Virus record (IMG/VR): IMGVR_UViG_2974628062_000001
Location: 44,794 to 108,793 of that record
From: a virus
Lineage: Duplodnaviria; Heunggongvirae; Uroviricota; Caudoviricetes
Strand: one strand, 5' to 3'
Length of the DNA stretch: 64,000 bases
Shown: positions 1 to 64,000 of the stretch, one piece after another
Layout of the letters: each line of letters opens with the position of its first letter
Numbering within the stretch: the stretch's first letter is position 1
Notes under the pieces: model-generated
The model's input: the letters and a program-made list of their open reading frames with translations, nothing else
Told to the model about the DNA's origin: nothing
The model's database searches: none
Program-made: the position numbers and the translations under genes

Positions 1-865
1 GGGCCGGTTTACAAATAATGTCCGAGACGTAGATATCACAGATTACCTCTCAGCCGAATCACATTTTCAGGCTGTGCAGGAAAGGAGTGCGGCTCTTGGT
101 AGCCCTGGCATTCCAACAACTTTCAAGTCTATCGACTCGGTGTATCCTACTGGTATGGCCCCTGGTCACCTTATTGTGGCTATTGGTTGGCCTGGTAAGG
201 GTAAGACCTGGTTCACTTCCTATCTTGCGTGTAAGGCGTGGGAGCAGGGATTCAAGCCAATGATTGTCAGTCTTGAGATGAGCCCTGAGAATATGCGTGA
301 CCGAATCTATACAATGATGGGTTCTGGTCTATTTCGCGCAAGCGATTTCGCAAAGGGAGATGTCAATATCGATGACTTCCACGCTTGGGGTAAGCGAAGG
401 TTTGATAACAAGAACGGTTTCGTGGTAGTATCAAATGAGGGGCTTTCAGATGTAACCCCCAATACGGTTCAGGGCAAGATTGACCAGCACAAGCCTGACC
501 TGGTAATCTGTGACTATCATCAGCTCTTCCAGTGCAACAGCAGGTCAAACAGCCCGACCGAGCGTGGTATGGCCGTGTCGCGTGAGTTCAAGATGCTTGC
601 AGTGACCAACAATATTCCGCTGATTGATATTACGGCTGCTACTCAGTCTGACCTTTCTGACCGTGACCAGCCTCCGATGATGAGTCAGGTTGCCTGGTCC
701 AAGGCTATCGAGTATGATGCTGACATGGCGTTTGCGGTTCACCGCAATGAAGACTCTAATCTGATTGAGGTTGTTTGCCGCAAGAATCGTCATGGAAGCA
801 TGTTCGATTTCTATCTCGACTGGGATATCGACCGTGGTATCGTGGAAGAGAAGTTCACACTTTGA
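1..865 (+). CDS. DnaB-like replicative helicase, C-terminal RecA-fold domain (5' truncated by window edge)
   Basis: frame open back to nt 2; Walker A GWPGKGKT, SLEMS, DnaB C-domain pattern. Confidence 0.7.
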   Translation, partial: GRFTNNVRDVDITDYLSAESHFQAVQERSAALGSPGIPTTFKSIDSVYPTGMAPGHLIVAIGWPGKGKTWFTSYLACKAWEQGFKPMIVSLEMSPENMRDRIYTMMGSGLFRASDFAKGDVNIDDFHAWGKRRFDNKNGFVVVSNEGLSDVTPNTVQGKIDQHKPDLVICDYHQLFQCNSRSNSPTERGMAVSREFKMLAVTNNIPLIDITAATQSDLSDRDQPPMMSQVAWSKAIEYDADMAFAVHRNEDSNLIEVVCRKNRHGSMFDFYLDWDIDRGIVEEKFTL

Positions 866-868
866 GAC

Positions 869-1189
869 ATGCACAAGACGATTAAGAGGTTCGGATTTGA
901 GGGGAAAGTCAACGACGATGCCGACTTTCCCCGCATCCGAGCACAATACGAGTCCCTTATTTTGAGAGAGATGAGGGAATTGGGCTATGTCCCAGTACTT
1001 GACCTTGGACCATATTGGTCAACGGAGTACGTCAAGCCAGATGACGCATATGAATTTGTGCTTTCTGTATACGGCGTTTACCTAGGAAGGAGGCGTTCAT
1101 GGGAAGTAGAGGGGATTTCGAATGGGAGGGAAATAAAGAGACCTACACCCCCAACCAAGTCGAAGCAACCCTCCGAGCCTGCGGAGTAG
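869..1189 (+). CDS. hypothetical protein (3' end overlaps primase start)
   Basis: ORF track; no motif recognised. Confidence 0.3.
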   Translation: MHKTIKRFGFEGKVNDDADFPRIRAQYESLILREMRELGYVPVLDLGPYWSTEYVKPDDAYEFVLSVYGVYLGRRRSWEVEGISNGREIKRPTPPTKSKQPSEPAE

Positions 1190-2196
1190 AAATTGAGGGC
1201 GAAACCACAAACGACTTCCTGTGCTTCTGCCCTTTCCACGGAAATCGATTCAGTCCATCTTTCAGTGTTTCGAGAACAAGCGGAGCTTTTATCTGCTTCA
1301 ACCACTCTTGTGGTATCACTGGAACGCTGGTAGAGTTGGTCAAGCGGATTCCGATGAGTGATGGAACATTTCGAAACGAGTTTGCGGCCCGTCGCCTGAT
1401 TCTCAAGAAGAAGAGCGAGACGCAACAGGCTTTTGAGGATGAGCTGAATAAGCTCTTTGAACCGAAGGTTGACTTTGTAGAGTTTCCGCAGACCACACTC
1501 GACAGAATGTATGAAGATTTCTGGAGGAATCCAGAGGCTATTCGATACATGGTGGAAGAGCGCGGGTTTGAAGAAGAAACACTAGAGTTCTTTCGAATCG
1601 GATATTCAGCAAAGAAGGACATCATTGCAGTCCCTATGCACAATGCTAAGGGATTGCCAGTAGGCGTAATTGGCAGACCTGCCGACACAGAGAATAAGTT
1701 CTTCAAGAACTCTCGTGGTTTGCCAACGAGTAAGACACTCTGGAATATGCATCGTGCTAAGAGGCATGGTGCTACAGTGATTATCTGTGAAGCGTCCTTT
1801 GACGCAATGCGGATTCATCAGGCGGGCTATCCAAATGTGGTAGCCTGTCTGGGAGGAAACTTCAGTCCGTACCACTTTGACCAACTGAATAAGCACTTCT
1901 CGACCATTGTTATCATGACAGACTTTGATAAGAAGGAAAAGCATATTTACAAGGGTTGTCGTAAGTGCAAGAAGCGTGGATTGAATCTGTGTGTAGGACA
2001 CAATCCAGGAAGAGACCTTGGCGGAACAATTGCGGCGGGTCTCAACACGAAGACCATTCTATGGGCTTCATATGGTGATGAAATAATTTATCCCCACGAT
2101 GCGAAAGATGCTGGTGACATGACAGACGATGAAATTCGCCAGTGCCTCAGAAATGCAGTCCCCGATTACACATATGCTGAATGGGGAATGTACTGA
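1099..2196 (+). CDS. dnaG: DNA primase, DnaG-like (CHC2 zinc finger + TOPRIM)
   Basis: RBS GGAGG; CFCPFHGN..C..C zinc finger; TOPRIM VIICEASFDAMRIHQAGYPNVVACLGG. Confidence 0.8.
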   Translation: MGSRGDFEWEGNKETYTPNQVEATLRACGVEIEGETTNDFLCFCPFHGNRFSPSFSVSRTSGAFICFNHSCGITGTLVELVKRIPMSDGTFRNEFAARRLILKKKSETQQAFEDELNKLFEPKVDFVEFPQTTLDRMYEDFWRNPEAIRYMVEERGFEEETLEFFRIGYSAKKDIIAVPMHNAKGLPVGVIGRPADTENKFFKNSRGLPTSKTLWNMHRAKRHGATVIICEASFDAMRIHQAGYPNVVACLGGNFSPYHFDQLNKHFSTIVIMTDFDKKEKHIYKGCRKCKKRGLNLCVGHNPGRDLGGTIAAGLNTKTILWASYGDEIIYPHDAKDAGDMTDDEIRQCLRNAVPDYTYAEWGMY

Positions 2197-2199
2197 GGG

Positions 2200-2223
2200 C
2201 GGGGGAGCTTGCTCCCCAAGCTT
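2200..2223 (+). repeat. GC hairpin + AAGCTT intergenic motif
   Basis: ggggagc/gctcccc stem then AAGCTT. Confidence 0.6.
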
Positions 2224-2302
2224 GTACCGCACTACAAGACATGGTACAATGGTAGAAGCAGCCTCGGAGAAGGCTCAACTAATACTAGGAGATAAATAAA
2301 AC

Positions 2303-3019
2303 ATGGCACGAATTAAGGGACTTGCTTCCATTCAGGCAAACCAGAAGGCGCAGCAGGAGCGCGCTGAGGCTGGTAACCGACCTAAGGCGGACTGGTTTAA
2401 GTTCCCCAAGGGTCAGACCGCAATCGTCGTTCGATTCCTTCAGGAACTCGACCCCGAGATGCGTAATTACCGTGAGGACCGTGGAGTTGGCTTCATTGAG
2501 ACGGAGCACAATGCACCTGGTCCGGATGGCTGGAAGCGTCGCGGAATTTGCACCATCGCTGAAGAGGATGGTGGCGAGTGCTACGCATGTGAGCGTCACA
2601 AGCAGAATTACAAGGAGGGTTGGAGGCAGAAGCAGAACCTTTACATCAACGTCCTTGCCGACCTTGGCGATGGACCTAAGGTTTACATTCTGACTCGAAA
2701 CGCCAATTCTGTGTTCTCACAGAACCTCATTCAGGAAGCCCTTGATGAGGGAAGCATCACCGATGCAAATTACCGAATCACCAAGACTGGTGAGGGTACG
2801 ACTACTCAGTGGTCGCTGAAGCGTCTGAAGGATGAGCCTTTCGATGACAGCAAGGTTGAGGTCTTTGACCTTGAGGCTGCTGCGGTTCGTAAGGTAGAAT
2901 ATGACAAGCAGGCCGAATACTACGGTGCGGTTTACCAGGAGGACAATACTCCTGCGGCATCTAGCGGTGCTTCTCAGGCTCCACGTGCTTCCGCTTCATC
3001 TGCTGACGACGAGTGGTAA
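2303..3019 (+). CDS. single-stranded DNA-binding protein, T4 gp32-like
   Basis: AIVVRFLQ resembles gp32 AVIRFLP; H/C zinc cluster; acidic C-tail SSADDEW. Confidence 0.5.
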   Translation: MARIKGLASIQANQKAQQERAEAGNRPKADWFKFPKGQTAIVVRFLQELDPEMRNYREDRGVGFIETEHNAPGPDGWKRRGICTIAEEDGGECYACERHKQNYKEGWRQKQNLYINVLADLGDGPKVYILTRNANSVFSQNLIQEALDEGSITDANYRITKTGEGTTTQWSLKRLKDEPFDDSKVEVFDLEAAAVRKVEYDKQAEYYGAVYQEDNTPAASSGASQAPRASASSADDEW

Positions 3020-3036
3020 GATGACTTTGTAGAATG

Positions 3037-3067
3037 GCCCCAGATTGAAAAGTCTGGGGCCTTCTGC
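3037..3067 (+). terminator. intrinsic terminator
   Basis: 9-bp stem ggccccaga/tctggggcc then TTCTGCT. Confidence 0.6.
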
Positions 3068-3080
3068 TATAGTGAAGCTT

Positions 3081-3380
3081 ATGTCATTTGAATTCAGTAC
3101 GGAATACAAAACGTACATTAAGAGTCAAAGATGGAAGAGGGTCTGTACTAGATATTGGGCTGCCTACGGCCGGAAGTGTCAGGCATGTGGCAAGCGTAGA
3201 GACCTTCATGTACACCATCACACATATGTAAGGTTTGGTCGAGAGCTATTGACAGACCTTACAGGACTGTGCCATGATTGTCACAGACGAGTTCACCAAA
3301 GACATCGTGCAAATCGGCGGGTGTCGCTTGAACTGGTAACAAAGCAGTATGTAACCAATTATAAAGCTAAGAAGCTCTGA
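3081..3380 (+). CDS. HNH homing endonuclease
   Basis: HHHTYVRFG..CHDCHRRVHQ HNH motif; start uncertain (3045 or 3081). Confidence 0.7.
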   Translation: MSFEFSTEYKTYIKSQRWKRVCTRYWAAYGRKCQACGKRRDLHVHHHTYVRFGRELLTDLTGLCHDCHRRVHQRHRANRRVSLELVTKQYVTNYKAKKL

Positions 3381-3424
3381 TTCATAAGCCTTTAAGAATC
3401 AGAATACATTAAGGAGAAAAGGCT

Positions 3425-6400
3425 TTGGCATATACAGAACTACATCTTCATGATTACTACAGTACGCTGGATGGTCTGAATTCCCCGGCGGAATACATGG
3501 AGAGAGCTAAGGAACTGGGCATGACCCATCTTGCTCAGACCAATCACGGAAGTCTCATTGGGCACCGTGAATTTCAGAAGGCTGCATCTGCGGCGGGTAT
3601 CGTTCCCATTCTTGGTGTTGAGGCTTATATCTCACCTACCGACCGTTTTGACCGTCGTGCCAAGAACAAGCGTTCTGATGGAACGAACGTATATAACCAC
3701 CTCATCATTCTTGCTCAGGGTGAGACAGGTCTTAAGACTCTCAATACTCTGAATGAGATTGCTTGGACTGAGGGTTTCTACAACAAGCCTCGTATTGATA
3801 TGGAGGTTCTGGAGGAGCACAATGAGGGCTTGATTGTTCTTTCAGGATGTCTGAACTCGATGCTCTGTAAGGCTCTCGATGCGGGCAATTACGATGAGGC
3901 AGAGCGTATTGCTCTTGAGTTCAAGCGCATTCTCGGAGACCGATTCTACATTGAGGTTCAGGGACATAACCCTCTCGAAATCAATCAGGGTCTATTCAAG
4001 ATTGCTGACGACAATGGAATTCCGCCTGTCGTGACTTCCGACTGTCATTATGCCCGAAAGGAAGACCTCTGGATTGAAGAGGCTATGCTGATTATCTCTT
4101 CTAAGCCTAAGTTCGGTAAGGAGTTTGATTTCAGTAAGTCTCAGAAGATGGACCTCCTTGAGCGATACAACTATCTTTATCCAGACCGTATGATGTCTTT
4201 TGAGGAGATTGAGATTTATCTCCACTCCGCTGAAGAGCACCGTGCGGCATTTAAGAAGCAGGGATTCGACCGAGAGGATATCGTAAAGAACACTGAGGTA
4301 ATTTCTCAGCGTATTGGCGACTACCCTTTCCATCAGGGACTTGACCTTCTGCCACGCCCGAAGAATGGCAATCCCGATGACCTTCTGGAGAAGAAGGCTC
4401 GTGCTGGACTTCGTAACCGTGGACTGGACAAGAATCCGGAATATGTTGCGCGACTGGAAGAAGAGCTGGAGATTATCAAGTCTAAGGACTTCTCTACATA
4501 CTTCCTCATTGTTGCCAATATGATTAAGTGGGCAAAGGACCAGGGTATTTTTGTTGGTCCTGGTCGTGGTTCTGGCGCGGGTTCTTTGGTTAACTATTCG
4601 CTTGGAATCACTGAGGTAGACCCTATCAAGTATGGTCTGCTGTTCTTCCGATTCATCAATCCAGAGCGAAATGACTTCCCTGACATCGATACAGACTTTG
4701 AAGACCGTAGGCGAAACGAAATCAAGGATTACCTGACGCGTAAGTTCCACCACGTGGCATCTATTGCGACTGTTGGTTACTTCAAGAACAAGGGTGTTAT
4801 CCGTCGTGTCGCTGGTCTGTTCCGTATTGACCAGAAGGAAACTGACAAGGCTCTTGAGACTATTGAGACCTTTGAGGAATATCAGACATCTTCTGCAACT
4901 GAAGAGTACCGCAAGAAGTACCCTGAGGTTGAGATGGTTGCCAAGGAATTGCGTGGGCGCATCAGTAATACTGGTATGCACGCGGCTGGTATCGTTATTT
5001 CCAAGGAGCCTATCGCAAAGTATGCGGCCATGGAGACTGCTGCTGACCCTAAGGACAAGACAGCTCCCCGTAGGTCTCTTGTTGCGATGGACATGGAAGA
5101 GGCCGCTGACCTTGGTCTGATTAAGGTTGACGCCCTTGGACTCAAGACTCTCTCTGTGATTGGTGACGCACTAAAGGTTATCAAGGAGAGGCATAACCGA
5201 GACATCATCTTGACCGATATTCCTCTTGAGGATAAGAAGGTCTATGAGATGATTTCCAAGGGTTACACGAAGGGTGTCTTCCAGTGTGAAGCAACTCCGT
5301 ATACTGGTCTGATTCTCAACATGGGCGGTATCCATTCATTCGCTGAACTTGCGGCTTCCAATGCGCTTGTTCGTCCGGGTGCAATGAATACCATTGGTGC
5401 GGAGTACATCGCGCGAAAGAATGGCGAAACTCCTGTCACCTATGTGCATGAATTGATGAGGTCTTTCACCGAAGACACATATGGTGAAGTTCTTTATCAG
5501 GAGCAGGTCATGCTTGCGATGACTGAATTGGCCGGGATGTCTATGGCAACGGCTGATAAGGTCCGTAAGATTATTGGTAAGAAGAAGGATGCCAGTGAAT
5601 TCGATGCCTATAAGGCAGAGTTTATCAATGGCGCTTCTCAGCACATTTCAAAGTCTGTGGCTGAAAAGCTATGGCATGACTTTGAGGCGCACGCTGGCTA
5701 CTCCTTCAACAAGTCTCACGCTGTTGCATATTCCATGCTCTCTTACTGGACTGCATGGTTGAAGTACTACTATCCTGTCGAGTTCGTTTATGCTATGCTG
5801 AAGAACGAGAGTGATAAGGACGCGCGAACCACCTACCTGATTGAGGCGAAGCGAATGGGAGTGAAGGTCAAGTTGCCTCACATCAACCACTCGCAGCTTG
5901 ACTTCAGTATTGAAGGGGACGCTATTCGATTTGGTCTGGCCAACATCAAGTTCATTTCCGACAACCTTGGAAAGAAGTTGATTGAGGCTCGTCCTTTCGA
6001 GAATTATGCGGCTCTGGAAGAAGAGGTCAAGAAGCCAAAGAACGGCCTTAGTGTCCGAGTACTTCAGTCGCTTAATGCAATTGGTGGTGCGACATTCCCG
6101 GATAACCCGAAGCGTGGAGATGAGCGACACTACTTCTACGAATACCTTCAGATTCCCGCATTCGAAATTCCTGACATGCCCGCTGGAGTTCGTGCACAGT
6201 TCACTGACCTGTGCGACTTCCATGAGTCTGGTAACCATGTCGTGATGGGAATGGTTAAGGAGGTCAAGCGAGGAAAGGGATGGTCTCGAATTGAGATTGT
6301 CGATGAAACTGGCGAGGCTTCCTTCTTCCATAAGGAAGACACACTGATTCAGCCTGGTAATATGTATGTGATGCTCATCGCCAACAAGCGATTGGCTCGG

Positions 6401-6715
6401 TACGTTGAGGCTGTAGATTTTGTGCGGGAATCCAGCAATACCTTTGTACGCTATATGTACACCAAGAAGTTCGCTGCATTGACAGAAGGCTTCTACTATG
6501 TTGTCTCCAACCAGAGTCGAAAGACAAAGGCTGGAAAAAACATGGCAGACCTAGTGCTTGCGGATGAGGAGAAGAACCTGTATTCTGTACTAGTGTTCCC
6601 TCAGATGTTCCACAAGGCTTACGGCTTCTGCAAGGAGGGTTCCATCATTGAGGCAACTCTGAAGCAGACACAGGATGGCGACACCCTGTTCTTGGATGAG
6701 GTTATTCCTCGCTAA
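3425..6715 (+). CDS. dnaE: DNA polymerase III alpha subunit (DnaE-type, PHP domain)
   Basis: 1096 aa; N-terminal PHP HLHDYYSTLDG; conserved polymerase core blocks; RBS AAGGAG. Confidence 0.9.
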   Translation: MAYTELHLHDYYSTLDGLNSPAEYMERAKELGMTHLAQTNHGSLIGHREFQKAASAAGIVPILGVEAYISPTDRFDRRAKNKRSDGTNVYNHLIILAQGETGLKTLNTLNEIAWTEGFYNKPRIDMEVLEEHNEGLIVLSGCLNSMLCKALDAGNYDEAERIALEFKRILGDRFYIEVQGHNPLEINQGLFKIADDNGIPPVVTSDCHYARKEDLWIEEAMLIISSKPKFGKEFDFSKSQKMDLLERYNYLYPDRMMSFEEIEIYLHSAEEHRAAFKKQGFDREDIVKNTEVISQRIGDYPFHQGLDLLPRPKNGNPDDLLEKKARAGLRNRGLDKNPEYVARLEEELEIIKSKDFSTYFLIVANMIKWAKDQGIFVGPGRGSGAGSLVNYSLGITEVDPIKYGLLFFRFINPERNDFPDIDTDFEDRRRNEIKDYLTRKFHHVASIATVGYFKNKGVIRRVAGLFRIDQKETDKALETIETFEEYQTSSATEEYRKKYPEVEMVAKELRGRISNTGMHAAGIVISKEPIAKYAAMETAADPKDKTAPRRSLVAMDMEEAADLGLIKVDALGLKTLSVIGDALKVIKERHNRDIILTDIPLEDKKVYEMISKGYTKGVFQCEATPYTGLILNMGGIHSFAELAASNALVRPGAMNTIGAEYIARKNGETPVTYVHELMRSFTEDTYGEVLYQEQVMLAMTELAGMSMATADKVRKIIGKKKDASEFDAYKAEFINGASQHISKSVAEKLWHDFEAHAGYSFNKSHAVAYSMLSYWTAWLKYYYPVEFVYAMLKNESDKDARTTYLIEAKRMGVKVKLPHINHSQLDFSIEGDAIRFGLANIKFISDNLGKKLIEARPFENYAALEEEVKKPKNGLSVRVLQSLNAIGGATFPDNPKRGDERHYFYEYLQIPAFEIPDMPAGVRAQFTDLCDFHESGNHVVMGMVKEVKRGKGWSRIEIVDETGEASFFHKEDTLIQPGNMYVMLIANKRLARYVEAVDFVRESSNTFVRYMYTKKFAALTEGFYYVVSNQSRKTKAGKNMADLVLADEEKNLYSVLVFPQMFHKAYGFCKEGSIIEATLKQTQDGDTLFLDEVIPR

Positions 6716-6722
6716 TATGCCT

Positions 6723-6745
6723 GCCCCTTCGGGGGCGGCAAGCTT
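6723..6745 (+). repeat. GC hairpin + AAGCTT intergenic motif
   Basis: gcccc-ttcg-ggggc then AAGCTT, 6 nt before RBS. Confidence 0.6.
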
Positions 6746-6763
6746 ATCCTTAAGGAGGAAAAA

Positions 6764-6952
6764 TTGGCTGAAGAGCCTACACAGATTGACCTTGGTCCGT
6801 TTCTCGTTGCTGCAATTGAAGAAGCGGGTGGAGAGGTGCGTATTCCATATGACACGTTCCGGGCGCAGGTTGCCCCTAAGGCATTGGCAATTGATATTGA
6901 GGACGATGGTGCCACTCTCGTCCTCCGAGTAGTAGATGGGATTCCAGAGTGA
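6764..6952 (+). CDS. hypothetical protein (TTG start)
   Basis: RBS AAGGAGG 7 nt upstream of TTG. Confidence 0.35.
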   Translation: MAEEPTQIDLGPFLVAAIEEAGGEVRIPYDTFRAQVAPKALAIDIEDDGATLVLRVVDGIPE

Positions 6953-7386
6953 TTGTTGAATTCAAGAAGTTGGATGAAAATGCAGCGGCTCCAGTTTTCA
7001 TGAGGCCAGGAGATGCAGGTGCAGATATCTGTACTACGCAGGAATTTACTCTAGCCTCTGGTGAGCGCAAGATGGTTCACACTGGAGTGGCTGTTGCTGT
7101 TCCTGATGGCTACGCTGCATTTGTTCATCCACGTTCGAGTCTTGCGGCAATGCATGGAATTTCGATTGTGAATGCTCCAGGTACAATCGACGCGGGTTAT
7201 CGGGGTGAGGTTTGCGTTCTGCTAATCAACCACGGAGATGAGCCTGTAGAGTTTGTATCTGGACAGCGTATTGCACAGCTAGTCTTTCAGCGTGTAGAGC
7301 AGCCCCAGTTCGTTTATGTTCGGGAATTTACCGATGGTAAGACCGAGCGAGGAACTGGCGGTTTTGGCTCGACTGGCAAGAGCTAA
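6949..7386 (+). CDS. dut: dUTP diphosphatase
   Basis: GYRGEV and RGTGGFGSTG dUTPase motifs. Confidence 0.85.
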   Translation: MIVEFKKLDENAAAPVFMRPGDAGADICTTQEFTLASGERKMVHTGVAVAVPDGYAAFVHPRSSLAAMHGISIVNAPGTIDAGYRGEVCVLLINHGDEPVEFVSGQRIAQLVFQRVEQPQFVYVREFTDGKTERGTGGFGSTGKS

Positions 7387-7404
7387 CTGTAGTATAATGG
7401 TGAT

Positions 7405-7593
7405 ATGAGTACAAGCGGCTACTTCCTCCGGGGAATTTCTGAAGATAACATTCTCGTGTTTCGAAGCGAGGACCCGGAGGAATTGTTGCGTATCATTCAG
7501 CGGCTTTGTGCTAGCCGCGATAAGCAAATTAGAGCACTAGCAAAGCAACTAGAACTTGACTGGTATAGTCGAAATAACAATAAGGATAATTAA
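7405..7593 (+). CDS. hypothetical protein
   Basis: ORF track; TATAAT-like box upstream. Confidence 0.3.
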   Translation: MSTSGYFLRGISEDNILVFRSEDPEELLRIIQRLCASRDKQIRALAKQLELDWYSRNNNKDN

Positions 7594-7598
7594 AAGTA

Positions 7599-8621
7599 GT
7601 GGCATTTGAAGACTTCATGTCTAGGCTAGACCCTAAGACAGCTAAGAGACTGAAGACTGCTCAGCAAATTGAGCTGGTAAAGTTTCCTCTGGCTAGCTCT
7701 GGACTCACTCACGCTCTTGGCGGAGGAGTTGGAGCAGGGCGAATTACCCTTTGCTATGGAAATACAAGTTCAGGAAAGTCCGTTCTTATGATGCAGACCA
7801 TCGGTTTGCTACAGAAGATGGGTCTTGTATGTGCTTGGGTTGACGTTGAGGGTACATATGAAAAGAGTTTTGGTGCCAAGTTGGGCATCAATAATGACGA
7901 ACTTATTCTGATTCAGAAGAAGTCGTTCGGTGGAATCACAGATGAAATCATGCCGCTAATTCGCGCGGGTATTGATTTCTTGGTCATTGACTCAATCAGT
8001 GACGCTCTCCCAGAGGTCTTTGTAGACAAGGACGGAGAGGCTGTAGAGTTTGATAAGATGAAGCAGCTTGGTGCACACGCCAAGTCTTGTACGATGATGG
8101 TTAACGCCATTCACTATGAGAATGAAAAAACTGCGGTTGTTCTTATCTCTCAGACCACCACAAAGATTGAACAGACATACGTTAAGCAGGTACCTCACGG
8201 AGGCCAGAAGGTACCGTTTGCATCCTCCCAGATTATCAAGTTGACTAGCTCAAATACTGAGGGTCAGCAAATTATGGGTAACTCCTACGTGGGAGACCTT
8301 GTAATTGAGGCTCCAATTGGCCGTAAGGTCGAGTACTACGTAGAGAAGAACAAGTTGGGACCACAATCCCGTAAGGGCAAGTACGACTTGTACTACGATG
8401 GAGATTTCGTAGGCATTGATGCAATCGGTGAAGTTGTCGATACGGCAGAGGCTTTCGGTATTGTGACCAAGAAGGGCGCATGGTACACTGTTGAGGAGAA
8501 GCAGATTCAGGGCAGGCCCAAGGTGGTTGCCACTCTTCGTGAGGATGATGTGCTTCTGAAGACTCTCAAGGAGAAGGTGAATACCGTCCTAACGGGCGAA
8601 CTACCTGATGACGAAGTTTAG
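7599..8621 (+). CDS. RecA-family ATPase / recombinase-like protein
   Basis: Walker A GNTSSGKS; RecA/RadA-like core. Confidence 0.6.
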   Translation: MAFEDFMSRLDPKTAKRLKTAQQIELVKFPLASSGLTHALGGGVGAGRITLCYGNTSSGKSVLMMQTIGLLQKMGLVCAWVDVEGTYEKSFGAKLGINNDELILIQKKSFGGITDEIMPLIRAGIDFLVIDSISDALPEVFVDKDGEAVEFDKMKQLGAHAKSCTMMVNAIHYENEKTAVVLISQTTTKIEQTYVKQVPHGGQKVPFASSQIIKLTSSNTEGQQIMGNSYVGDLVIEAPIGRKVEYYVEKNKLGPQSRKGKYDLYYDGDFVGIDAIGEVVDTAEAFGIVTKKGAWYTVEEKQIQGRPKVVATLREDDVLLKTLKEKVNTVLTGELPDDEV

Positions 8622-8802
8622 TGATTTCGTCGCAAAGACTCAGGAGGCCGAGACACCCAAAGGTCTAGAAATCTCTGGTGCCTTTGGGTGTCAGGTCTGC
8701 CATGAGCAGTGCGATGATGCAGAGTATTTTCCAGTGGAAAAGATTTTGAAGTGGAAGTGTTCGGAGGGACACATTTCCTATGTTGAGGACTTTGTTCTCT
8801 GA
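8608..8802 (+). CDS. hypothetical Cys-rich protein
   Basis: CQVCHEQC..C..H. Confidence 0.35.
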   Translation: MTKFSDFVAKTQEAETPKGLEISGAFGCQVCHEQCDDAEYFPVEKILKWKCSEGHISYVEDFVL

Positions 8803-8906
8803 GATTGTAGAGAACGTAAGCCTATTTCTCGGCGGGATGCTTTTGGGGGTAGCTTTGGGAATCATTGCTACCCTCATTGGCGTTTCTGCATATATGAATA
8901 AGGAGA

Positions 8907-9236
8907 ATGATGAGCGAAGCAGACGAGATTAAGCGTGATGGTGCTACGCCTGTAAAGAACTCTGGAAGGTCAAAGGGAACGAACAAGGGTGATGCAATTC
9001 TTGAGCCATTTCTGGTAGACTATAAGGAGTACAACAAGACATTCGGAGTCAGTAAGGAATTCTGGGCAAAGATTTCCACTGATGCTATTAACAATGGTCG
9101 TCGTCAGCCCGCTCTTAAGCTGGTCATTCGTGACAGTGACGACCCTGAGTCGAGAACTCCAAAGACTCGTCTTTGGGTCATTGGAGATTCAATGTTTCAT
9201 GAGATGCTTGAGGCTTGGAAGGAAAAGTATGAGTAG
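8907..9236 (+). CDS. hypothetical protein
   Basis: RBS AAGGAG. Confidence 0.45.
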   Translation: MMSEADEIKRDGATPVKNSGRSKGTNKGDAILEPFLVDYKEYNKTFGVSKEFWAKISTDAINNGRRQPALKLVIRDSDDPESRTPKTRLWVIGDSMFHEMLEAWKEKYE

Positions 9237-9603
9237 GTTCTTTGTCCTTGCCGAAGAGGGCGTTGGTCCTGGTGGACAGATTTATTTCCGGAAGCACAGG
9301 GGTGGCGACGGATGGTACAACCTTTTCTTGGATGACAAGAAGGTTGGTATGATTATGAAGGACCCTGTATTCGGAAATTGGAATGCTGTTTCCTATTGTG
9401 ATGATAGCAAGTGGTTTGCTGTACGGTCGATGGATGGGTTTTCTCGCCGGATGGCCGCAGCAGAATTCATTATCAAGCATTGGGGATATTGGCTGAGTAA
9501 CGAAAGGGATATGCTGAAGAGCGAAATCCGCTCAGATAAGTTCCTCACCAAGTTCCGGATGAACAAGACTCTAGAGATTATGAAGGGACATAGAAGGATT
9601 TGA
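9229..9603 (+). CDS. hypothetical protein
   Basis: internal ATG of track ORF 9082; coupled to upstream stop. Confidence 0.4.
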   Translation: MSRFFVLAEEGVGPGGQIYFRKHRGGDGWYNLFLDDKKVGMIMKDPVFGNWNAVSYCDDSKWFAVRSMDGFSRRMAAAEFIIKHWGYWLSNERDMLKSEIRSDKFLTKFRMNKTLEIMKGHRRI

Positions 9604-10007
9604 AGTATAGAACAAAGCCGTTTGAGATTGAGGCAATGAGGTACTACAACGATGGAGAATCTTTCGAGAAGATTCAGCGTTGGGCAGGAACTCATGAAAC
9701 ACCAAACGGACATGTGCACCCTAACTTTGACCTTGCAAGTAATTGGGTCATGGAGAGTCCAGAGATTAAGGCTGTCGTCTGGGATTACTTGCATGAGACA
9801 TGGGTTGGTGTTAGGCTCGGTGACTACATCATCAAGGGCATGAAGGGTGAGTTTTATCCCTGTGACCCTGAGGTGTTCCAGTCAAAATATGAGCCGGTTC
9901 AGGAAATGAAGGTGGACATTAGCCTTCAGGGTGGTGTCGTAACCGCTGAGCAAATTAACAGGGCGGTTGGTAAGAGGATTCAGCAGAGCAGGAGGTTCCA
10001 GGGTTGA
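9600..10007 (+). CDS. hypothetical protein
   Basis: ORF track; overlapping stop/start. Confidence 0.4.
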   Translation: MKYRTKPFEIEAMRYYNDGESFEKIQRWAGTHETPNGHVHPNFDLASNWVMESPEIKAVVWDYLHETWVGVRLGDYIIKGMKGEFYPCDPEVFQSKYEPVQEMKVDISLQGGVVTAEQINRAVGKRIQQSRRFQG

Positions 10008-10333
10008 GCGACGAAAACCCGCTGGAGACAATCTCTACGATTACAGAATTCAATGACCTGACAGAATTCATGAATGACCCACAGCTAGACAGAGCACTTG
10101 AGCTTGCGATTCGTTGTATTGCTCAGCCTGAAATTGCTGCGGTCAAGGCACCAAAGTTGATTGTAGAACTTCAGGCTATCTCATTTAAGTTTGCGGTGAA
10201 GGCAGTAGAGTATGCGACCATTAAGAAAGACCGGGCGGGTACAGAAAACAATCACCGAAAGAACGTGTACTACAGCACAAAGGAAGCATTGGACCGACTA
10301 GTAGATGCTTTGAAGTACGCTGCTAGAGCGTAA
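10004..10333 (+). CDS. hypothetical protein
   Basis: ORF track. Confidence 0.4.
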   Translation: MSDENPLETISTITEFNDLTEFMNDPQLDRALELAIRCIAQPEIAAVKAPKLIVELQAISFKFAVKAVEYATIKKDRAGTENNHRKNVYYSTKEALDRLVDALKYAARA

Positions 10334-10363
10334 ACTAGTCAACCAAGATTTCACGTGTTATAA

Positions 10364-11176
10364 TTGATGTACAATAAAGAAACTAAGGATGAGATGGCTA
10401 GAGATATTATTCAGGGCCTGAAGTTTCGTGTACAGCCCAAGGGTTTCGACGCTAACAAGTTGTCCGAAATCCTTGAGGCTGCTTACATGCAGCAGAGGCG
10501 ACCTGACAAGCACACACAGAAGAAGACCTTTTCGCCAAGCACAATTGGTTATGGTCACGGCACCTGCCCACGATATTGGTTCCTTGCCTTTACAGGTGGA
10601 CCATATGTCGATGTGGTAGACGCTTTGGGCATTGCTAATATGTCTAATGGTACACAGGCTCATGAGCGCATCGAGAAGTTGTTTGATGACTCTGGTATCC
10701 GTCTCGGAAACGAGATTGAGATTACAATGACAGACCCGCCTGTGCGCGGGTTTGCTGACGTTGAAATTATGTGGGAAGGAGAAGAAGTCATTGGTGAAAT
10801 CAAGACCACTCGACAGGAAGCCTTCCTTGTACGTCAGTCTACAATGAAGCCTAGTGCCAATCACCTCTTCCAGATTCTCATTTATATGCGTGCAAGAAAG
10901 CGCAGGATTGGCTTCTTGCTCTATGAAAACAAGAATTCTCAGGAATTCCTTATCATTCCTATTGAAATGAATGAGACCAACTCTGCCATTCTAGACAAGG
11001 CTCTGGATTGGATGAGAGAGGTTTATAAGTCATATGAAGAGGGTCAGGTTCCTGAGCGTCCCCTGACACGACGTAGTAAGATTTGCAAGAGTTGCCCATT
11101 TTATGAATGGTGCTGGAGCGATGACTCTCCAGAGGGAATGGTTGAAATTCCTGTAATGGAGGTTCCAAAGATTTGA
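10364..11176 (+). CDS. PD-(D/E)XK nuclease, Cas4-like with 4Fe-4S cysteine cluster
   Basis: N-terminal C in GHGTCPRYWF and C-terminal CKSCPFYEWC cluster. Confidence 0.65.
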   Translation: MMYNKETKDEMARDIIQGLKFRVQPKGFDANKLSEILEAAYMQQRRPDKHTQKKTFSPSTIGYGHGTCPRYWFLAFTGGPYVDVVDALGIANMSNGTQAHERIEKLFDDSGIRLGNEIEITMTDPPVRGFADVEIMWEGEEVIGEIKTTRQEAFLVRQSTMKPSANHLFQILIYMRARKRRIGFLLYENKNSQEFLIIPIEMNETNSAILDKALDWMREVYKSYEEGQVPERPLTRRSKICKSCPFYEWCWSDDSPEGMVEIPVMEVPKI

Positions 11177-11457
11177 AAACATGTGCATACGCTGAGTGTG
11201 GCCAAGCATTTGAGGCAAAGACGCATAATCAGCGTTATTGCTCAGATGACTGCTGCCGTAAGGCAACCAACGCTCGGTTGATGGAGCAGTACTACGAAAA
11301 GAAGGCCAGAAGGCAGGGCCACATTCGTGTATGCAACACTCCCGACTGCAATACTCGTCTGAATAGATATAACGACAGTAATGTTTGTGGGAAGTGTGAA
11401 GCAGAACAGAAGGCTAAGGCTCGCTCTGAACTGCTGTTGACTTTTTCAGGAATTTAA
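11173..11457 (+). CDS. hypothetical zinc-ribbon protein
   Basis: multiple CxxC pairs. Confidence 0.4.
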   Translation: MKTCAYAECGQAFEAKTHNQRYCSDDCCRKATNARLMEQYYEKKARRQGHIRVCNTPDCNTRLNRYNDSNVCGKCEAEQKAKARSELLLTFSGI

Positions 11458-11463
11458 TCGCTA

Positions 11464-12051
11464 ATGGCACTAATCGACCTGAAGAGAACGAAAGCAAGCC
11501 GGGTTATGGGAATCGACTGTTCGACCCACTCACTTGCTTTCACTATCTTCTACAATAGAAGGCCCATTCAATGGGGAAAGATTATCTTTGAGGGTAACGA
11601 CGTTTTTGAACGTCTAGAGGATGCGGCAAATAAGTTGCGGGCAGTCAAGGATGAATTCAATGTTGACTACATCGCATTTGAGGCAGCAATCCTTGCCAAG
11701 ACAAAAAATGCAGACGTAACAATCAAACTCGCTATGGTGTACGGAGCCTGCATTGCAGAGCTTATGCGTAAGGGAGTAAAGGTTGTTACAGTTAAGCCGT
11801 TGTCCTGGCAGTCTTACATCGGTAATCCAAACTTCAAGGTGGCTGAAAAGAATGCCTTGAAGGCTGAATATCCTGGTAAGTCTGCTTCTTGGTACTCGTC
11901 TAAAATCAGAGAAATCAGGAAGCAGAGAACGATGGACTACTTCAATAAGAAGTGGCCCAAGATGGAACTTGAAGACAATGATGTTGGAGATTCCGCCGGG
12001 ATTGCTTACTATGCCTACTACATGCTGACCACTCGTGGTACAGTAGACTGA
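11464..12051 (+). CDS. RuvC-like Holliday junction resolvase
   Basis: MGIDCSTHSLAF N-terminal catalytic Asp motif. Confidence 0.7.
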   Translation: MALIDLKRTKASRVMGIDCSTHSLAFTIFYNRRPIQWGKIIFEGNDVFERLEDAANKLRAVKDEFNVDYIAFEAAILAKTKNADVTIKLAMVYGACIAELMRKGVKVVTVKPLSWQSYIGNPNFKVAEKNALKAEYPGKSASWYSSKIREIRKQRTMDYFNKKWPKMELEDNDVGDSAGIAYYAYYMLTTRGTVD

Positions 12052-12057
12052 TAGGCA

Positions 12058-12075
12058 GGGCTTCGGCCCAAGCTA
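12058..12075 (+). repeat. GC hairpin + AAGCTA variant motif
   Basis: gggc-ttcg-gccc then AAGCTA then GGAGG. Confidence 0.5.
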
Positions 12076-12084
12076 GGAGGTAAC

Positions 12085-12573
12085 ATGTGGGTTGGAATTA
12101 CGGGTCACAGGCCCGAACGACTTGAAGACCACGAGGATGCTGTAAAGGAGCTTATCTCAGAGGCCCTGCAACATTATGGAGCTACCAGACTTTTTCAGGG
12201 CATGGCTGCGGGGGTTGACCTGTGGTCCGCCAAGGAAGCATGGAAGCTCAAGATTCCTTACACAGCCTGCAAGCCTTGGGCTGGTCATACACCACGTCAA
12301 GGTGATATGATTGAATACACGAAAGTTATCCGACACGCGGACCAGGTTGTAGATGTGTCACCACATTTTGATTATCCTGGTCCATGGGTTTACGGAAAGC
12401 GAAATGAATTCATTGTAGATAGTGTAAGGGCCATGATTGCAGTCTGGGATGGACAGCCTTACGGAGGAACGTACCATTGCATTTCATATGCATGGAGCAA
12501 GTCCATTCCAGTTCTGAGAATTGACCCGGAGGAGCGAGAAATTGGGTATGTCTCGGAAGAGGTACCATTCTAA
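12085..12573 (+). CDS. SLOG-family YpsA-like (DUF1273-like) protein
   Basis: ITGHRPERL and GMAAGVDLWSAKEA match the YpsA pattern from memory. Confidence 0.55.
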   Translation: MWVGITGHRPERLEDHEDAVKELISEALQHYGATRLFQGMAAGVDLWSAKEAWKLKIPYTACKPWAGHTPRQGDMIEYTKVIRHADQVVDVSPHFDYPGPWVYGKRNEFIVDSVRAMIAVWDGQPYGGTYHCISYAWSKSIPVLRIDPEEREIGYVSEEVPF

Positions 12574-12700
12574 GAAATGGCTATACAAAAGGTACATTCT
12601 AGAAAATAAAACTGTTGAGGAAATGGCTGAAGAATGCGATGTTTCCAAAATGACAATTTCTAGATATCTAGAAACATTTAATATCACTAAGAAAAGGTAA
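12548..12700 (+). CDS. possible small HTH protein (overlaps end of previous gene)
   Basis: TVEEMAEECDVSKMTISRYLE helix-turn-helix-like; alternate frame. Confidence 0.25.
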   Translation: MSRKRYHSKKWLYKRYILENKTVEEMAEECDVSKMTISRYLETFNITKKR

Positions 12701-13324
12701 ATGAAGTATACAATCTTTAACGTGAGTAGCGAAAGGCAGCATTATATTGACATGATGTTGCCCAAGCTATCAGCATGGGAGCGAGCACAGACCTATGTTG
12801 TAGATGCCCGGATTCCAGAGGAGTTCGAAAAGGCAAGACAGCGATTCCCTTACGACATCAAGTTCAATGCTAGAATTGGTCACATGGGAATCTGGTATTC
12901 TGTGCTCACAGCGCTGGAGGATGCACCCATCGTAACCTTTGAAGATGATGCACTCCTTCATGACAGATTCATCAGAGAATTCGATGCACGTGTTGCTGAG
13001 CTTCCAGAAGATTTTGATTTCTTCTCTCTCTTCCTTCCAAGAGACAGCGACCACATGTACAGCAGCGAAAAGGCTGCGGGATGGTGTATCACCAGGACGT
13101 ATCAGAGATACGGCGGGGTTTCGATGTACTATTCTAAGCAGGGAGCTGAAAAGATTAAGGCTTTGCTTGAGAGAGATGGAATCACTGGTCAATATGACGA
13201 TACTCTATATGAGTATTCAAAGACTGGTGAACTGAACGGGTACTGTTCAAAGCCATCCATGCAAGACCTTGTGTTCATCACTGGTAGTGAGAACAGTTCC
13301 GTACAGGAAACAGATTACGTATGA
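12701..13324 (+). CDS. putative glycosyltransferase (GT25-like)
   Basis: ORF; weak family resemblance. Confidence 0.4.
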   Translation: MKYTIFNVSSERQHYIDMMLPKLSAWERAQTYVVDARIPEEFEKARQRFPYDIKFNARIGHMGIWYSVLTALEDAPIVTFEDDALLHDRFIREFDARVAELPEDFDFFSLFLPRDSDHMYSSEKAAGWCITRTYQRYGGVSMYYSKQGAEKIKALLERDGITGQYDDTLYEYSKTGELNGYCSKPSMQDLVFITGSENSSVQETDYV

Positions 13325-13971
13325 GAATGCTAATTATTGTGCCTACTAGAGGTAGGCCAGACAATGCCGCACGATTGTGGCAGGCTTTTATTGACACAGA
13401 CACTCAGGCCGATGTAGTGTTTTGTGCAGACAACGATGACCCATCATTGGCTGACTATGATTCATTGGATATTCCTCTATGGGTTGGTCCAAGAAAGAGA
13501 TTGGTCGGAACGCTAAACGATGTGTCCTCACATTTTGTAGATGACTTTGATATCATCGGCTTTCTTGGAGATGATACACTTCCCAAGGAAAAGAATTGGG
13601 ACAGTCAGATTGTTGACAGCTTCCGAAAGAACATGGTCGCCTATGGAAATGATGGTCATCAGGGTGAAGGTCTTCCAACCGGAGTATTTTTGGACAGCAA
13701 CATCATTAGAACTCTGGGGTACATGGTACCACCGACATTTATCCACTTGTTCGCAGACAATTACTGGAAGACGCTTGGCGAGGCTCTAGGCACGCTGACC
13801 TACCTACCAGACCTTGACATTGAGCATCTGCATCCGTATGCTGGTAAGGCACAGCATGACAAGACTTATGAGGAAGCAAATTCCGGGGCTGTTTGGGTAA
13901 ATGATGAGCTAGCATTCCACAACTATGTGGAAAACCAGCTCTCCCTTGATGTGGAGAAATTGAATGCCTAA
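13321..13971 (+). CDS. putative glycosyltransferase
   Basis: N-terminal IIVPTRGRPD motif. Confidence 0.4.
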   Translation: MRMLIIVPTRGRPDNAARLWQAFIDTDTQADVVFCADNDDPSLADYDSLDIPLWVGPRKRLVGTLNDVSSHFVDDFDIIGFLGDDTLPKEKNWDSQIVDSFRKNMVAYGNDGHQGEGLPTGVFLDSNIIRTLGYMVPPTFIHLFADNYWKTLGEALGTLTYLPDLDIEHLHPYAGKAQHDKTYEEANSGAVWVNDELAFHNYVENQLSLDVEKLNA

Positions 13972-14407
13972 CGTGTATACTGGAGGAACATTCGACTTGT
14001 TCCATGAAGGCCATGTAGAATTGCTCAGGTCTTGCAAGCGACTTGCTGGAGATGGTAAGGTTGTTGTTGCTCTGAACTCGGATGAATTTATCGCGCGGTT
14101 CAAAAACAATCCGCCAGTCCAGACTTTCCGTGAGCGTAAGACTGTGCTAGAGTCATGTCGTTACGTAGACCTTGTCATTGAAAATATTGGCGAGGAAGAT
14201 TCAAAGAAAACCATCTTTGAAGCATGTAAAATCCATATGATTGAGGTAATTGCTATTGGTTCAGATTGGGCTGGTCGAGATTACTATGGTCAAATGGGTT
14301 TTACCAAAGAATGGCTTGACCGTAATGACCTGATTCTGGTCTACATTGACAGAAGGACAGGAATGTCCACAACTAAGATTAAGGACAAGTTGAAGAATGG
14401 TTCCTGA
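13964..14407 (+). CDS. cytidylyltransferase (TagD/glycerol-3-phosphate cytidylyltransferase-like)
   Basis: GGTFDLFHEGHVELL HxGH nucleotidyltransferase motif. Confidence 0.7.
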   Translation: MPNVYTGGTFDLFHEGHVELLRSCKRLAGDGKVVVALNSDEFIARFKNNPPVQTFRERKTVLESCRYVDLVIENIGEEDSKKTIFEACKIHMIEVIAIGSDWAGRDYYGQMGFTKEWLDRNDLILVYIDRRTGMSTTKIKDKLKNGS

Positions 14408-14542
14408 AGACGGACGATACAAAGGTATCGAGATTCCAGGAATGGTAAAACTTCACTGGGAATCCAAGCCGGGTCGTTGGTGGAGAAAGGGCGTAGATAG
14501 CGTTCTAGACAGTGATATGTACAAGGACAACGCCGAAAAGGC

Positions 14543-15058
14543 ATGGATGTATGGAGATTTGGCAGAATGAAAGCGCTTGTATTTGTTGATACTGAGACTA
14601 CGGGCCTTGACCCTAAGACTGATAAGTTGGTAGAAGTTACCTATGCAGTCGAAATGGAAGAGCCTGTAACGCTGTACTTTGGGGTCAAGAAGGTTCCTGC
14701 CTTTATCGATGACCTGACAAAGTTTTCCGTTCGCAAGGTTTATGATGAGCCAGAGGCTACGGAAGAGCAGAAGGAAACATTCCGCGAGGCTCTGAGGAAT
14801 CAGACGATGGTTGCGGGTAACCCCAAGTTTGATGTAGGCTTCCTTGAAGCCAACGGATTGTACACGGCTCACTACCGGACACTTGATGTGCAGTCTTACG
14901 CTATGGCTAAGCTGAATCTTAGCTTTATGCCGAGCATGGCTGAAATCCACTTCGCACTTAGGGCGCGCGGCTTCAAGTTTACTGAGCCGGACCACTCTTC
15001 TCGCAATGACGTTCTGTTCATGCGAGAGGCATTCAACGTATTGAGGTATCAGATTTAA
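14543..15058 (+). CDS. DnaQ-like 3'-5' exonuclease
   Basis: VFVDTETTGLDP Exo I motif. Confidence 0.7.
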   Translation: MDVWRFGRMKALVFVDTETTGLDPKTDKLVEVTYAVEMEEPVTLYFGVKKVPAFIDDLTKFSVRKVYDEPEATEEQKETFREALRNQTMVAGNPKFDVGFLEANGLYTAHYRTLDVQSYAMAKLNLSFMPSMAEIHFALRARGFKFTEPDHSSRNDVLFMREAFNVLRYQI

Positions 15059-15609
15059 TGATTATCGGCTTGGCAGGATATGCTAGGTCAGGTAAGGATT
15101 CGGCAGCCGATGCTCTTGAGAGTGTCGGCTTTTGCCGTATTGCTTTCGCTGACAAGTTGAGAGAGTTTGTATATGCTCTCAATCCTGAGGTTGACGGAGG
15201 TCCAATGGGGGTATATCCTCTAAAGGAAATCATCGACCAGCACGGATGGGGAGGTTACAAGAACACGTATTGGGGAGATAGTATTCGAGAGCAGCTTCAG
15301 TTTATTGGAACTGACTGTGTGAGGAATATTCTAGGTCCAGATACCTGGGTTAACGCCACATTTAACGCCATCGACTTCAGCAAGGATTATGTCATCACTG
15401 ATGTCAGATTCCCCAATGAAGCGGAAGGTATTAGAGAAAAGGGCGGACGGGTTTACAGAGTGCTTCGTGAAGGTGTTGGCCCAGCCAACAGCCATTATTC
15501 AGAAGTAGCCCTAGACGATTTCTCATTTGATGATGTCATTTTGAACTATGGGACTCTAAGCGAATTCCATGAGACAGTAAGGAGCATGTTCCTTGAGGGT
15601 AGGAATTGA
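15058..15609 (+). CDS. deoxynucleoside monophosphate kinase (T4 gp1-like)
   Basis: P-loop GLAGYARSGKDS. Confidence 0.6.
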   Translation: MIIGLAGYARSGKDSAADALESVGFCRIAFADKLREFVYALNPEVDGGPMGVYPLKEIIDQHGWGGYKNTYWGDSIREQLQFIGTDCVRNILGPDTWVNATFNAIDFSKDYVITDVRFPNEAEGIREKGGRVYRVLREGVGPANSHYSEVALDDFSFDDVILNYGTLSEFHETVRSMFLEGRN

Positions 15610-16162
15610 CCTTGATGGTGTCTGCTACAATTTTGCAGACTCATTCATTCATTACATTAGCGGTATTGACCACAGCTACACGATTCCCAAGTATGATGGG
15701 GAAGTGGACAAGTGGCACTTTTATCGAGACTGGGGCATGACTGACGAAGAGTTCGTGAAGCACTGTCACAATGGTGCAGACGACATGATTATCTTCCGGC
15801 AGGGCGGTCAGCGAGATAATGCAGCGGAGGCCATCGATTTTATGAGGGCCTTCGGCAACACCATCCACATCGTGACTGACCGTTCCTTTGGGAGCACTCC
15901 TGAGTCATCTGAGGAGAACACTAAGTGGTGGCTCTTCAGTCATGGTATTCACTATGATACACTGACCTTCTCGGCAGATAAGACCTGTGTTCCTACCGAT
16001 GTCTTCATTGAGGACAAGTTGGAGAACTACGATGCACTTGTTGCGGCGGGTGTTGACTGCTATCTTGTAGACAGGCCATGGAATCAGGACGACACCAAGT
16101 ATCGTAAGCGGGTTCGAAGCATTCAGCAATTCGCTACTCTGGTCGGATGTATGTCTATTTGA
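15593..16162 (+). CDS. 5'(3')-deoxyribonucleotidase, HAD family
   Basis: GIDLDGVCYNF DxDG motif. Confidence 0.65.
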   Translation: MRVGIDLDGVCYNFADSFIHYISGIDHSYTIPKYDGEVDKWHFYRDWGMTDEEFVKHCHNGADDMIIFRQGGQRDNAAEAIDFMRAFGNTIHIVTDRSFGSTPESSEENTKWWLFSHGIHYDTLTFSADKTCVPTDVFIEDKLENYDALVAAGVDCYLVDRPWNQDDTKYRKRVRSIQQFATLVGCMSI

Positions 16163-16205
16163 CTTTTTCAGTCAACCAGAATACAATTGACCTAGAAAGG
16201 AAATT

Positions 16206-16382
16206 ATGCCAATTTATACATACTGGTGTCAGTGCTGTGACAATGACCAAGAGAAATTGATTCCCATCGCGCAACGTGATGAACAGAAGTGCGATGAATG
16301 TGGTAACCGACTCATCCGAGCCATTGATAGGCCAGGAGCAGTTTGGGCACCCACTAGCACAGGTGGAGGTATGAAGGTATAA
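16206..16382 (+). CDS. FmdB-like zinc-ribbon protein
   Basis: YWCQCC..CDECG; RBS GAAAGGA; below 60 aa so absent from track. Confidence 0.45.
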   Translation: MPIYTYWCQCCDNDQEKLIPIAQRDEQKCDECGNRLIRAIDRPGAVWAPTSTGGGMKV

Positions 16383-16690
16383 TGGCACCAAGGGCAAAGA
16401 GCGCTGCCAATCCAGATTCATGGTGGCAGGGCGCGTATCAGAATCATGCGACAATTGAAGCCTCATTCGAATATGAGTTCAATGGAGATACGATGGTTCC
16501 TGGTACGAAATTCAAGGTAAAGTACCATAGGGGTGAATTTAAGTTCCGTTGTCTTGCGACCAACACCGTGACTGGAAAGACATGGGTTGATTGTATTGAA
16601 GTAGGTTCTGCATTCCGGTCCTTCTATCCAGAAGCGATTAAGGGTGTAGTCAAGCCTAAGACAAGGCGACGACGAACTAAGAAGGCATGA
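16382..16690 (+). CDS. hypothetical protein
   Basis: ORF track. Confidence 0.4.
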   Translation: MAPRAKSAANPDSWWQGAYQNHATIEASFEYEFNGDTMVPGTKFKVKYHRGEFKFRCLATNTVTGKTWVDCIEVGSAFRSFYPEAIKGVVKPKTRRRRTKKA

Positions 16691-16905
16691 GACGTTTTAA
16701 CCTAGTAAGAAATGAAGATGAGTCCGGTGTCTCTGGCACCGGAACCGTCGCACAGGGAATTCAGTTTGACACTGGACGCTGTGCTATGGCGTGGCTAACA
16801 AATATTTCCAGCATTGCTATTTATGACAGCATTGAAGATTTGGTGAAGATTCATGGCCACGGCGGTAAGACTGTGATTGACTGGATTGACACTGTAAATG
16901 GCTAA
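16687..16905 (+). CDS. hypothetical protein
   Basis: ORF track. Confidence 0.35.
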   Translation: MRRFNLVRNEDESGVSGTGTVAQGIQFDTGRCAMAWLTNISSIAIYDSIEDLVKIHGHGGKTVIDWIDTVNG

Positions 16906-17440
16906 GGAAATCGAACTACTCGACAGATACGAGCAAATTAATGCCGTAGCCCAGATGTATATCAAGGGCACCACGAACCCAACTACTATTGCTAAGGAGT
17001 TGGGTATTAAGCGTGCAGAGGCTCTTGACCTCATTGAAGAGTGGCGAGACATCGCCAAGAGTAATGATGACATTCGTGAGCAGGCTTCGGAGGCTTTGCA
17101 GGCGGGTATTCAGCACTATTCAATGATTATTGAGCGCTTCTGGGAAACTGTTGAGCAGGCCGATACCGGAAACGATTACAAGACAAAGAATGCGGTACTG
17201 AAGAACATCGCTGATGTTGAAGCAAAGAAGATTGATATGCTTCAAAAGGCCGGGCTATATGATGATGCCTCCCTCGGTGATGAACTAGCAGAAATGGAAG
17301 AGAAGCAGGCTATCCTTGTAGCTATCCTTAAGGAAGTTACAAGTAACTGTGACCATTGTAAGTTTGAAGTCGCTCGTCGCCTGGCAAAGGTGACGGGTAA
17401 GACCGAACCAGTAACTATTGCTGGGGAGGTAGGCGAATAA
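16898..17440 (+). CDS. possible terminase small subunit (HTH protein upstream of terminase large subunit)
   Basis: position plus HTH-like TTIAKELGIKRAEAL. Confidence 0.3.
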   Translation: MAKEIELLDRYEQINAVAQMYIKGTTNPTTIAKELGIKRAEALDLIEEWRDIAKSNDDIREQASEALQAGIQHYSMIIERFWETVEQADTGNDYKTKNAVLKNIADVEAKKIDMLQKAGLYDDASLGDELAEMEEKQAILVAILKEVTSNCDHCKFEVARRLAKVTGKTEPVTIAGEVGE

Positions 17441-17479
17441 TACCCTGCCGCGAAAGCGGTGGGGTTATTCGTGTTTCTC

Positions 17480-19291
17480 ATGAATCTAGATTTTAATGAC
17501 CTACTGAACATGCTTGATGGAGAGGACTTTGAAGAGCGTCCTGTGTCCATTGAGGAATTCGTGCAGTCGGAAGACTATTTGAATCTTCCTACCCTGTCCG
17601 AGAATCAGTACAAGCTTATCAAGGCAAGCAGTCAGATTTACAAGAAGACAACTCTTATTGCTCTATATGGAGAGCTTGAGGCTGAGAAGCGATTTGCAGA
17701 AACAATGAATGAGGTTATCTTCCAGCTCGGAAAGGGTTCTGGTAAGGGTTATACTTCATCTATTGCTTGTGCATACATCGTGTACCTGCTGATGTGTCTA
17801 AAGGACCCGGCCAAGTATTATGGCAAGCCACCTGGTGACCACATCGCAATTCTGAACATCGCTATTAACGCTGCGCAGGCTCAGAACGTCTTCTTCAAGT
17901 ACTTCAAGCAGCGCATCACATCAAGCCCGTGGTTCGCAGGTAAGTACACAGAGAAGGCTGGAGAATTCCAGTTCGATAAGAACGTGTTCGTTTACTCTGG
18001 CCACTCCGAGCGTGAGGCTTGGGAGGGTTATAACGTAATCTTCGTTATTCTTGACGAGATTTCAGGTTTCGCTCTTGATTCAACTTCTGGAAATGAGCAG
18101 GCAAAGACGGCTTCCGCAGTTTACAAGATGTACAAGCAGTCTGTGACTTCTCGATTCCCTGAATTCGGGAAGGTAGTTCTTCTGTCGTTCCCCCGTTTCA
18201 AGAATGACTTCATTCAGCAGCGCTATGCAGATGTTATTGCTGAGAAGGAGACTATTACCAGAAGCTATCGTTTCAAGGTAAACCCTGACCTTCCTGACAA
18301 CACGGAAGGAAATGAATTCGATATTGAGTGGGAAGAAGACCACATCATTTCATATCGAATTCCAAAGGTGTTCGCCCTCAAGCGACCAACGTGGGAAATC
18401 AACCCGCTCATCAAGCTTGACGATTTGATGGCGGCGTTCTATGATGACCCGATTGACTCGCTGTCTCGTTTCGCCTGTATGCCACCTGACGCCATCGACG
18501 CGTTCTTCAAGGACCGTGCCAAGATTGAGTCAGCCTTTTCCTCACAGTCTTCCCTAAAGGAGGACAACAGCTTCCGCCCAGACTTTATCCCGAACCCTGA
18601 GAAAAGGTACTACGTCCACGTAGACCTTGCTCGTGTGCACGACCATGCGGCGGTTGCTCTGGCTCACGTGGAAAAGTGGGAACAGAGAAATATCGGCGGC
18701 AACTTGACAGAGCCAGCACCCGTAGTTATCGTGGACCAGGTTCGTTACTGGACACCTAGCAAGACGAAGAACGTAGACTTTACAGAGATTCGTGAATATA
18801 TCCTGAGCCTGAAGAGGCGCGGGTTCAATATTCGTCTCGTTACGTTTGACCGCTGGGAGTCTGCTGACACCATGCAGTACCTCAACGACCGTGGTCTAAG
18901 AGCAGAACGTCTGTCTGTGGCAAAGAAGCACTACGAAGACTTTGCGATGGTTATTGCTGAGCAGAGAGTAGTAGGACCAAAGATTGAGCTATTGATTGAA
19001 GAACTCTTGCAGCTTCGTATCATGAATAATGACAAGGTTGACCACCCTAGAAAGGGAAGTAAGGACTTGTCTGATGCTGTTTGTGGAGCTATCTTCAATG
19101 CAATTGCACATACTCCTAGAAACCTTGACGAAACAATTGAGGTCAAGACACTAGAGTCTGTACATAGAGAAGTCCGACAGAACAAGTTGGATGAATACGA
19201 GCAGGCAAAGGCAGATGGGGTTATTAGGGCACCTAGGCGACAGATGCCGCAGGAGCTTGAAGATTTTCTTGCCAGAATCTCCACCATCTGA
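17480..19291 (+). CDS. terminase large subunit
   Basis: Walker A GKGSGKGYTS; C-terminal RNaseH-like nuclease DLARVHDHAAVAL; ATG at 17480 within GTG-started track ORF. Confidence 0.65.
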   Translation: MNLDFNDLLNMLDGEDFEERPVSIEEFVQSEDYLNLPTLSENQYKLIKASSQIYKKTTLIALYGELEAEKRFAETMNEVIFQLGKGSGKGYTSSIACAYIVYLLMCLKDPAKYYGKPPGDHIAILNIAINAAQAQNVFFKYFKQRITSSPWFAGKYTEKAGEFQFDKNVFVYSGHSEREAWEGYNVIFVILDEISGFALDSTSGNEQAKTASAVYKMYKQSVTSRFPEFGKVVLLSFPRFKNDFIQQRYADVIAEKETITRSYRFKVNPDLPDNTEGNEFDIEWEEDHIISYRIPKVFALKRPTWEINPLIKLDDLMAAFYDDPIDSLSRFACMPPDAIDAFFKDRAKIESAFSSQSSLKEDNSFRPDFIPNPEKRYYVHVDLARVHDHAAVALAHVEKWEQRNIGGNLTEPAPVVIVDQVRYWTPSKTKNVDFTEIREYILSLKRRGFNIRLVTFDRWESADTMQYLNDRGLRAERLSVAKKHYEDFAMVIAEQRVVGPKIELLIEELLQLRIMNNDKVDHPRKGSKDLSDAVCGAIFNAIAHTPRNLDETIEVKTLESVHREVRQNKLDEYEQAKADGVIRAPRRQMPQELEDFLARISTI

Positions 19292-19355
19292 GGCTTGACA
19301 CGGGACGTAGGTCCCGTTAGACTAGAAAAAGATTAAAACAATTAGTAGCAAAGAG

Positions 19356-19598
19356 ATGAAGATTAGTCTAGTAGATTCTAATGAAGTATGTAAGTGTGTA
19401 GGGAAGCACATCCCGAAGCCAACCAAGCTCTACCGAATTGATTATTCGGGCGGGTTTATCTTCGTGTGTCCTACAGCCTACTTGAATCTGGTATCCTTGG
19501 AAGAAGAGTACGTGAAGCATGATGGTCTTCCGCCGGGTTCAGTAAGAAAGCACTTCTCAGAATTTACTCATGAACTGTACAGGCTCTTGACCAAGTAG
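19356..19598 (+). CDS. hypothetical protein
   Basis: ORF track. Confidence 0.4.
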   Translation: MKISLVDSNEVCKCVGKHIPKPTKLYRIDYSGGFIFVCPTAYLNLVSLEEEYVKHDGLPPGSVRKHFSEFTHELYRLLTK

Positions 19599-19664
19599 TT
19601 GCAGAGCCCAGAAGCTTGTGGTAGACTAAGAACATCGGGTTGGCCACTCGTTAACATGGCTATT

Positions 19665-19737
19665 GTGGGTATAGGAAAGTTTGGTAATCCGCTTGCTTTG
19701 GGAGCAAGAGACCGCAGGTTCGAATCCTGTTGCCCGC
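19665..19737 (+). tRNA. tRNA-like, anticodon loop UGG (Pro-like), weak D arm
   Basis: acceptor gtgggta/tgcccgc with 2 G-U; anticodon stem cttgc/gcaag; T-loop GGTTCGAATCC. Confidence 0.4.
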
Positions 19738-19812
19738 ACGTGAGGTTAGAGTTTCGCCCTCTCCAGGGAAAGAGCACAGCATCCGTAAGGGCTGGAGGAA
19801 AAACTCACTAAT

Positions 19813-19887
19813 CGGGATGTAGCTCAGCTTGGTCAGAGCGCGCGGTTTGGGACCGTGAAGTCGTAGGTTCGAATCCTATCATCCCGA
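19813..19887 (+). tRNA. tRNA-Pro(UGG)
   Basis: C1-G72; acceptor cgggatg/catcccg; anticodon loop tttggga; T-loop TTCGAAT. Confidence 0.8.
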
Positions 19888-19922
19888 CTTCCTGAATAAA
19901 ATGCCATGCAAAGGAAAGTCAA

Positions 19923-20441
19923 ATGAATGACATAATGACACGTGAGGAAATCATCCTTGCGATTGAGGCTAGAGACGGTTTAGACTGTTTCTTGTGTAAG
20001 GAACCTTTCTCAAAGGATGTAAACAGTCCCTTGTTTGAGGTAACTATTGACCACTGGTACCCACAGTCTATTGCTTTTGCAGAGGGTTGGACGTATGATG
20101 AGGTCAATGCACTCTCGAACTTGAGAAAGGCACACAGACCTTGTAACGCAAATAAGGGTGACCTGATTCCTAACCCTGATGGTACTCTTCCACAGAGGCC
20201 AGTCAAGGAAAGGACAATCAGACTCCCGCGTCCAATGTCATGTGATACCTGCATGAATGGTAGGATTCTTCTTCTTGGAGAAATTTGCCCAGACTGTAAT
20301 TCTGGACCACAACCCAGAGCATTCCCTAAGACTCTTCAGAAGACTCCAAAGGAATGTGACCACAGTAGCTATCACTGTTGGATGTGCGTCATCGGCCACA
20401 TCCCACGAAAGTCTGCACTCCAGACGATAATTACTGGATGA
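19923..20441 (+). CDS. HNH endonuclease
   Basis: IDHWYPQS..NLRKAHRPCNANKGD HNH motif. Confidence 0.7.
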   Translation: MNDIMTREEIILAIEARDGLDCFLCKEPFSKDVNSPLFEVTIDHWYPQSIAFAEGWTYDEVNALSNLRKAHRPCNANKGDLIPNPDGTLPQRPVKERTIRLPRPMSCDTCMNGRILLLGEICPDCNSGPQPRAFPKTLQKTPKECDHSSYHCWMCVIGHIPRKSALQTIITG

Positions 20442-20442
20442 C

Positions 20443-20471
20443 TTGACACCCCAGTCGTCAGGTGGTAAGGT
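20443..20471 (+). promoter_or_regulatory. sigma-70-like promoter
   Basis: TTGACA-17-TAAGGT. Confidence 0.45.
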
Positions 20472-20542
20472 AGTAACACGCCCTCAGGAACCGGCGATAA
20501 TGTTCCTCGCAGTTACATCTCTGCGACAGCAAAAGATGGCTA

Positions 20543-20613
20543 TGCTCCGTCGTATAACGGCAATACATTCGGCTCTGGACCGAAGAATTGAGGTTCGAAT
20601 CCTTGCGGGGCAG
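20543..20613 (+). tRNA. tRNA-Gln(CUG)
   Basis: U1-A72; acceptor tgctccg/cggggca; D stem gtat/atac; anticodon stem ttcgg/ccgaa, loop ctctgga. Confidence 0.65.
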
Positions 20614-20775
20614 CAAAGTCAAGTGCGACGGTACTTGACGGGAGTGGCGGAACGCCTTACTATGGAGGTAACGCACATCGGGGCCTAACCAGCCGGTTGA
20701 TAACCAAACTGATGGTCTAGACTAACGGAGTACATAGAGGTCTAGTGCCGGAAAACTTAATCCGGTCTCCCACAT

Positions 20776-20846
20776 ATCTGCTTGGTGTAATGGTAGCACA
20801 AGAGATTCCAAACCTCTTAGCGTGGGTTCGATTCCTACAGCAGGTG
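20776..20846 (+). tRNA. tRNA-Trp(CCA)
   Basis: acceptor atctgct/agcaggt; anticodon loop ttccaaa; T-loop TTCGATT. Confidence 0.6.
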
Positions 20847-20847
20847 C

Positions 20848-20876
20848 TTGACTTCCAAATTTGGGGGTGTCATAAT
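20848..20876 (+). promoter_or_regulatory. sigma-70-like promoter
   Basis: TTGACT-17-CATAAT. Confidence 0.5.
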
Positions 20877-20971
20877 GGTATACAAGTTGAAGGCTCTGTT
20901 CTTCAAGCTTCGCCCGGTGGTTGATAAGCTACTGAGCAGATGGTACACTAGAAGAACAAAGTAAGAAACAA

Positions 20972-21050
20972 GCTTTCGGGTCGGATGTAAACGGTTATCT
21001 TTCAATTTGGTGAATACAATATCCCGTTTACAACAACACATCCGAATCAT
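20972..21050 (+). ncRNA. Y RNA-like repeat element copy A (short form), abutting tRNA-Ile
   Basis: AAGCTT then CGGGTCGGATGTAAACGGTTATC; tcggatgt pairs acatccga and aaacgg pairs ccgttt around an 8-nt bulge. Confidence 0.5.
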
Positions 21051-21125
21051 TGGGGTATAGCTCGGTCTGGTTAGAGCAATCGTCTGATAAGCGATAGGTC
21101 GTGGGTTCGAATCCCACTGCCCCAA
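21051..21125 (+). tRNA. tRNA-Ile(GAU)
   Basis: acceptor tggggta/tgcccca; anticodon stem atcgt/gcgat, loop ctgataa. Confidence 0.8.
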
Positions 21126-21129
21126 CTGT

Positions 21130-21262
21130 GTGGGTCGAATGTTATCGATTATCTTCCAAACAGCGGGTTATAGGTTCGAATCCTATCCACGGCTTTCATG
21201 TCGTGGTAGCTCAATGGGTAGAGCAGCAGTCCTAAAAATACGATAGCAACAACATATCCACC
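21130..21262 (+). ncRNA. Y RNA-like element copy E (full form: 5' GGGTCGAATGTTATC, T-arm mimic, D-arm mimic, 3' CAACATATCC)
   Basis: atgttatcg pairs cgata[gcaaca]acat; internal gggttatagGTTCGAATCctatcc and tagctcaatgggtagagc. Confidence 0.5.
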
Positions 21263-21264
21263 AA

Positions 21265-21417
21265 GCTTGCGGGTCGGAGACATTCGGTTATCTTTGATTC
21301 CAATAATATCAGAATTCCGGTTCGACTCCGGATTGCGAATGAATAGGGGTAGGCCCAGCTAGCTCTGAAATGTTAGTGAATTCGCACCTTCCGATGTCAT
21401 ATATATCCGCATATAAT
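21265..21417 (+). ncRNA. Y RNA-like element copy B (full form), abutting tRNA-Ser
   Basis: AAGCTT then CGGGTCGGAGACATTCGGTTATC; cattcg pairs cgaatg; T-arm mimic ttccggTTCGACtccgga; 3' atatatccgc. Confidence 0.5.
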
Positions 21418-21504
21418 GGAGAGTCAATCCGATTGGCGACGGAACTTGTCTTGAAAACAAACGAGGTGTGAAAGCCCTTGGGGGTTCGACTCCCCCACTC
21501 TCCG
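21418..21504 (+). tRNA. tRNA-Ser(UGA), long variable arm
   Basis: acceptor ggagagt/actctcc perfect; D stem tccg/cgga; anticodon loop cttgaaa; 16-nt variable arm. Confidence 0.75.
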
Positions 21505-21526
21505 CTTCCTAGTACTAAGGAGTAGT

Positions 21527-21712
21527 ATGACTGAGACAGAAAATGTCGGTCCTTCTTCCTACCAGCTAGCAATCATCCTTGCTCTTCAGAGCAAGCACGT
21601 GTATGCTAATACGGTAGATGAGAACGAGATTGCACGACGACGTAAGGCAAGCAAGCGGGCGCGACTACAGCGCAGAGTAAATAGAAGGCTTGACACGACA
21701 CGTCGCTCGTGA
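21527..21712 (+). CDS. hypothetical basic protein
   Basis: ORF track; RBS AAGGAG. Confidence 0.35.
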   Translation: MTETENVGPSSYQLAIILALQSKHVYANTVDENEIARRRKASKRARLQRRVNRRLDTTRRS

Positions 21713-21799
21713 TAAGGTTTTAACAGAACAACAGATGGTCGGCAAGCAGGTAAGTGAGGGCTACAGGAGCTTGAACCACAACACCCTTCACCATCACAT

Positions 21800-21872
21800 G
21801 CGTCGTTAGTTCAGCGGTCAGAGCACTGCCCTGTCAAGGCAGAAGTCGCGGGTTCGAATCCCGTACGGCGCG
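21800..21872 (+). tRNA. tRNA-Asp(GUC)
   Basis: acceptor gcgtcgt/acggcgc; anticodon stem ctgcc/ggcag, loop ctgtcaa. Confidence 0.8.
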
Positions 21873-21909
21873 CATATTAAAGTAACTGTTGCCTATTGAT
21901 TGGAATGAA

Positions 21910-22113
21910 ATGGCACGCGTTAAGAAGTTTGACCTTGTCGAGCTTGACAAGGACGGCTGGTTCTCTGCTAAGGTTAGCGGAAAGTTCCGGGGTCTGGTTG
22001 AGAAGACAGGTCGTAGCAACTACACTCTCCACCTTGGCAAGGGTGACGTGACCAACTTTACTACAAAGAAGGCACTAGAGACTTGGCTCACAAACAAGTG
22101 GGCTTCTAACTAA
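21910..22113 (+). CDS. hypothetical protein
   Basis: internal ATG of track ORF 21889. Confidence 0.35.
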   Translation: MARVKKFDLVELDKDGWFSAKVSGKFRGLVEKTGRSNYTLHLGKGDVTNFTTKKALETWLTNKWASN

Positions 22114-22122
22114 ATACTTATA

Positions 22123-22190
22123 GCGTTCGGGTCGGAGGCTTTCGTTTATCATTGGCGAATAAGACGATTGCTACCAACATATCCGCTCAC
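22123..22190 (+). ncRNA. Y RNA-like element copy C (degenerate)
   Basis: CGGGTCGGAGGCTTTCGTTTATC then acgattgctaccaacatatccgc. Confidence 0.35.
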
Positions 22191-22197
22191 TAACTTC

Positions 22198-22368
22198 TAG
22201 GCCCTAACAATTTCGGGTCGGATGTTCCTCGGTTATCTAAATTATACTGTGAATATAAAGGTGTCGGTTCGAATCCGGCTAGTCTCCCTTTCGTGGAGGC
22301 TATGGTGTAATGGCAGCACTAAGAATCCCCCGAGAACGCTACATATCCGTCATAATTGTTAGGGCCTA
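22198..22368 (+). ncRNA. Y RNA-like element copy D (full form) closed by 13-bp perfect inverted repeat
   Basis: taggccctaacaa...ttgttagggccta; CGGGTCGGATGTTCCTCGGTTATC; T-arm mimic gtcggTTCGAATccggc; D-arm mimic tggtgtaatggcagcac; 3' ctacatatccg. Confidence 0.55.
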
Positions 22369-22396
22369 AGCTATTTCCAAAAACAAGGAGAGAATC

Positions 22397-22582
22397 ATGC
22401 CTCAGTACGAGAAGAAGCAGAAGATTACCGCGAATCTTGTCCGCAAGTATGGTGAAGAGCACTACCGAGTTCTTGACGACTATGAGATGATGCGGCTGAA
22501 GTGTTCTGGTAGGGTTGTTCCGGAAGGCAAGATGACTGAGAACAGCAAGTACATCATCAGCTATTACATCGAGAAGGACTAA
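22397..22582 (+). CDS. hypothetical protein
   Basis: RBS AAGGAG. Confidence 0.45.
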   Translation: MPQYEKKQKITANLVRKYGEEHYRVLDDYEMMRLKCSGRVVPEGKMTENSKYIISYYIEKD

Positions 22583-22585
22583 TTA

Positions 22586-22957
22586 ATGAAGACAGTCTGG
22601 GGTCAGGAAGTTTCTGTAGGCACCCTAGTTTATCGTGGGGCTCGTTCTGGAAGCTCTTCCGAATACAAGGTCGGTGTGGTACAGTCTTTCAGCAAGGGGA
22701 AGCCACGAGTTAACTGGCTCTATGAACAATCTGGAAAGTGGTTCTGGATTGGTGATGAGCGAGTGTGGTATGCTTACCCAAGTGCGCTGAAGAACAGCTT
22801 CGGCTCACCCGCTCCAGAGAGCATCGTTCCGATTGATGTTGACCTTGAAGAGCTTGAGCGACAGTCCGGCTTCTTTGAGCAACTAAAGTACGACACAAAG
22901 TTTGTAGACCAGTCCGAGTTCGACTATGCATTCGACAATTGGAGGAATGATGGCTGA
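22586..22957 (+). CDS. hypothetical protein
   Basis: ORF track. Confidence 0.45.
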   Translation: MKTVWGQEVSVGTLVYRGARSGSSSEYKVGVVQSFSKGKPRVNWLYEQSGKWFWIGDERVWYAYPSALKNSFGSPAPESIVPIDVDLEELERQSGFFEQLKYDTKFVDQSEFDYAFDNWRNDG

Positions 22958-23183
22958 GTGGAAAGAGCGTTTTAACGAGGCGCTAGCTGCGATGCTTCGT
23001 GAGGAATATGACCTTGACGCCGTTAAGGTTGTGTCCTTTGAAGACACTGAGCAGTCTGGTGGTTATTGTGAGACGTGTTATTACGAGTACATCGAATGTG
23101 TAATCAAGTACGAGAACTCTAAGGGTGAAACCGAAGAGTATCGCTACTATGGTTCATTCGCTGAACTTGTCGGTTCTCTCTGA
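22947..23183 (+). CDS. hypothetical protein
   Basis: RBS GGAGGA then ATG. Confidence 0.4.
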   Translation: MMAEWKERFNEALAAMLREEYDLDAVKVVSFEDTEQSGGYCETCYYEYIECVIKYENSKGETEEYRYYGSFAELVGSL

Positions 23184-23190
23184 GAATCCC

Positions 23191-23212
23191 GCCGGGTTTA
23201 CCCGGCAAGCTT
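23191..23212 (+). repeat. GC hairpin + AAGCTT intergenic motif
   Basis: gccggg-ttta-cccggc then AAGCTT. Confidence 0.6.
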
Positions 23213-23256
23213 ATAATCCATGCCCATAATGGGCCGAAACGAAAGGAAATTTCGAA

Positions 23257-24873
23257 ATGAAGAACTCTCTCGGTAAGTACGCTGCTTCTCAGAAGGCAGA
23301 GCGTACTTCAACGCCTCAGACCAAGCGGACTCCGGGACGCACTGATGAGGTAAAGAACAACGCTGGTGGTTTTACGTTTCAGGTGAACGACAAGACTCGT
23401 CTTGAGCGATTCCTGATTCTTGGAACCGACAAGGGTACGTACTACGTCAAGGAGCAGAAGCTCACCGCGCAGAACGTTGACTTTGTCCGTGAGCTGATTC
23501 GCAAGGATGAGCGCATGGTGGTTGACACTGTTGTGGATGTCTCTGTAAATGGTCGTGCGGCTAAGAATTCTCCTGCACTCTTCACCATGGCTCTGGTTAT
23601 GGCAGAGGGTCAAGATAAGGCTTACGCTCGTGAGGCTGTGACGAAGGTTGCTCGTACTTCCACTCACCTGTTCGAGTACGCACAGTACATCGATGACCTT
23701 GGTGGTTGGGGTCGTGCAAAGCGTCAGTCCGTGGCGGGTTGGTATGAGGGCAAGGATGTAGATTCTCTCGCATACCAGGCTGTAAAGTACCGTCAGCGTA
23801 ATGGCTGGACTCACCGTGACCTTTTCCGTCTCTCTCACCCAAAGGGTGTTGACGAGAAGGTTGGTAAGTTCATCCTCAATGGCGAAGTTTCCGAGACTTC
23901 TCCGCTGATTATTGAGGGTTTTGCCAAGATGCAGAAGGCGAAGTCTGTAAAGAATGTCCTTGATGTTCTTGAAGAGTTCCCTTACCTGCCTTGGGAGACC
24001 ATTCCTACGCAGTTCCTCACGGACGCTAAGGTTTGGCAGACCCTCTTTTACCAGGGTTCTCTTGGTCAGACTGCACTTCTTCGTAATGTGAAGCGATTCG
24101 CTAAGATGGGTGCATTCAATGACATGATGTTCGCTGGTGAAGTCGCTAAGCGTCTTGCTGATGCAGAGGCTATTCGAAAGGGTCGGGTTCACCCTGTCTC
24201 TTACCTGAATGCTCTTTACATCTACACCAAGGGCGAGTTCGCTCGTACTGGTTGGTCTGGCGCACGGTCTAAGGACTGGACGACCAATGCCAAGGTTGCT
24301 GGTGCTCTTGAGGCTGGTTTCTACAATGCCTTCGGGAATGTAGAGCCTGCAAACAAGCGCACGATGGTAAGTATTGACGTTAGCGCGTCAATGACTTGGC
24401 AGGCACCTGCGGGTCTTGTTGGTCTGGATTGCCGAGAGGCAGCCGCAGCAATGGCTATGGTGCTGGTTCGTTCCGAGCCTTACGTTACTGTTAATGCATT
24501 CTCTACGTATCTTCAGGATGCTGGAGTTTCCGACAGTGACTCTCTTCAGACGGTTATGAACAAGATTAGTCGTCTCCCAATGGGAGGCACTGACTGTGCA
24601 CAGCCGATGCTCTTTGCAGCTCAGAACAACATTGAGGTTGACACCTTCACGGTGTGGACTGACAATGAGACTTGGGCTGGTAGGGTGAAGCCTTTCCAGG
24701 CTCTGAAGCAGTACCGTCAGCAGACTGGTATTGACGCAAGGCTGGTTGTCGTTGGTCTTGAGGGTAACGAGTTTACCATTGCAGACCCAACAGACAAGGG
24801 AATGCTTGACGTTGTTGGATTTGACGCTAACGCCCCTGGTGTTATTGCCAACTTCAGCGCTGGTCGAGTGTGA
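23257..24873 (+). CDS. rsr: Ro60/Rsr ortholog (TROVE domain + C-terminal vWA)
   Basis: 538 aa; RFLILGTDKGTYY matches the Ro60 TROVE motif; vWA MIDAS-like DVSASMT. Confidence 0.8.
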   Translation: MKNSLGKYAASQKAERTSTPQTKRTPGRTDEVKNNAGGFTFQVNDKTRLERFLILGTDKGTYYVKEQKLTAQNVDFVRELIRKDERMVVDTVVDVSVNGRAAKNSPALFTMALVMAEGQDKAYAREAVTKVARTSTHLFEYAQYIDDLGGWGRAKRQSVAGWYEGKDVDSLAYQAVKYRQRNGWTHRDLFRLSHPKGVDEKVGKFILNGEVSETSPLIIEGFAKMQKAKSVKNVLDVLEEFPYLPWETIPTQFLTDAKVWQTLFYQGSLGQTALLRNVKRFAKMGAFNDMMFAGEVAKRLADAEAIRKGRVHPVSYLNALYIYTKGEFARTGWSGARSKDWTTNAKVAGALEAGFYNAFGNVEPANKRTMVSIDVSASMTWQAPAGLVGLDCREAAAAMAMVLVRSEPYVTVNAFSTYLQDAGVSDSDSLQTVMNKISRLPMGGTDCAQPMLFAAQNNIEVDTFTVWTDNETWAGRVKPFQALKQYRQQTGIDARLVVVGLEGNEFTIADPTDKGMLDVVGFDANAPGVIANFSAGRV

Positions 24874-24881
24874 CCAAAGAA

Positions 24882-24909
24882 CCCCGCCGAATGGGCGGGG
24901 TTCAAGCTT
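24882..24909 (+). repeat. GC hairpin + AAGCTT intergenic motif
   Basis: ccccgcc-gaatg-ggcgggg, TTC, AAGCTT. Confidence 0.6.
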
Positions 24910-24923
24910 GTAAGGAGAAATAA

Positions 24924-25904
24924 ATGTACTATGGAATTGCAGGTGGCGCTCAAGTATACGTTGACTGTAAAATGAATTATCAAGATGTTGACGTATGGGA
25001 TACCATTGGCTCGTTTAAGTTGACCATGGATAAAGAATGGACGCTTACAGCCAAGTACGATGACATGACAGTCAAGGTGTCTGTGAGGAGCTACGGAAAT
25101 GATGACAGGCGAGTAGTTATCTCTACCTTGCTCGCACCCCTGAAGCAATTCGAAGACAGCGCAATTTATGTTGCCTCGGTAGCAGCCATTGAAACCAAAC
25201 TAGGCTTCAAGGTGGACAGGGATATTCCGGCGGGTATTGGTGAAATCACAGATACAATTGTGTGGAATGACAGAGTAGAGTACGAAATGTATATCAGTCA
25301 CTCCATTAGTTCTAACTGGATTAAAGAGCCACTGCTTCTTGTCGAGCATATTGAAGACACCTTTAAGATTAGGATTTCAATGACTATTGATGGTCAAAAG
25401 GCAGCCGTAGAGATTGGTGATGAATTGTGGTTGGACAATCAAGAAAATGTTCTTAATTATGCCAAGCACATGTTGATTGACTCCTTCTATGAAAAGAAGT
25501 GGTCTCCACAACTGACATATCTCAAGTATTACATGTTTGAAGATGAGATGAAGGGTGTGTCTGGCGAGTCTGCCCACATAGCCATGAAGGACATGGAATG
25601 GGCTCACATTGGATTTACTGAGGAGCTGGAAATTAAGGGTCCTCACCAGTTCACTGTGAAAAATCCGGCGGCGGAGATGCATATGTACAAGCATCCCAGC
25701 GCTGAAGACCACAGAGTGCGAGAGCTTCCAGCCCTTAACGAAAGGGTAAAGCATCCCATCACACAGCAGACAGGAACACTGAAGAGTGTTATCATTAGTT
25801 TGAACGATGGTGCTAAGTGGACCAGAGAGCAAATTGCTGACTGGCTTGAGACTCTGGACATTGACATTTCATTCAAGACTAAGGAGAATGATGAACAAGA
25901 TTGA
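24924..25904 (+). CDS. hypothetical protein
   Basis: 326 aa ORF; RBS AAGGAG. Confidence 0.5.
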   Translation: MYYGIAGGAQVYVDCKMNYQDVDVWDTIGSFKLTMDKEWTLTAKYDDMTVKVSVRSYGNDDRRVVISTLLAPLKQFEDSAIYVASVAAIETKLGFKVDRDIPAGIGEITDTIVWNDRVEYEMYISHSISSNWIKEPLLLVEHIEDTFKIRISMTIDGQKAAVEIGDELWLDNQENVLNYAKHMLIDSFYEKKWSPQLTYLKYYMFEDEMKGVSGESAHIAMKDMEWAHIGFTEELEIKGPHQFTVKNPAAEMHMYKHPSAEDHRVRELPALNERVKHPITQQTGTLKSVIISLNDGAKWTREQIADWLETLDIDISFKTKENDEQD

Positions 25905-26097
25905 TGAGAAGGCGAAGGAACTTCAGGCGACCATTGACGAGATTGGTATGTCGGTTTACACTGGCTACACTCTTGCTGATGCTATTCGTGAAGGCTCTTC
26001 TGTATCAACTCAGGAGTATGGTTGGGGCAATGGTGAGACAGCCTGTGCTTTGACCAGTGCGGTTATCGCTGCAAAGGCTCGTGGCTACGTCGATTGA
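25888..26097 (+). CDS. hypothetical protein
   Basis: RBS AAGGAG then ATGATG. Confidence 0.4.
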   Translation: MMNKIDEKAKELQATIDEIGMSVYTGYTLADAIREGSSVSTQEYGWGNGETACALTSAVIAAKARGYVD

Positions 26098-26172
26098 CAT
26101 GCGCCGAGTTTTGTAGTAACATAGAAACACAGAGGGAGTTACGTCTTAATAACGTAGGGCTAACTCCTTCAT

Positions 26173-26244
26173 GCTTCCGTAGGCTAATGGATAAACCCTG
26201 GTGCTACGAACGCCATATTGTCGGTTCGAATCCGGCCGGAAGCG
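26173..26244 (+). tRNA. tRNA-Arg(ACG)
   Basis: acceptor gcttccg/cggaagc perfect; anticodon loop ctacgaa; T-arm gtcggTTCGAATccggc. Confidence 0.8.
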
Positions 26245-26352
26245 CAATGGTGGACCGTACAATCCACCAAGTCACTGTAGTTTAAGTATGGGAATAAAAC
26301 ATCCGTCCTAGGATAAGGACGGATGCACACGCGACCCGTGCCAGTGACGCTT

Positions 26353-26425
26353 GCCTCTGTAGAGTAATGGATAACTCAGCAGCCTTCTAAGCTGTAAAAT
26401 GCAGGTTCGAATCCTGTCAGGGGTA
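26353..26425 (+). tRNA. tRNA-Arg(UCU)
   Basis: acceptor gcctctg/caggggt; D stem gagt/actc; anticodon loop cttctaa. Confidence 0.7.
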
Positions 26426-26530
26426 CTTTATGAGAGACAAAATGCTTCGTAAAAGGTCCTCTTGGAGGACTTGGACCAAGACTTATGGGTCTGAGCAGAA
26501 AAGAAATGACCGCGCATTTGAGAAGAAGCA

Positions 26531-26713
26531 GTGGAGAAAAGAATGGCTGAGCGAAAGCTAACAGTATACTTTGAATCAGGCGATGACATTGATGAAGACG
26601 AGTTCTTCGAATATGTTCATCGCTTTTTCTGTAAGAATCCCAACGACCCGAACGTAGAAAATTGCAGGATTTATGCAATGACCGCTCAAAGTGTAGTTGA
26701 GGAAGAAGACTAG
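26531..26713 (+). CDS. hypothetical acidic protein
   Basis: ORF track. Confidence 0.3.
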   Translation: MEKRMAERKLTVYFESGDDIDEDEFFEYVHRFFCKNPNDPNVENCRIYAMTAQSVVEEED

Positions 26714-26755
26714 GCGTGCTATGATTGGTCTAACAAAGCCAAAGTAGGAGGCACG

Positions 26756-27361
26756 TTGCCTAAGAGAAAGTTCTTCTACGATACTGAGTTCCATGAAGAC
26801 GGAAAAACAATTGACCTAATTTCAATTGGAATGGTCCGTGGAGATGGAAAAGAATATTACGCAGTATCTTCAGAAGCAGATTACAGAAAGATTTATGAGA
26901 ACAGTTGGCTCATGAATCATGTTATGAACACGATTCCACACGTTGTAGTGGAAATTCCTAACGATGGTGGTTTCACCATTATTCCAACAGGTCCGGATGT
27001 CAAAACTCGTGCAGAGATTCGAGACGACATCATGAACTTTGTTGGTGAAAGCCAGGACTTGTTCAATGACCCTCATGGCGAGGCAAAGGCTGAGCTATGG
27101 GCTTGGTATGCCGATTATGACCATGTAGCATTGTGTCAACTATTCGGTAAGATGATTGACTTGCCTGAGAAGTTCCCAATGTTTACCCGAGATTTGAGGC
27201 AGCACTGGGAATACTGCGGTTATCCTGAACTTCCACGTCAGGATGATGGAGAGCACAACGCACTTGACGATGCCAGACACAATCTGGTAATGTGGAAGTA
27301 CATGGAGGAGCACTGCAAGCAATATGGAAACACACGTTTTCTCGGTAATGCTTCAAGTTGA
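26756..27361 (+). CDS. DEDDh 3'-5' exonuclease (RNase T/oligoribonuclease-like)
   Basis: FYDTEFHEDG Exo I; HNALDDARH Exo III. Confidence 0.65.
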   Translation: MPKRKFFYDTEFHEDGKTIDLISIGMVRGDGKEYYAVSSEADYRKIYENSWLMNHVMNTIPHVVVEIPNDGGFTIIPTGPDVKTRAEIRDDIMNFVGESQDLFNDPHGEAKAELWAWYADYDHVALCQLFGKMIDLPEKFPMFTRDLRQHWEYCGYPELPRQDDGEHNALDDARHNLVMWKYMEEHCKQYGNTRFLGNASS

Positions 27362-27450
27362 GGTAGAAGCACCATCAGAGGATGATGCTCGTGAAGCCAT
27401 CAGAGATTGCTTCGGAGAGGGTAGCAACTGTGGTGCAAACGTGGTAGAGT

Positions 27451-27672
27451 ATGAGGTGCTTGACCATGCTAGACTTGACTGACATCGAAAATCGCGGGGT
27501 TACGTTCAAAAAGTTTTGTGGACTTGATGCCGAAGATGGTGTAGGATGTACAGAAGAAGCGGTAGGAGACATCACCGCTGAACTGGAAGATGGAGTAAAG
27601 ATTCCAGTCCCAGTATGTGAAGGTCATCTACAAGAACTCATTGCCGCTTACAATGTTGAGCAAGTGAGTTGA
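27451..27672 (+). CDS. hypothetical protein
   Basis: ORF track. Confidence 0.35.
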   Translation: MRCLTMLDLTDIENRGVTFKKFCGLDAEDGVGCTEEAVGDITAELEDGVKIPVPVCEGHLQELIAAYNVEQVS

Positions 27673-27709
27673 CAGTGACACGAACTCTTGCTATGATAGA
27701 AGAGTTCCT

Positions 27710-27782
27710 GGGGGCTTAGCTCAGTTGGTAGAGCGCTTGCCTTGCAAGCAAGAGGTGGGGGGTTCGATTCCCCCAGTCTCCA
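27710..27782 (+). tRNA. tRNA-Ala(UGC)
   Basis: G3-U70 present; anticodon stem cttgc/gcaag, loop cttgcaa. Confidence 0.8.
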
Positions 27783-28087
27783 CTGACCATATTTGGTCTA
27801 CAAAGGGGGGGTGTACAGAATGTTGTACACACTACTAGTAATCTTGGTAATCATCGTTATCTTGATGCTTATCTTCTAAGGGGGTAAGTATGAGAGGCAG
27901 CGATGTAGTATGGACGATTGCAGGAGTTCTCTTTGCGATTGCTCTAATCGTCTGGCTTGCGGACAACGTAAGCTTCTGATAGAGTAAAGCTAGAAGGCTC
28001 TGAGGGAGGTCTGGTTAACACTGAAGTTGGTTAGGTGTTAACATCGGGTGAGACGCGGAACCAAACCTACGTCACTTTCCCTCACAT

Positions 28088-28160
28088 GCTCCGGTAGCTC
28101 AGTTGGCAGAGCAGGCGGCTCTTAACCGTCGTGTCGGGAGTTCAAGTCTCCCTCGGAGTA
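28088..28160 (+). tRNA. tRNA-Lys(CUU)
   Basis: acceptor gctccgg/tcggagt; anticodon loop ctcttaa; T-loop TTCAAGT. Confidence 0.7.
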
Positions 28161-28164
28161 CGTA

Positions 28165-28205
28165 TAATTAAAACACCCTCGTTGGTTTCCGGCGGGGGTT
28201 TTATT
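28165..28205 (+). terminator. probable terminator
   Basis: GC hairpin then GGGGGTTTTATTTTT. Confidence 0.4.
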
Positions 28206-28421
28206 TTTAGGGATGTCTCATGATGAGCGACGCTATTGACAAGGCAGTTGAAGCATGGCATACTTCAGGTGATGAAGAGACCCGCTCACTGCAAGAGTAT
28301 CTGGACATGAATGATGCTGAATTCCAGGTGTGGGTGGTTACAGGCAGGATGACTGAATCCTACCTTGACAGGCATCCAGAGATGATGTAAGATATAAGAA
28401 CAAGGCGTCGAGAGACGCTAT

Positions 28422-28494
28422 GGCTCGGTGGTGAAATCGGTTATCACGTTTCCCTCATAAGGAAGTATTTCGGGTTCGAGTCCCGGCTGAGCTA
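28422..28494 (+). tRNA. tRNA-Met(CAU) (elongator or Ile2-type)
   Basis: acceptor ggctcgg/ctgagct; 3-bp D stem with long D loop; anticodon loop ctcataa. Confidence 0.65.
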
Positions 28495-28496
28495 CT

Positions 28497-28572
28497 GCGG
28501 AGTGGACAAGTGGTAAGTCGCTGGCCTCATAAGCCAGAGAACGTCTCAAATGGTTCGAATCCTACCTCCGCC
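28497..28572 (+). tRNA. second CAU-anticodon tRNA, atypical T stem
   Basis: acceptor gcggagt/cctccgc; anticodon stem ctggc/gccag perfect; T stem aatgg/cctac pairs poorly. Confidence 0.5.
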
Positions 28573-28756
28573 ACTATGAATAACACAAGTTAAAAACCTT
28601 CTTCGTCAGAAGGAGGTGATTAAATTGCCAGGACCAATGTCCCGTCCAGATGGACACCGAGAGTCTTGCGAAGAGCGTAAAGCTCGTGGTAAGATGCTCA
28701 TGAATGGAAAGACTCCGAAGACCGGAAAGTCTTCAAGGTGAGCGCAAGCTCATCCT

Positions 28757-28828
28757 GTCCCTTTAGCTTAGTTGGAAAAGCGTTCGGTTGAAGCCCGAAA
28801 GTCTGCGGTTCGATTCCGCGAGGGGACA
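28757..28828 (+). tRNA. tRNA-Phe(GAA)
   Basis: acceptor gtccctt/aggggac; anticodon stem ttcgg/ccgaa, loop ttgaagc. Confidence 0.8.
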
Positions 28829-28855
28829 CTTTATCGTCTAACAAAGGATAGTACA

Positions 28856-29005
28856 ATGGGTTGGTTTAAGAGTGAACCCAAGGAAACGCCCAGAGAGACG
28901 ACCGATGAAGAAGAGGCAGAGGCTAGCTTGAAGTTCGCTACTGCTTCTGGTAGATTTGGTCCAGTAGGAAGGCGAGATGCAACATGGACGACATCCGGCG
29001 AGTAA
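28856..29005 (+). CDS. hypothetical protein
   Basis: internal ATG of track ORF; upstream part overlaps tRNA-Phe. Confidence 0.3.
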   Translation: MGWFKSEPKETPRETTDEEEAEASLKFATASGRFGPVGRRDATWTTSGE

Positions 29006-29199
29006 GCGATGAAGACCTGAACCGTCCTGGTCCGGGTTCACTTACAGACGAACGAGCTGCTGAAGCACTTGGTCTTGAAATGGATGAGCTTATCCGTATC
29101 ATGGATGTGTGGATGGAGTTCGCTGGTGAAGTTGCACGAGAGCGCATGAGGCGTCGCAAGGAACGGCTTGCCAACAAGGATAGAACGGTGGTAGAGTAG
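28984..29199 (+). CDS. hypothetical protein
   Basis: ORF track. Confidence 0.35.
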   Translation: MDDIRRVSDEDLNRPGPGSLTDERAAEALGLEMDELIRIMDVWMEFAGEVARERMRRRKERLANKDRTVVE

Positions 29200-29204
29200 T
29201 GAGC

Positions 29205-29357
29205 ATGACACCGGAACAGCATGAAGCATTCAAGGCTCGTGCAGAAGCGGCGGGTATCCCGATGAGCTTCCCTGAAGTCACAGAAGAGCGCAAGGAAGAG
29301 ATTCGACAGTACTTCCGAGACAACCCTCCAGTTGACTATCTGTCCTTGATGAAGTAA
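29205..29357 (+). CDS. hypothetical small protein
   Basis: 50 aa ORF below track threshold. Confidence 0.3.
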   Translation: MTPEQHEAFKARAEAAGIPMSFPEVTEERKEEIRQYFRDNPPVDYLSLMK

Positions 29358-29368
29358 GATGGTAGTAC

Positions 29369-29380
29369 CGCCCGAAAGGG
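29369..29380 (+). other. GC tetraloop hairpin 4 nt upstream of tRNA-Tyr
   Basis: gccc-gaaa-gggc. Confidence 0.5.
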
Positions 29381-29384
29381 CAAT

Positions 29385-29470
29385 GGATGTATAACGCGTA
29401 ATTGGTAGCGCCACGGCCTGTAAAGCCGTTGTCCGAAAGGGCTCTGGGGGTTCAAGTCCCTCTGCATCCA
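29385..29470 (+). tRNA. tRNA-Tyr(GUA), long variable arm
   Basis: acceptor ggatgta/tgcatcc; anticodon stem acggc/gccgt, loop ctgtaaa. Confidence 0.8.
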
Positions 29471-29472
29471 CT

Positions 29473-29544
29473 GTGTCGGTAGCTTAATGGTAGAGCGTTG
29501 CGTTGTGGTCGCAATGGTTGCGGGTTCAAATCCCGTCCGACACC
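29473..29544 (+). tRNA. tRNA-His(GUG), possibly genome-encoded CCA
   Basis: acceptor gtgtcgg/ccgacac perfect; anticodon loop ttgtggt; followed by C then CCA. Confidence 0.75.
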
Positions 29545-29547
29545 CCA

Positions 29548-29618
29548 GTCCCTATGTGCGAGAGGCTAGCAAGCAGTCTGCAAAACTGTACACGTCGGTT
29601 CGAATCCGACTAGGGGCT
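29548..29618 (+). tRNA. tRNA-Cys(GCA)
   Basis: acceptor gtcccta/taggggc; anticodon stem gcagt/actgt, loop ctgcaaa. Confidence 0.65.
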
Positions 29619-29639
29619 CTATACATTCCCCACCTGAAT

Positions 29640-29975
29640 GTAGAAGGTGAGTCTGGACCTTTCCAGCTAAATGAATTAGATTCAGCCTGTGTAAGTGGTA
29701 CGGGACTCCTCTAGCAGGGAGATTTGCCCAAGGAAATAAGCCCGTGAAAGTCCTTGGCACCACAGACTAACATGTGCTAGCATGGTGGTGGTTCCGAAGA
29801 AGAGATTAGTCACCTCCATTCGGTTTTGTTATTGGGAACTGACGGACTATGTCCTAAGCCCTAAAGGGTGTTTCACCAGTCGTCACCTTGTAAATCTAGG
29901 CTGGAGCGGGTAATGTAAGTCAGGGGCGTGGAGCCCAAACCTTACAGAATGGCCAAGGTTAGTCACCTTCCCGTG
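29640..29975 (+). ncRNA. rnpB: candidate RNase P RNA (rnpB-like, type A-like)
   Basis: ~335 nt ORF-free; GAAAGUCC-UUGGCACCACAG resembles P4/CR-I GGAAAGUCCGGGCUCCAUAG; 3' ACAGAAUGGCCAAGGUUAGUCACC resembles ACAGAACCCGGCUUAUCGGUCAG with covarying CCUUGG/CCAAGG; terminal gaaggtgagt pairs agtcaccttc. Confidence 0.5.
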
Positions 29976-30018
29976 AGATAACTCGTGGTACCCCATCACA
30001 CGTAAACCTGGGGCACAT

Positions 30019-30093
30019 TCCTCCGTAGCATAACGGCAGTGCAGCAGACTGTTAATCTGTACAGTCCTGGTTCGAATCCAGGCGGGGGAGCCA
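30019..30093 (+). tRNA. tRNA-Asn(GUU) with encoded CCA
   Basis: acceptor tcctccg/cggggga; anticodon loop ctgttaa; 3' GCCA. Confidence 0.75.
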
Positions 30094-30227
30094 CACGCAC
30101 AGAATTGCGACAAGAACGGATTTGGAACTCACATAATAACCATGGTAAAAGTGAGGAAAGATGAAGGGGAGATAGTGAAGAGCGGTGGGGCTGCGTAATG
30201 GCGGCTATGCCACCCGCGTGGGACCAA

Positions 30228-30298
30228 GCCTCTATGGTGTAAGGGATGCACAATAGTCTTCGGAACTATTAGTCCGGGTTCGAATCCTGGTGGGGGTA
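30228..30298 (+). tRNA. tRNA-Arg(UCG)-like, wobble-rich acceptor
   Basis: anticodon stem atagt/actat perfect, loop cttcgga; acceptor gcctcta/tgggggt has 3 G-U. Confidence 0.45.
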
Positions 30299-30300
30299 CT

Positions 30301-30338
30301 AGCCGATAATTCCAAATGAATTATCGGCTTTCTTTATA
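30301..30338 (+). terminator. intrinsic terminator inside tRNA island
   Basis: 11-bp stem agccgataatt/aattatcggct then TTCTTTAT. Confidence 0.65.
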
Positions 30339-30339
30339 G

Positions 30340-30411
30340 GCTCTTGAAGTTCAATGGATGAACAACTCCCTCCTAAGGAGCAGGTTGCTGGTTCGAATCC
30401 AGTCAGGAGCA
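30340..30411 (+). tRNA. tRNA-Arg(CCU)
   Basis: acceptor gctcttg/caggagc; D stem gttc/gaac; anticodon loop ctcctaa. Confidence 0.65.
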
Positions 30412-30415
30412 CTGC

Positions 30416-30512
30416 AAAGAGTAAATGGGGGTACTGTGGTTCGACTCCACAGGTCTAGGGGTCTAGTTTAAAATCATGGCCAGAGCCGAAGGTTCGATTC
30501 CTTCACTCTTTG
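30416..30512 (+). ncRNA. tRNA-like element with two T-arm hairpins (97 nt)
   Basis: acceptor-like aaagagt/actcttt perfect 7 bp; ctgtggTTCGACTccacag and gaaggTTCGATTccttc. Confidence 0.4.
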
Positions 30513-30786
30513 CTCAAGGGGTAGCTTGGTTTCGACTTTGCTAATCAGGAATATAGACGCAGCCGTTCTTTGGTAAGAGAACTGAAACAGACCAAACACA
30601 TAAATGCAAACTCTAAGAATGCATCTGCCTACGCCCTAGCGGCGTGATGGCCGGGTTAGTGGGGGACCTAGGAACAGAATGCCCCACCCAAAACAGCTCT
30701 CCGGAGCACTTGTGAAGATTGTGTGCAACACCTAGTAGTGTGATTGACATGGCTGTACATCGGATATATGCTAGATAGTGAAGGAC

Positions 30787-30811
30787 GCGGGTTCGACTCC
30801 CGCCTACTCCA
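30787..30811 (+). other. orphan tRNA T-arm + 3' acceptor strand; only 5' partner is ggggtag at 30518
   Basis: gcgggTTCGACTcccgc then ctactcc A. Confidence 0.4.
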
Positions 30812-30826
30812 CAAGATAGGAAGAAA

Positions 30827-31006
30827 ATGAAAGTATCAAATCTCTACATCTACGGTTCCAGTGAGTTCCTTCGTAGACTAGAAGAAGAGTACGTATTCCT
30901 GGGAAGGTCTGTTAGACTTGAAGAGGACCGACTTATCGTCTTCGCACTTCCGCGAAGGAAGAAGAACACCAAGAAGTCTCCCAAGGGCAAGTCACGCAGG
31001 CGTTGA
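30827..31006 (+). CDS. hypothetical small basic protein
   Basis: 59 aa; RBS AGGAAG; basic C-tail. Confidence 0.35.
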   Translation: MKVSNLYIYGSSEFLRRLEEEYVFLGRSVRLEEDRLIVFALPRRKKNTKKSPKGKSRRR

Positions 31007-31585
31007 CAAAGCCGGACGGGGTTTGATAGACTTCTATTGGTCAGCACGAAAGAGTTGACCAAGCTTGTACTGAACAACCATACGGCGTAAGCCCGGCAAG
31101 GCGTCACGGCCAAACCGGCAGACCAAAATTTCCTGGCCAAGGGTGGTTGACTCGGTATTGACAGTTCGCACGTGACTCTGATACTGTCAAGTTGTAGCAC
31201 ACGGACAAGGCTTAGGCGGATGAAACAAGCCGGTGGGATGCGAGTGGTGATGCTACAATAAACGGGAAGTAAGCCATCTATACCTACGACACTGCTTCCT
31301 AAGTTGTCACCCATAAGGTCATAAACCGTGAGGGAAACCACAGCGGATAATCTTTCCCAGCTAGGTATAGACGTGGGGACCTGAGGGTGATAAGCTTCTA
31401 CAGCAGGCAGGTCGAACGCCTTAGACAAGTATTCAGGGCACTGAACAAGCACGTAACACCCATTCGACAGGGTACAAAGTTACCGCCTGATTGAATACAT
31501 GCTGTAGGCTGTGAGGGTAACCGGAAATGCTCTCACAAGCTTCCTTTGTAAGCTTCAAATATTGCCAATCAAACAAAGGATTACC

Positions 31586-32497
31586 ATGCTGTACATTGTT
31601 CTCGCAAGTATTCTGGTTATTGCAATTCTCATCCTTGGGGCTATGTTCCTCTTCGGAAAGAATCCTGACAATGACTATGGTGTCCCAGTCAAGTCCATTG
31701 GTCTTGTTGGCGGCATCGTTGCAACGGTCGCGCTTCTTCTTCTGACTTTCTTCATGTCGCTTACCACTGTTGGTGCGCGTTCTGTTGGAATTCAGACGGC
31801 ATTCGGTCGTTACCAGAACACTCTCGATAACGGTCTTCAGTTGACCGCTCCGTGGTCCTCTACTGAGGAGTTCTCTACCCAGGTTCAGTACCTTGACCTT
31901 GACTCTACTGATGGTGGAGATGACGCTGTAAGCGTTACTTTCAAGGGCGGTGGCGGTGGTACCGTTTCGCTCACCCCTCGTTGGTCTATCAATGAGGACA
32001 AGGCGGAAGACCTGTGGAAGAAGTACAAGACGTTTGACAAGGTTCGTAATCAGCTCGTGAATTCTTCTGCGAAGGATTCTGTTCGTGTGGTAGTGTCCAA
32101 GTACACTCCGAATGACGCTCGTGATGGTGAGAATCTTCGTCCGATTGCTGACGAGATTCAGAGGGACCTTGCTCAGTCTCTTGCTGATGACGGAGTGAAC
32201 ATTGACTCTGTTAGCATCAAGAAGATTACGCTTGACGCTCGTTCTCAGGCTTCTCTTGATAAGATTGTTGAGGCTAACAACAACGTCGAGCGTGCAAAGG
32301 CTGAGCGTGAGCGTGCCAAGATTGACGCTGAGACTGCTAAGATTCGTGAGCAGTCGGGTCAGCTTTCCGAGAAGGCTGCACAGCGTTTCTGCCTTGAGAT
32401 GATGAACAACTGGGATGTAAAGAAGAACGGTCCTCTTCAGGCCGGTTTTGTTTGCCCCGGTACTAATTCTTCGGGCTACGTGACTACTAACAAGTAA
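31586..32497 (+). CDS. SPFH/band-7 (prohibitin/HflK-like) membrane protein
   Basis: N-terminal TM then TTVGARSVGIQTAFGRYQNTLDNGLQLTAPW band-7 pattern; start at internal ATG 31586. Confidence 0.6.
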   Translation: MLYIVLASILVIAILILGAMFLFGKNPDNDYGVPVKSIGLVGGIVATVALLLLTFFMSLTTVGARSVGIQTAFGRYQNTLDNGLQLTAPWSSTEEFSTQVQYLDLDSTDGGDDAVSVTFKGGGGGTVSLTPRWSINEDKAEDLWKKYKTFDKVRNQLVNSSAKDSVRVVVSKYTPNDARDGENLRPIADEIQRDLAQSLADDGVNIDSVSIKKITLDARSQASLDKIVEANNNVERAKAERERAKIDAETAKIREQSGQLSEKAAQRFCLEMMNNWDVKKNGPLQAGFVCPGTNSSGYVTTNK

Positions 32498-32504
32498 GTC
32501 ACAG

Positions 32505-32527
32505 CGGGGGTAAAACCCCGCAAGCTT
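32505..32527 (+). repeat. GC hairpin + AAGCTT intergenic motif
   Basis: cggggg-taaaa-ccccg, C, AAGCTT. Confidence 0.6.
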
Positions 32528-32550
32528 ACCAAATTCAAGCTATAGGAGAT

Positions 32551-32925
32551 ATGATGGCTACTGCCAAGGAACGTGGACACAAGGACTGGGGATTTGGCGG
32601 GGTTGTTAAGCGAGACTTCAAGGCTGACAAGTCCGATGGAGAATACGGAAGTCCTCGTGATTACGGAAAGCGCTGGTACTCCAACACTAAGCGACACTCA
32701 CCTAAGCGTAAGAAGGACACTAAGCGCTGGTGCAAGGGAATTGAGGGTCGTGAGCACATTTGGGCTCTTTACAAGAAGTATGACTTTGGAAACTGGTGGG
32801 AATACCGTTGCGATAACTGCCGTAAGGAGCTTTGGGGAAACCCCAAGCACGGTTTCGTAAAGAAGATTTCTTACCGCTCCAATGACGAATACGACATTAT
32901 TCCTGTGTCTGAGTTGAAGTCTTAG
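32551..32925 (+). CDS. hypothetical Cys/His-rich protein
   Basis: RBS AGGAG; CKGIEGREH..CDNC. Confidence 0.45.
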   Translation: MMATAKERGHKDWGFGGVVKRDFKADKSDGEYGSPRDYGKRWYSNTKRHSPKRKKDTKRWCKGIEGREHIWALYKKYDFGNWWEYRCDNCRKELWGNPKHGFVKKISYRSNDEYDIIPVSELKS

Positions 32926-32968
32926 TCAACTAGTTGGACACACAATCTCTCTGGCCGTATAATGGAGA

Positions 32969-33412
32969 ATGAATCCATCAAGTTGGGAGGAAATTATGAG
33001 CGATACATTCCTAGAACAAATGGGATTTAAGTTCATTGCCGACCTTTTGACGGAAATCCGAAATGGCCAGATGAGATTGGAGGAAACCATGGCAGACCTA
33101 CAGACAGAAGTTGCAGAACTTCGTGATGCAGTTTCAGGCGTGTCAGCACGTGTTGACGCACTCGTTGGACCACTTACGGATGCCGTACGAGAGGCACAGG
33201 ACGCACTTGCAGCAGAGCGTGAGGCAGCAGCAAATCTAGCAGCAGCGGAAGATGCTGAGGACGTTGAGCAGAACCGTCAGCTAGAGGAGGCTCGTGCAGC
33301 TACAGATGCAGCCCTAGCAAATGCACAGCAGGCAGCAGATGAAATCAGTGCTGAGACTGACCGACTAAATGCAGTCGCACAGCCAGCAAATCCTGAGACC
33401 CCTCAGGCGTAA
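32969..33412 (+). CDS. hypothetical coiled-coil protein
   Basis: Ala/Glu-rich heptad-like sequence. Confidence 0.45.
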   Translation: MNPSSWEEIMSDTFLEQMGFKFIADLLTEIRNGQMRLEETMADLQTEVAELRDAVSGVSARVDALVGPLTDAVREAQDALAAEREAAANLAAAEDAEDVEQNRQLEEARAATDAALANAQQAADEISAETDRLNAVAQPANPETPQA

Positions 33413-33437
33413 TTGACGATATAACTAAATATTCAGA

Positions 33438-33468
33438 GCCCCGCCTTTTTGGCGGGGTTTCTGCTTTA
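33438..33468 (+). terminator. canonical intrinsic terminator
   Basis: ccccgcc-ttttt-ggcgggg then TTTCTGCTTT. Confidence 0.7.
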
Positions 33469-33477
33469 GGGGATTCA

Positions 33478-33735
33478 ATGAAGAGCAGAAAGAAATTCCT
33501 CTGTCTTGACTGTGGAGTAGATACAGGTAAGATAGGAGAACACTACATGTTGATTGATGAGGTCTGGTCCTTGACAGGCTTGGGTCCTATCGGTATGCTT
33601 TGTGTTGAACACGTTGAAGAGCGTATTGGCAGGGAGCTTGTCAGCGCTGACTTCAATGATTCGTATCTCAACAATGCCCGAACGGGCATTATCAGCCAGA
33701 GACTTGCAGAACGTATGGGTCTTCTGGTAAGATAG
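33478..33735 (+). CDS. hypothetical zinc-ribbon protein
   Basis: CLDCG...C..H. Confidence 0.4.
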   Translation: MKSRKKFLCLDCGVDTGKIGEHYMLIDEVWSLTGLGPIGMLCVEHVEERIGRELVSADFNDSYLNNARTGIISQRLAERMGLLVR

Positions 33736-33742
33736 TTCTATC

Positions 33743-33754
33743 GCCCTTCGGGGC
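33743..33754 (+). other. GC tetraloop hairpin 3 nt upstream of tRNA-Leu
   Basis: gccc-ttcg-gggc. Confidence 0.5.
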
Positions 33755-33757
33755 AAT

Positions 33758-33842
33758 GCACATGTGGCGGAATGGTATACGCGCTACGTTGAGGTCGTAG
33801 TCTCTGAAATACGGGATGCAGGTTCGACTCCTGTCATGTGCA
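33758..33842 (+). tRNA. tRNA-Leu(GAG), long variable arm
   Basis: acceptor gcacatg/catgtgc perfect; anticodon stem ctacg/cgtag, loop ttgaggt. Confidence 0.8.
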
Positions 33843-34032
33843 CATGTCTCTTAGAGTAGGTCAACAAATTGTCGTTGCTCAATTCGTCAGGAAGGGAATT
33901 GAATACTCTGGAAGAAAGGGCTTTGTAGAAATCGCACAAAGCCGGGGCAGAATCACAGTCCTATTGTATAAGACGGATACAATGCCAGAATGTACGATTG
34001 ATATGCACGAACGAAACGTAAGGACTGTATAG
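33838..34032 (+). CDS. hypothetical protein (start overlaps tRNA 3' end)
   Basis: ORF track. Confidence 0.3.
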   Translation: MHMSLRVGQQIVVAQFVRKGIEYSGRKGFVEIAQSRGRITVLLYKTDTMPECTIDMHERNVRTV

Positions 34033-34310
34033 TGAGCTACATCGTTTATCGTGACGTTTTCGGTATGGAGCAGGATGACCCCCTGCTTGACAAGGTTGAT
34101 AAGCTCGATGATAAGATTATCGAGAAGTATCAACAGGGTTGGGTTGATGATGAATTCGGGGCGGGTATGAGTCTGCAAGAGGCAGAGGAATACATTAAGT
34201 CTCAAGAATACAATTGTTGGCCTCCCCCAGAGCCTCGCAGTTACGATACACTCCTTATCCTTGTACAGATGATTAAGAACGGGGAAATCGATATCAATGG
34301 GTATCTTTAA
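34032..34310 (+). CDS. hypothetical protein
   Basis: ORF track. Confidence 0.4.
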   Translation: MSYIVYRDVFGMEQDDPLLDKVDKLDDKIIEKYQQGWVDDEFGAGMSLQEAEEYIKSQEYNCWPPPEPRSYDTLLILVQMIKNGEIDINGYL

Positions 34311-34467
34311 CCGAGACGGATTCAAGAACGGTCAAAAGGTATACATTCCAAAGATGGGGCAGTATGGCGTTGTAAGGATGAAGCGTGGTGGCCTCATTAA
34401 GGTAAAGCCATACAAGAGTGACAATGAAATTTGGGTTCATCCACACGAAATTGAGGATGGACGCTAA
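34297..34467 (+). CDS. hypothetical small protein
   Basis: 56 aa ORF below track threshold. Confidence 0.3.
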   Translation: MGIFNRDGFKNGQKVYIPKMGQYGVVRMKRGGLIKVKPYKSDNEIWVHPHEIEDGR

Positions 34468-34479
34468 GCCCGAAAGGGC
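34468..34479 (+). other. GC tetraloop hairpin 2 nt upstream of tRNA-Ser
   Basis: gccc-gaaa-gggc. Confidence 0.5.
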
Positions 34480-34481
34480 AT

Positions 34482-34570
34482 GGAAGAGCAAGCCAATTGG
34501 AGATGGCACCCGACTGCTAATCGGACGAGTCCAGAAATGGGCCTTGCGAGTTCGACTCTCGTCTCTTCCG
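34482..34570 (+). tRNA. tRNA-Ser(GCU), long variable arm
   Basis: acceptor ggaagag/ctcttcc perfect; anticodon stem ccga/tcgg, loop ctgctaa. Confidence 0.75.
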
Positions 34571-34602
34571 CTTATGGTTCGAATCTATGATATAATTGAA
34601 CC

Positions 34603-34968
34603 ATGCCATATAAAGATGTTGAAAAGCAGCGCGCGGCTCAAAGAGCCTACTACGAAAAGAACAAAGAGCGTGTGAAGCAAGTAGCTAGAGATAGACGCTC
34701 ACATGTGAGAAAGTATGTGCAGGAATATAAGCAGTCACGTGGTTGCATCGATTGTGGAATCATGTATCCATATTGGGTGCTAGAGTTTGACCATTGTCGT
34801 GGTGAGAAGATTGCTCACGTCACAACTATGATTACAACACACTCGTTTGATGAAGTTAAGAATGAAATTGAAAAATGTGATGTTGTCTGTGCAAATTGTC
34901 ATAAAGATAGAACATACCAGAGATTGGTAACATCTGGTGCTTCTGTGTTGGATGTTGTTGACATCTAA
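34603..34968 (+). CDS. HNH endonuclease
   Basis: CIDCG..EFDHCRGEK..CANCH. Confidence 0.7.
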   Translation: MPYKDVEKQRAAQRAYYEKNKERVKQVARDRRSHVRKYVQEYKQSRGCIDCGIMYPYWVLEFDHCRGEKIAHVTTMITTHSFDEVKNEIEKCDVVCANCHKDRTYQRLVTSGASVLDVVDI

Positions 34969-35011
34969 TGTCAAGCTGCTACCCTATGTAGAACCGTGTA
35001 GGGGCTATGCA

Positions 35012-35365
35012 ATGTACCACGGGGTTGGTATCCCGAACGGTTCAAGCTATAATGATGCTATGGAGATTAATAAGCATCGTTACGAGGGGAGCTTTGTCAG
35101 GCGTCACAGTCTGTCTCTGGCTCTCCTTTTTGTTTTCTTGCTCCAGTCAGTCATCGTATGGTACAGTGGCTACTCAGATTGGAAGCAAGACCAGATTACA
35201 CACCATCAAGATGTTGCAATTTGGCCGGGTTTCGTGATTTACTACCTGTACCAGATGTCAGTCAGCATTGTAGCAGATACATATGGAGCATTGCTTCTGG
35301 TACTATTTGCTAAATGGTTTTACGAAAAGGGAAGTCCAGAGTCAAACGACGAGGAGAAGAAATGA
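35012..35365 (+). CDS. hypothetical membrane protein
   Basis: two hydrophobic segments; 35007 frame is an alternative. Confidence 0.4.
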   Translation: MYHGVGIPNGSSYNDAMEINKHRYEGSFVRRHSLSLALLFVFLLQSVIVWYSGYSDWKQDQITHHQDVAIWPGFVIYYLYQMSVSIVADTYGALLLVLFAKWFYEKGSPESNDEEKK

Positions 35366-36411
35366 CTCACGTTTCCGCAATTTTCTCAGTTGAGGAGTTG
35401 CAGAAGGCAATTGAAGACGGTTGGGTTCGAGTTCAGACGAATGAGGACAACACTCTTTCGATTTACAATTATACGGAAGCCGCGCAATACCGTCGTTACT
35501 GGAATGATGTAACGCTGAATTGTCGGGGTTTGATTCTCGACAATGACATGAACATTGTTGCCCGTCCGTGGAAGAAGTTCTTCAATTATGGAGAGCGCCC
35601 ATTGAACATTTCCACAGATGACCCGGTTGAGGTAACGGACAAGAAGGATGGCTCTTTGGGCATTCTTTATCGTCACCCGATGACTGGTGATTGGGAGGTT
35701 GCGACTCGTGGGTCTTTCCTTTCTGAGCAGGCTATTCACGCAACTGCACTCTTCAATGACCGATACAGCCACATTGCGATTCCAACTGAGGGATTGACTT
35801 GTCTCTTTGAGATTGTTTACCCTGAGAACCGCATTGTTCTGGACTATGGTGAGATGGATGACCTTATCCTTCTTGGTTCTGTTCAGAACAAGTATGGTTG
35901 GTACTATGGTCCGAACGAGACAGCAGCCATGGTGAACTGGACTGGTCCTGTCACTGAGGTGTTCGAGTACCGAACCATGAACGAGGCATTCGCAGACTAC
36001 CGTCCAAATGCAGAGGGTCTGGTAATTCGGGCGGGTAGTGAGATGCTGAAGTTGAAGCAGGCAGATTACGTAGCTTTGCACAAGCTCGTCACGGGTCTGA
36101 ATGAGCGTGCAGTATGGGAGCGCTTGCGTGACGGGGAGACTCGTGATAGCATCTGTGCATCGCTTCCCGACGAGTTCCACGGATTCGTTGACAAGGTTGC
36201 TGATGAGTTGGAGCAGAAGTTCAAGGACATCTACTTGACAGCTCACCAGAACTACTGTACTGTTCTCAACAAGATGAAGGCAGGATACAGCCGCAAGGAC
36301 TTTGCTCTTGAGGCAATCAAGTATCCTAACCCTTCGCTTCTGTTCAATTTCCTTGACAACAAGTCGAATCGTCAGTCAGTATGGGATATGATTCGACCGA
36401 AGGGTGAGTAA
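35362..36411 (+). CDS. rnlA: RNA ligase 1-like (T4 RnlA-like) tRNA repair ligase
   Basis: RBS GAGGAG; motif I KKDGSL matches T4 Rnl1 KEDGSL; directly upstream of Pnkp. Confidence 0.65.
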   Translation: MTHVSAIFSVEELQKAIEDGWVRVQTNEDNTLSIYNYTEAAQYRRYWNDVTLNCRGLILDNDMNIVARPWKKFFNYGERPLNISTDDPVEVTDKKDGSLGILYRHPMTGDWEVATRGSFLSEQAIHATALFNDRYSHIAIPTEGLTCLFEIVYPENRIVLDYGEMDDLILLGSVQNKYGWYYGPNETAAMVNWTGPVTEVFEYRTMNEAFADYRPNAEGLVIRAGSEMLKLKQADYVALHKLVTGLNERAVWERLRDGETRDSICASLPDEFHGFVDKVADELEQKFKDIYLTAHQNYCTVLNKMKAGYSRKDFALEAIKYPNPSLLFNFLDNKSNRQSVWDMIRPKGE

Positions 36412-36641
36412 TGGACTGGCAAGTCAAGGTCTTCCTTATCTGTATCGCTATCAGTGTTGTTTGCAAGATTGGAACGATTCTGCTAAGTTCTACAGAGACA
36501 GAAGAGCCTGAGGTTGTGGTTCCAATGAATCGCCAACAGAGGCGACACCCTAATGGCAAGGTTCCTGCTCAGCGATTCCAGCGCGTAAGTGCTAAGGGTC
36601 GTCAGAAGCAGGGCAACAATCGAGCCATCAAGGGCTGGTAG
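36411..36641 (+). CDS. hypothetical small membrane/basic protein
   Basis: ORF track. Confidence 0.35.
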   Translation: MDWQVKVFLICIAISVVCKIGTILLSSTETEEPEVVVPMNRQQRRHPNGKVPAQRFQRVSAKGRQKQGNNRAIKGW

Positions 36642-36644
36642 TAT

Positions 36645-36678
36645 AGCTGGGGAGGCGGAAACAAATCCCCAGCAAGCT
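36645..36678 (+). repeat. GC hairpin + AAGCTT intergenic motif
   Basis: gctgggga...tccccagc then AAGCTT. Confidence 0.6.
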
Positions 36679-36697
36679 TGTCTAACAAAGGAATAAA

Positions 36698-36946
36698 ATG
36701 AATTACGAAGAGATTATCGACGGCTACAATGACCTTCGGGAAAAGTGTCTGGAGTTGGCAAAGGCTGACAGTGATAATCTGATGCTTGAGGGTGCATGGT
36801 TCAAGAGCGTTATCATTGAATCGGATGTTACTCTTGATTATTCAGAGAGTGGTATTCATGGTCATGGACACGCCTATACTTGTCAAACCATGAGTCTTGA
36901 GTACTTTAGCTTCATTATCCCGTTCGAGCTTCTTGAGGAGAAGTAA
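36698..36946 (+). CDS. hypothetical protein
   Basis: RBS AAGGAA. Confidence 0.4.
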   Translation: MNYEEIIDGYNDLREKCLELAKADSDNLMLEGAWFKSVIIESDVTLDYSESGIHGHGHAYTCQTMSLEYFSFIIPFELLEEK

Positions 36947-37837
36947 ATGCTAGAGCTGGTTATTAATCGCGGAATTCCTGGCAGTGGAAAGTCTACTTTC
37001 GCTGAGGCATGGGTTAATTCCGCAAATGGGCGGGTTCGTAGTAATCGAGATGACATTCGTCTTTCTGGTTATGGTGTTGAATTCGGTCCGCCTATCGATG
37101 AAAAGATTGTTACTGAGATTCAGCACGCAGGAATTCGAGCCGCACTTGCGGCGGGTGTTTCTGTTATTGTTGATGACTGCAACATTGAGCAGAAGTACAT
37201 CAATGTCCTTGCTCGGATTGGTTATGAGTACGGAGCAGAGGTTTCCATCAATCTGATTGATGTTCCTGTCGCTGTTGCTCTTGAGCGGAATCGTATTCGA
37301 AAGGACCACGGCGGACGATTTGTTCCGGAGAATGTAATTGTTTCTATGCATTCTCGACTTCAGGGCCTAAAGAATGTCAGTCTTCCTGAGCGAATTGTGT
37401 TCCAGAAGTACAATGGATATCACAAGAACCCTGAAGCCGTTATGGTTGATATCGATGGGACTCTTGCTAAGATGACTAAGCGCGGTCCATTCGACTGGCT
37501 TCGTGTTGGTGAGGATGAGCCTATCGAGCGGGTTATTGAGATTGTCAACCTGTACTGGAGTGCTGGCAAGAAGATTGTGGTAATGTCTGGTCGTGACAGT
37601 GTTTGCCGAGAGCAGACGATTGAATGGCTTGACAGGAACGAGGTTCCGTGGGATGCTCTGTTCATGAGGCCAGAGAAGGACATGCGAAAGGACAGCATCG
37701 TCAAGCATGAGCTGTTCTGGGCACATGTTGCTCCCTGGTTCAATGTTCAGCTAGTTCTTGATGACCGCAAGCAGGTTGTTGACATGTGGCGTGAAATTGG
37801 CCTGACCTGCTTCCAAGTTGCCCCTGGAGATTTCTGA
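36947..37837 (+). CDS. pnkp: polynucleotide 5'-kinase/3'-phosphatase (T4 Pnk/PseT-like)
   Basis: P-loop GIPGSGKSTFAEAW as in T4 GCPGSGKSTWAREF; phosphatase DIDGTLA; C-terminus LDDRKQVVDMWREIGLTCFQVAPGDF nearly identical to T4 [26 protein letters not shown]. Confidence 0.85.
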   Translation: MLELVINRGIPGSGKSTFAEAWVNSANGRVRSNRDDIRLSGYGVEFGPPIDEKIVTEIQHAGIRAALAAGVSVIVDDCNIEQKYINVLARIGYEYGAEVSINLIDVPVAVALERNRIRKDHGGRFVPENVIVSMHSRLQGLKNVSLPERIVFQKYNGYHKNPEAVMVDIDGTLAKMTKRGPFDWLRVGEDEPIERVIEIVNLYWSAGKKIVVMSGRDSVCREQTIEWLDRNEVPWDALFMRPEKDMRKDSIVKHELFWAHVAPWFNVQLVLDDRKQVVDMWREIGLTCFQVAPGDF

Positions 37838-38043
37838 TGGAAATTCTTGGCGCTCTGTTTTTGACCATCATTGCTGTAATTGCTGTATTGTGGTGTATCG
37901 GAATGCCTTGGCTTGCGCTAGGGTTTGGTGGACCATCAGTTGGTAATTGGGCATGGATGATTGGTGGACTTGCGGTTGCCTCAGTCATTGTGCTAGGATG
38001 GTGGCACTTCGTAGGCACAAACATTCACTTCAGCTTCGGCTAA
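37837..38043 (+). CDS. hypothetical membrane protein
   Basis: hydrophobic 68 aa. Confidence 0.4.
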   Translation: MEILGALFLTIIAVIAVLWCIGMPWLALGFGGPSVGNWAWMIGGLAVASVIVLGWWHFVGTNIHFSFG

Positions 38044-38049
38044 AGTGGG

Positions 38050-38073
38050 GGCGGAGGAAACTCCGCCAAGCTT
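38050..38073 (+). repeat. GC hairpin + AAGCTT intergenic motif
   Basis: ggcggag-gaaa-ctccgcc then AAGCTT. Confidence 0.6.
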
Positions 38074-38087
38074 AGAAAGGAGACAAA

Positions 38088-38363
38088 GTGTCTGATGTAG
38101 AAATCAGCCTCTCAAAGGGGCGTGCAATTCTTGTCAAGAACATTCTGCTTAATTACCCGTCTTCATCTGTACTAGAGTTGAGGCGAATCGGTGAAATTGT
38201 AGAACAGCTTGAAACAGAAATTGCGCGGGTGTGGGACGAGAACCGAGACCAAGATGAACTGTGTAAGTGTTCACACCCTTATCACAGGCATTTTGACTCG
38301 TATGAAGACATGCACCCAATCGGCTGTAAGTATTGTGAGTGTGATACGTTTGAACGCGTTTGA
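38088..38363 (+). CDS. hypothetical protein
   Basis: RBS AAGGAG; GTG start. Confidence 0.45.
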   Translation: MSDVEISLSKGRAILVKNILLNYPSSSVLELRRIGEIVEQLETEIARVWDENRDQDELCKCSHPYHRHFDSYEDMHPIGCKYCECDTFERV

Positions 38364-38817
38364 GTTCTTTGAAGAGCAGTGGAAAGAGCCAGTATGGGAT
38401 GCGCTCAGTGAGACCGAACAGCTACTTCTTGTGCACGAAGCATATGCGGAGAAGAAGTTTCGAGAGTGTGATGGCCACGCCTGGTCACTTGTGGTAGACT
38501 GTGGTCAAGCCAGCATCCAGTGCTTCAACTGCGAGGGTAGTTTCGAATATATCGCTGGTCCTGATTATCAGGAAATGATTAACTGCGAAGTAGACATTTA
38601 CTACCCACGCATTGAGATTGAAATTTCGGGGTCGTATGACAACCCCGAGCGGGAACCTGTGCTAGAGTTCTACACAGAGCATCCCGAAGATTTGTCAGGC
38701 TGTGCCTACTTCCAAGGTAAGGGAACATGTTCCTATGGTTGTTGGGAAGAGCCTAGGTGTCATACTGATGAGCCTGAGGGTGGTTGGCCATCTGAACGAT
38801 TTAAGGATTCACCTTGA
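38341..38817 (+). CDS. hypothetical Cys-rich protein (start uncertain)
   Basis: upstream half of track ORF 38209 overlaps previous gene. Confidence 0.35.
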   Translation: MIRLNAFEFFEEQWKEPVWDALSETEQLLLVHEAYAEKKFRECDGHAWSLVVDCGQASIQCFNCEGSFEYIAGPDYQEMINCEVDIYYPRIEIEISGSYDNPEREPVLEFYTEHPEDLSGCAYFQGKGTCSYGCWEEPRCHTDEPEGGWPSERFKDSP

Positions 38818-39026
38818 AGCAATATCCAAGTCCAGACAATTTCATGGACATCGTAGTAACTCAGCATGAAGATGACTTCACAAAGTGGCGGGTTGTCGGT
38901 GTTAGTGTAGACTGGGATGCAGTCAGACAGCTAGACATCGAGACAGACTTTGCCAACAAGGCACTTGCAGAAGCCTTCGTCAGAGGGTATACTGATAAGT
39001 ACGTCAGAAGGAACTTCTTCGATTGA
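38814..39026 (+). CDS. hypothetical protein
   Basis: ORF track. Confidence 0.4.
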   Translation: MKQYPSPDNFMDIVVTQHEDDFTKWRVVGVSVDWDAVRQLDIETDFANKALAEAFVRGYTDKYVRRNFFD

Positions 39027-39032
39027 GATATT

Positions 39033-39052
39033 GCGGCTTCGGCCGCAAGCTT
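39033..39052 (+). repeat. GC hairpin + AAGCTT motif fused to promoter -35
   Basis: gcggc-ttcg-gccgc then AAGCTTGACA. Confidence 0.6.
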
Positions 39053-39080
39053 GACAGACCAACACAAAGTCTGTTATGAT
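39051..39080 (+). promoter_or_regulatory. sigma-70-like promoter for tRNA-Leu(UAG)
   Basis: TTGACA-18-TATGAT, 13 nt before tRNA 5' end. Confidence 0.55.
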
Positions 39081-39092
39081 TGATAACATCAA

Positions 39093-39173
39093 GCCCGTGT
39101 GGTGGAATTAGGCAGACACGCTAGTCTTAGGAACTAGTCTTTCGGGGTGCAGGTTCGAGTCCTGTCACGGGTA
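39093..39173 (+). tRNA. tRNA-Leu(UAG), long variable arm
   Basis: acceptor gcccgtg/cacgggt; anticodon stem ctagt/actag, loop cttagga. Confidence 0.75.
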
Positions 39174-39202
39174 CTTTATCGTTAAATTACAAAGGGGATG
39201 TA

Positions 39203-39382
39203 ATGAGCAACTTCAACTATGGTGACGACGTTGTTGATGTCAGTGGCGCTGAGGGCAGGGTCGTTGATGAGACTCGTGGTGGCGGAAAGGTTACCGTCCG
39301 AATCACCAAGGAAGGTCCCAATTCGGTTTTCCGAAAGGGACAGCGTGTAGACATTCTTGAGCGACAGCTCAGGAAGAAGTAG
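39203..39382 (+). CDS. hypothetical small protein
   Basis: 59 aa; RBS AAGGGGA. Confidence 0.4.
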   Translation: MSNFNYGDDVVDVSGAEGRVVDETRGGGKVTVRITKEGPNSVFRKGQRVDILERQLRKK

Positions 39383-39390
39383 TAAAATCT

Positions 39391-39410
39391 GGAGCTTCGG
39401 CTCCAAGCTT
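39391..39410 (+). repeat. GC hairpin + AAGCTT intergenic motif
   Basis: ggagc-ttcg-gctcc then AAGCTT then AGGAGG. Confidence 0.6.
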
Positions 39411-39421
39411 AGGAGGTCATA

Positions 39422-39613
39422 ATGGCTAAGAGAGCAAGAATGAATTCTCCTGTTAAGATTTCAAAACCAAATAATGCCATCAACAGGAGATACAAGGATG
39501 AGCTAGGAATCATCTTTGATATCAAGACTGAAGAAAGACGAACTTATTACATGGTTCGTCTGAATGGAGGGCATACTATCTCTGTTGATAGAGATGAAAT
39601 TACAGTGCTATGA
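39422..39613 (+). CDS. hypothetical protein
   Basis: RBS AGGAGG. Confidence 0.45.
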   Translation: MAKRARMNSPVKISKPNNAINRRYKDELGIIFDIKTEERRTYYMVRLNGGHTISVDRDEITVL

Positions 39614-39798
39614 AACTTCCACATTACATCAGTCGAAAGTCATGGTCACAAGGTGACAGAGTAGTTGTAGCAGTTGGACAGCACAAGGGCAAGCATGGTA
39701 CAGTGAAGCTATTCGCTACAAAGCACAACTACCTTGTTCTTCTCGATGGAGAAGAAAGGCCAAGACAGTTCCATAAGGGTGCATTGGACCCTGAATAG
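39610..39798 (+). CDS. hypothetical protein
   Basis: ORF track. Confidence 0.4.
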   Translation: MKLPHYISRKSWSQGDRVVVAVGQHKGKHGTVKLFATKHNYLVLLDGEERPRQFHKGALDPE

Positions 39799-39811
39799 GA
39801 GATAGAAACAA

Positions 39812-39970
39812 ATGGCTAATGAAAGCGGAATTCCGAAGCCTGCAAAGTACGCAGTTAAGTGTGACAAGTCCCCTTCTGGGAAGCACACTCCTACTACGCG
39901 TGAAACCAAGGTTGATGGCAAGCACATCAAGTACAAGGTTTGTACGAATTGCAACGGAACGCTTAAGTAA
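39812..39970 (+). CDS. hypothetical zinc-ribbon peptide
   Basis: 52 aa; VKCDK..CTNC. Confidence 0.35.
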   Translation: MANESGIPKPAKYAVKCDKSPSGKHTPTTRETKVDGKHIKYKVCTNCNGTLK

Positions 39971-39977
39971 AACCAAT

Positions 39978-39989
39978 GCCCTTCGGGGC
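39978..39989 (+). other. GC tetraloop hairpin 3 nt upstream of tRNA-Val
   Basis: gccc-ttcg-gggc. Confidence 0.5.
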
Positions 39990-39992
39990 TAT

Positions 39993-40064
39993 GCGGGGTT
40001 AGCTCAGTGGGAGAGCGTCTGCCTTACAAGCAGAGGGCCGGGGGTTCGAATCCCTCACTCCGTA
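39993..40064 (+). tRNA. tRNA-Val(UAC)
   Basis: acceptor gcggggt/actccgt; anticodon stem tctgc/gcaga, loop cttacaa. Confidence 0.75.
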
Positions 40065-40232
40065 CAATGGGAGAAATACCGAAAGGCTGGCACCTTTCGG
40101 CGGGTTTAGCAATGCTGTGCCAGCAGTAAGTTGTTAACACCGGGAATGGATTATAACCCCATTCCGTAATCCCGTAAGCTAAATCCTCAGTGCAGATACG
40201 TAAACAGTGGGGTTGAAAGAAGTCTGCACAAT

Positions 40233-40312
40233 GCCCGCGTAGGCGAATGGTATAGCCGCTGGTCTCAAACACCAGGCCGAAAGGCGTGTCGGTTCGACTC
40301 CGACCGTGGGTA
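40233..40312 (+). tRNA. tRNA-Leu(CAA), long variable arm
   Basis: acceptor gcccgcg/cgtgggt; anticodon stem ctggt/accag, loop ctcaaac; T-arm gtcggTTCGACTccgac. Confidence 0.75.
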
Positions 40313-40416
40313 CATGTCTCTTGGAAGACCTCCGGGTGAAATCCCGAATCCAAGTGGTGGCACTAAGCCACGACAGCCTAAACCGCCAACCGGTCCAGGC
40401 CGATAAAAGGAGAAAA

Positions 40417-40602
40417 ATGATGCAGTTTACGAAGGTTGATGAAGACGCTTACACAGTTCTTGTGAATCTTGATACGATTCGTAGGATTGGTTCTCTCAGT
40501 GGAGATGAGCGAGACGCAGTAATTGCTACGGGGTTCCGTAATGCGCATGAGCGTCTGTCACAGCCTGAGACTTCTGAAGAGTCGGTAGAGACCTCAGAGT
40601 GA
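40417..40602 (+). CDS. hypothetical protein
   Basis: RBS AAAGGAG then ATGATG. Confidence 0.4.
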   Translation: MMQFTKVDEDAYTVLVNLDTIRRIGSLSGDERDAVIATGFRNAHERLSQPETSEESVETSE

Positions 40603-40607
40603 ACAGC

Positions 40608-40631
40608 GGCCCCGGAAACGGGGCCAAGCTT
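40608..40631 (+). repeat. GC hairpin + AAGCTT intergenic motif
   Basis: ggccccg-gaaa-cggggcc then AAGCTT. Confidence 0.6.
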
Positions 40632-40649
40632 TTGAGAGAGGGTGGTAAA

Positions 40650-40868
40650 ATGGCGAAGACCAAGTGGGTGCCAGTAGGAAATAGGATGATGGACAGAGCT
40701 TATCTGAGAGATGGCAATGTCGTTCATACTGGTGAGGCTCTGCTACTTGCACTTCTGTTTCATGCTAAGGGAAAGACAAAGCGTGGAAATGATGAGCTGA
40801 AGCAAGTTTCTAAGATGCTGGATGACCCTAATCTCAACAATAAGAGGACTCCCCGCAGGAAGAAGTAA
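40650..40868 (+). CDS. hypothetical protein
   Basis: RBS GAGGGTGG. Confidence 0.45.
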   Translation: MAKTKWVPVGNRMMDRAYLRDGNVVHTGEALLLALLFHAKGKTKRGNDELKQVSKMLDDPNLNNKRTPRRKK

Positions 40869-40877
40869 TTCTTTCTT

Positions 40878-40896
40878 GGCGGGGTTTTCCCGTTTT
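40878..40896 (+). terminator. weak terminator
   Basis: ggcgggg-tttt-cccg then TTTT. Confidence 0.35.
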
Positions 40897-40905
40897 AGGA
40901 GCGTA

Positions 40906-41250
40906 ATGGCACAACTAATTATGAATAGAACAGATTCCCGTTGTGGAAACTGTAATAAGCCTGCTGACCTGTATGAGTCAGGTCACCACACCATCCTTGG
41001 CTACACAGAAAATGGTCAGCCGGGTTGCGGTGAAGAGTGGGACAGTGTAAGCTCTGATTATGTGAACATGCCAGAGCAGATGACTGAGTGGCACTTCAAC
41101 AAGACTCATCTCATCGGCTTGCCAGTGTATAGTTGGTCAAGCAAGGAACCGATTGGACTATTTGGTGGCCAGACAAGAGAGAATGCGACGTTGCCCACAG
41201 TGTCAGAAGAAGACGATGACACCATTTATGAGGCAGAAGATTTGCGGTAA
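40906..41250 (+). CDS. hypothetical Cys-containing protein
   Basis: RBS TAGGAG. Confidence 0.45.
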   Translation: MAQLIMNRTDSRCGNCNKPADLYESGHHTILGYTENGQPGCGEEWDSVSSDYVNMPEQMTEWHFNKTHLIGLPVYSWSSKEPIGLFGGQTRENATLPTVSEEDDDTIYEAEDLR

Positions 41251-41282
41251 CTGTTCCGCAGAAGAAATTATTAGGAGTATTC

Positions 41283-41513
41283 GTGGCGGGTCTGCCGAAG
41301 AAGTTGTACTATGTCCTAGTGAAGCCAGGGGGAACACCCCTGAAGTACCGTCAGAAGGGCGGAGGGACATACACGAACGAGAAGTTTGCGAAGAGTCAGT
41401 ATGAGAGCTTGAAGACTCACGGTTCTCGTGTAGAATTGTACAGTACCGAACTTGAGTGGAAGCTAGAAGAGACTTCTACCAACCCTATGGAAGGAATGCC
41501 AGGACTATGGTAA
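41283..41513 (+). CDS. hypothetical protein (GTG start)
   Basis: RBS AGGAG 6 nt upstream of GTG. Confidence 0.4.
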   Translation: MAGLPKKLYYVLVKPGGTPLKYRQKGGGTYTNEKFAKSQYESLKTHGSRVELYSTELEWKLEETSTNPMEGMPGLW

Positions 41514-41983
41514 CTTACGTCAAGGGTGATGCGACCAATCCTCAGGGTGATGGTCCAAAGATTATCGCTCACGTCTGTAATGATGAAGGCGGATGGGGAG
41601 CAGGGTTTGTTCTGGCAGTTGATAAGCTGTCTCCGCGCCCGAAGAATTTTTACAAGAATGAGTATGCATTCTACATGGATGCCGGTTATGCATTCATGCC
41701 TCTTGGCGTGATTGACGTTGTTCCTGTTGGTGGCGACACCTATGTGTGTAATATGATTGCTCAGCATCGAACGATTCGTAATCAGCCCCGTCCGCTTTGT
41801 TACAAGTCTCTTGAGATTTGCCTAACCAAGTTGGCTGAGTATGCGGTTGCAGAGGGTGCTACAATTCATATGCCTCGCATCGGTTGCGGTCTTGCAGGTG
41901 GCGACTGGAATGTGGTAGAGTCGATTATCAATCGTACCCTCACGCTTCGTGATGTTGACGTGACAGTGTACGACCTTCCGTAA
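41507..41983 (+). CDS. macro domain protein (ADP-ribose binding/hydrolase-like)
   Basis: IAHVCNDEGGWGAGFVLAV macro-fold glycine motif. Confidence 0.55.
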   Translation: MVTYVKGDATNPQGDGPKIIAHVCNDEGGWGAGFVLAVDKLSPRPKNFYKNEYAFYMDAGYAFMPLGVIDVVPVGGDTYVCNMIAQHRTIRNQPRPLCYKSLEICLTKLAEYAVAEGATIHMPRIGCGLAGGDWNVVESIINRTLTLRDVDVTVYDLP

Positions 41984-41990
41984 GGAAGGT

Positions 41991-42012
41991 GGGGAGGAAA
42001 CTCCCCAAGCTT
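41991..42012 (+). repeat. GC hairpin + AAGCTT intergenic motif
   Basis: ggggag-gaaa-ctcccc then AAGCTT. Confidence 0.6.
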
Positions 42013-42040
42013 CATTGGTACAACAAAGGAGAATTAACCA

Positions 42041-43966
42041 ATGCGACCCAACACTGCAATTGCCGAGCGTCAGGGTGACCTTGGTGGTGAAAAGGTCCAG
42101 ATGACCTTTGACCAGAACAGTCTTGCCCACTTGATGTCTGTTCTGACCGACCTGTATTCTGACCCTGAGCTTGCGGTAATCCGTGAGTACAGCACCAATG
42201 CCTATGATGCACAGCTTCGTGCAGGAGTTGTTCGGCCCATTGAGGTTGTTACTCCGAATCAGCTTTCACCTTTCTTCAAGGTGAAGGATTATGGTATTGG
42301 AATGAACGCAACCGATATCCGGGAGATTTATTCTCAGTACGGTGCGTCTACTAAGCGTGATAGCGATGACCAGGTTGGTATGCTTGGTCTCGGATGCAAG
42401 TCTGCTCTGACTTACACCAATAGCTTTACTGTTTCGGCGGTAAAGGATGGCGTAAAGACTCTGGTTGTTGTTTCTCGTTCTGAGGACGGTTCTGGAGTTA
42501 TGGAGATTCTTTCTGAGGCTGAAACGACCGACCCGAATGGTGTTGAGATTATCGTTCCGGTCAAGAGCTACAATCAGTTTGAGCAGAAGGCTAAGAACTT
42601 CTTCCGATTCTGGGATGACAATACAGTTCTTCTGAATGGAAAGCCTGTCGAGCGTATTTCCGGCCGGGTTATTTCCGATAACATGCTCATCGCAAATGGT
42701 CTGAATCAGGACTATGTTGTTATGGGTAACGTTCCCTATCAGATTAGTTCTGGTTTCAGTATCTCGAACCGTGGCTACGGCTATCAGAACGGTGTGGTCG
42801 CTCGTGTCGAAATTGGAGACGTGAGTTTTACTCCGTCCCGTGAGGCACTGCACTACACTATTCGAACCAAGGAGACAATTAAGAGGCTCCAGGAAGAGTA
42901 TGCGGCGGGTATCAAGGATGCTCTTCAGCGTGATGTTGATGCCGCAGAGACTAACAAGGATGCTGTCATGGCATACTTTGAATGGTCTAAGATTCTGTAT
43001 GGTAGTGTCCAGCGTGCTCCCAAGATTGAGTACAAGGGCAAGAACATCCCGACTCATGTCAGTGTGAAGAACTTCCTTTACAAGATGACGAGTTCGCGGT
43101 ATGCTGTACAGGAGGGCACGGGCCTCTACCTTGACAACATGATGGATATTCCGGTAATTCACGGATTCAAGTTCCACAAGGTTGCTTCTCATCACCGTGA
43201 GAAGATTCGTCTATGGTGCTCTAAGACCGGGATTACCTCTCACAGTGTTATTCTAGTTGATGAGGTTCCTGAGGCTTATAAGGAGTGGGTTGGTGAAGAC
43301 CAGCTCTATTCTTGGGAGACTGAGGTCAAGGTCGTAAAGAAGGACCGACCGAAGGTTGTGCGACGGGAAAAGGTTGAGTACGATGTATATCGTGAGGGCA
43401 CTGCCCGACGAGAATCCATCACTCTTGATGAGTTCCCCGATGATGTCGAAATGGTTCTGGTTTCCGCTGCGGAACTTAAGAACGTCGATTACCATTGGTT
43501 CAATACCTTCAAGGAGATTTTCCCGGACATGATGATTGTGCGTATCCCGACAACTCGTTGGGGTAAGTTCGAGCGGGATTTCGGAAAGACTCAGTCGCTC
43601 CGTGACTTCCTTGAAGAGAAGAGTCAGGATGCTGCTGACCTTCTTACCGAGGATGATAAGACATACATGAACCTTGATTGGCACGCTCGTAGGGCTCTGC
43701 CGAGACTTGATGACAAGAAGATTGACGACAAGCAGCTTGCTCGATTTATTCGAGTGACCCGCCGGGACAGTGAATCCAATGAAATCAGGAATTACAAGCG
43801 TATCAACTCTCTCTGCTCTGGAATTCATGCGCAGCAAACGGGTGTGGAACATGAGGCTTACACTCCTTTCGTTGAGTACCCTCTTCTGAGTGGCCTTGGC
43901 GATAGCAGGAATTCAATTGTCTATGACCACGCAGTCCTGTATGTCAATGCAGTATACAATTCGTAA
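42041..43966 (+). CDS. Hsp90/HtpG-like GHKL ATPase
   Basis: 641 aa; IREYSTNAYDA vs Hsp90 LRELISNASDA; DYGIGM vs DTGIGM; GMLGLGCKSAL vs GQFGVGFYSAF. Confidence 0.55.
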   Translation: MRPNTAIAERQGDLGGEKVQMTFDQNSLAHLMSVLTDLYSDPELAVIREYSTNAYDAQLRAGVVRPIEVVTPNQLSPFFKVKDYGIGMNATDIREIYSQYGASTKRDSDDQVGMLGLGCKSALTYTNSFTVSAVKDGVKTLVVVSRSEDGSGVMEILSEAETTDPNGVEIIVPVKSYNQFEQKAKNFFRFWDDNTVLLNGKPVERISGRVISDNMLIANGLNQDYVVMGNVPYQISSGFSISNRGYGYQNGVVARVEIGDVSFTPSREALHYTIRTKETIKRLQEEYAAGIKDALQRDVDAAETNKDAVMAYFEWSKILYGSVQRAPKIEYKGKNIPTHVSVKNFLYKMTSSRYAVQEGTGLYLDNMMDIPVIHGFKFHKVASHHREKIRLWCSKTGITSHSVILVDEVPEAYKEWVGEDQLYSWETEVKVVKKDRPKVVRREKVEYDVYREGTARRESITLDEFPDDVEMVLVSAAELKNVDYHWFNTFKEIFPDMMIVRIPTTRWGKFERDFGKTQSLRDFLEEKSQDAADLLTEDDKTYMNLDWHARRALPRLDDKKIDDKQLARFIRVTRRDSESNEIRNYKRINSLCSGIHAQQTGVEHEAYTPFVEYPLLSGLGDSRNSIVYDHAVLYVNAVYNS

Positions 43967-43973
43967 GAATTGT

Positions 43974-43993
43974 GCCCCTTCGGGGGCAAGCTT
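43974..43993 (+). repeat. GC hairpin + AAGCTT intergenic motif
   Basis: gcccc-ttcg-ggggc then AAGCTT. Confidence 0.6.
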
Positions 43994-44021
43994 CCCGAAA
44001 AGATATCTAAGGAGATACAAA

Positions 44022-44951
44022 ATGAGTTTCCCTTTCAGCATCTTCCGCTTCTCCGAGTCCGATGAGGTTAACCTTACCGCCTTCGTGGACGGACAGATGT
44101 ATTCTGCTACGGATTCGCACCCGAATTACGAGCGAATTAAGGAGCTGTGCGAGGCGGGGGACGAGAGTGTTGTTGAACTCTTTGACCTTTCCTTCACTGC
44201 ACAGAGGCGTTTCGAGCGCCTTTCTGAGCGAGTGAGCATTACTTCCGGCCGGATTTACTTTGATGGCGAAGAGGTTGATAACGCTCTTACTCAGCAGGTT
44301 GTTCGATTCATCAATGAGGGTGTAGAGGACTTTAAGCCTCTCGTTCTGTTCTTTGAGAAGGTGCAGACGAACCCGAATTCACATTCTCAGGAGCAGCTTT
44401 ACCGCTGGCTCAAGGACCGTGCTTTCACGATTAACCAGGACGGCAACATTGTTGCTTACAAGGGTGTGAAGAAGGTCACGGCTGACCATCAGTACGAGAG
44501 TATTTCTCACGGTACTGCTATGGTTGATGGTGTTGAGCACACGGGTGGTATTCCTAACCCGCTCGGTGCAGTTGTTGAGATGCCTCGTTCTGAGGTTCAG
44601 CACAACCCGGCGGTTGGCTGTCACACTGGTCTGCACGCTGGTACGTGGAATTACGCGTCCGGGTTTGCTCAGGGTGCGGTTCTGACCGTTGAGATTAACC
44701 CGCGCGATGTGGTTTCGGTTCCGACCGATTGCCAGGACCAGAAGATGCGCGTTTGCCGTTACACTGTGACTGGAGTCACTGAGCAGGAGCTTGGCAGTTA
44801 TGTAACTGACGAGTATGATGAGGACGAAGAGGTTGAGGACGTTGAGCTTCCGGAGGAGACTCCGGAGCCCGTGAAGTATCAGCAGGTTGGTTGGCTGACT
44901 TCTGTGCCTTACCCTTACGATGATGATGAGGAAGAGGACGACGTTTTCTGA
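44022..44951 (+). CDS. hypothetical protein, acidic C-terminus
   Basis: RBS AAGGAG; 309 aa. Confidence 0.5.
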   Translation: MSFPFSIFRFSESDEVNLTAFVDGQMYSATDSHPNYERIKELCEAGDESVVELFDLSFTAQRRFERLSERVSITSGRIYFDGEEVDNALTQQVVRFINEGVEDFKPLVLFFEKVQTNPNSHSQEQLYRWLKDRAFTINQDGNIVAYKGVKKVTADHQYESISHGTAMVDGVEHTGGIPNPLGAVVEMPRSEVQHNPAVGCHTGLHAGTWNYASGFAQGAVLTVEINPRDVVSVPTDCQDQKMRVCRYTVTGVTEQELGSYVTDEYDEDEEVEDVELPEETPEPVKYQQVGWLTSVPYPYDDDEEEDDVF

Positions 44952-44958
44952 TTCATCT

Positions 44959-44978
44959 GCCCCTTCGGGGGCAAGCTT
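44959..44978 (+). repeat. GC hairpin + AAGCTT intergenic motif
   Basis: gcccc-ttcg-ggggc then AAGCTT. Confidence 0.6.
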
Positions 44979-44981
44979 CCA

Positions 44982-45176
44982 ATGACAGAGGAGAATGAAA
45001 TGGTGTCACACGAGAATGTTTCAACGGTAGGCCAGCTCATGGCAGTTTTGATGGGATATGAGTCTGATACTCCTGTTAAGATTCGTGTAGATGATGGCTG
45101 TGGATGCTGCTCTTCGGGTGGCACCTTGGAAGTCGTTTCAGTAGAGTTTGATGGCAAGGAGATTGAACTCAACTAA
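44982..45176 (+). CDS. hypothetical protein
   Basis: RBS GAGGAG. Confidence 0.4.
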   Translation: MTEENEMVSHENVSTVGQLMAVLMGYESDTPVKIRVDDGCGCCSSGGTLEVVSVEFDGKEIELN

Positions 45177-45182
45177 TCAGAT

Positions 45183-45202
45183 GGCCCGAAAGGGCCAAGC
45201 TT
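45183..45202 (+). repeat. GC hairpin + AAGCTT intergenic motif
   Basis: ggccc-gaaa-gggcc then AAGCTT then AGGAGG. Confidence 0.6.
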
Positions 45203-45212
45203 AGGAGGTATA

Positions 45213-45377
45213 ATGTTTGACCCAGAAGACTTCTTCCCTGAAGAAATTCTTGAAGAGCTTGAAGATACAGACACAAGCCTGTATGATATTCTTCCAGAAG
45301 AACTTCTTCAGTATCTTGAAGATGAAGATGACAGAAACCATTGGGACCGATACGACGAGATGCCTTGGAATGGGTGA
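45213..45377 (+). CDS. hypothetical highly acidic small protein
   Basis: 54 aa; RBS AGGAGG. Confidence 0.4.
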   Translation: MFDPEDFFPEEILEELEDTDTSLYDILPEELLQYLEDEDDRNHWDRYDEMPWNG

Positions 45378-45381
45378 TTAA

Positions 45382-46155
45382 ATGAAGATTCTGGTCTTGG
45401 GCGACACTCATGGTGAGACGCAGTGGACTAAGGACATGGTAAAGCGTGCTCATCGAATGAAGGTCGAAAAGATTATTCAAGTTGGTGACTTCGGCATTTG
45501 GACGCACGAGGCTGAGGGTCACCGCTTTCTGGATACTGTCAATGAAGAATTGCGCCGGGTTGGCATTAAGCTTTACTTCGTTGGCGGGAATCACGAGAAT
45601 TGGGACCACCTTAATTGGTTCCAGAAGAACAACGCAAAGAGCGGAGATGGACACATTTACATCCGCTCTCACATCCTCTATACTGGCCGTGTACATCGGT
45701 GGGTTTGGGGAGAGAAGGGTTCAGAGAAGGTTTTCCAGGCTGTTGGTGGAGCTGTCTCCGTTGACAAGAACTGGCGTACCGTAGGAAAGACCCTCTGGCT
45801 TGATGAGGAAATTCCTGAGCCTGTCGTTTATGGTCTTGAGCAGGCTGGTCGTCAGTGCGATTATCTTTTCACTCATGATGCACCTAGCTGTGTGCCAATG
45901 AGCAATCTGAAGCCTGATATGGATTCGGCTCGGCATCGTGGATACATGGACCGAATTGGGCGGGCTACCCGACCCAATCTTTGGTTCCACGGTCATTACC
46001 ACAAGTGGATGGAGTATAGCTTTATGCATCAGCAGGGTTATGCTTTCGTCTATGGTCTTGACCGTGACTTCCAGTTCTACAGTCACGTCATTCTTGACAC
46101 AGAGAGTGACAATGTAACTACTGCAACTGGCAAGGTTGTCGAGCACGGTAACTAA
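45382..46155 (+). CDS. calcineurin-like metallophosphoesterase
   Basis: MKILVLGDTHGE, GNHE motifs. Confidence 0.65.
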   Translation: MKILVLGDTHGETQWTKDMVKRAHRMKVEKIIQVGDFGIWTHEAEGHRFLDTVNEELRRVGIKLYFVGGNHENWDHLNWFQKNNAKSGDGHIYIRSHILYTGRVHRWVWGEKGSEKVFQAVGGAVSVDKNWRTVGKTLWLDEEIPEPVVYGLEQAGRQCDYLFTHDAPSCVPMSNLKPDMDSARHRGYMDRIGRATRPNLWFHGHYHKWMEYSFMHQQGYAFVYGLDRDFQFYSHVILDTESDNVTTATGKVVEHGN

Positions 46156-46242
46156 GCATTTGCCATTTGAAAACATTTCCAATACAATGAAATGTATGGA
46201 GGCTTACGCCTCCGATAGATTTTGAGGAGGTGTACAATTCAA

Positions 46243-46680
46243 ATGGCAAATGAAGAGAAGAACGAGCCACGTATTCTTTCAAACGATGAGCGTGCCGCAT
46301 CCCTAAAGGAGGCTGACGCTCGTGCGGCAAAGAGAGACTACAAGCCAACCACAGCTCAGGATGCTGTTGCCCCACACGGACCACATGGTGTTGAGGAGGC
46401 TGCTGCTAAGCGTGCAAAGGACGCTGGTGTTATTGACCCTGCCTTCGTAAATTACGAAGAGGCTCTAGAGAACTACCAGGCTCGTCCAGACGTTGAGCCA
46501 CTAGATGAGCGTCGCGCTCGTGAGGGTGGACGTGACTTCCAGGCTGCTGCATTCCGTCGTGAAATCGGTGGTACCGACAACTCTGGAGTAACCACTTCTG
46601 AGGATGTTGCTACTGGAGCGGCTGAGGATAACAAGGACAACAACAAGACTGTTGCTGCCCGTAAGCCTGCATCTAAGTAA
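46243..46680 (+). CDS. hypothetical Ala-rich protein
   Basis: RBS GAGGAGG. Confidence 0.45.
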   Translation: MANEEKNEPRILSNDERAASLKEADARAAKRDYKPTTAQDAVAPHGPHGVEEAAAKRAKDAGVIDPAFVNYEEALENYQARPDVEPLDERRAREGGRDFQAAAFRREIGGTDNSGVTTSEDVATGAAEDNKDNNKTVAARKPASK

Positions 46681-46698
46681 GCGTTGATATTCGTAAAA

Positions 46699-46737
46699 AG
46701 ACCGGGGTTGACAAGGCCCCGGTCTTTTGCGTATACT
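46699..46737 (+). promoter_or_regulatory. terminator hairpin overlapping a sigma-70-like promoter for tRNA-Lys
   Basis: agaccgggg...ccccggtct then TTTT; TTGACA (in loop) -18- TATACT. Confidence 0.55.
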
Positions 46738-46753
46738 GTAGGAACACAAACGA

Positions 46754-46826
46754 AATCCCTTAGCTCAGTTGGCAGAGCGCTGGACTTTTAATCCAAGTGT
46801 CGTCGGTTCGAGTCCGACAGGGATTA
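46754..46826 (+). tRNA. tRNA-Lys(UUU)
   Basis: acceptor aatccct/agggatt perfect; anticodon stem ctgga/tccag, loop cttttaa. Confidence 0.75.
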
Positions 46827-46828
46827 CT

Positions 46829-46855
46829 CTTGACACTCCAGTGTCAAAAATGTTA
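46829..46855 (+). terminator. hairpin terminator after tRNA-Lys
   Basis: ttgacact/agtgtcaa then AAAAT. Confidence 0.4.
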
Positions 46856-46896
46856 AGATGCATGTATGATGCAAATTGAACGAAAGGTAAGGACTT

Positions 46897-47133
46897 ATGC
46901 CTAATCTCGATTACAAGGCCGCTCACAAGTTTGTCAAGGAGCAGCGCCGTATGGGTAACGCTGTTCGCTGGGATGGCTGGGACATGGTATTCTGGAAGCC
47001 CACTCGACACGGGTTCACGAATGTCAATGGTGCCTTTGATAGGGACAAGGGTCGTTGGGGCGTAGAGTCCCGAGTTTCCGTCAACACAGACGGTGTTTGG
47101 ATGGTCCCTAAGAAGAATGTCAAGTCTGCTTGA
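46897..47133 (+). CDS. hypothetical protein
   Basis: RBS AAGGA. Confidence 0.4.
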   Translation: MPNLDYKAAHKFVKEQRRMGNAVRWDGWDMVFWKPTRHGFTNVNGAFDRDKGRWGVESRVSVNTDGVWMVPKKNVKSA

Positions 47134-47425
47134 GGAATTCGGGCTAGACCCGGAGGATTTCGAATGGCAAGACTTGGCTCTATGCTCTAATATGCCGACA
47201 GCTTTCTTCTATGATTCTTATGAATCGGACCAGGAAACGGCAAAGTCCATCGACCAAGTCTGCCTTCGATGTCCTGTTATCAAAGAGTGTTTCTTTGCAG
47301 GTGCTAGAGGGGAACACGGAGTTTGGGGCGGGTTTTATTGGAACGGCTCTGGTAGCCCAGACAAAAATAAAAACTCCCACAAAACTGATGAAGTAAAAGC
47401 GGAGATTCTAAGGAGGGTAGAATGA
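47117..47425 (+). CDS. WhiB-like transcription factor (4-Cys Fe-S)
   Basis: C..CLRCPVIKECFFAGARGEHGVWGG WhiB signature. Confidence 0.7.
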   Translation: MSSLLEEFGLDPEDFEWQDLALCSNMPTAFFYDSYESDQETAKSIDQVCLRCPVIKECFFAGARGEHGVWGGFYWNGSGSPDKNKNSHKTDEVKAEILRRVE

Positions 47426-47679
47426 GTCAATACTCTCCTGAAGTACAAAGAATCTTTAAGACGATGAAGCCTCCCTATAACGGCTTCATCGTGGATATGG
47501 TAGAATATCCAGACTACCTTGCACTGAGGGTTTACAAGCCTAACATTGAAGAGTTCAGCGAGATGCAGAAAGTGGCGCTCGCTGAATATCTGTTTCAGCT
47601 AAGAGATACAATTAGGTCAGAAGAAGTCAAGTGCCACATTGAGGGAGTCACTGATGCACCACCTTCTGGAAAACGATAA
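47422..47679 (+). CDS. hypothetical protein
   Basis: RBS AAGGAGGG. Confidence 0.45.
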   Translation: MSQYSPEVQRIFKTMKPPYNGFIVDMVEYPDYLALRVYKPNIEEFSEMQKVALAEYLFQLRDTIRSEEVKCHIEGVTDAPPSGKR

Positions 47680-47848
47680 GCGTTACCCTCGCATTCTTAT
47701 GATTGAGGAGAACGTCATCGGACATCTTGTCCAGCGCAATGCTTATTTTTCGCGGGTTAAGTACAGTGTGCTTGGACATGAATACAACATTGAGGTAGAC
47801 AACGATGAATATCTGGAGCTGCCTCAGATTGGATATGAGAGCGATTGA
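47639..47848 (+). CDS. hypothetical protein
   Basis: ORF track. Confidence 0.35.
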   Translation: MRESLMHHLLENDKRYPRILMIEENVIGHLVQRNAYFSRVKYSVLGHEYNIEVDNDEYLELPQIGYESD

Positions 47849-48093
47849 GCGAGTCGGTTGTTTGTGCTTGCTGCGGAAAGCAGCACAATGAGCTACGTGC
47901 CCAGAACTCCAAACTGATTGCCGGAAATAAGTTCTTCGCATGTCCGTCATGCAAGGCAGACAAGAAAGAGCCTCGCGCTTACGTGATTCTTGTCGGCAGG
48001 GCTTCCGGTCCTGATTCAGTGACAGACTATATTCTTAACCGCCGTTATTGCGGAGAAGAGATTCTGGCCAAGGAACTGGTTACAAGGCGTTAA
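47845..48093 (+). CDS. hypothetical zinc-ribbon protein
   Basis: CACCGK...CPSC. Confidence 0.4.
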   Translation: MSESVVCACCGKQHNELRAQNSKLIAGNKFFACPSCKADKKEPRAYVILVGRASGPDSVTDYILNRRYCGEEILAKELVTRR

Positions 48094-48101
48094 AACTTAA
48101 T

Positions 48102-48117
48102 AGGCGGGTTTTCCCGC
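48102..48117 (+). terminator. hairpin ahead of tRNA
   Basis: ggcggg-tttt-cccgcc. Confidence 0.35.
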
Positions 48118-48122
48118 CATAC

Positions 48123-48195
48123 CCCCGGTTAGCTTAACTGGTAAAAGCGGCGTACTTATACTACGCATTTATGAGTTCGAATCTCATACTGGGGA
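48123..48195 (+). tRNA. tRNA with UAU anticodon (Ile, AUA-decoding type)
   Basis: acceptor ccccggt/actgggg; anticodon stem gcgta/tacgc perfect, loop cttatac. Confidence 0.6.
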
Positions 48196-48245
48196 CCCAT
48201 AAAGTATGATTGGACTTTTAAGCATCAGAACGTTATACTTTAATC

Positions 48246-48677
48246 ATGTCCAGACTAGTGAGTTTCTTTAAGGCTGTGGCTGAACGTCCCACGGAAGCCA
48301 TTGAAGGAATTGTCGCTACGGCGGTTTTCCTTGTTGGTTTGTGGTTTGTCAGTCCCTTTTATGAGCCTACTACATCTGTGCAATCCCAGATTTGGGAAAG
48401 TGCAAATATCCCACAGTTTACTGGTGTCTTCCAATCACTGGTTGCCGGAATTCTCCTATTTGCTCTGGTCAGAAAGGGTTGGGCAAGAAGGCAAATGGTT
48501 CGTCGGCAGGCGACATTTGCCATTTTCATTCTCTACCTGTTTTACGGACTCTCCTCTACCATGATTCTAGGAATGGGGAGGGTTTCATGGGTGGCTACAT
48601 TCGCTCTTGCTCTTATCTCGGGTGTGGCTCATCTAAGGCTAAAGTGGGAGGAGGGTGAAGCCAATGCCAGAGATTAG
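48246..48677 (+). CDS. hypothetical membrane protein
   Basis: multiple hydrophobic segments. Confidence 0.45.
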   Translation: MSRLVSFFKAVAERPTEAIEGIVATAVFLVGLWFVSPFYEPTTSVQSQIWESANIPQFTGVFQSLVAGILLFALVRKGWARRQMVRRQATFAIFILYLFYGLSSTMILGMGRVSWVATFALALISGVAHLRLKWEEGEANARD

Positions 48678-48960
48678 TCAGGCGTGGCTAGCCCTGCTAG
48701 GTGCTTTGCTTGGTGGTTCCGGACTCAAGATTATTGAGTATTGGCTAAATCGCTCGAAGGTGAGGGAAGATGCTGCTGCGCAGATGCGTACTGAGCTGAG
48801 AGATGAAATTAAAGTTCTCCGTGAAGAATTGCGTACAGTTGAAGACGAACTTGACAAGTGGCGCGGCAAGTACTATGAATTGATGGATGAGTTCATGAAG
48901 GCCAAGAGTGACCTAGCTGAGGCTCTAAGCCGTGCACGTAACCAAGCCGAAGGGTCTTGA
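48655..48960 (+). CDS. hypothetical protein (N-terminal TM, coiled coil)
   Basis: ORF track. Confidence 0.4.
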   Translation: MKPMPEISQAWLALLGALLGGSGLKIIEYWLNRSKVREDAAAQMRTELRDEIKVLREELRTVEDELDKWRGKYYELMDEFMKAKSDLAEALSRARNQAEGS

Positions 48961-49130
48961 CGAGACGCTAGAAGCTGTGTATAGTAGTAGATGCGAGTGG
49001 GAGAGAGACCCACAAACTTTTCCGGCGGGGTGAGGATGAAAATCTGTAGAAACACCGGATGCGAGCGGAGCGCACAATCTCCGCATTAAGCTTTTGAACG
49101 ATTATGTAGTAGAATAGTTACGGAAGGGAG

Positions 49131-49415
49131 GTGCCTAATTTGGCATTTTACGCCGTTAACTCATTCTATTACAATGAGGAGACTGGAAACATGTTCCTCT
49201 ATCTGACTAAGCCTACAGAGGTTTCTTACGAACACTCATCAGAGTATCTTCCTGAGGACATCTTTGAGGCTCAGATTTTCCTTGATGGAGGAATCGCTTT
49301 GATTGGAAAGAACCGACCACCTTCTGAGGATGGTACAATTCCTGGTGGAATGTATGGTAGAACAGCAAGTCCTAGCGATGACACAGTTAACCCTCTAGAA
49401 GACGCTCCCGAGTGA
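49131..49415 (+). CDS. hypothetical protein
   Basis: RBS GGAAGGGAGG. Confidence 0.4.
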   Translation: MPNLAFYAVNSFYYNEETGNMFLYLTKPTEVSYEHSSEYLPEDIFEAQIFLDGGIALIGKNRPPSEDGTIPGGMYGRTASPSDDTVNPLEDAPE

Positions 49416-49487
49416 CTTGACAGAGCTTAAGACGCTCTGCTAGAGTATAGATACAAGGTAAGGCAACCGCCCAAGAGTTGCCAACAT

Positions 49488-49560
49488 GCTCCCGTAGAGT
49501 AAAGGTTATCTCGCTTCCCTCTCAAGGAAGAGACTGCCGGTTCGAATCCGGTCGGGAGTA
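49488..49560 (+). tRNA. tRNA-Glu(CUC)
   Basis: acceptor gctcccg/cgggagt; anticodon stem cttcc/ggaag, loop ctctcaa. Confidence 0.65.
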
Positions 49561-49667
49561 CAAATCAAATCTGGTTGACATATTAAAAGGTTGCAACCAC
49601 CCCAGATTTGGTCTAGGCTGAGTAGGACACATTACGAACCCTCAATAGCCGATTCACTTAGTATCAG

Positions 49668-49874
49668 ATGAATACTAACCGTGAATTTTGTGAGCATTGT
49701 CGTCACTCTCTTGTTCCTTCAGAAGGAAAGTGGGATAACGTGGATTATCCGGATTGGGCGTGTGATGGAATTCTGACTTTCGAGCCGGACCCATTTGCAC
49801 AAGAAATCCATGATGACCACGAGAACTACTGGAATTGTGATGGAGGAAGGTACGAGTCGGCAATGGACATCTGA
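49668..49874 (+). CDS. hypothetical Cys/His-rich protein
   Basis: ORF track. Confidence 0.35.
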   Translation: MNTNREFCEHCRHSLVPSEGKWDNVDYPDWACDGILTFEPDPFAQEIHDDHENYWNCDGGRYESAMDI

Positions 49875-49880
49875 ATATTG

Positions 49881-49892
49881 GGCCTTCGGGCC
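49881..49892 (+). other. GC tetraloop hairpin 4 nt upstream of tRNA-Glu
   Basis: ggcc-ttcg-ggcc. Confidence 0.5.
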
Positions 49893-49896
49893 ACAT

Positions 49897-49967
49897 GCCC
49901 CCATCGTCTAAGGGTAGGACGTCAGACTTTCAATCTGATAATCGGAGTTCAATTCTCCGTGGGGGTG
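49897..49967 (+). tRNA. tRNA-Glu(UUC)
   Basis: acceptor gccccca/tgggggt; anticodon stem tcaga/tctga, loop ctttcaa. Confidence 0.75.
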
Positions 49968-50098
49968 CAATGAATAGCTAATATTTCTGATTTCGAATAG
50001 GAAATTGCAGCTATACAGGAGACCCAAGATACTAGTTAGGGTAACAGATGTTGCATGACGGCTTCGGGCATCTATAAATAATCAGGAAACCGTCCCCA

Positions 50099-50169
50099 TC
50101 CGGCGTAGTAAAATGGTATTACATCTGCTTGCCAAGCAGAAAGCGCGAGTTCGATTCTCGTCGCCGGGA
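50099..50169 (+). tRNA. tRNA-Gly(GCC)
   Basis: acceptor tccggcg/cgccggg; anticodon stem tctgc/gcaga, loop ttgccaa. Confidence 0.7.
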
Positions 50170-50175
50170 CTTCCA

Positions 50176-50205
50176 GGGCTTACATAAAGTAAGCCCTCTT
50201 TTTAT
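50176..50205 (+). terminator. intrinsic terminator
   Basis: gggcttac-ataa-gtaagccc then TCTTTTTATT. Confidence 0.7.
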
Positions 50206-50215
50206 TGGAGCTAAC

Positions 50216-50413
50216 ATGGGCATTAGTCTATGGAAGAATGGTGAAGTTGAAAGCGCAGTTTCACTAATCTACATTGGTGATGACGTGGTTCTGGAAACTG
50301 ATGGGCTTGGAAAGCCAACACCACACTATTTCGAAAGTACTCCTGCGGCTAAGGAGTTCATCATCAAGCAGGCTTACGCTCTGCTTTCTCTTGGATATGA
50401 GGTTCACGGATGA
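50216..50413 (+). CDS. hypothetical protein
   Basis: internal ATG of track ORF 50129. Confidence 0.4.
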   Translation: MGISLWKNGEVESAVSLIYIGDDVVLETDGLGKPTPHYFESTPAAKEFIIKQAYALLSLGYEVHG

Positions 50414-50934
50414 TTCAGCTCAATTCTCGTGTGAAGATTAACGACACCTATTCCGGCGGGATTCCCGATGTCATTGGGAAGGTCGGCAAGGTTGAGCACG
50501 TTGCGGGCACTGTGTATCAGCTCAGCGTCTCCGGAAAGCGTGAGAGCAGCTATTACAAGGGCCACTTCTACGACTACAAGGTTATTGCTACCGCCTCAGA
50601 AATTGATGAGGTTCCATACGACTTCAAGGACATGGAAGGCACCACGGTTGAACTTGGCGACATTGTGGTGTATGGTAGCAACACTGGGAACCTCACGAAG
50701 GGTAAGGTTGTAGATTTCAAGGACATGACCTATCCTAGGTGGGAGCAGCCTCGCCAAGAGTTGAAGTTCCAGCTTGAGTACGAGGTTGATGACTACCTGT
50801 ATGATGGTGGTGACCGTAGGCTGACTCGAACGGAAACCCGCCGGATGTGGCTTTCCAAGAGCAGTCGCACTCTAGTTGTACAGAAGGGGCTCTCCAGTTA
50901 TTTCCCTGGGGAGTTGATTATTCAGGATGTCTGA
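50410..50934 (+). CDS. hypothetical protein
   Basis: ORF track. Confidence 0.45.
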   Translation: MIQLNSRVKINDTYSGGIPDVIGKVGKVEHVAGTVYQLSVSGKRESSYYKGHFYDYKVIATASEIDEVPYDFKDMEGTTVELGDIVVYGSNTGNLTKGKVVDFKDMTYPRWEQPRQELKFQLEYEVDDYLYDGGDRRLTRTETRRMWLSKSSRTLVVQKGLSSYFPGELIIQDV

Positions 50935-51121
50935 CAGACAAAAGAAGCCAAAGCCCATGGGTAGTGGAAACTACACACTTTGCAAGAAGTGTGGTGGGTA
51001 TGGTACAGTAGTTGAAACGAAGCATTACAGAGGCAAGCGTCTGGCCAACAAGAACAATGAAGTTGACCTCTTCGTGAGATGTCCAAGATGTCTCGGTGGA
51101 GGCTGGACAGTCGCCAAGTAG
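50927..51121 (+). CDS. hypothetical zinc-ribbon protein
   Basis: CKKCGG...CPRC. Confidence 0.4.
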   Translation: MSDRQKKPKPMGSGNYTLCKKCGGYGTVVETKHYRGKRLANKNNEVDLFVRCPRCLGGGWTVAK

Positions 51122-51135
51122 TATGCTATGATGGA

Positions 51136-51236
51136 TACATCGGGTCGGAGATAAATGGTTATCATGGATAAAATTGACTCATAATCAATCGGGTTTCGAT
51201 ACCCAACTCCGTTTATCACACCACATCCGATGTAGT
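51136..51236 (+). ncRNA. Y RNA-like repeat element copy F, abutting tRNA-Gly
   Basis: CGGGTCGGAGATAAATGGTTATC; ataaatgg pairs ccgtttat; tcgga pairs tccga across bulge cacaccaca; internal T-arm-like gggtTTCGATAccc. Confidence 0.5.
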
Positions 51237-51307
51237 GCGAGTGTAGTTTAATGGTAGAACAACAGACTTCCACTCTGTTAGCGGGGGTTCGATTCCCCCT
51301 ACTCGCT
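51237..51307 (+). tRNA. tRNA-Gly(UCC)
   Basis: acceptor gcgagtg/tactcgc; anticodon stem acaga/tctgt, loop cttccac. Confidence 0.75.
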
Positions 51308-51319
51308 CGAAATGAATGT

Positions 51320-51356
51320 CCCCGCTGGTAAAAACTAGCGGGGCTTCGTTGTTTCT
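51320..51356 (+). terminator. intrinsic terminator
   Basis: ccccgctgg...ctagcgggg then CTTCGTTGTTTC. Confidence 0.55.
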
Positions 51357-51372
51357 ATGGTAAGATGGGTAC

Positions 51373-51570
51373 ATGGAAGAGATTGTTTCATACAGCTTCG
51401 CTGTAGATATTTACAAGACTGAGTCTGGGACGTATGCTTACGGAGTGTTCCAAGAGCTAGAGTCTGAGACCGAAGATGACCTACAGTTGCTAGAAACTGG
51501 TGAGGCTGATACACTTGCTGAAGCAGCCGACATGGCAAGCAAGAGTATCCGAACACTGTTTTCTGTGTGA
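51373..51570 (+). CDS. hypothetical acidic protein (weak)
   Basis: ORF track; no clear RBS. Confidence 0.25.
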   Translation: MEEIVSYSFAVDIYKTESGTYAYGVFQELESETEDDLQLLETGEADTLAEAADMASKSIRTLFSV

Positions 51571-51571
51571 C

Positions 51572-51600
51572 TTCTGACCCTTTCGTAAAGGGTCTTTCCC
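51572..51600 (+). terminator. hairpin with recurrent CGU tri-loop stem gacccttt/aaagggtc
   Basis: gaccctttcgtaaagggtc then TTTCCCC. Confidence 0.45.
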
Positions 51601-51669
51601 CCTTAGTGTAATCAGGCAGCACCACGGATTTTGGTTCCGTTAGTTCCAGTTCGAATCTGGCCGGGGGAG
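51597..51669 (+). tRNA. tRNA-Gln(UUG)
   Basis: U1-A72; anticodon stem acgga/tccgt, loop ttttggt; acceptor tccccct/cggggga with one terminal mismatch. Confidence 0.6.
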
Positions 51670-51691
51670 CTGGTCTAAAAAGGAGAAGAAA

Positions 51692-52189
51692 ATGTTTAAT
51701 TGGATTCCGTTTGACTCTGTCCTCTTCTGGATTTGGTTTGGGGGATTCCTTCTGTTGTCCATCCCAACGTCTATCGCTTGGTTGTTCAACATGGCGTTCC
51801 TCGGGGATTCAATGGACAAGTCATACCAACGCAGGATGGGAGTGGTATTCACTCTTTGCGCAATCGGTATGACGTGGTTCTGGCCCATCGGCTTGATTGT
51901 CTTTGTCTCGATTGACCAGTACAAGAAGGCAAAGCAGCGTAAGTGGGACAGGGTTTGGAAGCAAAAGAAGGCTACAGTTCCTAATTACTGGAAGAACTAC
52001 TACCTGATTCTCAATGGCAATGTCACTGACATTCAGGTTCGCGTTCTTGATTGGGATTATTACGGTGGCAAGGCTCGTCTGGCCATGTGGCGAGGAGAGC
52101 AGCGTTTCTGGGCTGAGGGCAAGGAAATTATTGTCTACTGGCCCAACACCGACCTTGAGCCTATTCCTGAGGATAAGGAAAAGGTCTAA
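51692..52189 (+). CDS. hypothetical membrane protein
   Basis: RBS AGGAGAAG; 3 TM segments. Confidence 0.5.
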   Translation: MFNWIPFDSVLFWIWFGGFLLLSIPTSIAWLFNMAFLGDSMDKSYQRRMGVVFTLCAIGMTWFWPIGLIVFVSIDQYKKAKQRKWDRVWKQKKATVPNYWKNYYLILNGNVTDIQVRVLDWDYYGGKARLAMWRGEQRFWAEGKEIIVYWPNTDLEPIPEDKEKV

Positions 52190-52195
52190 GGTACT

Positions 52196-52217
52196 GGGGA
52201 CTTCGGTCCCCAAGCTT
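52196..52217 (+). repeat. GC hairpin + AAGCTT intergenic motif
   Basis: ggggac-ttcg-gtcccc then AAGCTT. Confidence 0.6.
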
Positions 52218-52239
52218 TCAACTACATAAAGGAGGCAGG

Positions 52240-52548
52240 ATGAATGTCCTGATTGTACTTGCACTTCTTGCGCTCTTCCTGTATCTTTATGAGCGTAACC
52301 GAGGGGTTCGTGCAGCACGTAATTCTCGACAGAGGCTTGAGAATTTGAAGAAGGGCGAGAATTACGGCCGGTGGTTTACCATTGCCAGCTCTCTTGACTC
52401 AGGTCGTGTATACTATGGTAAGGTAATCAGGTGGGATGTTCCTGAGGACCCGCGAAATGTTGCTGAACTCTATTGTGTGGAAGGCTCCAATCCTGATGGC
52501 TGGACACCTTCTTTCCTGTGGGATAAGGATGACCTAATCCTTCAGTAG
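52240..52548 (+). CDS. hypothetical protein with N-terminal TM
   Basis: RBS AAGGAGG. Confidence 0.45.
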   Translation: MNVLIVLALLALFLYLYERNRGVRAARNSRQRLENLKKGENYGRWFTIASSLDSGRVYYGKVIRWDVPEDPRNVAELYCVEGSNPDGWTPSFLWDKDDLILQ

Positions 52549-52555
52549 CATTTCT

Positions 52556-52575
52556 GCCCGGATTCGGGCAAGCTT
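52556..52575 (+). repeat. GC hairpin + AAGCTT intergenic motif
   Basis: gcccg-gatt-cgggc then AAGCTT. Confidence 0.6.
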
Positions 52576-52600
52576 CAAATATAATCAACAGATAGGCATT

Positions 52601-52804
52601 GTGATGATTGCTCTGCTCATTACCGTTTACACCATTGGTTTCCTCGGAATGGCAGCGTTCATTCTGGTCATGCTTGGTGTTGGAGCAATGTTTGGCAGCT
52701 ATCCCACCAAGGACATCTGGAAGGCATTTGCTTTTGCGTCTGTCTGGCCTGTTCTTATCGTGTGGGGAGCGGTCAATTGGACCGTTTACAAGATTAGGAA
52801 CTAA
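52601..52804 (+). CDS. hypothetical small membrane protein
   Basis: two hydrophobic helices. Confidence 0.4.
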   Translation: MMIALLITVYTIGFLGMAAFILVMLGVGAMFGSYPTKDIWKAFAFASVWPVLIVWGAVNWTVYKIRN

Positions 52805-53398
52805 ATGGATTTCAAAACGCTACATGAGGCTATTCCATATGCAACTGGAGAAAAGCTCCATGTAATGGAAATGAAGCCTTACCCGAATATTACTCTGTCA
52901 ATGCCGGGTCGTCATCAGAATGACACTGACCCTAAGGGCGGGGATTTCGTGGTAATGGTTGACAGTAAGTCTCTTGGATGGGTTAAGCACCAATTCACTC
53001 ATGGTGACCTTTGGGATGACCTTGAAAAGAAGAAGGTTGCTGATAATGCCAAAGCGGCACTCCTTATGAAGGAGTATGCTAAGGTAGTCCGTGGAGCTGA
53101 ACCTAATTGGGTACCCCTCCCTGATGGACAGAGCGACCCTTGGGCTGCTACACTAGACCCAACGACGTTTCTTCATGCAGTACAGTGTCTAGCGGTTGCT
53201 GAACATCGCCGGTACTGGCCTCACGAGTGTCAGGGTGGTGGAAGGTACTTGCCAGCACGCTTCTCAATGGGTATCATTGAGTGGTACTGGACAGCAGAAG
53301 ATGCGAAGGCTTATCAGTATCGTGGTCGTCAAGGACTTGAAAATCTAATCAAGGAAAAGGGACGACCGACTCCGCTCAAGAAGTATGCCGAGAGCTAA
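52805..53398 (+). CDS. hypothetical protein
   Basis: ORF track. Confidence 0.45.
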   Translation: MDFKTLHEAIPYATGEKLHVMEMKPYPNITLSMPGRHQNDTDPKGGDFVVMVDSKSLGWVKHQFTHGDLWDDLEKKKVADNAKAALLMKEYAKVVRGAEPNWVPLPDGQSDPWAATLDPTTFLHAVQCLAVAEHRRYWPHECQGGGRYLPARFSMGIIEWYWTAEDAKAYQYRGRQGLENLIKEKGRPTPLKKYAES

Positions 53399-53413
53399 AA
53401 ACTCTGGGTATTT

Positions 53414-53441
53414 GGACCCTTTCGTAAAGGGGTCCAAGCTA
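53414..53441 (+). repeat. GC hairpin + AAGCTA variant, A of AAGCTA shared with the start codon
   Basis: ggaccctttcgtaaaggggtcc then AAGCTATG. Confidence 0.55.
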
Positions 53442-53710
53442 TGGACAACAATATCGATGAGATTGCAGAGGAACTTGAAAGACATTTCTTGGTCCACAAT
53501 TATGAATGGAAATTCGATTACGGGCTTTCTAATCCCGATGCTGATGACTTGAAGAAGGCCATTCAAAAGGCTGTAATTATTCTTGAAGCTCAGGAAGGTG
53601 ATACCAATCTAGAGGTTGGGCATCTGCTCTTTGCTAAGAGGGCAAATGTAATTGACATCTTCGTCCATACTGGAACAATTGGAGAAACGCATGAAGACGA
53701 CTCGGTTTGA
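53441..53710 (+). CDS. hypothetical protein (no SD; start within motif)
   Basis: ORF track. Confidence 0.4.
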   Translation: MDNNIDEIAEELERHFLVHNYEWKFDYGLSNPDADDLKKAIQKAVIILEAQEGDTNLEVGHLLFAKRANVIDIFVHTGTIGETHEDDSV

Positions 53711-54164
53711 GTACACTCACAAGACTGAGGTTGACAGCAGTCTTGCACAGGCCGTGTATTACAATGAGAACGACCAGACCATGGCTATCGAATTCCATGA
53801 GCTTTCCTACGCTTACGCTGGTTCGGCTATCTATGGTGAAGTTCCTAAGGCTTTCTACGAAGGCTTTGTGACGGTTGACAGCATCGGCAAGACCTACAAT
53901 GGGTTTGTCAAGAAGACTTTCCCGAACATTGTTCAGGGAACTGTTTACGATGTTGAGTATGTAGACCTGAATGAGGTGAGTGCGCCTATCTCTGACCAGA
54001 AGGAGGCTTCTCACAGGTACATGGTCAAGGGTTATGTTCGTCACTCTGGTACATTTACGGCGGGTAATCTTGAAGAGGCCCGCGAACTCTTCCTTGACAG
54101 CCTGACTGAAGATGGCTATGATGGAAGTGACCTTGCAGTTACGGAGGTATACATCGTTGAGTGA
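53691..54164 (+). CDS. hypothetical protein
   Basis: RBS GGAGAAACGC then ATG. Confidence 0.45.
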   Translation: MKTTRFEYTHKTEVDSSLAQAVYYNENDQTMAIEFHELSYAYAGSAIYGEVPKAFYEGFVTVDSIGKTYNGFVKKTFPNIVQGTVYDVEYVDLNEVSAPISDQKEASHRYMVKGYVRHSGTFTAGNLEEARELFLDSLTEDGYDGSDLAVTEVYIVE

Positions 54165-54468
54165 GGTTCGTAAGGCTCAGTCTTTGGCTGAGCTTACCGA
54201 AATTATCAACAGCAATGATTCAGTTGTTGTTGACTTCAGCAAGTCTGAGGGTTGTGTTTACTGTAAGCGACTTACTCCGCACTTTGAAAAGGCTGCGGCA
54301 AAGTCTGATGTTCAGTTTGTTGAGGTAGACGTTCTTAACGTCACTGAGGCAATTGAAGCATTTGGTATTCAGTCAGTGCCTACAGTACTGCACTTTAAGA
54401 CGGGAGAGCCAACGGCTACTCTGTCTGGCCGAACCTCTGTTAAACTTCTTCAGGAGATTAACGGCTAA
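54157..54468 (+). CDS. thioredoxin
   Basis: VVVDFSKSEGCVYCKRLTPHFEKAA CxxC fold; TTG start 7 nt after GGAGGT. Confidence 0.65.
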   Translation: MSEVRKAQSLAELTEIINSNDSVVVDFSKSEGCVYCKRLTPHFEKAAAKSDVQFVEVDVLNVTEAIEAFGIQSVPTVLHFKTGEPTATLSGRTSVKLLQEING

Positions 54469-54474
54469 GTTCGG

Positions 54475-54501
54475 GCGGGTTCGTAAAGGACCCGCAAGCT
54501 T
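54475..54501 (+). repeat. GC hairpin + AAGCTT intergenic motif
   Basis: gcgggt-tcgtaaagg-acccgc then AAGCTT. Confidence 0.6.
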
Positions 54502-54520
54502 TCTACAGATTGGAATAATC

Positions 54521-54706
54521 ATGGCTGAGAGTTATGACCTTGCCCTTATTAAGGGTCGGTCGTTCTACGGTGAGTCTACTGTCGATGTTCTTCAGGCAGT
54601 CACCGATTTTGCTGCGGAGAAGGAAGGCTATACCATTCTCTCTGTGAACCTTGGATATATCCCTGATGACGGTACTATTACCGCAGAGGTTATTTACGAG
54701 GGCTGA
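54521..54706 (+). CDS. hypothetical protein
   Basis: internal ATG of track ORF 54353. Confidence 0.4.
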   Translation: MAESYDLALIKGRSFYGESTVDVLQAVTDFAAEKEGYTILSVNLGYIPDDGTITAEVIYEG

Positions 54707-54713
54707 TACAATG

Positions 54714-54743
54714 GGGCTAGGGAGAAATCCCTAGCCCTTTTTG
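54714..54743 (+). terminator. canonical intrinsic terminator
   Basis: gggctaggga-gaaa-tccctagccc then TTTTTG. Confidence 0.75.
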
Positions 54744-54745
54744 TA

Positions 54746-55012
54746 TTGGAGGAAGCTTCATTGAATATGGAAACATGGGAAAACGAAGGAGGATTCGTGC
54801 CTAGGCAGGATTTCACAGTTGTTGAAGTAACTGTTCATTATCTCTGTGATGAATGTGGTTCTCGAATGCGTGTATGTGGTGAGACCCTGACTAATGATGG
54901 AGTTGTTTATTCATACATGTGTCTGGAGAACAGCGACCATCGCCACAAGGACACCCTTCGCTACCCACGAACGGAGACCAGGGAGGTCCCATTTAATGCA
55001 CGTCGTGCCTAA
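54746..55012 (+). CDS. hypothetical zinc-finger protein
   Basis: CDECGSRMRVCG...C..H. Confidence 0.35.
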   Translation: MEEASLNMETWENEGGFVPRQDFTVVEVTVHYLCDECGSRMRVCGETLTNDGVVYSYMCLENSDHRHKDTLRYPRTETREVPFNARRA

Positions 55013-55511
55013 ATTTGAGGGAGACTACTTCTTCCTCAGCAACTTTTACGAGGCTCCGATAATTTTCTCCAGTCCCATCCTGGCCCCTGGTGAGGATGGC
55101 CTCAAGTTCATGACTGGAGAGCACGCGTTCCAAGCAGCTAAGATTCATGCGATGGACCCTGTTGACAAGCAGGCTCGAATGAACTATGTTGTGAGCGTTG
55201 CAAATGCTCCGACCCCTTCCAAGGCGAAGTATCTTGGTCGTTCGGTCAAGATTGACCTTGACAAGTGGGACTCAATTAAGGATGAATGTATGCGAGAGGT
55301 TGTCTTTCAGAAGTTCTTGCAGCATCCTGAATTGCGTACACAGCTACGTGCAACTGGTAGCGCCATGCTTGTTGAAGGAAATACGTGGGGCGATACTTAT
55401 TGGGGCAGGGCAGATGGCAAGGGTTATAATAAGCTCGGTGCCATTTTGATGGAGGTACGCGGATGGTGGCATTGGCAGGCCAGACGCAATCAACCGGAGA
55501 TGGGTTCATGA
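54996..55511 (+). CDS. NADAR (DUF1768, YbiA-like) domain protein
   Basis: RBS GGGAGGT; FLSNFY...GEHAFQAAK NADAR signature. Confidence 0.6.
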   Translation: MHVVPKFEGDYFFLSNFYEAPIIFSSPILAPGEDGLKFMTGEHAFQAAKIHAMDPVDKQARMNYVVSVANAPTPSKAKYLGRSVKIDLDKWDSIKDECMREVVFQKFLQHPELRTQLRATGSAMLVEGNTWGDTYWGRADGKGYNKLGAILMEVRGWWHWQARRNQPEMGS

Positions 55512-55645
55512 AGAAGCATCACATGACCAAGTATCGTAAGGCTCAAGCCTTTATAAAGACTCGCAGAGAAATTGCGCGGGTTAGGAGTCGATGGCTAAAG
55601 TATGGATGTGCTTGTGGTCATCACAACATGCGAGGAGACAGATGA
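55508..55645 (+). CDS. hypothetical small basic protein
   Basis: 45 aa; weak. Confidence 0.25.
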   Translation: MKKHHMTKYRKAQAFIKTRREIARVRSRWLKYGCACGHHNMRGDR

Positions 55646-55809
55646 GCGACCGACAGCCCAATTTTGAAGTTGGGGATAGGGTATTACATTCAGGATATGT
55701 TGGGGTCGTAAAGAAGGTCATCAAGGATGGCCCAAGTAAGTACAAGTATCGTGTTGAATTCCAGCACAATACCCTTACTGTTCCTGAGGGAAGGCTAAGA
55801 AGGGCATGA
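55642..55809 (+). CDS. hypothetical small protein
   Basis: RBS GAGGAGACAG then ATG. Confidence 0.35.
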   Translation: MSDRQPNFEVGDRVLHSGYVGVVKKVIKDGPSKYKYRVEFQHNTLTVPEGRLRRA

Positions 55810-55988
55810 AGTATAGAGTAATTGTACAGACTGGTCCTAGCAGCTTTGATAACTATAGTGTTATCCGTCACAGGTTGACAGAGGGCTGTCTTGTGCTTAC
55901 TATGGGTACGCTTGAGTGCGGGGCTATGGATGAGAAGATGATTCCAATCCGCACATTTGTGCAGGCATGGTCTGAGGACCTTGACTAA
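55806..55988 (+). CDS. hypothetical protein
   Basis: ORF track. Confidence 0.35.
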   Translation: MKYRVIVQTGPSSFDNYSVIRHRLTEGCLVLTMGTLECGAMDEKMIPIRTFVQAWSEDLD

Positions 55989-55999
55989 GTCGTTACCTA

Positions 56000-56036
56000 G
56001 GGAGGGGTTGACAACTTCTCCCAAGCTCGTTAAACT
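56000..56036 (+). promoter_or_regulatory. hairpin + AAGCTC variant overlapping sigma-70-like promoter
   Basis: gggag...ctccc; TTGACA-17-TAAACT. Confidence 0.45.
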
Positions 56037-56094
56037 AGTAATCAAATACACTAATTATCGGCAAAGAGAAGAATAGAAAGAATAGATAATAATT

Positions 56095-56283
56095 ATGACT
56101 CTGTCGTTAACAATTATCATGACAATCATCGTTGTCCTTCTCGTCGCTAAGTTTGACCTCAAGTGGTTCCATGCACTACTCTGTATCTTGTGTGGCTTGA
56201 CTTTGGGTGGAACGGAAGTCGGCGGGTTTCTTCTTGAAGGACTCGAAACGCTTGCTGCCTCACTTGCACAGTTGAAGTTCTAA
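56095..56283 (+). CDS. hypothetical small membrane protein
   Basis: hydrophobic 62 aa. Confidence 0.4.
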   Translation: MTLSLTIIMTIIVVLLVAKFDLKWFHALLCILCGLTLGGTEVGGFLLEGLETLAASLAQLKF

Positions 56284-56298
56284 AACCTGTGCAGTATT

Positions 56299-56326
56299 GA
56301 GACCTTTCGTAAAGGGTCTCAAGCTT
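56299..56326 (+). repeat. GC hairpin + AAGCTT intergenic motif
   Basis: gagacctttcgtaaagggtctc then AAGCTT. Confidence 0.6.
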
Positions 56327-56346
56327 CGTCTATATAAGGAGATACA

Positions 56347-57006
56347 ATGCGCGAGTACCCTAAGATTGATAATCTGTACAAGCGTAACCCGGACAAGAAG
56401 TCTCAGCTTCTTGTTGGTAAGTACACCCGTCCGGAATTTGCACTGATTGATTCTTGGGATGTTACGGAGAAGGTTGACGGAACCAATGTTCAACTGAAGT
56501 TCCACAAGGTTTTCAACGGCAGTTTTGATTACAATGGTCGTACCGAGCGTGCTCAGTTCACTATTGGCCAGGAGAATTTCCTTGAAGAGCTTGGTGAGCG
56601 GATTCGTGGTAAGGTTCTCAACACCATCAATGCGTTTGGTCTGGATGACCTGACCGTGTATGGTGAGCTGTACGGTCCTAAGATTCAGGCGGGCGGTAAC
56701 TATTCAGACAGCCTCGGATTCCGAGCGTTTGACATGCTGGTGAATGACAAGGTATGGTTGTCACCAGAGGATGTGCGCAAGAATGCAGAGTACTTTGAGG
56801 TTGAGCAGGTTCCGAATCTTGGAACTATGACCACAGAGGATATCTTCTACCTTGTTGCAAATGGCTTCAAGTCTACGTTCTCAAGGAATGAAGACTACGA
56901 TGCAGAGGGTGTTATCGCAAAGCCGTCGTTCAATCTGTATGACCAGCGGGGCTCACGAGTAATGTTTAAGCTCAAGACTTGTGACCTCAAGCATCTTCAC
57001 TACTGA
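56347..57006 (+). CDS. Rnl2-like ATP-dependent RNA ligase (nucleotidyltransferase domain only)
   Basis: motif I KVDGTN; later GELYGPKIQ resembles T4 Rnl2 GEFAGPGIQ. Confidence 0.55.
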   Translation: MREYPKIDNLYKRNPDKKSQLLVGKYTRPEFALIDSWDVTEKVDGTNVQLKFHKVFNGSFDYNGRTERAQFTIGQENFLEELGERIRGKVLNTINAFGLDDLTVYGELYGPKIQAGGNYSDSLGFRAFDMLVNDKVWLSPEDVRKNAEYFEVEQVPNLGTMTTEDIFYLVANGFKSTFSRNEDYDAEGVIAKPSFNLYDQRGSRVMFKLKTCDLKHLHY

Positions 57007-57012
57007 AGATGC

Positions 57013-57032
57013 GGCCCGAAAGGGCCAAGCTT
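57013..57032 (+). repeat. GC hairpin + AAGCTT intergenic motif
   Basis: ggccc-gaaa-gggcc then AAGCTT. Confidence 0.6.
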
Positions 57033-57057
57033 CCATATCCAAACAAGGAGAAATGAT

Positions 57058-57732
57058 ATGATTACCGAGCGTACCGCTGCAATCATCTCGGCTTACACTG
57101 GCATTACCTTTGGTGATTTCGGCAACACTCGTGATTACATTGAAGAACTGATGGAGAAGGACCCGCGAGTCAATCCCTTTGGCAATGATGATTCTGTTGC
57201 CAATGCTTCAAAGCCCGACTTTGTTGCTATCAAGGTTGACGACAATGACCCTACGGCTATGACGGAGCGAGAGGCTGCAATTGTTACAGCTTTCACCGGA
57301 ATTGCCCTTGGTAATTTTGGTGCAGCACAGCTTTACATGGAGGAGGTCATGGGTCACCCGATTTGGACTCACGAGTTGGGCTCCCCGCTCATCTGGAAGG
57401 CTATTAAGGAAAAGTCTCGACCTGACTTTATTGCTCTGAGCGAGAATGTTGGCAAGGAGTCTGTGAAGCCTGCCAATTATGTCAAGACTACCCTTGACAA
57501 GGTTAGCGAGAATCTGCCGGGTCTTCCTGATGAGCTGCTTGACCTTTACACTCTGCTTGCCATGGTTAAGGGTAAGGATGTTACTCTTAAGGACGTGCAC
57601 GATGCTTGGGCGGTTTGGAAGAATCGCATTCGTGCAGACCACAAGTCGCTCGTTCCCTTTGAGGCTCTTGAATTCCACGTCCAGGAGCTTGACCGTAAGT
57701 ATGCTGAGGGAATTGCAAAGGCTGCTGAGTAA
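57058..57732 (+). CDS. hypothetical protein with internal tandem duplication
   Basis: RBS AAGGAG; repeated TAAIISAYTGITFGDFG / EAAIVTAFTGIALGNFG. Confidence 0.5.
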   Translation: MITERTAAIISAYTGITFGDFGNTRDYIEELMEKDPRVNPFGNDDSVANASKPDFVAIKVDDNDPTAMTEREAAIVTAFTGIALGNFGAAQLYMEEVMGHPIWTHELGSPLIWKAIKEKSRPDFIALSENVGKESVKPANYVKTTLDKVSENLPGLPDELLDLYTLLAMVKGKDVTLKDVHDAWAVWKNRIRADHKSLVPFEALEFHVQELDRKYAEGIAKAAE

Positions 57733-57738
57733 GCAGTT

Positions 57739-57760
57739 GCCGGGTAAAACCGGCAAGCTT
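57739..57760 (+). repeat. GC hairpin + AAGCTT motif followed by a second hairpin
   Basis: gccggg-taaaa-ccggc then AAGCTT then ccctttcgtaaagg. Confidence 0.6.
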
Positions 57761-57787
57761 TTTGACCCTTTCGTAAAGGAGCATTTA

Positions 57788-57979
57788 ATGTACAAATACG
57801 AAATTACCGTGATGGAATCTGAGCGGGGTTGGGGAAGAAATTCCTGGGAAGAGGAATTCGATACTCCTGAAGAAGCTCAGAAGCGTATTGATGAAATCAA
57901 TAGCCGCAATAAGCCTGGACCTGCACCTGATTACTACATGCAGGCATATGACGAGATTCGAGCAATCCTTAAGGATTAA
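57788..57979 (+). CDS. hypothetical protein
   Basis: RBS AAAGGAG; 63 aa. Confidence 0.4.
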   Translation: MYKYEITVMESERGWGRNSWEEEFDTPEEAQKRIDEINSRNKPGPAPDYYMQAYDEIRAILKD

Positions 57980-57980
57980 G

Positions 57981-58256
57981 ATGACTACATTTTATCAAGA
58001 CATTACGCGGGCTCTTCGAAAGATGCTTGTAAAGAACATTCACGGCGGCGAACAGAATGTCGATATGGTCATGAAGACTATTGAAAAGACATTCGTTGCA
58101 GAATTCGTGGTTCGGGCTAATGATTTCTGCAAGCCTCACAAGAAGGGTTATCGATACAGCAAGGGATACAATGACGCCATGGACGATATGGTGGCATTCT
58201 TTAAGGAGAATTATGGCGACACTTCCAGGACACGCATGGCGTTTGATAAGGACTGA
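57981..58256 (+). CDS. hypothetical protein
   Basis: RBS AAGGA; 91 aa. Confidence 0.4.
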   Translation: MTTFYQDITRALRKMLVKNIHGGEQNVDMVMKTIEKTFVAEFVVRANDFCKPHKKGYRYSKGYNDAMDDMVAFFKENYGDTSRTRMAFDKD

Positions 58257-58356
58257 CAGGAAGGCGCAAGCTTTCGTGTACGGCTGCAAGCGATGCGGTT
58301 GTCAGACACTTAGCGGAACTCCACTACCGGCCCCATATGATAAGGTGTGCAAGTGA
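58213..58356 (+). CDS. possible small zinc protein in alternate frame
   Basis: RBS AAGGAG; CKRCGC; overlaps previous gene. Confidence 0.25.
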   Translation: MATLPGHAWRLIRTDRKAQAFVYGCKRCGCQTLSGTPLPAPYDKVCK

Positions 58357-59108
58357 AGATTCTCGTAGGTTCTAGAGCACTCAAGTGGTGGTTCGTAGAC
58401 TCTCGTGAACCAAAGGACACAGATTATTTCTCAGACGCTCCAATTGAGGGTGCTGAGACTTTCTGGCATCCAAATTTGGCGGGTTATGAGTGGCTTGACA
58501 AGCAAGCTGCAACCCCTATTGAGCTATACACCATCAAGGTCTCTCATGCATTCTGGGACCTTCACGGTACATGGAACAAGCACATGCATGATATTGCTTT
58601 TATCCAGAGTAAGGGATATGGATATATCGTTCCTGAGCTTTATGATATCCTTTACCCAATCTGGGAAGAGCGATACGGCAAGAAGAAGGTAAATCTAAAT
58701 GCTTCTCCTGAGGACTTCTTCAACAAGAATGTAGTCCGTGTCTTTGACCATGACAGCATTCACCGCAGCATTGCCTATCACGACCGACCACTTTATGAGA
58801 GCATCCTCCGAGATGGTCATGCAGTGATGGTAGACAAAGCCAAGTTTGATGCGCTATCCTATGAAGACAAGTTGAGGCTTGTCCGAGAAGAGGTTTACGC
58901 CACTGCGCTAGAACGTCAGGTAATTCCGAGCGGGTATACTTGTAGTCCCCGTGGTGCATATGCGTGGGCACTAAAGAAAACCATCACATCATTTTCCAAG
59001 GGATGGTTTCCTCTCTTTATCGTAGACAATTACAATGAGCTAAAGTCGCCTGATGTGGATTACGTTAAGCGACACAAGGACAACGAAGATAGGTTGATTA
59101 GACTATGA
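58347..59108 (+). CDS. hypothetical protein
   Basis: 253 aa ORF. Confidence 0.5.
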   Translation: MQVKILVGSRALKWWFVDSREPKDTDYFSDAPIEGAETFWHPNLAGYEWLDKQAATPIELYTIKVSHAFWDLHGTWNKHMHDIAFIQSKGYGYIVPELYDILYPIWEERYGKKKVNLNASPEDFFNKNVVRVFDHDSIHRSIAYHDRPLYESILRDGHAVMVDKAKFDALSYEDKLRLVREEVYATALERQVIPSGYTCSPRGAYAWALKKTITSFSKGWFPLFIVDNYNELKSPDVDYVKRHKDNEDRLIRL

Positions 59109-59443
59109 ACGATGAGTTTGATAAGGACGAGTTCGAGCGCTACCTTGACGATGAGTGGTGTTTGCACAAGGACTATTACACGATTCATGGCTCTCGCGGT
59201 TTCTGGACGTATCTTTGGGAGGAGACTCTAGTTCTTCAGACCAAGTATGGTACAGTTGAGCGTGTAGATGTTGGGACTGATTACGACGATGGCCGTGAAG
59301 AGCGAACCATGGTCGTAAAGATTGGTGACAGGTATTTCCAGAAGACGGGTTACTACGACTCTTGGGATAGTACCTATTGGGATGGTAGTTTTGTTGAGGT
59401 GAAGCCGGTTGAGAAGACGGTTATCTCTTACGAGATTATCTAA
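59105..59443 (+). CDS. hypothetical protein, paralog family member 1
   Basis: RYFQKTGYYDSWDSTYWDGSFVEV shared with next gene. Confidence 0.45.
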   Translation: MNDEFDKDEFERYLDDEWCLHKDYYTIHGSRGFWTYLWEETLVLQTKYGTVERVDVGTDYDDGREERTMVVKIGDRYFQKTGYYDSWDSTYWDGSFVEVKPVEKTVISYEII

Positions 59444-59449
59444 TTCCAT

Positions 59450-59469
59450 GCCCCGAAAGGGGCAAGCTT
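59450..59469 (+). repeat. GC hairpin + AAGCTT intergenic motif
   Basis: gcccc-gaaa-ggggc then AAGCTT. Confidence 0.6.
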
Positions 59470-59485
59470 TCGAAAGGAGACAGTA

Positions 59486-59803
59486 ATGATTACTGTACAG
59501 CAGGTTAAAGACGCCGTTGAGGATACTTTTGAAGGCTATGAAAGCGAATTCTATGGCGAGATTCGCTATGCCGGAAAGAACGGCATGGAACTAAATGGTC
59601 TCGGTACTGCCTACAGCGTTGATTATGAGGGCGGTGGAGAAGGTCAGGGTGAGAATATGTGGGTTGTATTCCGAATCGGTGACCAACTCTTCCGCAAGTA
59701 CGGTTACTACTCGTCTTGGGATGGTAGTGACTGGGATGGTGACCTTGAAGAGGTTGAACCTTACGAGGTAACTGTGGTACGCTATCGTGAGGTCAAGCGC
59801 TGA
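59486..59803 (+). CDS. hypothetical protein, paralog family member 2
   Basis: QLFRKYGYYSSWDGSDWDGDLEEV. Confidence 0.45.
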   Translation: MITVQQVKDAVEDTFEGYESEFYGEIRYAGKNGMELNGLGTAYSVDYEGGGEGQGENMWVVFRIGDQLFRKYGYYSSWDGSDWDGDLEEVEPYEVTVVRYREVKR

Positions 59804-59810
59804 AAAACTG

Positions 59811-59867
59811 GCGGGGTTCGTAAAGAGCCTCGCAAGCTTGACAATCCATTAGAAGGGTTGGTATTCT
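59811..59867 (+). promoter_or_regulatory. hairpin + AAGCTT fused to sigma-70-like promoter (leaderless ORF follows)
   Basis: AAGCTTGACA-18-TATTCT; ATG 7 nt after -10. Confidence 0.45.
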
Positions 59868-59873
59868 CTGACT

Positions 59874-60041
59874 ATGAGATACGAAGTTAAAGAAGAGAAT
59901 ACAGATGGTCTACAGCAGTGGGTCATCTGGGATAATCTCTATAGTGAAGTCTTTGCCCGTTTCGGAACGGAAAAGGAAGCCACTGACATTATTGATAAGT
60001 GGAAGGCTGCACAACTAGCCGCTGAAGCATCTGGAGAGTAA
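59874..60041 (+). CDS. hypothetical small protein, possibly leaderless
   Basis: 55 aa; no SD. Confidence 0.3.
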   Translation: MRYEVKEENTDGLQQWVIWDNLYSEVFARFGTEKEATDIIDKWKAAQLAAEASGE

Positions 60042-60042
60042 T

Positions 60043-60432
60043 ATGATTACTGTGCAAACTGAAGTGCAGGCTCTAGGCCATATGGTCCCTGTTGAGATTT
60101 GCTTTACTCCAGAAGACCCAGCGTGTATTACATTTACCTTCTTCAATCAGGCAGACGATTCCACTCCTGAGTGGCTTGTCGGTCGTGAACTTTTGAAGGA
60201 TGTCCTTGAAAAGGGCTACTCTGGTCTTGGCGATGTAAGGTTCCTCGCCATTGAAAACGATATTAAAATGGGCCTAAGCTCCCCTGAGGGTCAAGGCTAT
60301 GTCCTCTTTGAAAGAGAAATCATTGAGGAATTCGTAGAGATGATTTACGAAGAAGTTCCTGAGGGCGAAGATGTTTACGAGATTCCGGACGGGGTTCCAG
60401 AAGAGTGGGAAGACACGTTTGACGAATCTTGA
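60043..60432 (+). CDS. hypothetical acidic protein
   Basis: ORF track. Confidence 0.45.
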   Translation: MITVQTEVQALGHMVPVEICFTPEDPACITFTFFNQADDSTPEWLVGRELLKDVLEKGYSGLGDVRFLAIENDIKMGLSSPEGQGYVLFEREIIEEFVEMIYEEVPEGEDVYEIPDGVPEEWEDTFDES

Positions 60433-60456
60433 GGTATAATAGTCTCAGGAGGCGAC

Positions 60457-60651
60457 ATGGTTGATGGAGAGTTGATTACTGACATCACGGTATGGTTTGG
60501 TATGAGAGAGCCAGAGTGGTGGCCAGAAGACGAAGATGATTTTGAGGACAGAGCGAATCTTTCCAGAAATATTCCGGAAAAGAAAAAGAAGCCAATCAGA
60601 ATCGACCTTCGTAAAAGTCAAAAATCTGCCAGTATTTTGACCCTTTCGTAA
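60457..60651 (+). CDS. hypothetical protein
   Basis: RBS CAGGAGG. Confidence 0.4.
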   Translation: MVDGELITDITVWFGMREPEWWPEDEDDFEDRANLSRNIPEKKKKPIRIDLRKSQKSASILTLS

Positions 60652-60663
60652 AGGGCCATTTTC

Positions 60664-60691
60664 GCCCCGGTCCGTATGACGGGGCAAGCTT
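60664..60691 (+). repeat. GC hairpin + AAGCTT intergenic motif
   Basis: gccccgg...ggggc then AAGCTT. Confidence 0.55.
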
Positions 60692-60752
60692 CTGCGCATT
60701 CTAAGGAACGTGCGCACGCGTGATACCACACTTCGGTTGAGGAATCAAGAGG

Positions 60753-60781
60753 TTGACTTCCGTCCCTCGCTCCCGTAGTGT
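60753..60781 (+). promoter_or_regulatory. sigma-70-like promoter
   Basis: TTGACT-17-TAGTGT. Confidence 0.45.
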
Positions 60782-60818
60782 TTGACCCATCGAAGCAACG
60801 CCCCAGAAAAATCGGGGG

Positions 60819-60847
60819 TTGACAGAGAGAAGCAAGACAGCTAGAGT
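60819..60847 (+). promoter_or_regulatory. sigma-70-like promoter
   Basis: TTGACA-17-TAGAGT. Confidence 0.5.
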
Positions 60848-60881
60848 TCTACTAACGGAAACGACACAGGAGGAAACGGTC

Positions 60882-61244
60882 ATGAAGGTTTCGGCTCGCA
60901 TCGTCAAGGGTAAGAACAACAAGCGCGGTATCTCCATCAAGAAGCTGGGGAAGCGCCCTGAGGCTCACATGGCCGGTACGGTGGTCATGTCCGGAGTCAA
61001 GTTTGGTCGCACGATGCTCGGTACGGTCGTGGAAGAGCTTGAGAAGGTCTACATGCCCCGTGCAAAGTCGGGTGTGGACTTTACTGCGGACGGAGACATT
61101 CGTATCGTCTCGGCTGTCTCTGACTGGGACCAGGCTCGTTACATCGGTTCCCTTGGTGGGTACTACAACCCCAAGACCGGTGAGCGTGTCACGGAAGCGT
61201 CTTTCGTGTACATGGCTGGTGACCGTATCTACTACACCAAGTGA
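60882..61244 (+). CDS. hypothetical protein
   Basis: RBS CAGGAGG; 120 aa. Confidence 0.45.
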   Translation: MKVSARIVKGKNNKRGISIKKLGKRPEAHMAGTVVMSGVKFGRTMLGTVVEELEKVYMPRAKSGVDFTADGDIRIVSAVSDWDQARYIGSLGGYYNPKTGERVTEASFVYMAGDRIYYTK

Positions 61245-61245
61245 C

Positions 61246-61274
61246 TTGACATCCATCCCTTCAACCCATAGTAT
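61246..61274 (+). promoter_or_regulatory. sigma-70-like promoter
   Basis: TTGACA-17-TAGTAT. Confidence 0.5.
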
Positions 61275-61304
61275 CTAGCTAATCGAAACAGAAGGAGTAA
61301 GAAG

Positions 61305-61889
61305 ATGGCTACCGAGCGTGAGTGGCTGGTTTCTCAGGGTCTTGCCAATCCGGGTCGTGGGCGGTACTCTAAGGATGCCCGTGCGGCACTTGACAAGGCT
61401 AAGGCGGGTGGTATGAAGTTTGACCTTACCCCTGCTGAAAAGGCTAAGCTGGAGCGTGCCAATAAGCCTAAGAAGGAAAAGAAGGCTTCTGTCCAGACTC
61501 CTAAGGAGGTTCGTCCGTCTCAGGAATCGTATGACGCTAAGGCCGTTCGGGCTTGGGGTGAGCAGACTGGTGCCATTGAGAAGGGTAAGCGTGGTAAGCT
61601 GCCTACGGCTCTTATCAATGCCTACCTTGCGGCGAACAAGACTCAGAAGGCTGTGACTGTGCGCCGTGCGCCTGCTACTAAGCGTGCGGTTGTGCGAAAG
61701 GAAAGCGTTGGGTATACTTTCATTCGGCGCGGACCGAAGGACCCTGCTTACATCTCTGAGCCTCTTGTGGCAGTCTCTAGCTGTGGCGGATGCTCTCGTG
61801 GTGTGGCATACTGCGGTTGCAAGAGTGGTCCGACTGCCCCTAAGTACCTTGGTGGAGAAGTTCTGATGTTGACTCGTCCGTCCAAGTAG
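61305..61889 (+). CDS. lsr2: Lsr2-like nucleoid-associated DNA-binding protein
   Basis: VRAWGEQTGAIEKGKRGKLPTALINAYLAA matches Lsr2 C-domain IREWAR..RGRIPADVIDAY. Confidence 0.55.
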   Translation: MATEREWLVSQGLANPGRGRYSKDARAALDKAKAGGMKFDLTPAEKAKLERANKPKKEKKASVQTPKEVRPSQESYDAKAVRAWGEQTGAIEKGKRGKLPTALINAYLAANKTQKAVTVRRAPATKRAVVRKESVGYTFIRRGPKDPAYISEPLVAVSSCGGCSRGVAYCGCKSGPTAPKYLGGEVLMLTRPSK

Positions 61890-61942
61890 GCTACAGTAGT
61901 CGGTGTGGGGGAGGAAAAACCTCCCCCACCTAAGGAGATAAA

Positions 61943-62260
61943 ATGTACGGAGACAATAACCGCATGGACCCGACTGGCGTTCGCCTTTCGAATTCTGCTC
62001 ACCTCTCTGACCGCATGTATCGCACCATCATGAATAAGCTTTCGGAGTCCCTTTACCGCCGGGATTTCGATGTGAACATTTTCGCTCGCAACATGATGGC
62101 TCATGGCAATCCTCTGCTTCGTGACCGTATGATGCAACTCGCACTTGCGTTCATCGATGCTGGTGCGGAAATGTACGACTCGTGCATGATTGAGGATGGT
62201 ACAGTACAGGCTAAGCGACTCAAGGAAACTGCGGACCTTTACCAGATGCCTCGGGGTTGA
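61943..62260 (+). CDS. hypothetical protein
   Basis: RBS AAGGAG. Confidence 0.45.
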   Translation: MYGDNNRMDPTGVRLSNSAHLSDRMYRTIMNKLSESLYRRDFDVNIFARNMMAHGNPLLRDRMMQLALAFIDAGAEMYDSCMIEDGTVQAKRLKETADLYQMPRG

Positions 62261-62285
62261 CAGACCCCCTCAACCCTGATAGTCT
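62257..62285 (+). promoter_or_regulatory. sigma-70-like promoter
   Basis: TTGACA-17-TAGTCT. Confidence 0.5.
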
Positions 62286-62323
62286 TCAGACACCAAGCCA
62301 GACAAAACTAGGAGTAAACAAAG

Positions 62324-63337
62324 ATGGACGCTGTTGAGAAGTACAAGAACATGGCTGCTTTCGCTTCTCTTCGTCGGAATGCGTGGTGGGACCTTGAGGG
62401 TGCTCACACTTTCGACAAGCCTGTGACCACTTCCGAAATGCTCGACCTTGCTCACCTTTCCAACTGGAATCTCCGCATGGAAGTTCTTGACACGGGTGAG
62501 TATTGTGACAGGGTTGAGTACAAGGTTCTTCGTGACAATCCCTTCATGGGTCGTGTTGAGCGACTGGGAATTGTTGGAACTCGGTATAAGCTGTTCTCGA
62601 ATGAGGAACTGTTCGCCTTTGGTGACAACCTCACCAATCAGCGGCGACGTTGGGAAACGGCAGGAAGTCTTTTCGGTGGTCGCACGGTTTTTGCTACCCT
62701 TGCTGACACTGAGGACATTGTTCTTGACCCCAAGGGTGCGGGTGACCGTATCAAGAAGTATCTGATGCTCACCACTTCTCACGATGGTTCGGGTAAGATT
62801 GTCGCCAAGAAGGTGAATACCCGAGTCGAATGTGCCAACACCCTGAACATGGCAATGCGGGAGAATGGCGCGGAATTCAGTATTCGTCACACTCAGAAGT
62901 TGGAAGGTCGTCTTGCAGAGGCTAAGCTTGCGCTTGGCTTTGCTGATGACTATGACGCTGAGTTCGAAGAGGCAATGAAGGTTCTTTACGCTAAGGACAT
63001 GACGCTTTCGCAGTTTGAGCGAATTGTTCTTGCGGAATTCCCTGAGCCGGATGCCGAAAAGAAGGGCGCTGTTACTCGGTGGGAAAACAAGGTTGACGAC
63101 ATCAAGAGTGTTTGGCGGGGTTCTTCTCGTTCCATGGACAACCTTCCGAACAATGCTTACAAGGGACTTCAGGTTCTCAGTGAGCACAACCAGTGGTTCC
63201 GTGGAATTCGAAAGGATTCCGAGACGGAAACTCCGAATGTTGAGAACTTCCTGGCAGCGGGGATGGGTTTCGATAAGCCCACCAATGATTTCCGTAACCG
63301 GGTCTTCGGTCGCATGATGGAGTTCGCTACTTCTTAA
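62324..63337 (+). CDS. hypothetical protein
   Basis: 337 aa; RBS AGGAG. Confidence 0.5.
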   Translation: MDAVEKYKNMAAFASLRRNAWWDLEGAHTFDKPVTTSEMLDLAHLSNWNLRMEVLDTGEYCDRVEYKVLRDNPFMGRVERLGIVGTRYKLFSNEELFAFGDNLTNQRRRWETAGSLFGGRTVFATLADTEDIVLDPKGAGDRIKKYLMLTTSHDGSGKIVAKKVNTRVECANTLNMAMRENGAEFSIRHTQKLEGRLAEAKLALGFADDYDAEFEEAMKVLYAKDMTLSQFERIVLAEFPEPDAEKKGAVTRWENKVDDIKSVWRGSSRSMDNLPNNAYKGLQVLSEHNQWFRGIRKDSETETPNVENFLAAGMGFDKPTNDFRNRVFGRMMEFATS

Positions 63338-63343
63338 GTAGCA

Positions 63344-63375
63344 GAGGGGGAGTCGAAAGACTCCCCCTCAAGCTT
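63344..63375 (+). repeat. GC hairpin + AAGCTT intergenic motif
   Basis: gagggggagtc-gaaa-gactccccctc then AAGCTT. Confidence 0.6.
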
Positions 63376-63391
63376 TTCCTAAGGAGGGAAT

Positions 63392-63574
63392 ATGAAGGAA
63401 TTTTGGTGGTCTGTAATTGGTTCTGCTGCAATTGGCGGGATTATTACAGGGGTCGCTAATAGCAATCAGTTCAATCAACACTGGAATTTCCTCATTGTGT
63501 GGGGGATACTCTTTGTGGTATATTGGATTCTGAGAGCAACAAAGGGCGATGCTGACTGGGACTTTGATTGGTGA
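63392..63574 (+). CDS. hypothetical small membrane protein
   Basis: RBS AAGGAGGG. Confidence 0.4.
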   Translation: MKEFWWSVIGSAAIGGIITGVANSNQFNQHWNFLIVWGILFVVYWILRATKGDADWDFDW

Positions 63575-63581
63575 AAGTCCG

Positions 63582-63601
63582 GGGGGTTCGCCCCCAAGCT
63601 T
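63582..63601 (+). repeat. GC hairpin + AAGCTT intergenic motif
   Basis: ggggg-ttcg-ccccc then AAGCTT then AGGAGG. Confidence 0.6.
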
Positions 63602-63617
63602 GTAAGGAGGAAAACAA

Positions 63618-63941
63618 TTGGATATGCCAAATCTATCTCAGGCAATTGACGTTCAAGCATTCGATGGTAAGCTATACTTTGACCTAGACAAGACGCTTGA
63701 AATCATGTTTGAGGTAGCTTCAACGTCTCAGGTGGTGGCAACAGAGAACCACGATGCTGCACTAGGCATCATGACGATGGGCATGGTAAGCATGTGTAGG
63801 GCTCTGGAAGCCGTTCTAGAGGCTCACAAGCCCCTGCTTGAGGAGAGATACCCCAAGAGGATTTGCAGCTTCTCTAAGGGCCATCCAGAGCACGTGTGGA
63901 TGCAAGCGCGTAGGCCGTTCCAGTGTCCTGGGGTTGCCTGA
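63618..63941 (+). CDS. hypothetical protein
   Basis: RBS AGGAGG; TTG or ATG start. Confidence 0.4.
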   Translation: MDMPNLSQAIDVQAFDGKLYFDLDKTLEIMFEVASTSQVVATENHDAALGIMTMGMVSMCRALEAVLEAHKPLLEERYPKRICSFSKGHPEHVWMQARRPFQCPGVA

Positions 63942-64000
63942 GGCTGGCAAACATGCTACACTAGATACATTCGTTGAGGTTATACACCTTTCTCTCATCG

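Follow-up and report, generated by a model that had tools for sequence, protein, structure and literature searches.

Why does the same short sequence, AAGCTT, recur directly behind GC-rich hairpins between the genes of a Streptomyces phage, and what might it do there? The window analyzed here is a stretch of 64,000 nucleotides (record positions 44794-108793) from the 130,473-bp genome of Streptomyces phage Blueeyedbeauty. We found that a small, very stable RNA hairpin with a directly adjoining, fixed AAGCU separates about 70 early and middle genes of this large phage. Our analysis confirmed that this combination is real, and we found no account of a hairpin-AAGCU signal in the literature on this phage group.

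Anatomy of the element

A preliminary description had listed 25 perfect copies and three variants in the window. All 25 are present, each with the hairpin ending 0 to 1 nt before AAGCTT, as are the variants (AAGCTA at 12070 and 53436, AAGCTC at 56023), and three further copies were found at 31039-31066, 31511-31542, and 49065-49093, the last of them separated from its hairpin by 3 nt. The window contains 43 AAGCTT sites, whereas dinucleotide shuffles gave 20.4 ± 4.1 and never as many as 43. The density contrast reported earlier also held (3 copies in 0-20 kb versus about 23 in 36-64 kb) and stems from the tightly overlapping replication genes of the first region, which leave few spacers. The copies are as follows, in window coordinates, with the motif position in parentheses.

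2202..2223, +, GGGGAGcttgCTCCCC hairpin, AAGCTT (2218), after primase gene
6721..6745, +, CTGCCCCttcgGGGGCGG hairpin, gap c, AAGCTT (6740), after DNA polymerase gene
12058..12075, +, GGGCttcgGCCC hairpin, variant AAGCTA (12070)
23191..23212, +, GCCGGGtttaCCCGGC hairpin, AAGCTT (23207), before Ro-like gene
24879..24909, +, 10-bp hairpin, AAGCTT (24904), after Ro-like gene
31039..31066, +, hairpin, AAGCTT, in 770-nt noncoding stretch after tmRNA gene
31511..31555, +, hairpin, AAGCTT, second AAGCTT 7 nt on, before band-7 gene
32504..32527, +, GCGGGGgtaaaaCCCCGC hairpin, AAGCTT (32522)
36646..36679, +, 8-bp hairpin, AAGCTT (36674)
38050..38073, +, GGCGGAGgaaaCTCCGCC hairpin, AAGCTT (38068)
39033..39052, +, GCGGCttcgGCCGC hairpin, AAGCTT (39047), fused to -35 box TTGACA, tRNA-Leu promoter
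39391..39410, +, GGAGCttcgGCTCC hairpin, AAGCTT (39405)
40608..40631, +, GGCCCCGgaaaCGGGGCC hairpin, AAGCTT (40626)
41991..42012, +, GGGGAGgaaaCTCCCC hairpin, AAGCTT (42007), before rIIA; orthologues in five relatives with different stems
43974..43993, +, GCCCCttcgGGGGC hairpin, AAGCTT (43988), between rIIA and rIIB; orthologues with different stems
44959..44978, +, GCCCCttcgGGGGC hairpin, AAGCTT (44973), after rIIB
45183..45202, +, GGCCCgaaaGGGCC hairpin, AAGCTT (45197), SD sequence directly 3'
49065..49093, +, GCGGAG..CTCCGC hairpin, 3-nt gap, AAGCTT
52196..52217, +, GGGGACttcgGTCCCC hairpin, AAGCTT (52212)
52556..52575, +, GCCCGgattCGGGC hairpin, AAGCTT (52570)
53414..53441, +, GGACCCTTTcgtaAAGGGGTCC hairpin, variant AAGCTA (53436)
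54475..54501, +, GCGGGTTCgtaaaGGACCCGC hairpin, AAGCTT (54496)
56000..56028, +, 10-bp hairpin with TTGACA across loop, AAGCTC (56023), motif in spacer of TTGACA-17-TAAACT promoter
56299..56326, +, GAGACCTTTcgtaAAGGGTCTC hairpin, AAGCTT (56321), before RNA ligase gene
57013..57032, +, GGCCCgaaaGGGCC hairpin, AAGCTT (57027)
57739..57760, +, GCCGGgtaaaaCCGGC hairpin, AAGCTT (57755), 6 nt past gene 202 stop, inside annotated 5' part of gene 203
59450..59469, +, GCCCCgaaaGGGGC hairpin, AAGCTT (59464)
59811..59839, +, 9-bp hairpin, AAGCTT (59834), fused to -35 TTGACA, then 18 nt, TATTCT
60664..60691, +, GCCCCG..CGGGGC hairpin, AAGCTT (60686), next gene 190 nt away
63344..63375, +, 11-bp GAAA hairpin, AAGCTT (63370)
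63582..63601, +, GGGGGttcgCCCCC hairpin, AAGCTT (63596)

The order of parts is stereotyped: stop codon, about 6 nt, a stem of 5 to 11 bp, C-AAGCU(U), 9 to 50 nt, and the next start codon. Across the whole genome, GC-rich hairpins adjoin AAGCT without a gap in 62 cases and with a gap of at most 3 nt in 71, and 44 of these 71 carry tetraloops (GAAA in 15, UUCG in 12, mostly with C-G closing pairs), the usual loop being C(UUCG)G or C(GAAA)G. A1, A2, G3, C4, and U5 are invariant across about 100 copies and orthologues, and no one-mismatch variant of AAGCU was seen after comparable hairpins. The preliminary description had regarded AAGCTT as fixed, which is true of the AAGCU core but not of the sixth base (T in 55 of the 71 copies, G in 7, A in 6, and C in 3), and the conserved unit is C-AAGCU. 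The distance from stop codon to hairpin has a mode of 6 nt and is 4 to 8 nt for most copies, while the next start follows AAGCT at anything from 8 to more than 1,000 nt; the motif, first placed 5 to 20 nt upstream of ribosome-binding sites, is thus locked to the hairpin and the upstream stop codon and not to the ribosome-binding site. By this fixed spacing the element belongs to the upstream gene, and the motif persists even if the next gene has a promoter of its own or sits hundreds of nucleotides away.

The genome holds 98 copies of AAGCTT, of which 64 fall within the 15.5 kb of intergenic DNA (12% of the genome), where CAAGCT and AAGCTT are the commonest hexamers and the ribosome-binding site ranks below them. 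Exact AAGCTT follows 25 of about 513 perfect GC-rich hairpins on the plus strand of the genome, and no 6-mer stands out after hairpins of the minus strand. The elements are restricted to the early and middle regions, with almost none in the late structural operon; canonical hairpins with a U-tract are in use as terminators in the late region.

Conservation, orientation, and avoidance in genes

Orthologous spacers from Annadreamy, Comrade, two metagenome contigs, and one phage with 65% rIIB identity gave the related-phage comparison that had been proposed as a check: 30 of 34 keep a hairpin adjoining AAGCT (AAGCTT in 26, AAGCTG in 2, AAGCTA in 2), with a different stem or loop in 25. This pattern suggests that selection acts on the structure and the motif. 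The element is present in one lineage, comprising Annadreamyvirus, Gilsonvirus, Faustvirus, and close metagenome relatives; the related 133-kb phages (Cursive, L010-L015) and Arthrobacter phage Racecar lack it.

The proposed check for strand and position bias likewise returned intergenic enrichment of AAGCTT and an orientation that follows transcription. Every copy among plus-strand genes reads from hairpin to AAGCT, and in the sole spacer of the minus-strand block (genome 4883-4973) hairpin and AAGCTT lie in that order on the minus strand, as they do, with covarying stems, in the orthologues of Comrade and TunaTartare. Within open reading frames of the element region, we counted 61 sense AAGCT where 90.4 were expected (z -4.7) and 12 sense AAGCTT where 32 were (z -4.3), while the reverse-complement 5-mer AGCTT occurs 93 times against 102.6 expected. 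The SD-like GAGGAG is likewise depleted in open reading frames.

tRNA genes and Y-like RNAs

Eight tRNA genes have the same kind of hairpin, but without AAGCT, 2 to 4 nt upstream. These comprise all five noted earlier and three more (tRNA genes at 28422, 48123, and 51597). AAGCTT had also been described in front of two Y-like RNAs, and it does lie at the 5' edge of both (20970 and 21263).

28404..28421, +, hairpin without AAGCT, 3 nt before tRNA-Met
29370..29384, +, GCCCgaaaGGGC hairpin and aat, adjoining tRNA-Tyr
33743..33757, +, GCCCttcgGGGC hairpin and aat, before tRNA-Leu
34468..34481, +, GCCCgaaaGGGC hairpin and at, before tRNA-Ser
39978..39992, +, GCCCttcgGGGC hairpin and tat, before tRNA-Val
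48103..48122, +, GGCGGGttttCCCGCC hairpin and atac, before tRNA-Ile
49881..49896, +, GGCCttcgGGCC hairpin and acat, before tRNA-Glu
51576..51596, +, GACCCTTTcgtAAAGGGTC hairpin and tt, before tRNA-Gln
20970..20975, +, AAGCTT without hairpin, 5' edge of Y-like RNA A (20976-21050), promoter upstream at 20921
21263..21268, +, AAGCTT between closing stem of tRNA-like/Y-like RNA (21127-21262) and Y-like RNA B (21269-21417)

RNase P cutting at the tRNA 5' end would leave the hairpin with 2 to 4 nt, matching a hairpin followed by AAG. At the second Y-like site, AAGCUU fills the exact interval from the closing stem of one tRNA-like/Y-like RNA to the first base of the RNA that follows, and this junction with its AAGCUU is conserved in four relatives (Annadreamy, Sham, Faust, and Gilson).

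A candidate 3'-end processing signal

Our results lead us to favor, tentatively, the view that the element is RNA-level punctuation at the 3' end of the upstream cistron, combining a protective hairpin with an endonuclease site, most likely for host RNase E. The anatomy, conservation, strandedness, avoidance in open reading frames, and need for read-through are established here, and from them we infer cleavage, its position, and the enzyme. The earlier suggestion of an RNA processing or termination punctuation signal is accordingly upheld in its processing and 3'-end sense by the RNA-type loops, covarying stems, orientation, avoidance in open reading frames, substitution at tRNA genes, and stable-RNA junctions.

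In this proposal, host RNA polymerase would make long early and middle transcripts, in which a very stable GC stem starting about 6 nt past the stop codon would lie just outside the reach of the terminating ribosome, as estimated from published ribosome helicase geometry, and would stay folded. The single-stranded C-AAGCU(U) directly 3' would be the endonuclease site, cut most likely at AAG↓CUU, leaving the upstream mRNA with a hairpin and 3 nt, a tail probably too short for a 3' exonuclease to grip, and freeing the downstream mRNA with a leader of about 20 nt bearing its ribosome-binding site. Polycistronic RNA could thereby be divided into units of individually set stability. Where a tRNA gene follows, RNase P would make the cut and AAGCU is absent, and between adjacent stable RNAs, such as the Y-like RNAs, AAGCUU would play the same role. 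The 5'-monophosphate left by such a cut could destabilize rather than help the downstream product, which counts against this scheme.

Host RNase E is the likeliest nuclease because AAG↓CUU fits the actinobacterial cleavage preference RR↓CNU (PMC10641625, PMC6448022), and a homologue of the enzyme exists in Streptomyces (PMC4681348). Against RNase E, the motif is far stricter than RR↓CNU, with the invariant +2 U, first A, and -1 C unaccounted for, and GCUU is on average only about 35 to 45% unpaired when folded in silico. The main alternative nuclease is a dedicated phage enzyme.

Alternative explanations

A phage-encoded factor that recognizes the helix and CAAGCU, be it a sequence-specific endoribonuclease with RegB-like logic, an RNA-binding regulator, or an antiterminator, might act at about 70 sites to decide what becomes of early and middle transcripts. 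We consider this unlikely, although all RNA-level evidence for the host-processing scheme fits it equally. The five invariant core bases are far stricter than any RNase E preference, and the restriction to early and middle regions and to one lineage favors it as well; absence from the sister 133-kb group and Racecar means that the element is no general actinophage solution, as merely using a universal host enzyme might predict. However, we found no candidate protein, RNase H being the sole RNA endonuclease in the annotation, and the fixed pentamer could simply be the optimal site of a host enzyme.

It is rather doubtful that the copies are U-tract-less intrinsic terminators or attenuators ("I-shaped," or like those of the phiC31 early region), each boundary leaking a fraction of transcription and AAGCUU standing in for the U-tract. 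In favor, the GC-rich hairpins sit just past stop codons, phiC31 reportedly has U-tract-less terminators, and the roughly 11 copies combined with promoters resemble terminator-promoter cassettes; at 39047 and 59834 the fusion of AAGCTTGACA to a -35 box was as described before, in both cases 18 nt ahead of a -10 element. Moreover, Streptomyces Term-seq found many structured 3' ends without a U-tract (PMC8269248; PMC8914203). However, 60 of the 71 copies have no sigma-70-like promoter nearby, and 42 of these 60, including those before rIIA and rIIB, lie at most 35 nt from the next start, so that the downstream genes need read-through. With no room for a downstream promoter at most copies and no U-tract after the hairpins, which had already been judged not to be classic intrinsic terminators, they are not efficient terminators, and an actinobacterial (mycobacterial) RNA polymerase needed a U-tract for termination in vitro (PMC3993855). 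Identical hairpins also stand 2 to 4 nt before tRNA genes that lack their own promoter, hairpin stability shows no difference between copies with and without a promoter, and termination gives no reason for a fixed non-U pentamer and leaves AAGCUU at the Y-like RNA junctions without a role.

An improbable explanation, which may coexist with an RNA function, is that the elements are linkers for modular gene shuffling, like PeSL cassettes, with boundary microhomology inserting and deleting small genes. In the right arm, whose many small orphan genes they flank, the conserved stretch extends to AAGCTTCCCAAC..AAGGAG, the gene content of relatives differs at element boundaries, and PeSLs are GGGG..CCCC stem-loops of the same kind of region (PMC2839356). 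Yet six fixed bases beside a variable stem offer very little homology, and recombination leaves the strand-specific avoidance in open reading frames, the RNA tetraloops, the 6-nt stop spacing, and the tRNA substitution unexplained.

That the element helps translation initiation of the downstream gene, as an SAS-like or ribosome standby site, is very improbable. Most copies do have a start codon 8 to 30 nt downstream, served by a good SD, and the motif is absent where a tRNA rather than an open reading frame follows, but spacing to SD and start is variable while that to hairpin and stop is fixed, copies occur 190 to 1,378 nt from the next open reading frame and before tRNA and Y-like RNAs, and some lie upstream of promoters whose transcripts would exclude them. 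Inspection showed no complementarity between the motif and the 3' end of 16S rRNA. A DNA-level role, as a target of the phage C5-methylase, a stoperator-like regulator, a nicking or restriction enzyme, or a phage-promoter part, is just as hard to credit: AAGCTT is palindromic (a HindIII site) and every variant retains AGCT, the phage's gene set includes a DNA methylase and several HNH endonucleases, Cluster A stoperators are also oriented intergenic repeats (PMC3203893), and two copies overlap a -35 box, but the sixth base varies, the preceding C makes the unit asymmetric, the motif is strictly 3' of the hairpin relative to transcription, UUCG and GNRA loops point to RNA, open reading frames are depleted more strongly of sense AAGCT than of AGCTT, the motif is not followed by a positional -10 signal, an SD 0 to 10 nt downstream of many copies leaves no space for a start site, and restriction avoidance would deplete the site, as for GATC, and not enrich it.

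Comparison with known systems

The preliminary description had likened the element to the start-associated sequences (SAS) of actinophages, a reading that our results do not support: its anchors are the hairpin (0 nt) and the stop codon (mode 6 nt), its spacing to the start is variable, and the stems are free in sequence. In T7 early mRNA, host RNase III cuts between cistrons and the upstream message gains a protective 3' hairpin. As in Blueeyedbeauty, these are structured intercistronic RNAs in a long phage transcript with read-through needed downstream. The T7 sites, however, are irregular duplexes of about 20 bp, about 10 per genome, in which a double-strand-specific enzyme cuts the stem itself, whereas Blueeyedbeauty has stems of 5 to 11 bp, a fixed single-stranded pentamer outside the stem, and about 70 copies, and cleavage, demonstrated in T7, is what we infer here. 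T4 RegB cuts GGAG in early intergenic regions, within the SD, and inactivates translation; its targets are also short fixed RNA motifs between early genes, where processing would control the fate of early mRNA, but our motif lies upstream of the SD and adjoins a hairpin, and its nuclease is putative.

Actinobacterial RNase E sites (PMC10641625, PMC6448022) belong to the same host phylum, are single-stranded and intergenic or in 5' untranslated regions, and have a preference that AAG↓CUU fits, but they are degenerate, in contrast to five invariant positions tied to an adjoining helix. The SAS of Cluster K mycobacteriophages is a 13-bp sequence, GGGATAGGAGCCC, a few nucleotides from the start codon, and the ESAS adds upstream inverted repeats that are conserved in sequence (PMC3203893). 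They too are oriented intergenic repeats in the nonstructural arm of an actinophage, but SAS overlaps the SD and only 5 to 6 nt are fixed here, so the likeness is superficial.

PeSLs of the T4-type phages RB49 and phi1 (PMC2839356) are likewise GC-rich stem-loops between small early genes, some overlapping sigma-70-like promoters, as about 11 of our copies do, several with TTGACA in the loop. A strong promoter is defining for PeSLs, which have terminator activity and no fixed flanking pentamer, while 60 of our 71 copies lack a promoter. The "I-shaped" actinobacterial and phiC31 early terminators are also GC hairpins past stop codons without a U-tract, in Streptomyces and its phages, but what defines them is 3' ends or termination activity, their flanks are not conserved, and for most of our copies read-through is obligatory. 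Finally, REP elements and other 3' stabilizer hairpins (PMC3993855) are, like the Blueeyedbeauty element, intergenic hairpins that recur, presumed to stop 3' exonucleases and to give the parts of an operon differential stability, although REPs are chromosomal, conserved in sequence, and without a fixed cleavage motif coupled to them.

Anatomy and distribution of the element

The window matches Streptomyces phage Blueeyedbeauty (NC_048720.1; 130,473 bp; Stanwilliamsviridae, Loccivirinae, Annadreamyvirus) with 100% identity. This phage has S. griseus as its host, and window position 1 corresponds to record position 44794. The + strand carries every gene in the window, and the annotation places three regions there:

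Window 0-19 kb, + strand: replication genes
Window 19-35 kb, + strand: tRNA/tmRNA/Ro region
Window 35-64 kb, and on to 123 kb in the genome, + strand: many small early-type genes

Genome-wide counts of the element, a GC-rich hairpin that follows a stop codon and leads into C-AAGCU(U), were taken from the whole annotated 130,473-bp genome. The 25 perfect and 3 variant hairpin copies of the preliminary description were all confirmed in the window, together with a few additional ones, and its view that AAGCTT is far above chance was borne out, as the window has 43 occurrences where shuffles gave 20.4 ± 4.1. A strand bias is also evident, as exact AAGCTT follows 25 perfect GC-rich hairpins on the + strand while no outstanding hexamer follows the hairpins on the - strand. 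In the whole genome, 64 of 98 AAGCTT copies are intergenic, the intergenic share being 12% of the sequence, and the commonest intergenic hexamers are CAAGCT (67) and AAGCTT (64), with AAGGAG behind at 40.

AAGCT directly abuts the hairpin in 62 cases genome-wide and lies within 3 nt of it in 71. The preceding base is C in 57 of the 62 gap-free copies, and the sixth motif base, mostly T (55 of the 71), is otherwise G (7), A (6), or C (3). Hairpins of a similar kind in this phage and in three relatives were checked for one-mismatch variants of AAGCT, and none was seen. The stems are 5 to 11 bp long with folding energies of -7 to -24 kcal/mol, so that the GC-rich hairpin of an intrinsic terminator is present. 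Tetraloops occur in 44 of the 71 copies (GAAA in 15, UUCG in 12), closed mostly by a C-G pair; C(UUCG)G and C(GNRA)G are classical hyperstable RNA tetraloops. A longer stem, in which AAGUA at the stop codon would pair with GCUU, was considered and dropped, AAG being the last sense codon in 10 of 58 element genes versus 16 of 168 others.

The hairpin mostly starts 4 to 8 nt after the stop codon (mode, 6 nt), while the next feature follows AAGCT at anything from 8 to more than 1000 nt, commonly at 16 to 30 nt, and the fixed relation is thus from stop codon to hairpin to AAGCU, not from AAGCU to start codon. In partition-function folds with 70 nt on either side, the two A residues of the motif are about 73% unpaired and GCUU only about 35 to 45%. 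A search for positional signals 3' of AAGCT, including a fixed -10-like one, returned only C/G at +6 and, for the far right arm, a CCCAAC consensus that is weak, and the lack of a positional -10 signal led us to reject a promoter reading of the motif. Rfam searches of the window at gathering thresholds returned tRNAs and the tmRNA only.

There are 225 junctions between a CDS and the next + strand feature, 98 of which are shorter than 15 nt. Among the remaining 127, about 65 carry the hairpin with AAGCT, about 10 carry the same hairpin type 2 to 5 nt before a tRNA gene, and about 8 have a T-tract after the hairpin; most of these 8 belong to the late structural region (3' of the capsid, endolysin, and ribonucleotide reductase genes).

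Conservation in related phages

Orthologous spacers were found through the downstream protein, without regard to structure, in Annadreamy, Comrade, two metagenome contigs, and one phage with only 65% rIIB identity. Covariation was judged on these orthologues and not on paralogous copies, which had been chosen for pairing and would make the argument circular. A hairpin abutting AAGCT is kept in 30 of 34 distinct orthologous spacers (AAGCTT in 26, AAGCTG in 2, AAGCTA in 2), and in 25 the stem or loop differs from that of Blueeyedbeauty; before rIIA, for example, the stems across phages are GGGGAG/CTCCCC, GCGGG/CCCGC, GCGGGGA/TCCCCGC, and GGGGC/GCCCC. Pairing is kept through compensatory change in orthologues, as in a structured RNA under selection, and the stems of the tRNA-Thr spacer discussed below likewise covary in three phages.

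The element, or an analogous hairpin with a fixed k-mer, was absent from the more distant phage Cursive, six contigs of the 133-kb type, and Arthrobacter phage Racecar, and it is thus a lineage-specific invention.

Orientation and avoidance within coding sequences

The genome has one minus-strand gene block, with few spacers. In its tRNA-Thr/tRNA-Thr spacer, the transcribed minus strand reads GGCGGTTCC-loop-GGAACCGCC and then AAGCTT, and the same spacer in Comrade and TunaTartare has GTCGGTCCC/GGGACCGAC and GTCGGCATC/GATGCCGAC, again with AAGCTT next. Since this minus-strand spacer also reads hairpin and then AAGCTT, the orientation of the element follows transcription. The 19-nt loop of this hairpin (genome 4883-4973, outside the window; L016:4240-4290; L017:4175-4225), GUUUUUCUUCUCCUUUUUG, is identical in the three phages and includes an anti-SD-like CUCCUU.

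Expected counts within ORFs were obtained by shuffling synonymous codons in the coding sequences of the region that bears the element. Sense-strand AAGCT occurs 61 times versus 90.4 expected (z, -4.7) and AAGCTT 12 times versus 32 (z, -4.3), the latter ranking 29th in depletion among 3412 hexamers, alongside SD-like GAGGAG. The reverse complement AGCTT is not avoided within ORFs (93 versus 102.6 expected). Such a strand-specific pattern, with enrichment between genes and avoidance within them, is as expected of an active mRNA signal.

Neighboring loci

The annotated start of gene 203 (window 57578-57979) overlaps gene 202 by 155 nt, and a complete element lies within this overlap (gene 202 stop, 57730-57732; hairpin, 57739-57754; AAGCTT, 57755-57760), followed by AAGGAG and an in-frame ATG at 57788, which is probably the true start of gene 203.

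Between tRNA-Gln and tRNA-Trp (window 20619-20776), the manA RNA motif is matched below threshold, with 45.2 bits where the gathering score is 55.2 (E = 6e-10). At 20976-21417, upstream of the Ro-like gene, tRNA-like/Y-like RNAs alternate with tRNA-Ile and tRNA-Ser in an array, which matches YrlA weakly at 21163-21227 (34 bits; E = 4e-5). The closing stems of the array, GUGGGU/AUCCAC and GCGGGU/AUCCGC, were recovered in minimum-free-energy folds, with fold z-scores of only -1.7 to -2.3. The 770-nt stretch from the tmRNA to the band-7 gene (30813-31585), annotated as noncoding, contains a 59-codon unannotated ORF (30827-31006), two sigma-70-like promoters (31003 and 31158), and four AAGCTT copies (31061, 31392, 31537, and 31550); an Rfam search of the stretch gave no match, and it may encode further small RNAs.

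Outside the window, at the right end of the genome (124-130 kb), a different family of spacer hairpins of 10 to 14 bp has related, CCGGGCATTCTCTgaaaAGGGAATGTCCGG-like sequences and is not accompanied by AAGCT. GATC has zero copies in the whole 130,473-bp genome (GC about 48%), and GATC-containing pentamers are missing from the CDSs, where synonymous-codon shuffles predict about 40 to 65 of each; TCGAGG likewise occurs 0 times versus 31 expected in the CDSs of record 45.6-123 kb. In 41 kb of Arthrobacter phage Racecar, GATC occurs 218 times. The absence of GATC and TCGAGG looks like strong restriction avoidance.

Discussion

Our results make it highly probable that the element is an RNA-level mark of the 3' end of the upstream cistron. 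As to what happens at this mark, the explanation that we favor, while holding it tentatively, is that a protective hairpin is coupled to a site of endonuclease cleavage, for which RNase E is the foremost candidate. Two natural "substitutions," at tRNA ends and at a Y-like RNA junction, point to an endonucleolytic cut. Eight tRNA genes have a post-stop-codon hairpin of the element type 2 to 4 nt upstream without AAGCU, and RNase P cleavage at these genes would leave an upstream mRNA ending in the hairpin plus 2 to 4 nt, much as a cut at AAG|CUU would leave the hairpin plus 3 nt. In the tRNA-Trp/Ile/Ser region, the closing stem of one tRNA-like/Y-like RNA (21127-21262) is separated from the first base of the next (21269-21417) by exactly AAGCUU, an arrangement kept in Annadreamy, Sham, Faust, and Gilson. 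Endonucleases have to separate the stable RNAs of such an array, whose other junctions are tRNA ends.

Going by the published geometry of the ribosome, a hairpin that begins about 6 nt past the stop codon would lie just outside the helicase site when the stop codon occupies the A site, and would stay folded during translation of the upstream gene. The sequence AAG|CUU fits the actinobacterial RNase E rule RR|CNU, with U at +3 in 55 of 71 copies, and an RNase E homologue exists in Streptomyces (PMC4681348).

Against this, the folds do not predict GCUU to be unpaired throughout, and the motif tolerates much less variation than RR|CNU, so that a dedicated phage factor may also be considered. The helix with CAAGCU might then be the site of a phage-encoded, sequence-specific RNA endonuclease or RNA-binding switch, processing or gating about 70 gene boundaries and the Y-like RNA junctions, and would have arisen in the Loccivirinae lineage only. 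We consider this unlikely, if still the strongest competitor of the favored explanation; the lineage restriction itself does not discriminate between a nuclease of the host and one of the phage.

Next in order comes leaky, U-less termination, which we regard as doubtful. The hairpins would suit a terminator, yet the preliminary description was right that these are not classic intrinsic terminators, as the U-tract is absent and AAGCU(U) lies directly 3' of the stem. A scan of the + strand for hairpins with T-runs called none of the elements, and true hairpin plus T-tract sites are present elsewhere in the genome. Canonical terminators have a U-tract of 7 to 9 nt. Mycobacterial RNA polymerase requires a U-tract (PMC3993855), and the host's own motif-bearing 3' ends have T-rich tracts (PMC8914203). 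Moreover, a sigma-70-like promoter is lacking in the vicinity of 60 of the 71 copies, of which 42 lie within 35 nt of the next start, including the copies before rIIA and rIIB, so that the downstream genes have to be expressed by read-through. Judged from these sequence features, the elements are not efficient terminators. On the opposite strand, T-rich runs follow some element hairpins (minus strand of window 39389-39406 and of 48103-48118), a consequence of the A-rich sequence next to the stop codon on its 3' side, and such hairpins could terminate antisense transcription.

About 11 of the 71 copies are joined to a promoter, either with TTGACA in the loop and AAGCT in the spacer or with AAGCTTGACA as the junction. 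In these copies the downstream transcript starts after the motif, and the motif therefore cannot serve that transcript. A division into promoter-joined terminators and nonterminators was rejected, as folding energies do not differ with and without a promoter (P = 0.79). Many sigma-70-like promoters with TTGACA in the loop of a GC hairpin, such as ccggggTTGACAaggccccgg, were seen at window 46694-46737, 60805-60850, and 62243-62290 and at genome 109.5-116.7 kb.

Readings at the DNA level, in translation, or as a recombination linker each retain a small share of probability, and the RNA-type loops, transcription-linked orientation, and strand-specific avoidance in ORFs suggest an RNA and not a DNA operator.

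If the element is a processing signal, the early and middle expression of this phage would consist of long read-through transcripts cut at about 70 set points. An actinophage would here have a compact substitute for promoters and terminators, and synthetic operons in Streptomyces would gain a natural, portable "insulator" part (a hairpin plus 6 nt). The copies would then give Streptomyces RNase E its first strong set of in vivo substrates, or would reveal a new phage nuclease, and the sequence rules of actinobacterial RNase E could be tested directly on dozens of natural sites, among which the stem sequence alone varies. Gene boundaries are already marked more reliably by the element than by current start-codon calls, as for gene 203.

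Among known systems, the start-associated sequences (SAS and ESAS) of Cluster K mycobacteriophages, to which the preliminary description had likened the element, are start-codon-anchored 13-mers that overlap the SD sequence, with repeats conserved in sequence (PMC3203893). This likeness did not hold, since the fixed part here is only C-AAGCU(U), with the next feature 8 to more than 1000 nt away, nor did it extend to the 17-bp consensus repeats of ESAS, as the element stems differ among copies and orthologues. Stoperators and other repressor-bound DNA operators conserve at least 12 bp, whereas the element conserves 5 to 6 bp. The promoter-early stem-loop (PeSL) cassettes of T4-type phages (PMC2839356) are resembled by the roughly 11 promoter-joined copies, and the element shares with PeSLs a stem-loop in the spacer between small early genes, but only 11 of 71 copies have a strong sigma-70-like promoter joined to the stem-loop; the TTGACA-in-loop promoters look like terminator-promoter or insulator-promoter composites similar to PeSLs. 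The proposed phage factor would be an actinophage counterpart of T4 RegB, with a different chemistry and a different target. We found no description of the element in the literature searched on the phage, its cluster or family, or conserved intergenic motifs. Intercistronic hairpins, RNase E sites, and PeSL-like cassettes are known ideas, and the element joins these in a new and highly regular form.

What the first reader, a model, noticed from the sequence alone, without database searches (positions are those of the whole stretch)
20972..24873. Ro60/Rsr gene accompanied by a family of Y RNA-like structured repeats inside the tRNA array
A TROVE+vWA Ro60 ortholog (23257-24873) lies about 0.9-2.3 kb from five copies of a repeated noncoding element at 20972, 21130, 21265, 22123 and 22198. 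A sixth copy sits at 51136, about 26 kb downstream of rsr. Each copy starts CGGGTCGGA-N8-G(G/T)TTATC. The N8 spacer covaries with a distal 3' segment: taaacgg/ccgttta, cattcg/cgaatg, ataaatgg/ccgtttat, gttcctcgg/ccgagaac. A second helix, tcggatgt/acatccga, forms across a 6-9 nt bulge, giving a long bulged rod made by the 5' and 3' ends. The full-length copies enclose a T-arm mimic (GGTTCGAATCC hairpin) and a D-arm mimic (tagctcaatgggtagagc or tggtgtaatggcagcac) and end in a shared CAACATATCC(A/G)C box. Copy D is closed by a perfect 13-bp inverted repeat. This is the bacterial YrlA design: a Ro-binding stem plus a tRNA-like module. The 5' motif also resembles the conserved metazoan Y RNA 5' end GGUCCGA-N8-GGUUAUC as I recall it. 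Copies A, B and F end 0-3 nt before a tRNA 5' end, so RNase P could release them. Multiple divergent Y RNA paralogs clustered with rsr in a phage tRNA island would be unusual.
Basis: partly seen in the sequence, partly recalled or inferred. Interest (0 to 1): 0.85.

Follow-up and report, generated by a model that had tools for sequence, protein, structure and literature searches.

The report
Phage Ro60 gene with six Y RNAs
A Streptomyces phage carries the RNA-binding protein Ro60 plus six unannotated small structured RNAs of the Y RNA type, two of them tRNA look-alikes; this partnership is already known from bacteria and other phages, but the set here is unusually large and is scattered through the phage's tRNA genes.

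Summary
The window is Streptomyces phage Blueeyedbeauty. ORF 23257-24873 is a clear Ro60/Rsr ortholog. Six same-strand noncoding elements share one module: an outer stem N(n)GGGU/AUCCN'(n), an internal loop carrying CG(G/A)A, a second helix whose two strands covary, then GUUAUC and a variable domain.

All six sit at syntenic sites in three phage genera, and compensatory changes support their helices. Copies B and E have the full YrlA design: T arm, 7-8 bp acceptor-like stem-loop and D arm. B also shows Levitt-pair covariation.

A covariance model built only from B orthologs recovers the other five copies, the published mycobacteriophage ET08 YrlA, and arrays of 2-7 such elements beside Ro60 in unrelated viral contigs. 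A Ro60-less relative (Muntaha) lacks them.

These are therefore Y RNA genes, new members of a known kind, and none is annotated as a Y RNA. The 5' half of E is deposited as "tRNA-His". Binding to Ro60 and expression remain untested.

- The conserved closing helix is GGGU/AUCC, not tcggatgt/acatccga.
- The inverted repeat is 15 bp and belongs to the copy at 22198.
- Several Y RNAs next to a phage rsr is common, not unusual.

The parts
23257..24873 (+). Ro60/Rsr ortholog (GenBank gp103, 'Ro-like RNA binding protein'). TROVE ring plus vWA domain with a DxSxS MIDAS motif (DVSASM).
   Evidence: Pfam TROVE 2.6e-40 and vWA_Ro60 1.2e-64. PDB 2nvo Rsr 1e-121, with alignment. NCBIfam Rsr 4.9e-152. GenBank annotation.
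20975..21046 (+). Y RNA A: minimal form of 72 nt. Outer stem UUCGGGU/AUCCGAA, helix 2 GUAAACGG/CCGUUUAC, and a short apical hairpin. Ends 4 nt before tRNA-Ile.
   Evidence: R1 hit 20972-21049, 43.1 bits, E=1e-7. Present at the syntenic site in 10 phages, where other genera carry a larger apical domain.
21130..21261 (+). Y RNA B: YrlA-type.
- 5' motif GUCGAAUG, which is GNCGAAN1G exactly
- T arm 21170-21186
- 7-bp acceptor-like stem-loop 21187-21206
- U8-A9
- D arm 21209-21224
Starts 3 nt after tRNA-Ile.
   Evidence: Rfam YrlA partial hit 21163-21227, 34 bits, E=3.3e-5. In orthologs, 31 pairs are 97.7% paired and 15 show changes on both sides; 0/500 shuffles reach this.
21268..21411 (+). Y RNA C: Ro-binding module plus T arm (21316-21332) and three further helices. 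Ends 6 nt before tRNA-Ser.
   Evidence: 36 pairs, 96.9% paired, 16 with changes on both sides, slid controls 29-46%. R1 27.0 bits, E=5e-6 with filters off.
22128..22185 (+). Y RNA D: minimal form of 58 nt. Outer stem is only 5 bp (CGGGU/AUCCG).
   Evidence: R1 21.3 bits, E=1.2e-4 with filters off. Conserved at the syntenic site, but only 1 of 12 pairs shows a compensatory change.
22198..22368 (+). Y RNA E with its outer clamp.
- 15-bp perfect inverted repeat 22198-22212/22354-22368 around the core 22214-22349
- Anticodon-arm-like 'V' hairpin 22242-22258 (loop CUGUGAA)
- T arm 22263-22279
- 8-bp acceptor-like stem-loop 22280-22302
- D arm 22305-22319
Its 5' half (22215-22287) is annotated in GenBank as tRNA-His(gtg).
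   Evidence: (-60.8 kcal/mol, z=-3.99). 39 pairs, 11 compensatory. R1 38.4 bits, E=1.6e-6. ARAGORN does not call it a tRNA and Rfam tRNA gives 23.4 bits, below the cut-off of 29.
51136..51234 (+). Y RNA F: 10-bp outer stem UACAUCGGGU/AUCCGAUGUA, helix 2 GAUAAAUGG/CCGUUUAUC, and a T-like hairpin GGGUUUCGAUACCC. Lies 26 kb downstream of rsr and 2 nt before tRNA-Gly(tcc).
   Evidence: z=-2.71. 19 pairs, 94.7% paired, 7 with changes on both sides, 0/500 shuffles. R1 26.4 bits, E=1.2e-3.
51104..51132 (+). Promoter-like site for F: TGGACA-17-TATGAT with an upstream TG. The -10 element ends 3 nt before the F outer stem.
   Evidence: The TGnTATGAT / TGnTACAGT element is conserved in six relatives.
51320..51343 (+). 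Terminator-like hairpin plus T run. It closes a compact unit of promoter, Y RNA F, tRNA-Gly(tcc) and terminator.
20921..20949 (+). Promoter-like site TTGATA-17-TACACT (TG), about 25 nt upstream of A. It could drive the run A, tRNA-Ile, B, C, tRNA-Ser.
   Evidence: The sequence is conserved in relatives. No terminator-like site was found between 20265 and 25200.
22586..22957 (+). gp101, a small protein (phrog_2596, function unknown) that travels with Ro60. Possible partner; function not established.
   Evidence: Homologs sit just upstream of Ro60 in Loccivirinae and in BE2-type phages and contigs. None is present in the Ro60-less Muntaha syntenic region, which keeps gp98, gp100 and gp102 homologs.

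Best explanation
These are six genes for Y RNA-type noncoding RNAs that partner with the phage-encoded Ro60 (gp103).

Shown by computation:
- Each RNA closes its 5' and 3' ends into the same module: an outer stem ending in GGGU/AUCC, an internal loop presenting CG(G/A)A on the 5' strand, a second covarying helix, and a UUAUC hinge.
- On that scaffold each paralog carries a different apical domain. B and E carry a tRNA-like body (T arm, acceptor-like stem-loop, D arm), C a T arm plus extra helices, F a T-like hairpin, and A and D short hairpins.

Inferred from the X. laevis, D. radiodurans, S. Typhimurium, M. smegmatis and Thermus phage phiLo systems:
- Ro60 binds the conserved GGUCGGA 5' strand and stem on its outer surface.
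- The apical domain gates the Ro60 cavity and/or tethers Ro60 to a partner such as host PNPase. The phage could thereby redirect structured-RNA (tRNA/rRNA) decay or quality control during infection.

Inferred from the anatomy:
- The RNAs are cut out of tRNA-containing precursors. RNase P at the downstream tRNA would define the 3' ends of A, C and F. 3'-end processing of tRNA-Ile (for example by RNase Z) would free the 5' end of B.
- The 15-bp clamp of E looks like an RNase III site.
- F has its own promoter and terminator.
For: Motif enrichment:
- 5 exact matches against 0.01 expected, all on the rsr strand.

Conservation and covariation:
- All six elements are conserved at syntenic sites in Annadreamyvirus, Gilsonvirus and Faustvirus.
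- B: 15 of 31 pairs show changes on both sides; 97.7% of cells are paired against 84% in shuffles and 32-47% when slid.
- C: 16 of 36 pairs. F: 7 of 19. E: 11 of 39.
- Levitt pair in B orthologs: A15:U48 in six sequences and G15:C48 in four (alignment A1).

Link to the known family:
- Model R1, built from B orthologs only, finds A, E and F, and C and D with filters off. It finds no other full-length match in the 64-kb window.
- R1 hits the published ET08 YrlA at 45.4 bits, E=3.5e-8.
- Rfam YrlA scores copy B at 34 bits and ET08 at 37.4 bits.

Association with Ro60:
- 25 of 120 IMG/VR loci that match the 15-nt motif carry Ro60 within the held flanks. The motif copies are on the Ro60 strand in all 25, often in arrays of 2-7. 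For comparison, Ro60 occurs in 361 of 50,697 phage records.
- 28 elements from these lineages, aligned to R1, are 96.8% paired, with 29 of 31 pairs changed on both sides (this alignment was fitted to the model).
- Ro60-less Muntaha has no element in 52 kb of the tRNA region and only a ~28-nt remnant at the F site.

Precedents:
- YrlA/YrlB, the GNCGAAN0-1G motif, the YUAY box and RNase P/CCA processing (PMC4201824).
- phiLo Ro60 binds its own Yrl1 and Yrl2 and forms ternary complexes with host PNPase (PMC12135203).
Against: - There are no expression, processing or Ro60-binding data for any of the six.
- No element reaches Rfam's YrlA gathering score (34 against 69 bits), and the metazoan Y_RNA model gives no hit at E<=10.
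- Five of the six have GUCGGA rather than the published GNCGAA.
- D has only a 5-bp closing stem and almost no covariation.
- F lies 26 kb from rsr, outside the 4-kb criterion used for YrlA.
- Annadreamy has lost Ro60 but keeps A to D, half of E, and F. That deletion is recent, since Limpid of the same species keeps Ro60.
- The effector (PNPase or another) is pure inference.
Confidence: 0.82

Rival explanations
1. The elements are processing or spacer structures that only serve maturation of the polycistronic tRNA transcripts (recognition sites for RNase P, Z, E or III). They would have no dedicated role with Ro60.
For: A, B, C and F abut tRNA genes with gaps of 2-6 nt. No terminators lie within the cluster. 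E carries a 15-bp clamp that resembles an RNase III site.
Against: D and E lie between protein-coding genes, not next to tRNAs. The same module occurs in arrays directly upstream of Ro60 in contigs with no tRNAs between the copies, for example L003 and L031. In Ro60-less Muntaha, tRNA-Ile, tRNA-Ser and tRNA-Asp are packed 3-7 nt apart with no such spacers. The module matches the published Ro60-associated YrlA.
Confidence: 0.08
2. They are decayed tRNA genes or fused tRNA-dimer pseudogenes left behind in a fast-evolving tRNA island.
For: B and E contain T and D arms. The 5' half of E is deposited as tRNA-His(gtg), and its Sham ortholog as a 62-nt tRNA-Ser. The T arm of E is identical over 18 nt to that of tRNA-Arg(acg). 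Rfam tRNA gives sub-threshold hits.
Against: The non-tRNA helices (outer stem and helix 2) and the 5'/3' boxes are conserved and covary across three genera, which pseudogenes would not do. The arm order is permuted (T, acceptor-like, D) exactly as in YrlA. ARAGORN calls none of them. A and D have no tRNA parts at all.
Confidence: 0.03
3. E, possibly with D, acts mainly in cis as a structured leader of the gp100-gp102-Ro60 operon. One example would be an autoregulatory Ro60-binding site or an mRNA-stabilising 5' structure, rather than a free RNA.
For: The clamp of E ends 29 nt before the gp100 start codon. No promoter or terminator separates it from the downstream genes. The position is conserved in all relatives.
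Against: The same architecture occurs at sites with no downstream protein-coding gene: B, and F, which is followed by a tRNA and a terminator. M. smegmatis YrlA and YrlB lie in the same position upstream of rsr and are processed to free RNAs (PMC4201824). This reading does not exclude the main explanation.
Confidence: 0.07

Closest known systems
YrlA (Y RNA-like A; Rfam RF02553) of S. Typhimurium, M. smegmatis and mycobacteriophages such as ET08 (Chen et al. 2014, PMC4201824)
   Same: Copies B and E share these features with YrlA:
- A 5' Ro60-binding motif followed by a UUAU box
- A permuted tRNA-like body in the order variable region, T arm, acceptor-like stem-loop, D arm
- Location on the rsr strand within 2.3 kb of the gene
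- A 7-bp acceptor-like stem, as in M. smegmatis
B also shows Levitt-pair covariation. A model built from B orthologs hits the ET08 YrlA at E=3.5e-8.
   Different: The host range is Streptomyces phages. The 5' strand is GGGUCGGA in E, against GNCGAA in the published motif. Both strands of the closing helix are recognisable, with a conserved 3' box AUAUCC. E carries an anticodon-arm-like hairpin and an extra 15-bp clamp. Both copies fall below Rfam's gathering score.
YrlB-type short Y RNAs (S. Typhimurium, M. smegmatis) and Yrl1/Yrl2 of Thermus phage phiLo (PMC12135203)
   Same: Copies A, C, D and F share the Ro-binding module and lack a full tRNA-like body. C and F keep a T arm or T-like hairpin, as M. 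smegmatis YrlB does. They appear to be co-transcribed with other RNAs upstream of rsr. In phiLo, phage Ro60 binding to phage-encoded Yrl RNAs has been shown experimentally.
   Different: There are four such paralogs here, and five in Gilsonvirus, instead of one. They are interleaved with tRNA genes. One (F) is 26 kb away with its own promoter and terminator.
Metazoan Y RNAs (for example human Y1 and Y4; Rfam RF00019)
   Same: The 5' layout is the same: GGUC-N-GA, then an 8-9 nt helix strand, then GUUAUC. Human Y4 reads GGUCCGA-UGGUAGUGG-GUUAUC and phage copy E reads GGUCGGA-UGUUCCUCG-GUUAUC. The overall form is a rod closed by the 5' and 3' ends.
   Different: The metazoan covariance model gives no hit. 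In the phage RNAs the CGGA stretch lies in an internal loop rather than in a helix with a single bulged C. Metazoan Y RNAs have no tRNA-like domain and are transcribed by Pol III with a U tail bound by La.
D. radiodurans Yrn1/Yrn2
   Same: Both are bacterial-type Y RNAs with both strands of the Ro-binding helix retained and a T-arm-like element. Yrn1 tethers Rsr to PNPase, which is the functional model adopted here.
   Different: The order and orientation of the tRNA-like parts differ (Chen et al. 2014). No sequence-level match was tested here.

Membership tests
YrlA (RF02553 / Chen et al. 2014) | Conserved 5' motif GNCGAAN0-1G | tested here: met
   Copy B has GUCGAAUG, an exact match. A, C, D, E and F have GUCGGA(U/G), which differs at one position. 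Orthologs in Faustvirus vary further (GGGUCGAU, GGGUCGUA).
YrlA (RF02553 / Chen et al. 2014) | Conserved YUAY at the start of the variable region | tested here: met
   UUAU(C) follows helix 2 in all six copies and in nearly all orthologs. The exceptions are the Gilsonvirus B orthologs and two E orthologs, which read UUAAC. The box is also present in ET08.
YrlA (RF02553 / Chen et al. 2014) | tRNA-like body in the order T arm, acceptor-like stem-loop, D arm | tested here: met
   Met for B (21170-21224) and E (22263-22319), and the helices covary. Not met for A, C, D and F, which are therefore not YrlA in the strict sense.
YrlA (RF02553 / Chen et al. 2014) | Levitt pair 15:48 kept as G:C or A:U | tested here: met
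   B orthologs have A15:U48 in six sequences and G15:C48 in four (columns 95 and 50 of A1). E has A15:U48 with no variation.
YrlA (RF02553 / Chen et al. 2014) | Encoded within about 4 kb of rsr on the same strand | tested here: met
   A to E lie 0.9-2.3 kb upstream of rsr on the same strand. F is on the same strand but 26 kb downstream, so it does not meet this criterion.
YrlA (RF02553 / Chen et al. 2014) | Score at or above Rfam's gathering threshold (69 bits) | tested here: not met
   Copy B scores 34 bits. The published ET08 YrlA scores only 37.4 bits and other Ro60-adjacent elements 35-51 bits. The threshold therefore excludes known actinophage members as well.
YrlA (RF02553 / Chen et al. 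2014) | Detectable homology to a published member | tested here: met
   Model R1, built from B orthologs only, matches ET08 L020 4180-4327 over its full length at 45.4 bits, E=3.5e-8.
Y RNA (functional definition: ncRNA bound by Ro60) | Physical association with Ro60 | not testable with these tools
   Only indirect evidence is available. These are co-occurrence with Ro60 in 25 of 120 motif-bearing viral loci and absence from Ro60-less Muntaha.
Y RNA (functional definition: ncRNA bound by Ro60) | Stem formed by the 5' and 3' ends that carries the conserved Ro60-contact strand (GGUCCGA-like) | tested here: met
   The outer stem and helix 2 are supported by covariation. The 5' strand GGUCGGA differs from the vertebrate GGUCCGA at one base.
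Metazoan Y_RNA (RF00019) | Match to the family covariance model | tested here: not met
   No RF00019 match at E<=10 in 20850-22450, and none at gathering score anywhere in the window.
tRNA | Cloverleaf recognised by tRNA finders | tested here: not met
   ARAGORN calls none of the six. Rfam tRNA gives 23.4, 23.1 and 16.7 bits, all below the cut-off of 29. The GenBank entry tRNA-His(gtg) at 22215-22287 is the 5' half of E.

The most novel reading that the evidence does not exclude
The six to seven paralogs may be a toolkit of interchangeable adaptors on one Ro60-binding scaffold. Each apical domain would point the single phage Ro60 at a different partner or substrate class. The tRNA-like B and E would be cleaved by RNase P and given a CCA tail, becoming split tRNA mimics that plug into the phage's own tRNA supply and repair island (32 tRNAs, tmRNA, two RNA ligases, polynucleotide kinase), or that act as decoys for tRNA-targeting host defences.

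A related evolutionary reading is that phage tRNA arrays are where YrlA-type RNAs arise and are exchanged. E shares an identical 18-nt T arm with tRNA-Arg(acg) and has recombined with it in Annadreamy.
Probability: 0.15. Interest if true: 0.7.

Novelty: new member of a known kind. Interest (0 to 1): 0.42.

Why it matters
Y RNAs and Ro60 are conserved from bacteria to humans, yet what they do during phage infection is unknown. This phage group offers an unusually rich and tractable case.

- It has six or seven Y RNA paralogs on one conserved scaffold with different apical domains, and covariation-supported structures for most of them.
- It includes a self-contained unit of promoter, Y RNA, tRNA and terminator.
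- It has a natural Ro60 deletion: Annadreamy lacks Ro60, while Limpid of the same species keeps it. That pair allows a direct phenotype comparison.

There is also a practical point for annotation. These elements are absent from GenBank records, or are deposited as tRNA-His or tRNA-Ser. Rfam's YrlA threshold misses the actinophage members I tested (copy B, the published ET08 YrlA, and Ro60-adjacent elements in L003 and L004). The simple motif GGGUCG-N(8-14)-KUUAUC ... AUAUCC, or a retrained covariance model, would recover them and the 2-7-copy arrays beside Ro60 in viral metagenomes.

Tried and rejected
- Rfam at gathering score found only tRNAs and tmRNA in the window. At E<=10 there was only a partial YrlA hit on B and no metazoan Y_RNA hit. 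Because the published ET08 YrlA also fails the threshold, I treated the Rfam miss as uninformative.
- A fixed-spacing motif search found one copy only. A variable gap was needed.
- The search for related loci with the single Ro60 protein returned only 4 viral loci and 1 genomic locus. The DNA-motif scan and the annotated phage collection were far more productive.
- My first automatic end-finding picked T-arm ATCC sites as false 3' ends. This was corrected.
- MAFFT misaligned the copy-A orthologs because other genera carry a ~50-nt larger apical domain, so I claim no covariation statistic for A.
- The supplement tables of Chen et al. 2014 and two reviews were not held. I could not check which 22 phages were listed or how many RNAs were reported per phage.
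- Rejected, tRNA pseudogenes: the non-tRNA helices covary.
- Rejected, MITE-like mobile element for E: there is a single locus, and the arms covary at that same site across genera.
- Rejected, small ORFs overlapping the elements (for example 22222-22362): the substitution pattern is RNA-like and the indels are not in multiples of three.
- gp104, downstream of Ro60, has no family. Its only PDB hit is a non-significant match to DcpS (E=0.053).

Full report
**Source and setting.** The window is identical to Streptomyces phage Blueeyedbeauty (MH536814/NC_048720, 130,473 bp; window position = record position minus 44,793). This is a Stanwilliamsviridae/Loccivirinae phage. The window holds 32 tRNA genes and a tmRNA, all on the + strand. 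GenBank annotates ORF 23257-24873 as a 'Ro-like RNA binding protein' and annotates nothing as a Y RNA.

**The protein.** The 538-aa product matches Pfam TROVE (2.6e-40) and vWA_Ro60 (1.2e-64). It also matches NCBIfam Rsr (4.9e-152), PHROG 850 and the solved D. radiodurans Rsr over its full length (1e-121). The MIDAS DxSxS motif is present. By tblastn, Ro60 occurs in 361 of 50,697 phage records: 212 Mycobacterium, 119 Streptomyces, 11 Gordonia, 10 Microbacterium and a few others.

**The repeats are real.** GGGTCGRA-N4-14-KTTATC occurs five times, all on the + strand, against 0.01 expected. The sixth copy (B, 21132) reads GGGTCGAA-TGTTATCGATTATC. Reading the sequence and pairing the ends gives a common module with these parts:
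- an outer stem N(n)GGGU/AUCCN'(n), 5-10 bp long;
- an internal loop with CG(G/A)A on the 5' side and (C)AACAU-like bases on the 3' side;
- helix 2, formed by the 'N8' spacer and a distal segment;
- GUUAUC, followed by a variable apical domain.

The limits are A 20975-21046, B 21130-21261, C 21268-21411, D 22128-22185, E 22214-22349 (inside a perfect 15-bp inverted repeat, 22198-22212/22354-22368) and F 51136-51234. Single-sequence folds recover this module. Z-scores are -2.0 to -2.7 for A, B and F, and -4.0 for E with its clamp.

**Comparative support.** I fetched the syntenic regions of eleven related phages. All six elements are present at the same positions in Annadreamyvirus, Gilsonvirus and Faustvirus, and Gilsonvirus has a seventh between C and tRNA-Ser.

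| Element | Pairs | Cells paired | Pairs changed on both sides | Controls |
|---|---|---|---|---|
| B | 31 | 97.7% | 15 | 84% in shuffles (0/500 reach it); 32-47% when slid |
| C | 36 | 96.9% | 16 | 29-46% when slid |
| F | 19 | 94.7% | 7 | 0/500 shuffles reach it |
| E | 39 | not computed | 11 | none run |
| D | 12 | 99.1% | 1 | none run |

For E, the outer clamp changes sequence but not pairing between genera. D varies little. The A orthologs differ by a ~50-nt insertion and were misaligned, so I make no statistical claim for A.

**Family identity.** B and E have the permuted tRNA-like body that defines YrlA.
- In B, the T arm (21170-21186) abuts a 7-bp acceptor-like stem-loop (21187-21206). 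U8-A9 and a canonical D arm (21209-21224) follow.
- The tertiary Levitt pair covaries among B orthologs: A15:U48 in six sequences and G15:C48 in four (A1). Chen et al. describe this same pattern for YrlA (PMC4201824).
- The 5' motif of B, GUCGAAUG, is an exact GNCGAAN0-1G. The other copies have GUCGGA.
- UUAU(C) corresponds to the conserved YUAY box, whose UA forms a kink in the S. Typhimurium YrlA crystal structure (bioRxiv 10.1101/312249).

Rfam's YrlA model gives B only 34 bits against a gathering score of 69. It gives the published mycobacteriophage ET08 YrlA only 37.4 bits, so the threshold is not informative for actinophages.

A covariance model built solely from the ten B orthologs (R1) gave the following results:
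- It recovers A (43.1 bits), E (38.4) and F (26.4) in a 285-kb search.
- With filters off it recovers C (27.0) and D (21.3). The next-best hits are only T arms of true tRNAs.
- It hits the ET08 YrlA over its full length (45.4 bits, E=3.5e-8).
- It hits many Ro60-adjacent elements in viral contigs (up to 67 bits) and one upstream of rsr in an Iamiaceae MAG.

Twenty-eight such hits aligned to the model are 96.8% paired, with 29 of 31 pairs changed on both sides. That alignment was fitted to the model, so it leans towards the structure. One informative pair is the U of GGGU with the A of AUCC, which becomes C-G in other lineages.

**Association with Ro60.**
- 25 of them encode a Ro60 homolog in the held flanks, at 33-79% identity.
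- In all 25 the motif copies lie on the Ro60 strand. Most are within 1 kb upstream, and many form arrays of 2-7.
- L003, found independently through its Ro60 protein, has seven tandem elements with its own lineage-specific boxes, 5' GAGCCGGA and 3' CUUACGCCC.
- ET08 shows two further stretches with the same boxes flanking its YrlA. I read these from the sequence and did not test them.
- Muntaha, a Loccivirinae phage without Ro60, has tRNA-Ile, tRNA-Ser and tRNA-Asp packed 3-7 nt apart and no element in 52 kb. Only a ~28-nt GGGUC...AUCC remnant sits upstream of its tRNA-Gly(tcc).

**Resemblance to animal Y RNAs.** Human Y4 starts GGCUGGUCCGAUGGUAGUGGGUUAUC (PMC7012775) and Y1 starts GGCTGGTCCGAAGGTAGTGAGTTATC (PMC3928194). 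Both follow the pattern GGUC-N-GA, then 9 nt, then GUUAUC. Copy E has the same layout: GGUCGGA, then 9 nt, then GUUAUC. This is motif-level similarity only. The metazoan model does not match, and in the phage RNAs CGGA sits in an internal loop.

**Expression architecture (inferred).**
- A promoter-like site (20921-20949) precedes A, and no terminator-like site follows before rsr. A, tRNA-Ile, B, C and tRNA-Ser, and perhaps everything through Ro60, may therefore form one precursor. M. smegmatis YrlA and YrlB are likewise cut from a single precursor.
- F is a compact unit: an extended -10 promoter (51104-51132) ends 3 nt before the stem of F, tRNA-Gly follows 2 nt after F, and a terminator-like hairpin sits at 51320-51343. 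The promoter is conserved in relatives.

**Likely mechanism (inferred).** Ro60 binds the conserved 5' strand and stem. The apical domains gate the Ro60 cavity or tether partners such as host PNPase. This follows D. radiodurans and S. Typhimurium and the phage phiLo Ro60-Yrl-PNPase complexes. The phage also encodes two RNA ligases and a polynucleotide kinase. That recalls the rsr-yrlBA-rtcBA RNA-repair operon of Salmonella, a link I make from general knowledge and from the titles of PMC7790460 and PMC9879122.

**Novelty.** Phage Y RNA-like genes are known. Chen et al. 2014 reported them in 22 phages, and phiLo Yrl1 and Yrl2 were reported in 2025. No paper in the held library describes them in Streptomyces phages, and the GenBank records do not annotate them. 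I file this as new members of a known kind. The notable points are copy number, dispersal among tRNA genes, the independent F unit, and mis-annotation as tRNAs.

Noticed in passing
window 22215-22287; L014 4169-4230: GenBank gene 99, 'tRNA-His(gtg)', of Blueeyedbeauty is the 5' half of Y RNA E. The 'anticodon arm' in that call is the V hairpin with loop CUGUGAA. Phage Sham annotates the orthologous stretch as a 62-nt 'tRNA-Ser(cga)'. The phage has a genuine tRNA-His(gtg) at 29473-29547.
   Followed up: yes
window 22261-22279 and 26219-26237; L008 4308-4442: Annadreamy lacks Ro60 because of a ~4-kb deletion. The junction lies in an 18-nt stretch, TGTCGGTTCGAATCCGGC, that is identical between the T arm of Y RNA E and the T arm of tRNA-Arg(acg). 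The deletion removes the 3' half of E, gp100-102, Ro60, gp104-105 and most of tRNA-Arg(acg). Limpid, of the same species, is intact.
   Followed up: yes
window 22586-22957: gp101 (123 aa, phrog_2596, no Pfam, NCBIfam or PDB match) has homologs immediately upstream of Ro60 in Loccivirinae and in BE2-type phages and contigs (L019, L063, L144). It is missing from the Ro60-less Muntaha region, which keeps the neighbouring gp98, gp100 and gp102 homologs. It may be a Ro60 partner.
   Followed up: partly
window 24924-25904: gp104 (326 aa), directly downstream of Ro60, is kept there across Loccivirinae but diverges fast (21-34% identity outside the genus Annadreamyvirus). It has no family match. Its only PDB hit is a non-significant match to the scavenger decapping enzyme DcpS (E=0.053).
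   Followed up: partly
window about 35362-36411, 36947-37837 and 56347-57006: GenBank annotates an RNA ligase (gp141), a polynucleotide kinase (gp144) and a second RNA ligase (gp201) within the tRNA island. Together with the tmRNA and Ro60 they form an RNA repair and quality-control set.
   Followed up: no
L003 4019-4930; L031 and L113 (IMG/VR contigs); L020 4085-4440: Other phage Ro60 loci carry tandem arrays of up to seven Y RNA-like elements directly upstream of the gene. Each lineage has its own 5' and 3' box pair, for example GAGCCGGA...CUUACGCCC in L003 and GGCCGA...CAUGUCU in ET08. ET08 appears to have three elements, not just the published YrlA.
   Followed up: partly
L009 2308-2405; also L010, L011, L012 and L016: Gilsonvirus phages have a seventh element between C and tRNA-Ser, with the 3' box changed to AUACCC. 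The GGGU/ACCC stem therefore has G-C where the other copies have G-U.
   Followed up: partly
window 20875-20964: A conserved 29-aa ORF (MVYKLKALFFKLRPVVDKLLSRWYTRRTK) lies between tRNA-Trp and Y RNA A. It is annotated in some relatives. The promoter-like site upstream of A lies inside its 3' end.
   Followed up: no
window 26246-26352: The spacer between tRNA-Arg(acg) and tRNA-Arg(tct) can form several hairpins. These include GGUGGA/UCCACC, AUCCGUCC/GGACGGAU and a long-range GUCACUG/CAGUGAC pairing. It is conserved in Annadreamy. It has no Y-type 5' box and no R1 hit.
   Followed up: no
window 30815-31585, 29620-30018 and 27784-28087: These are large unannotated gaps in the tRNA island. The 770-nt gap after the tmRNA contains an unannotated 200-aa ORF on the minus strand (30850-31452). 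Rfam at E<=0.1 finds nothing new in 27700-31700.
   Followed up: partly
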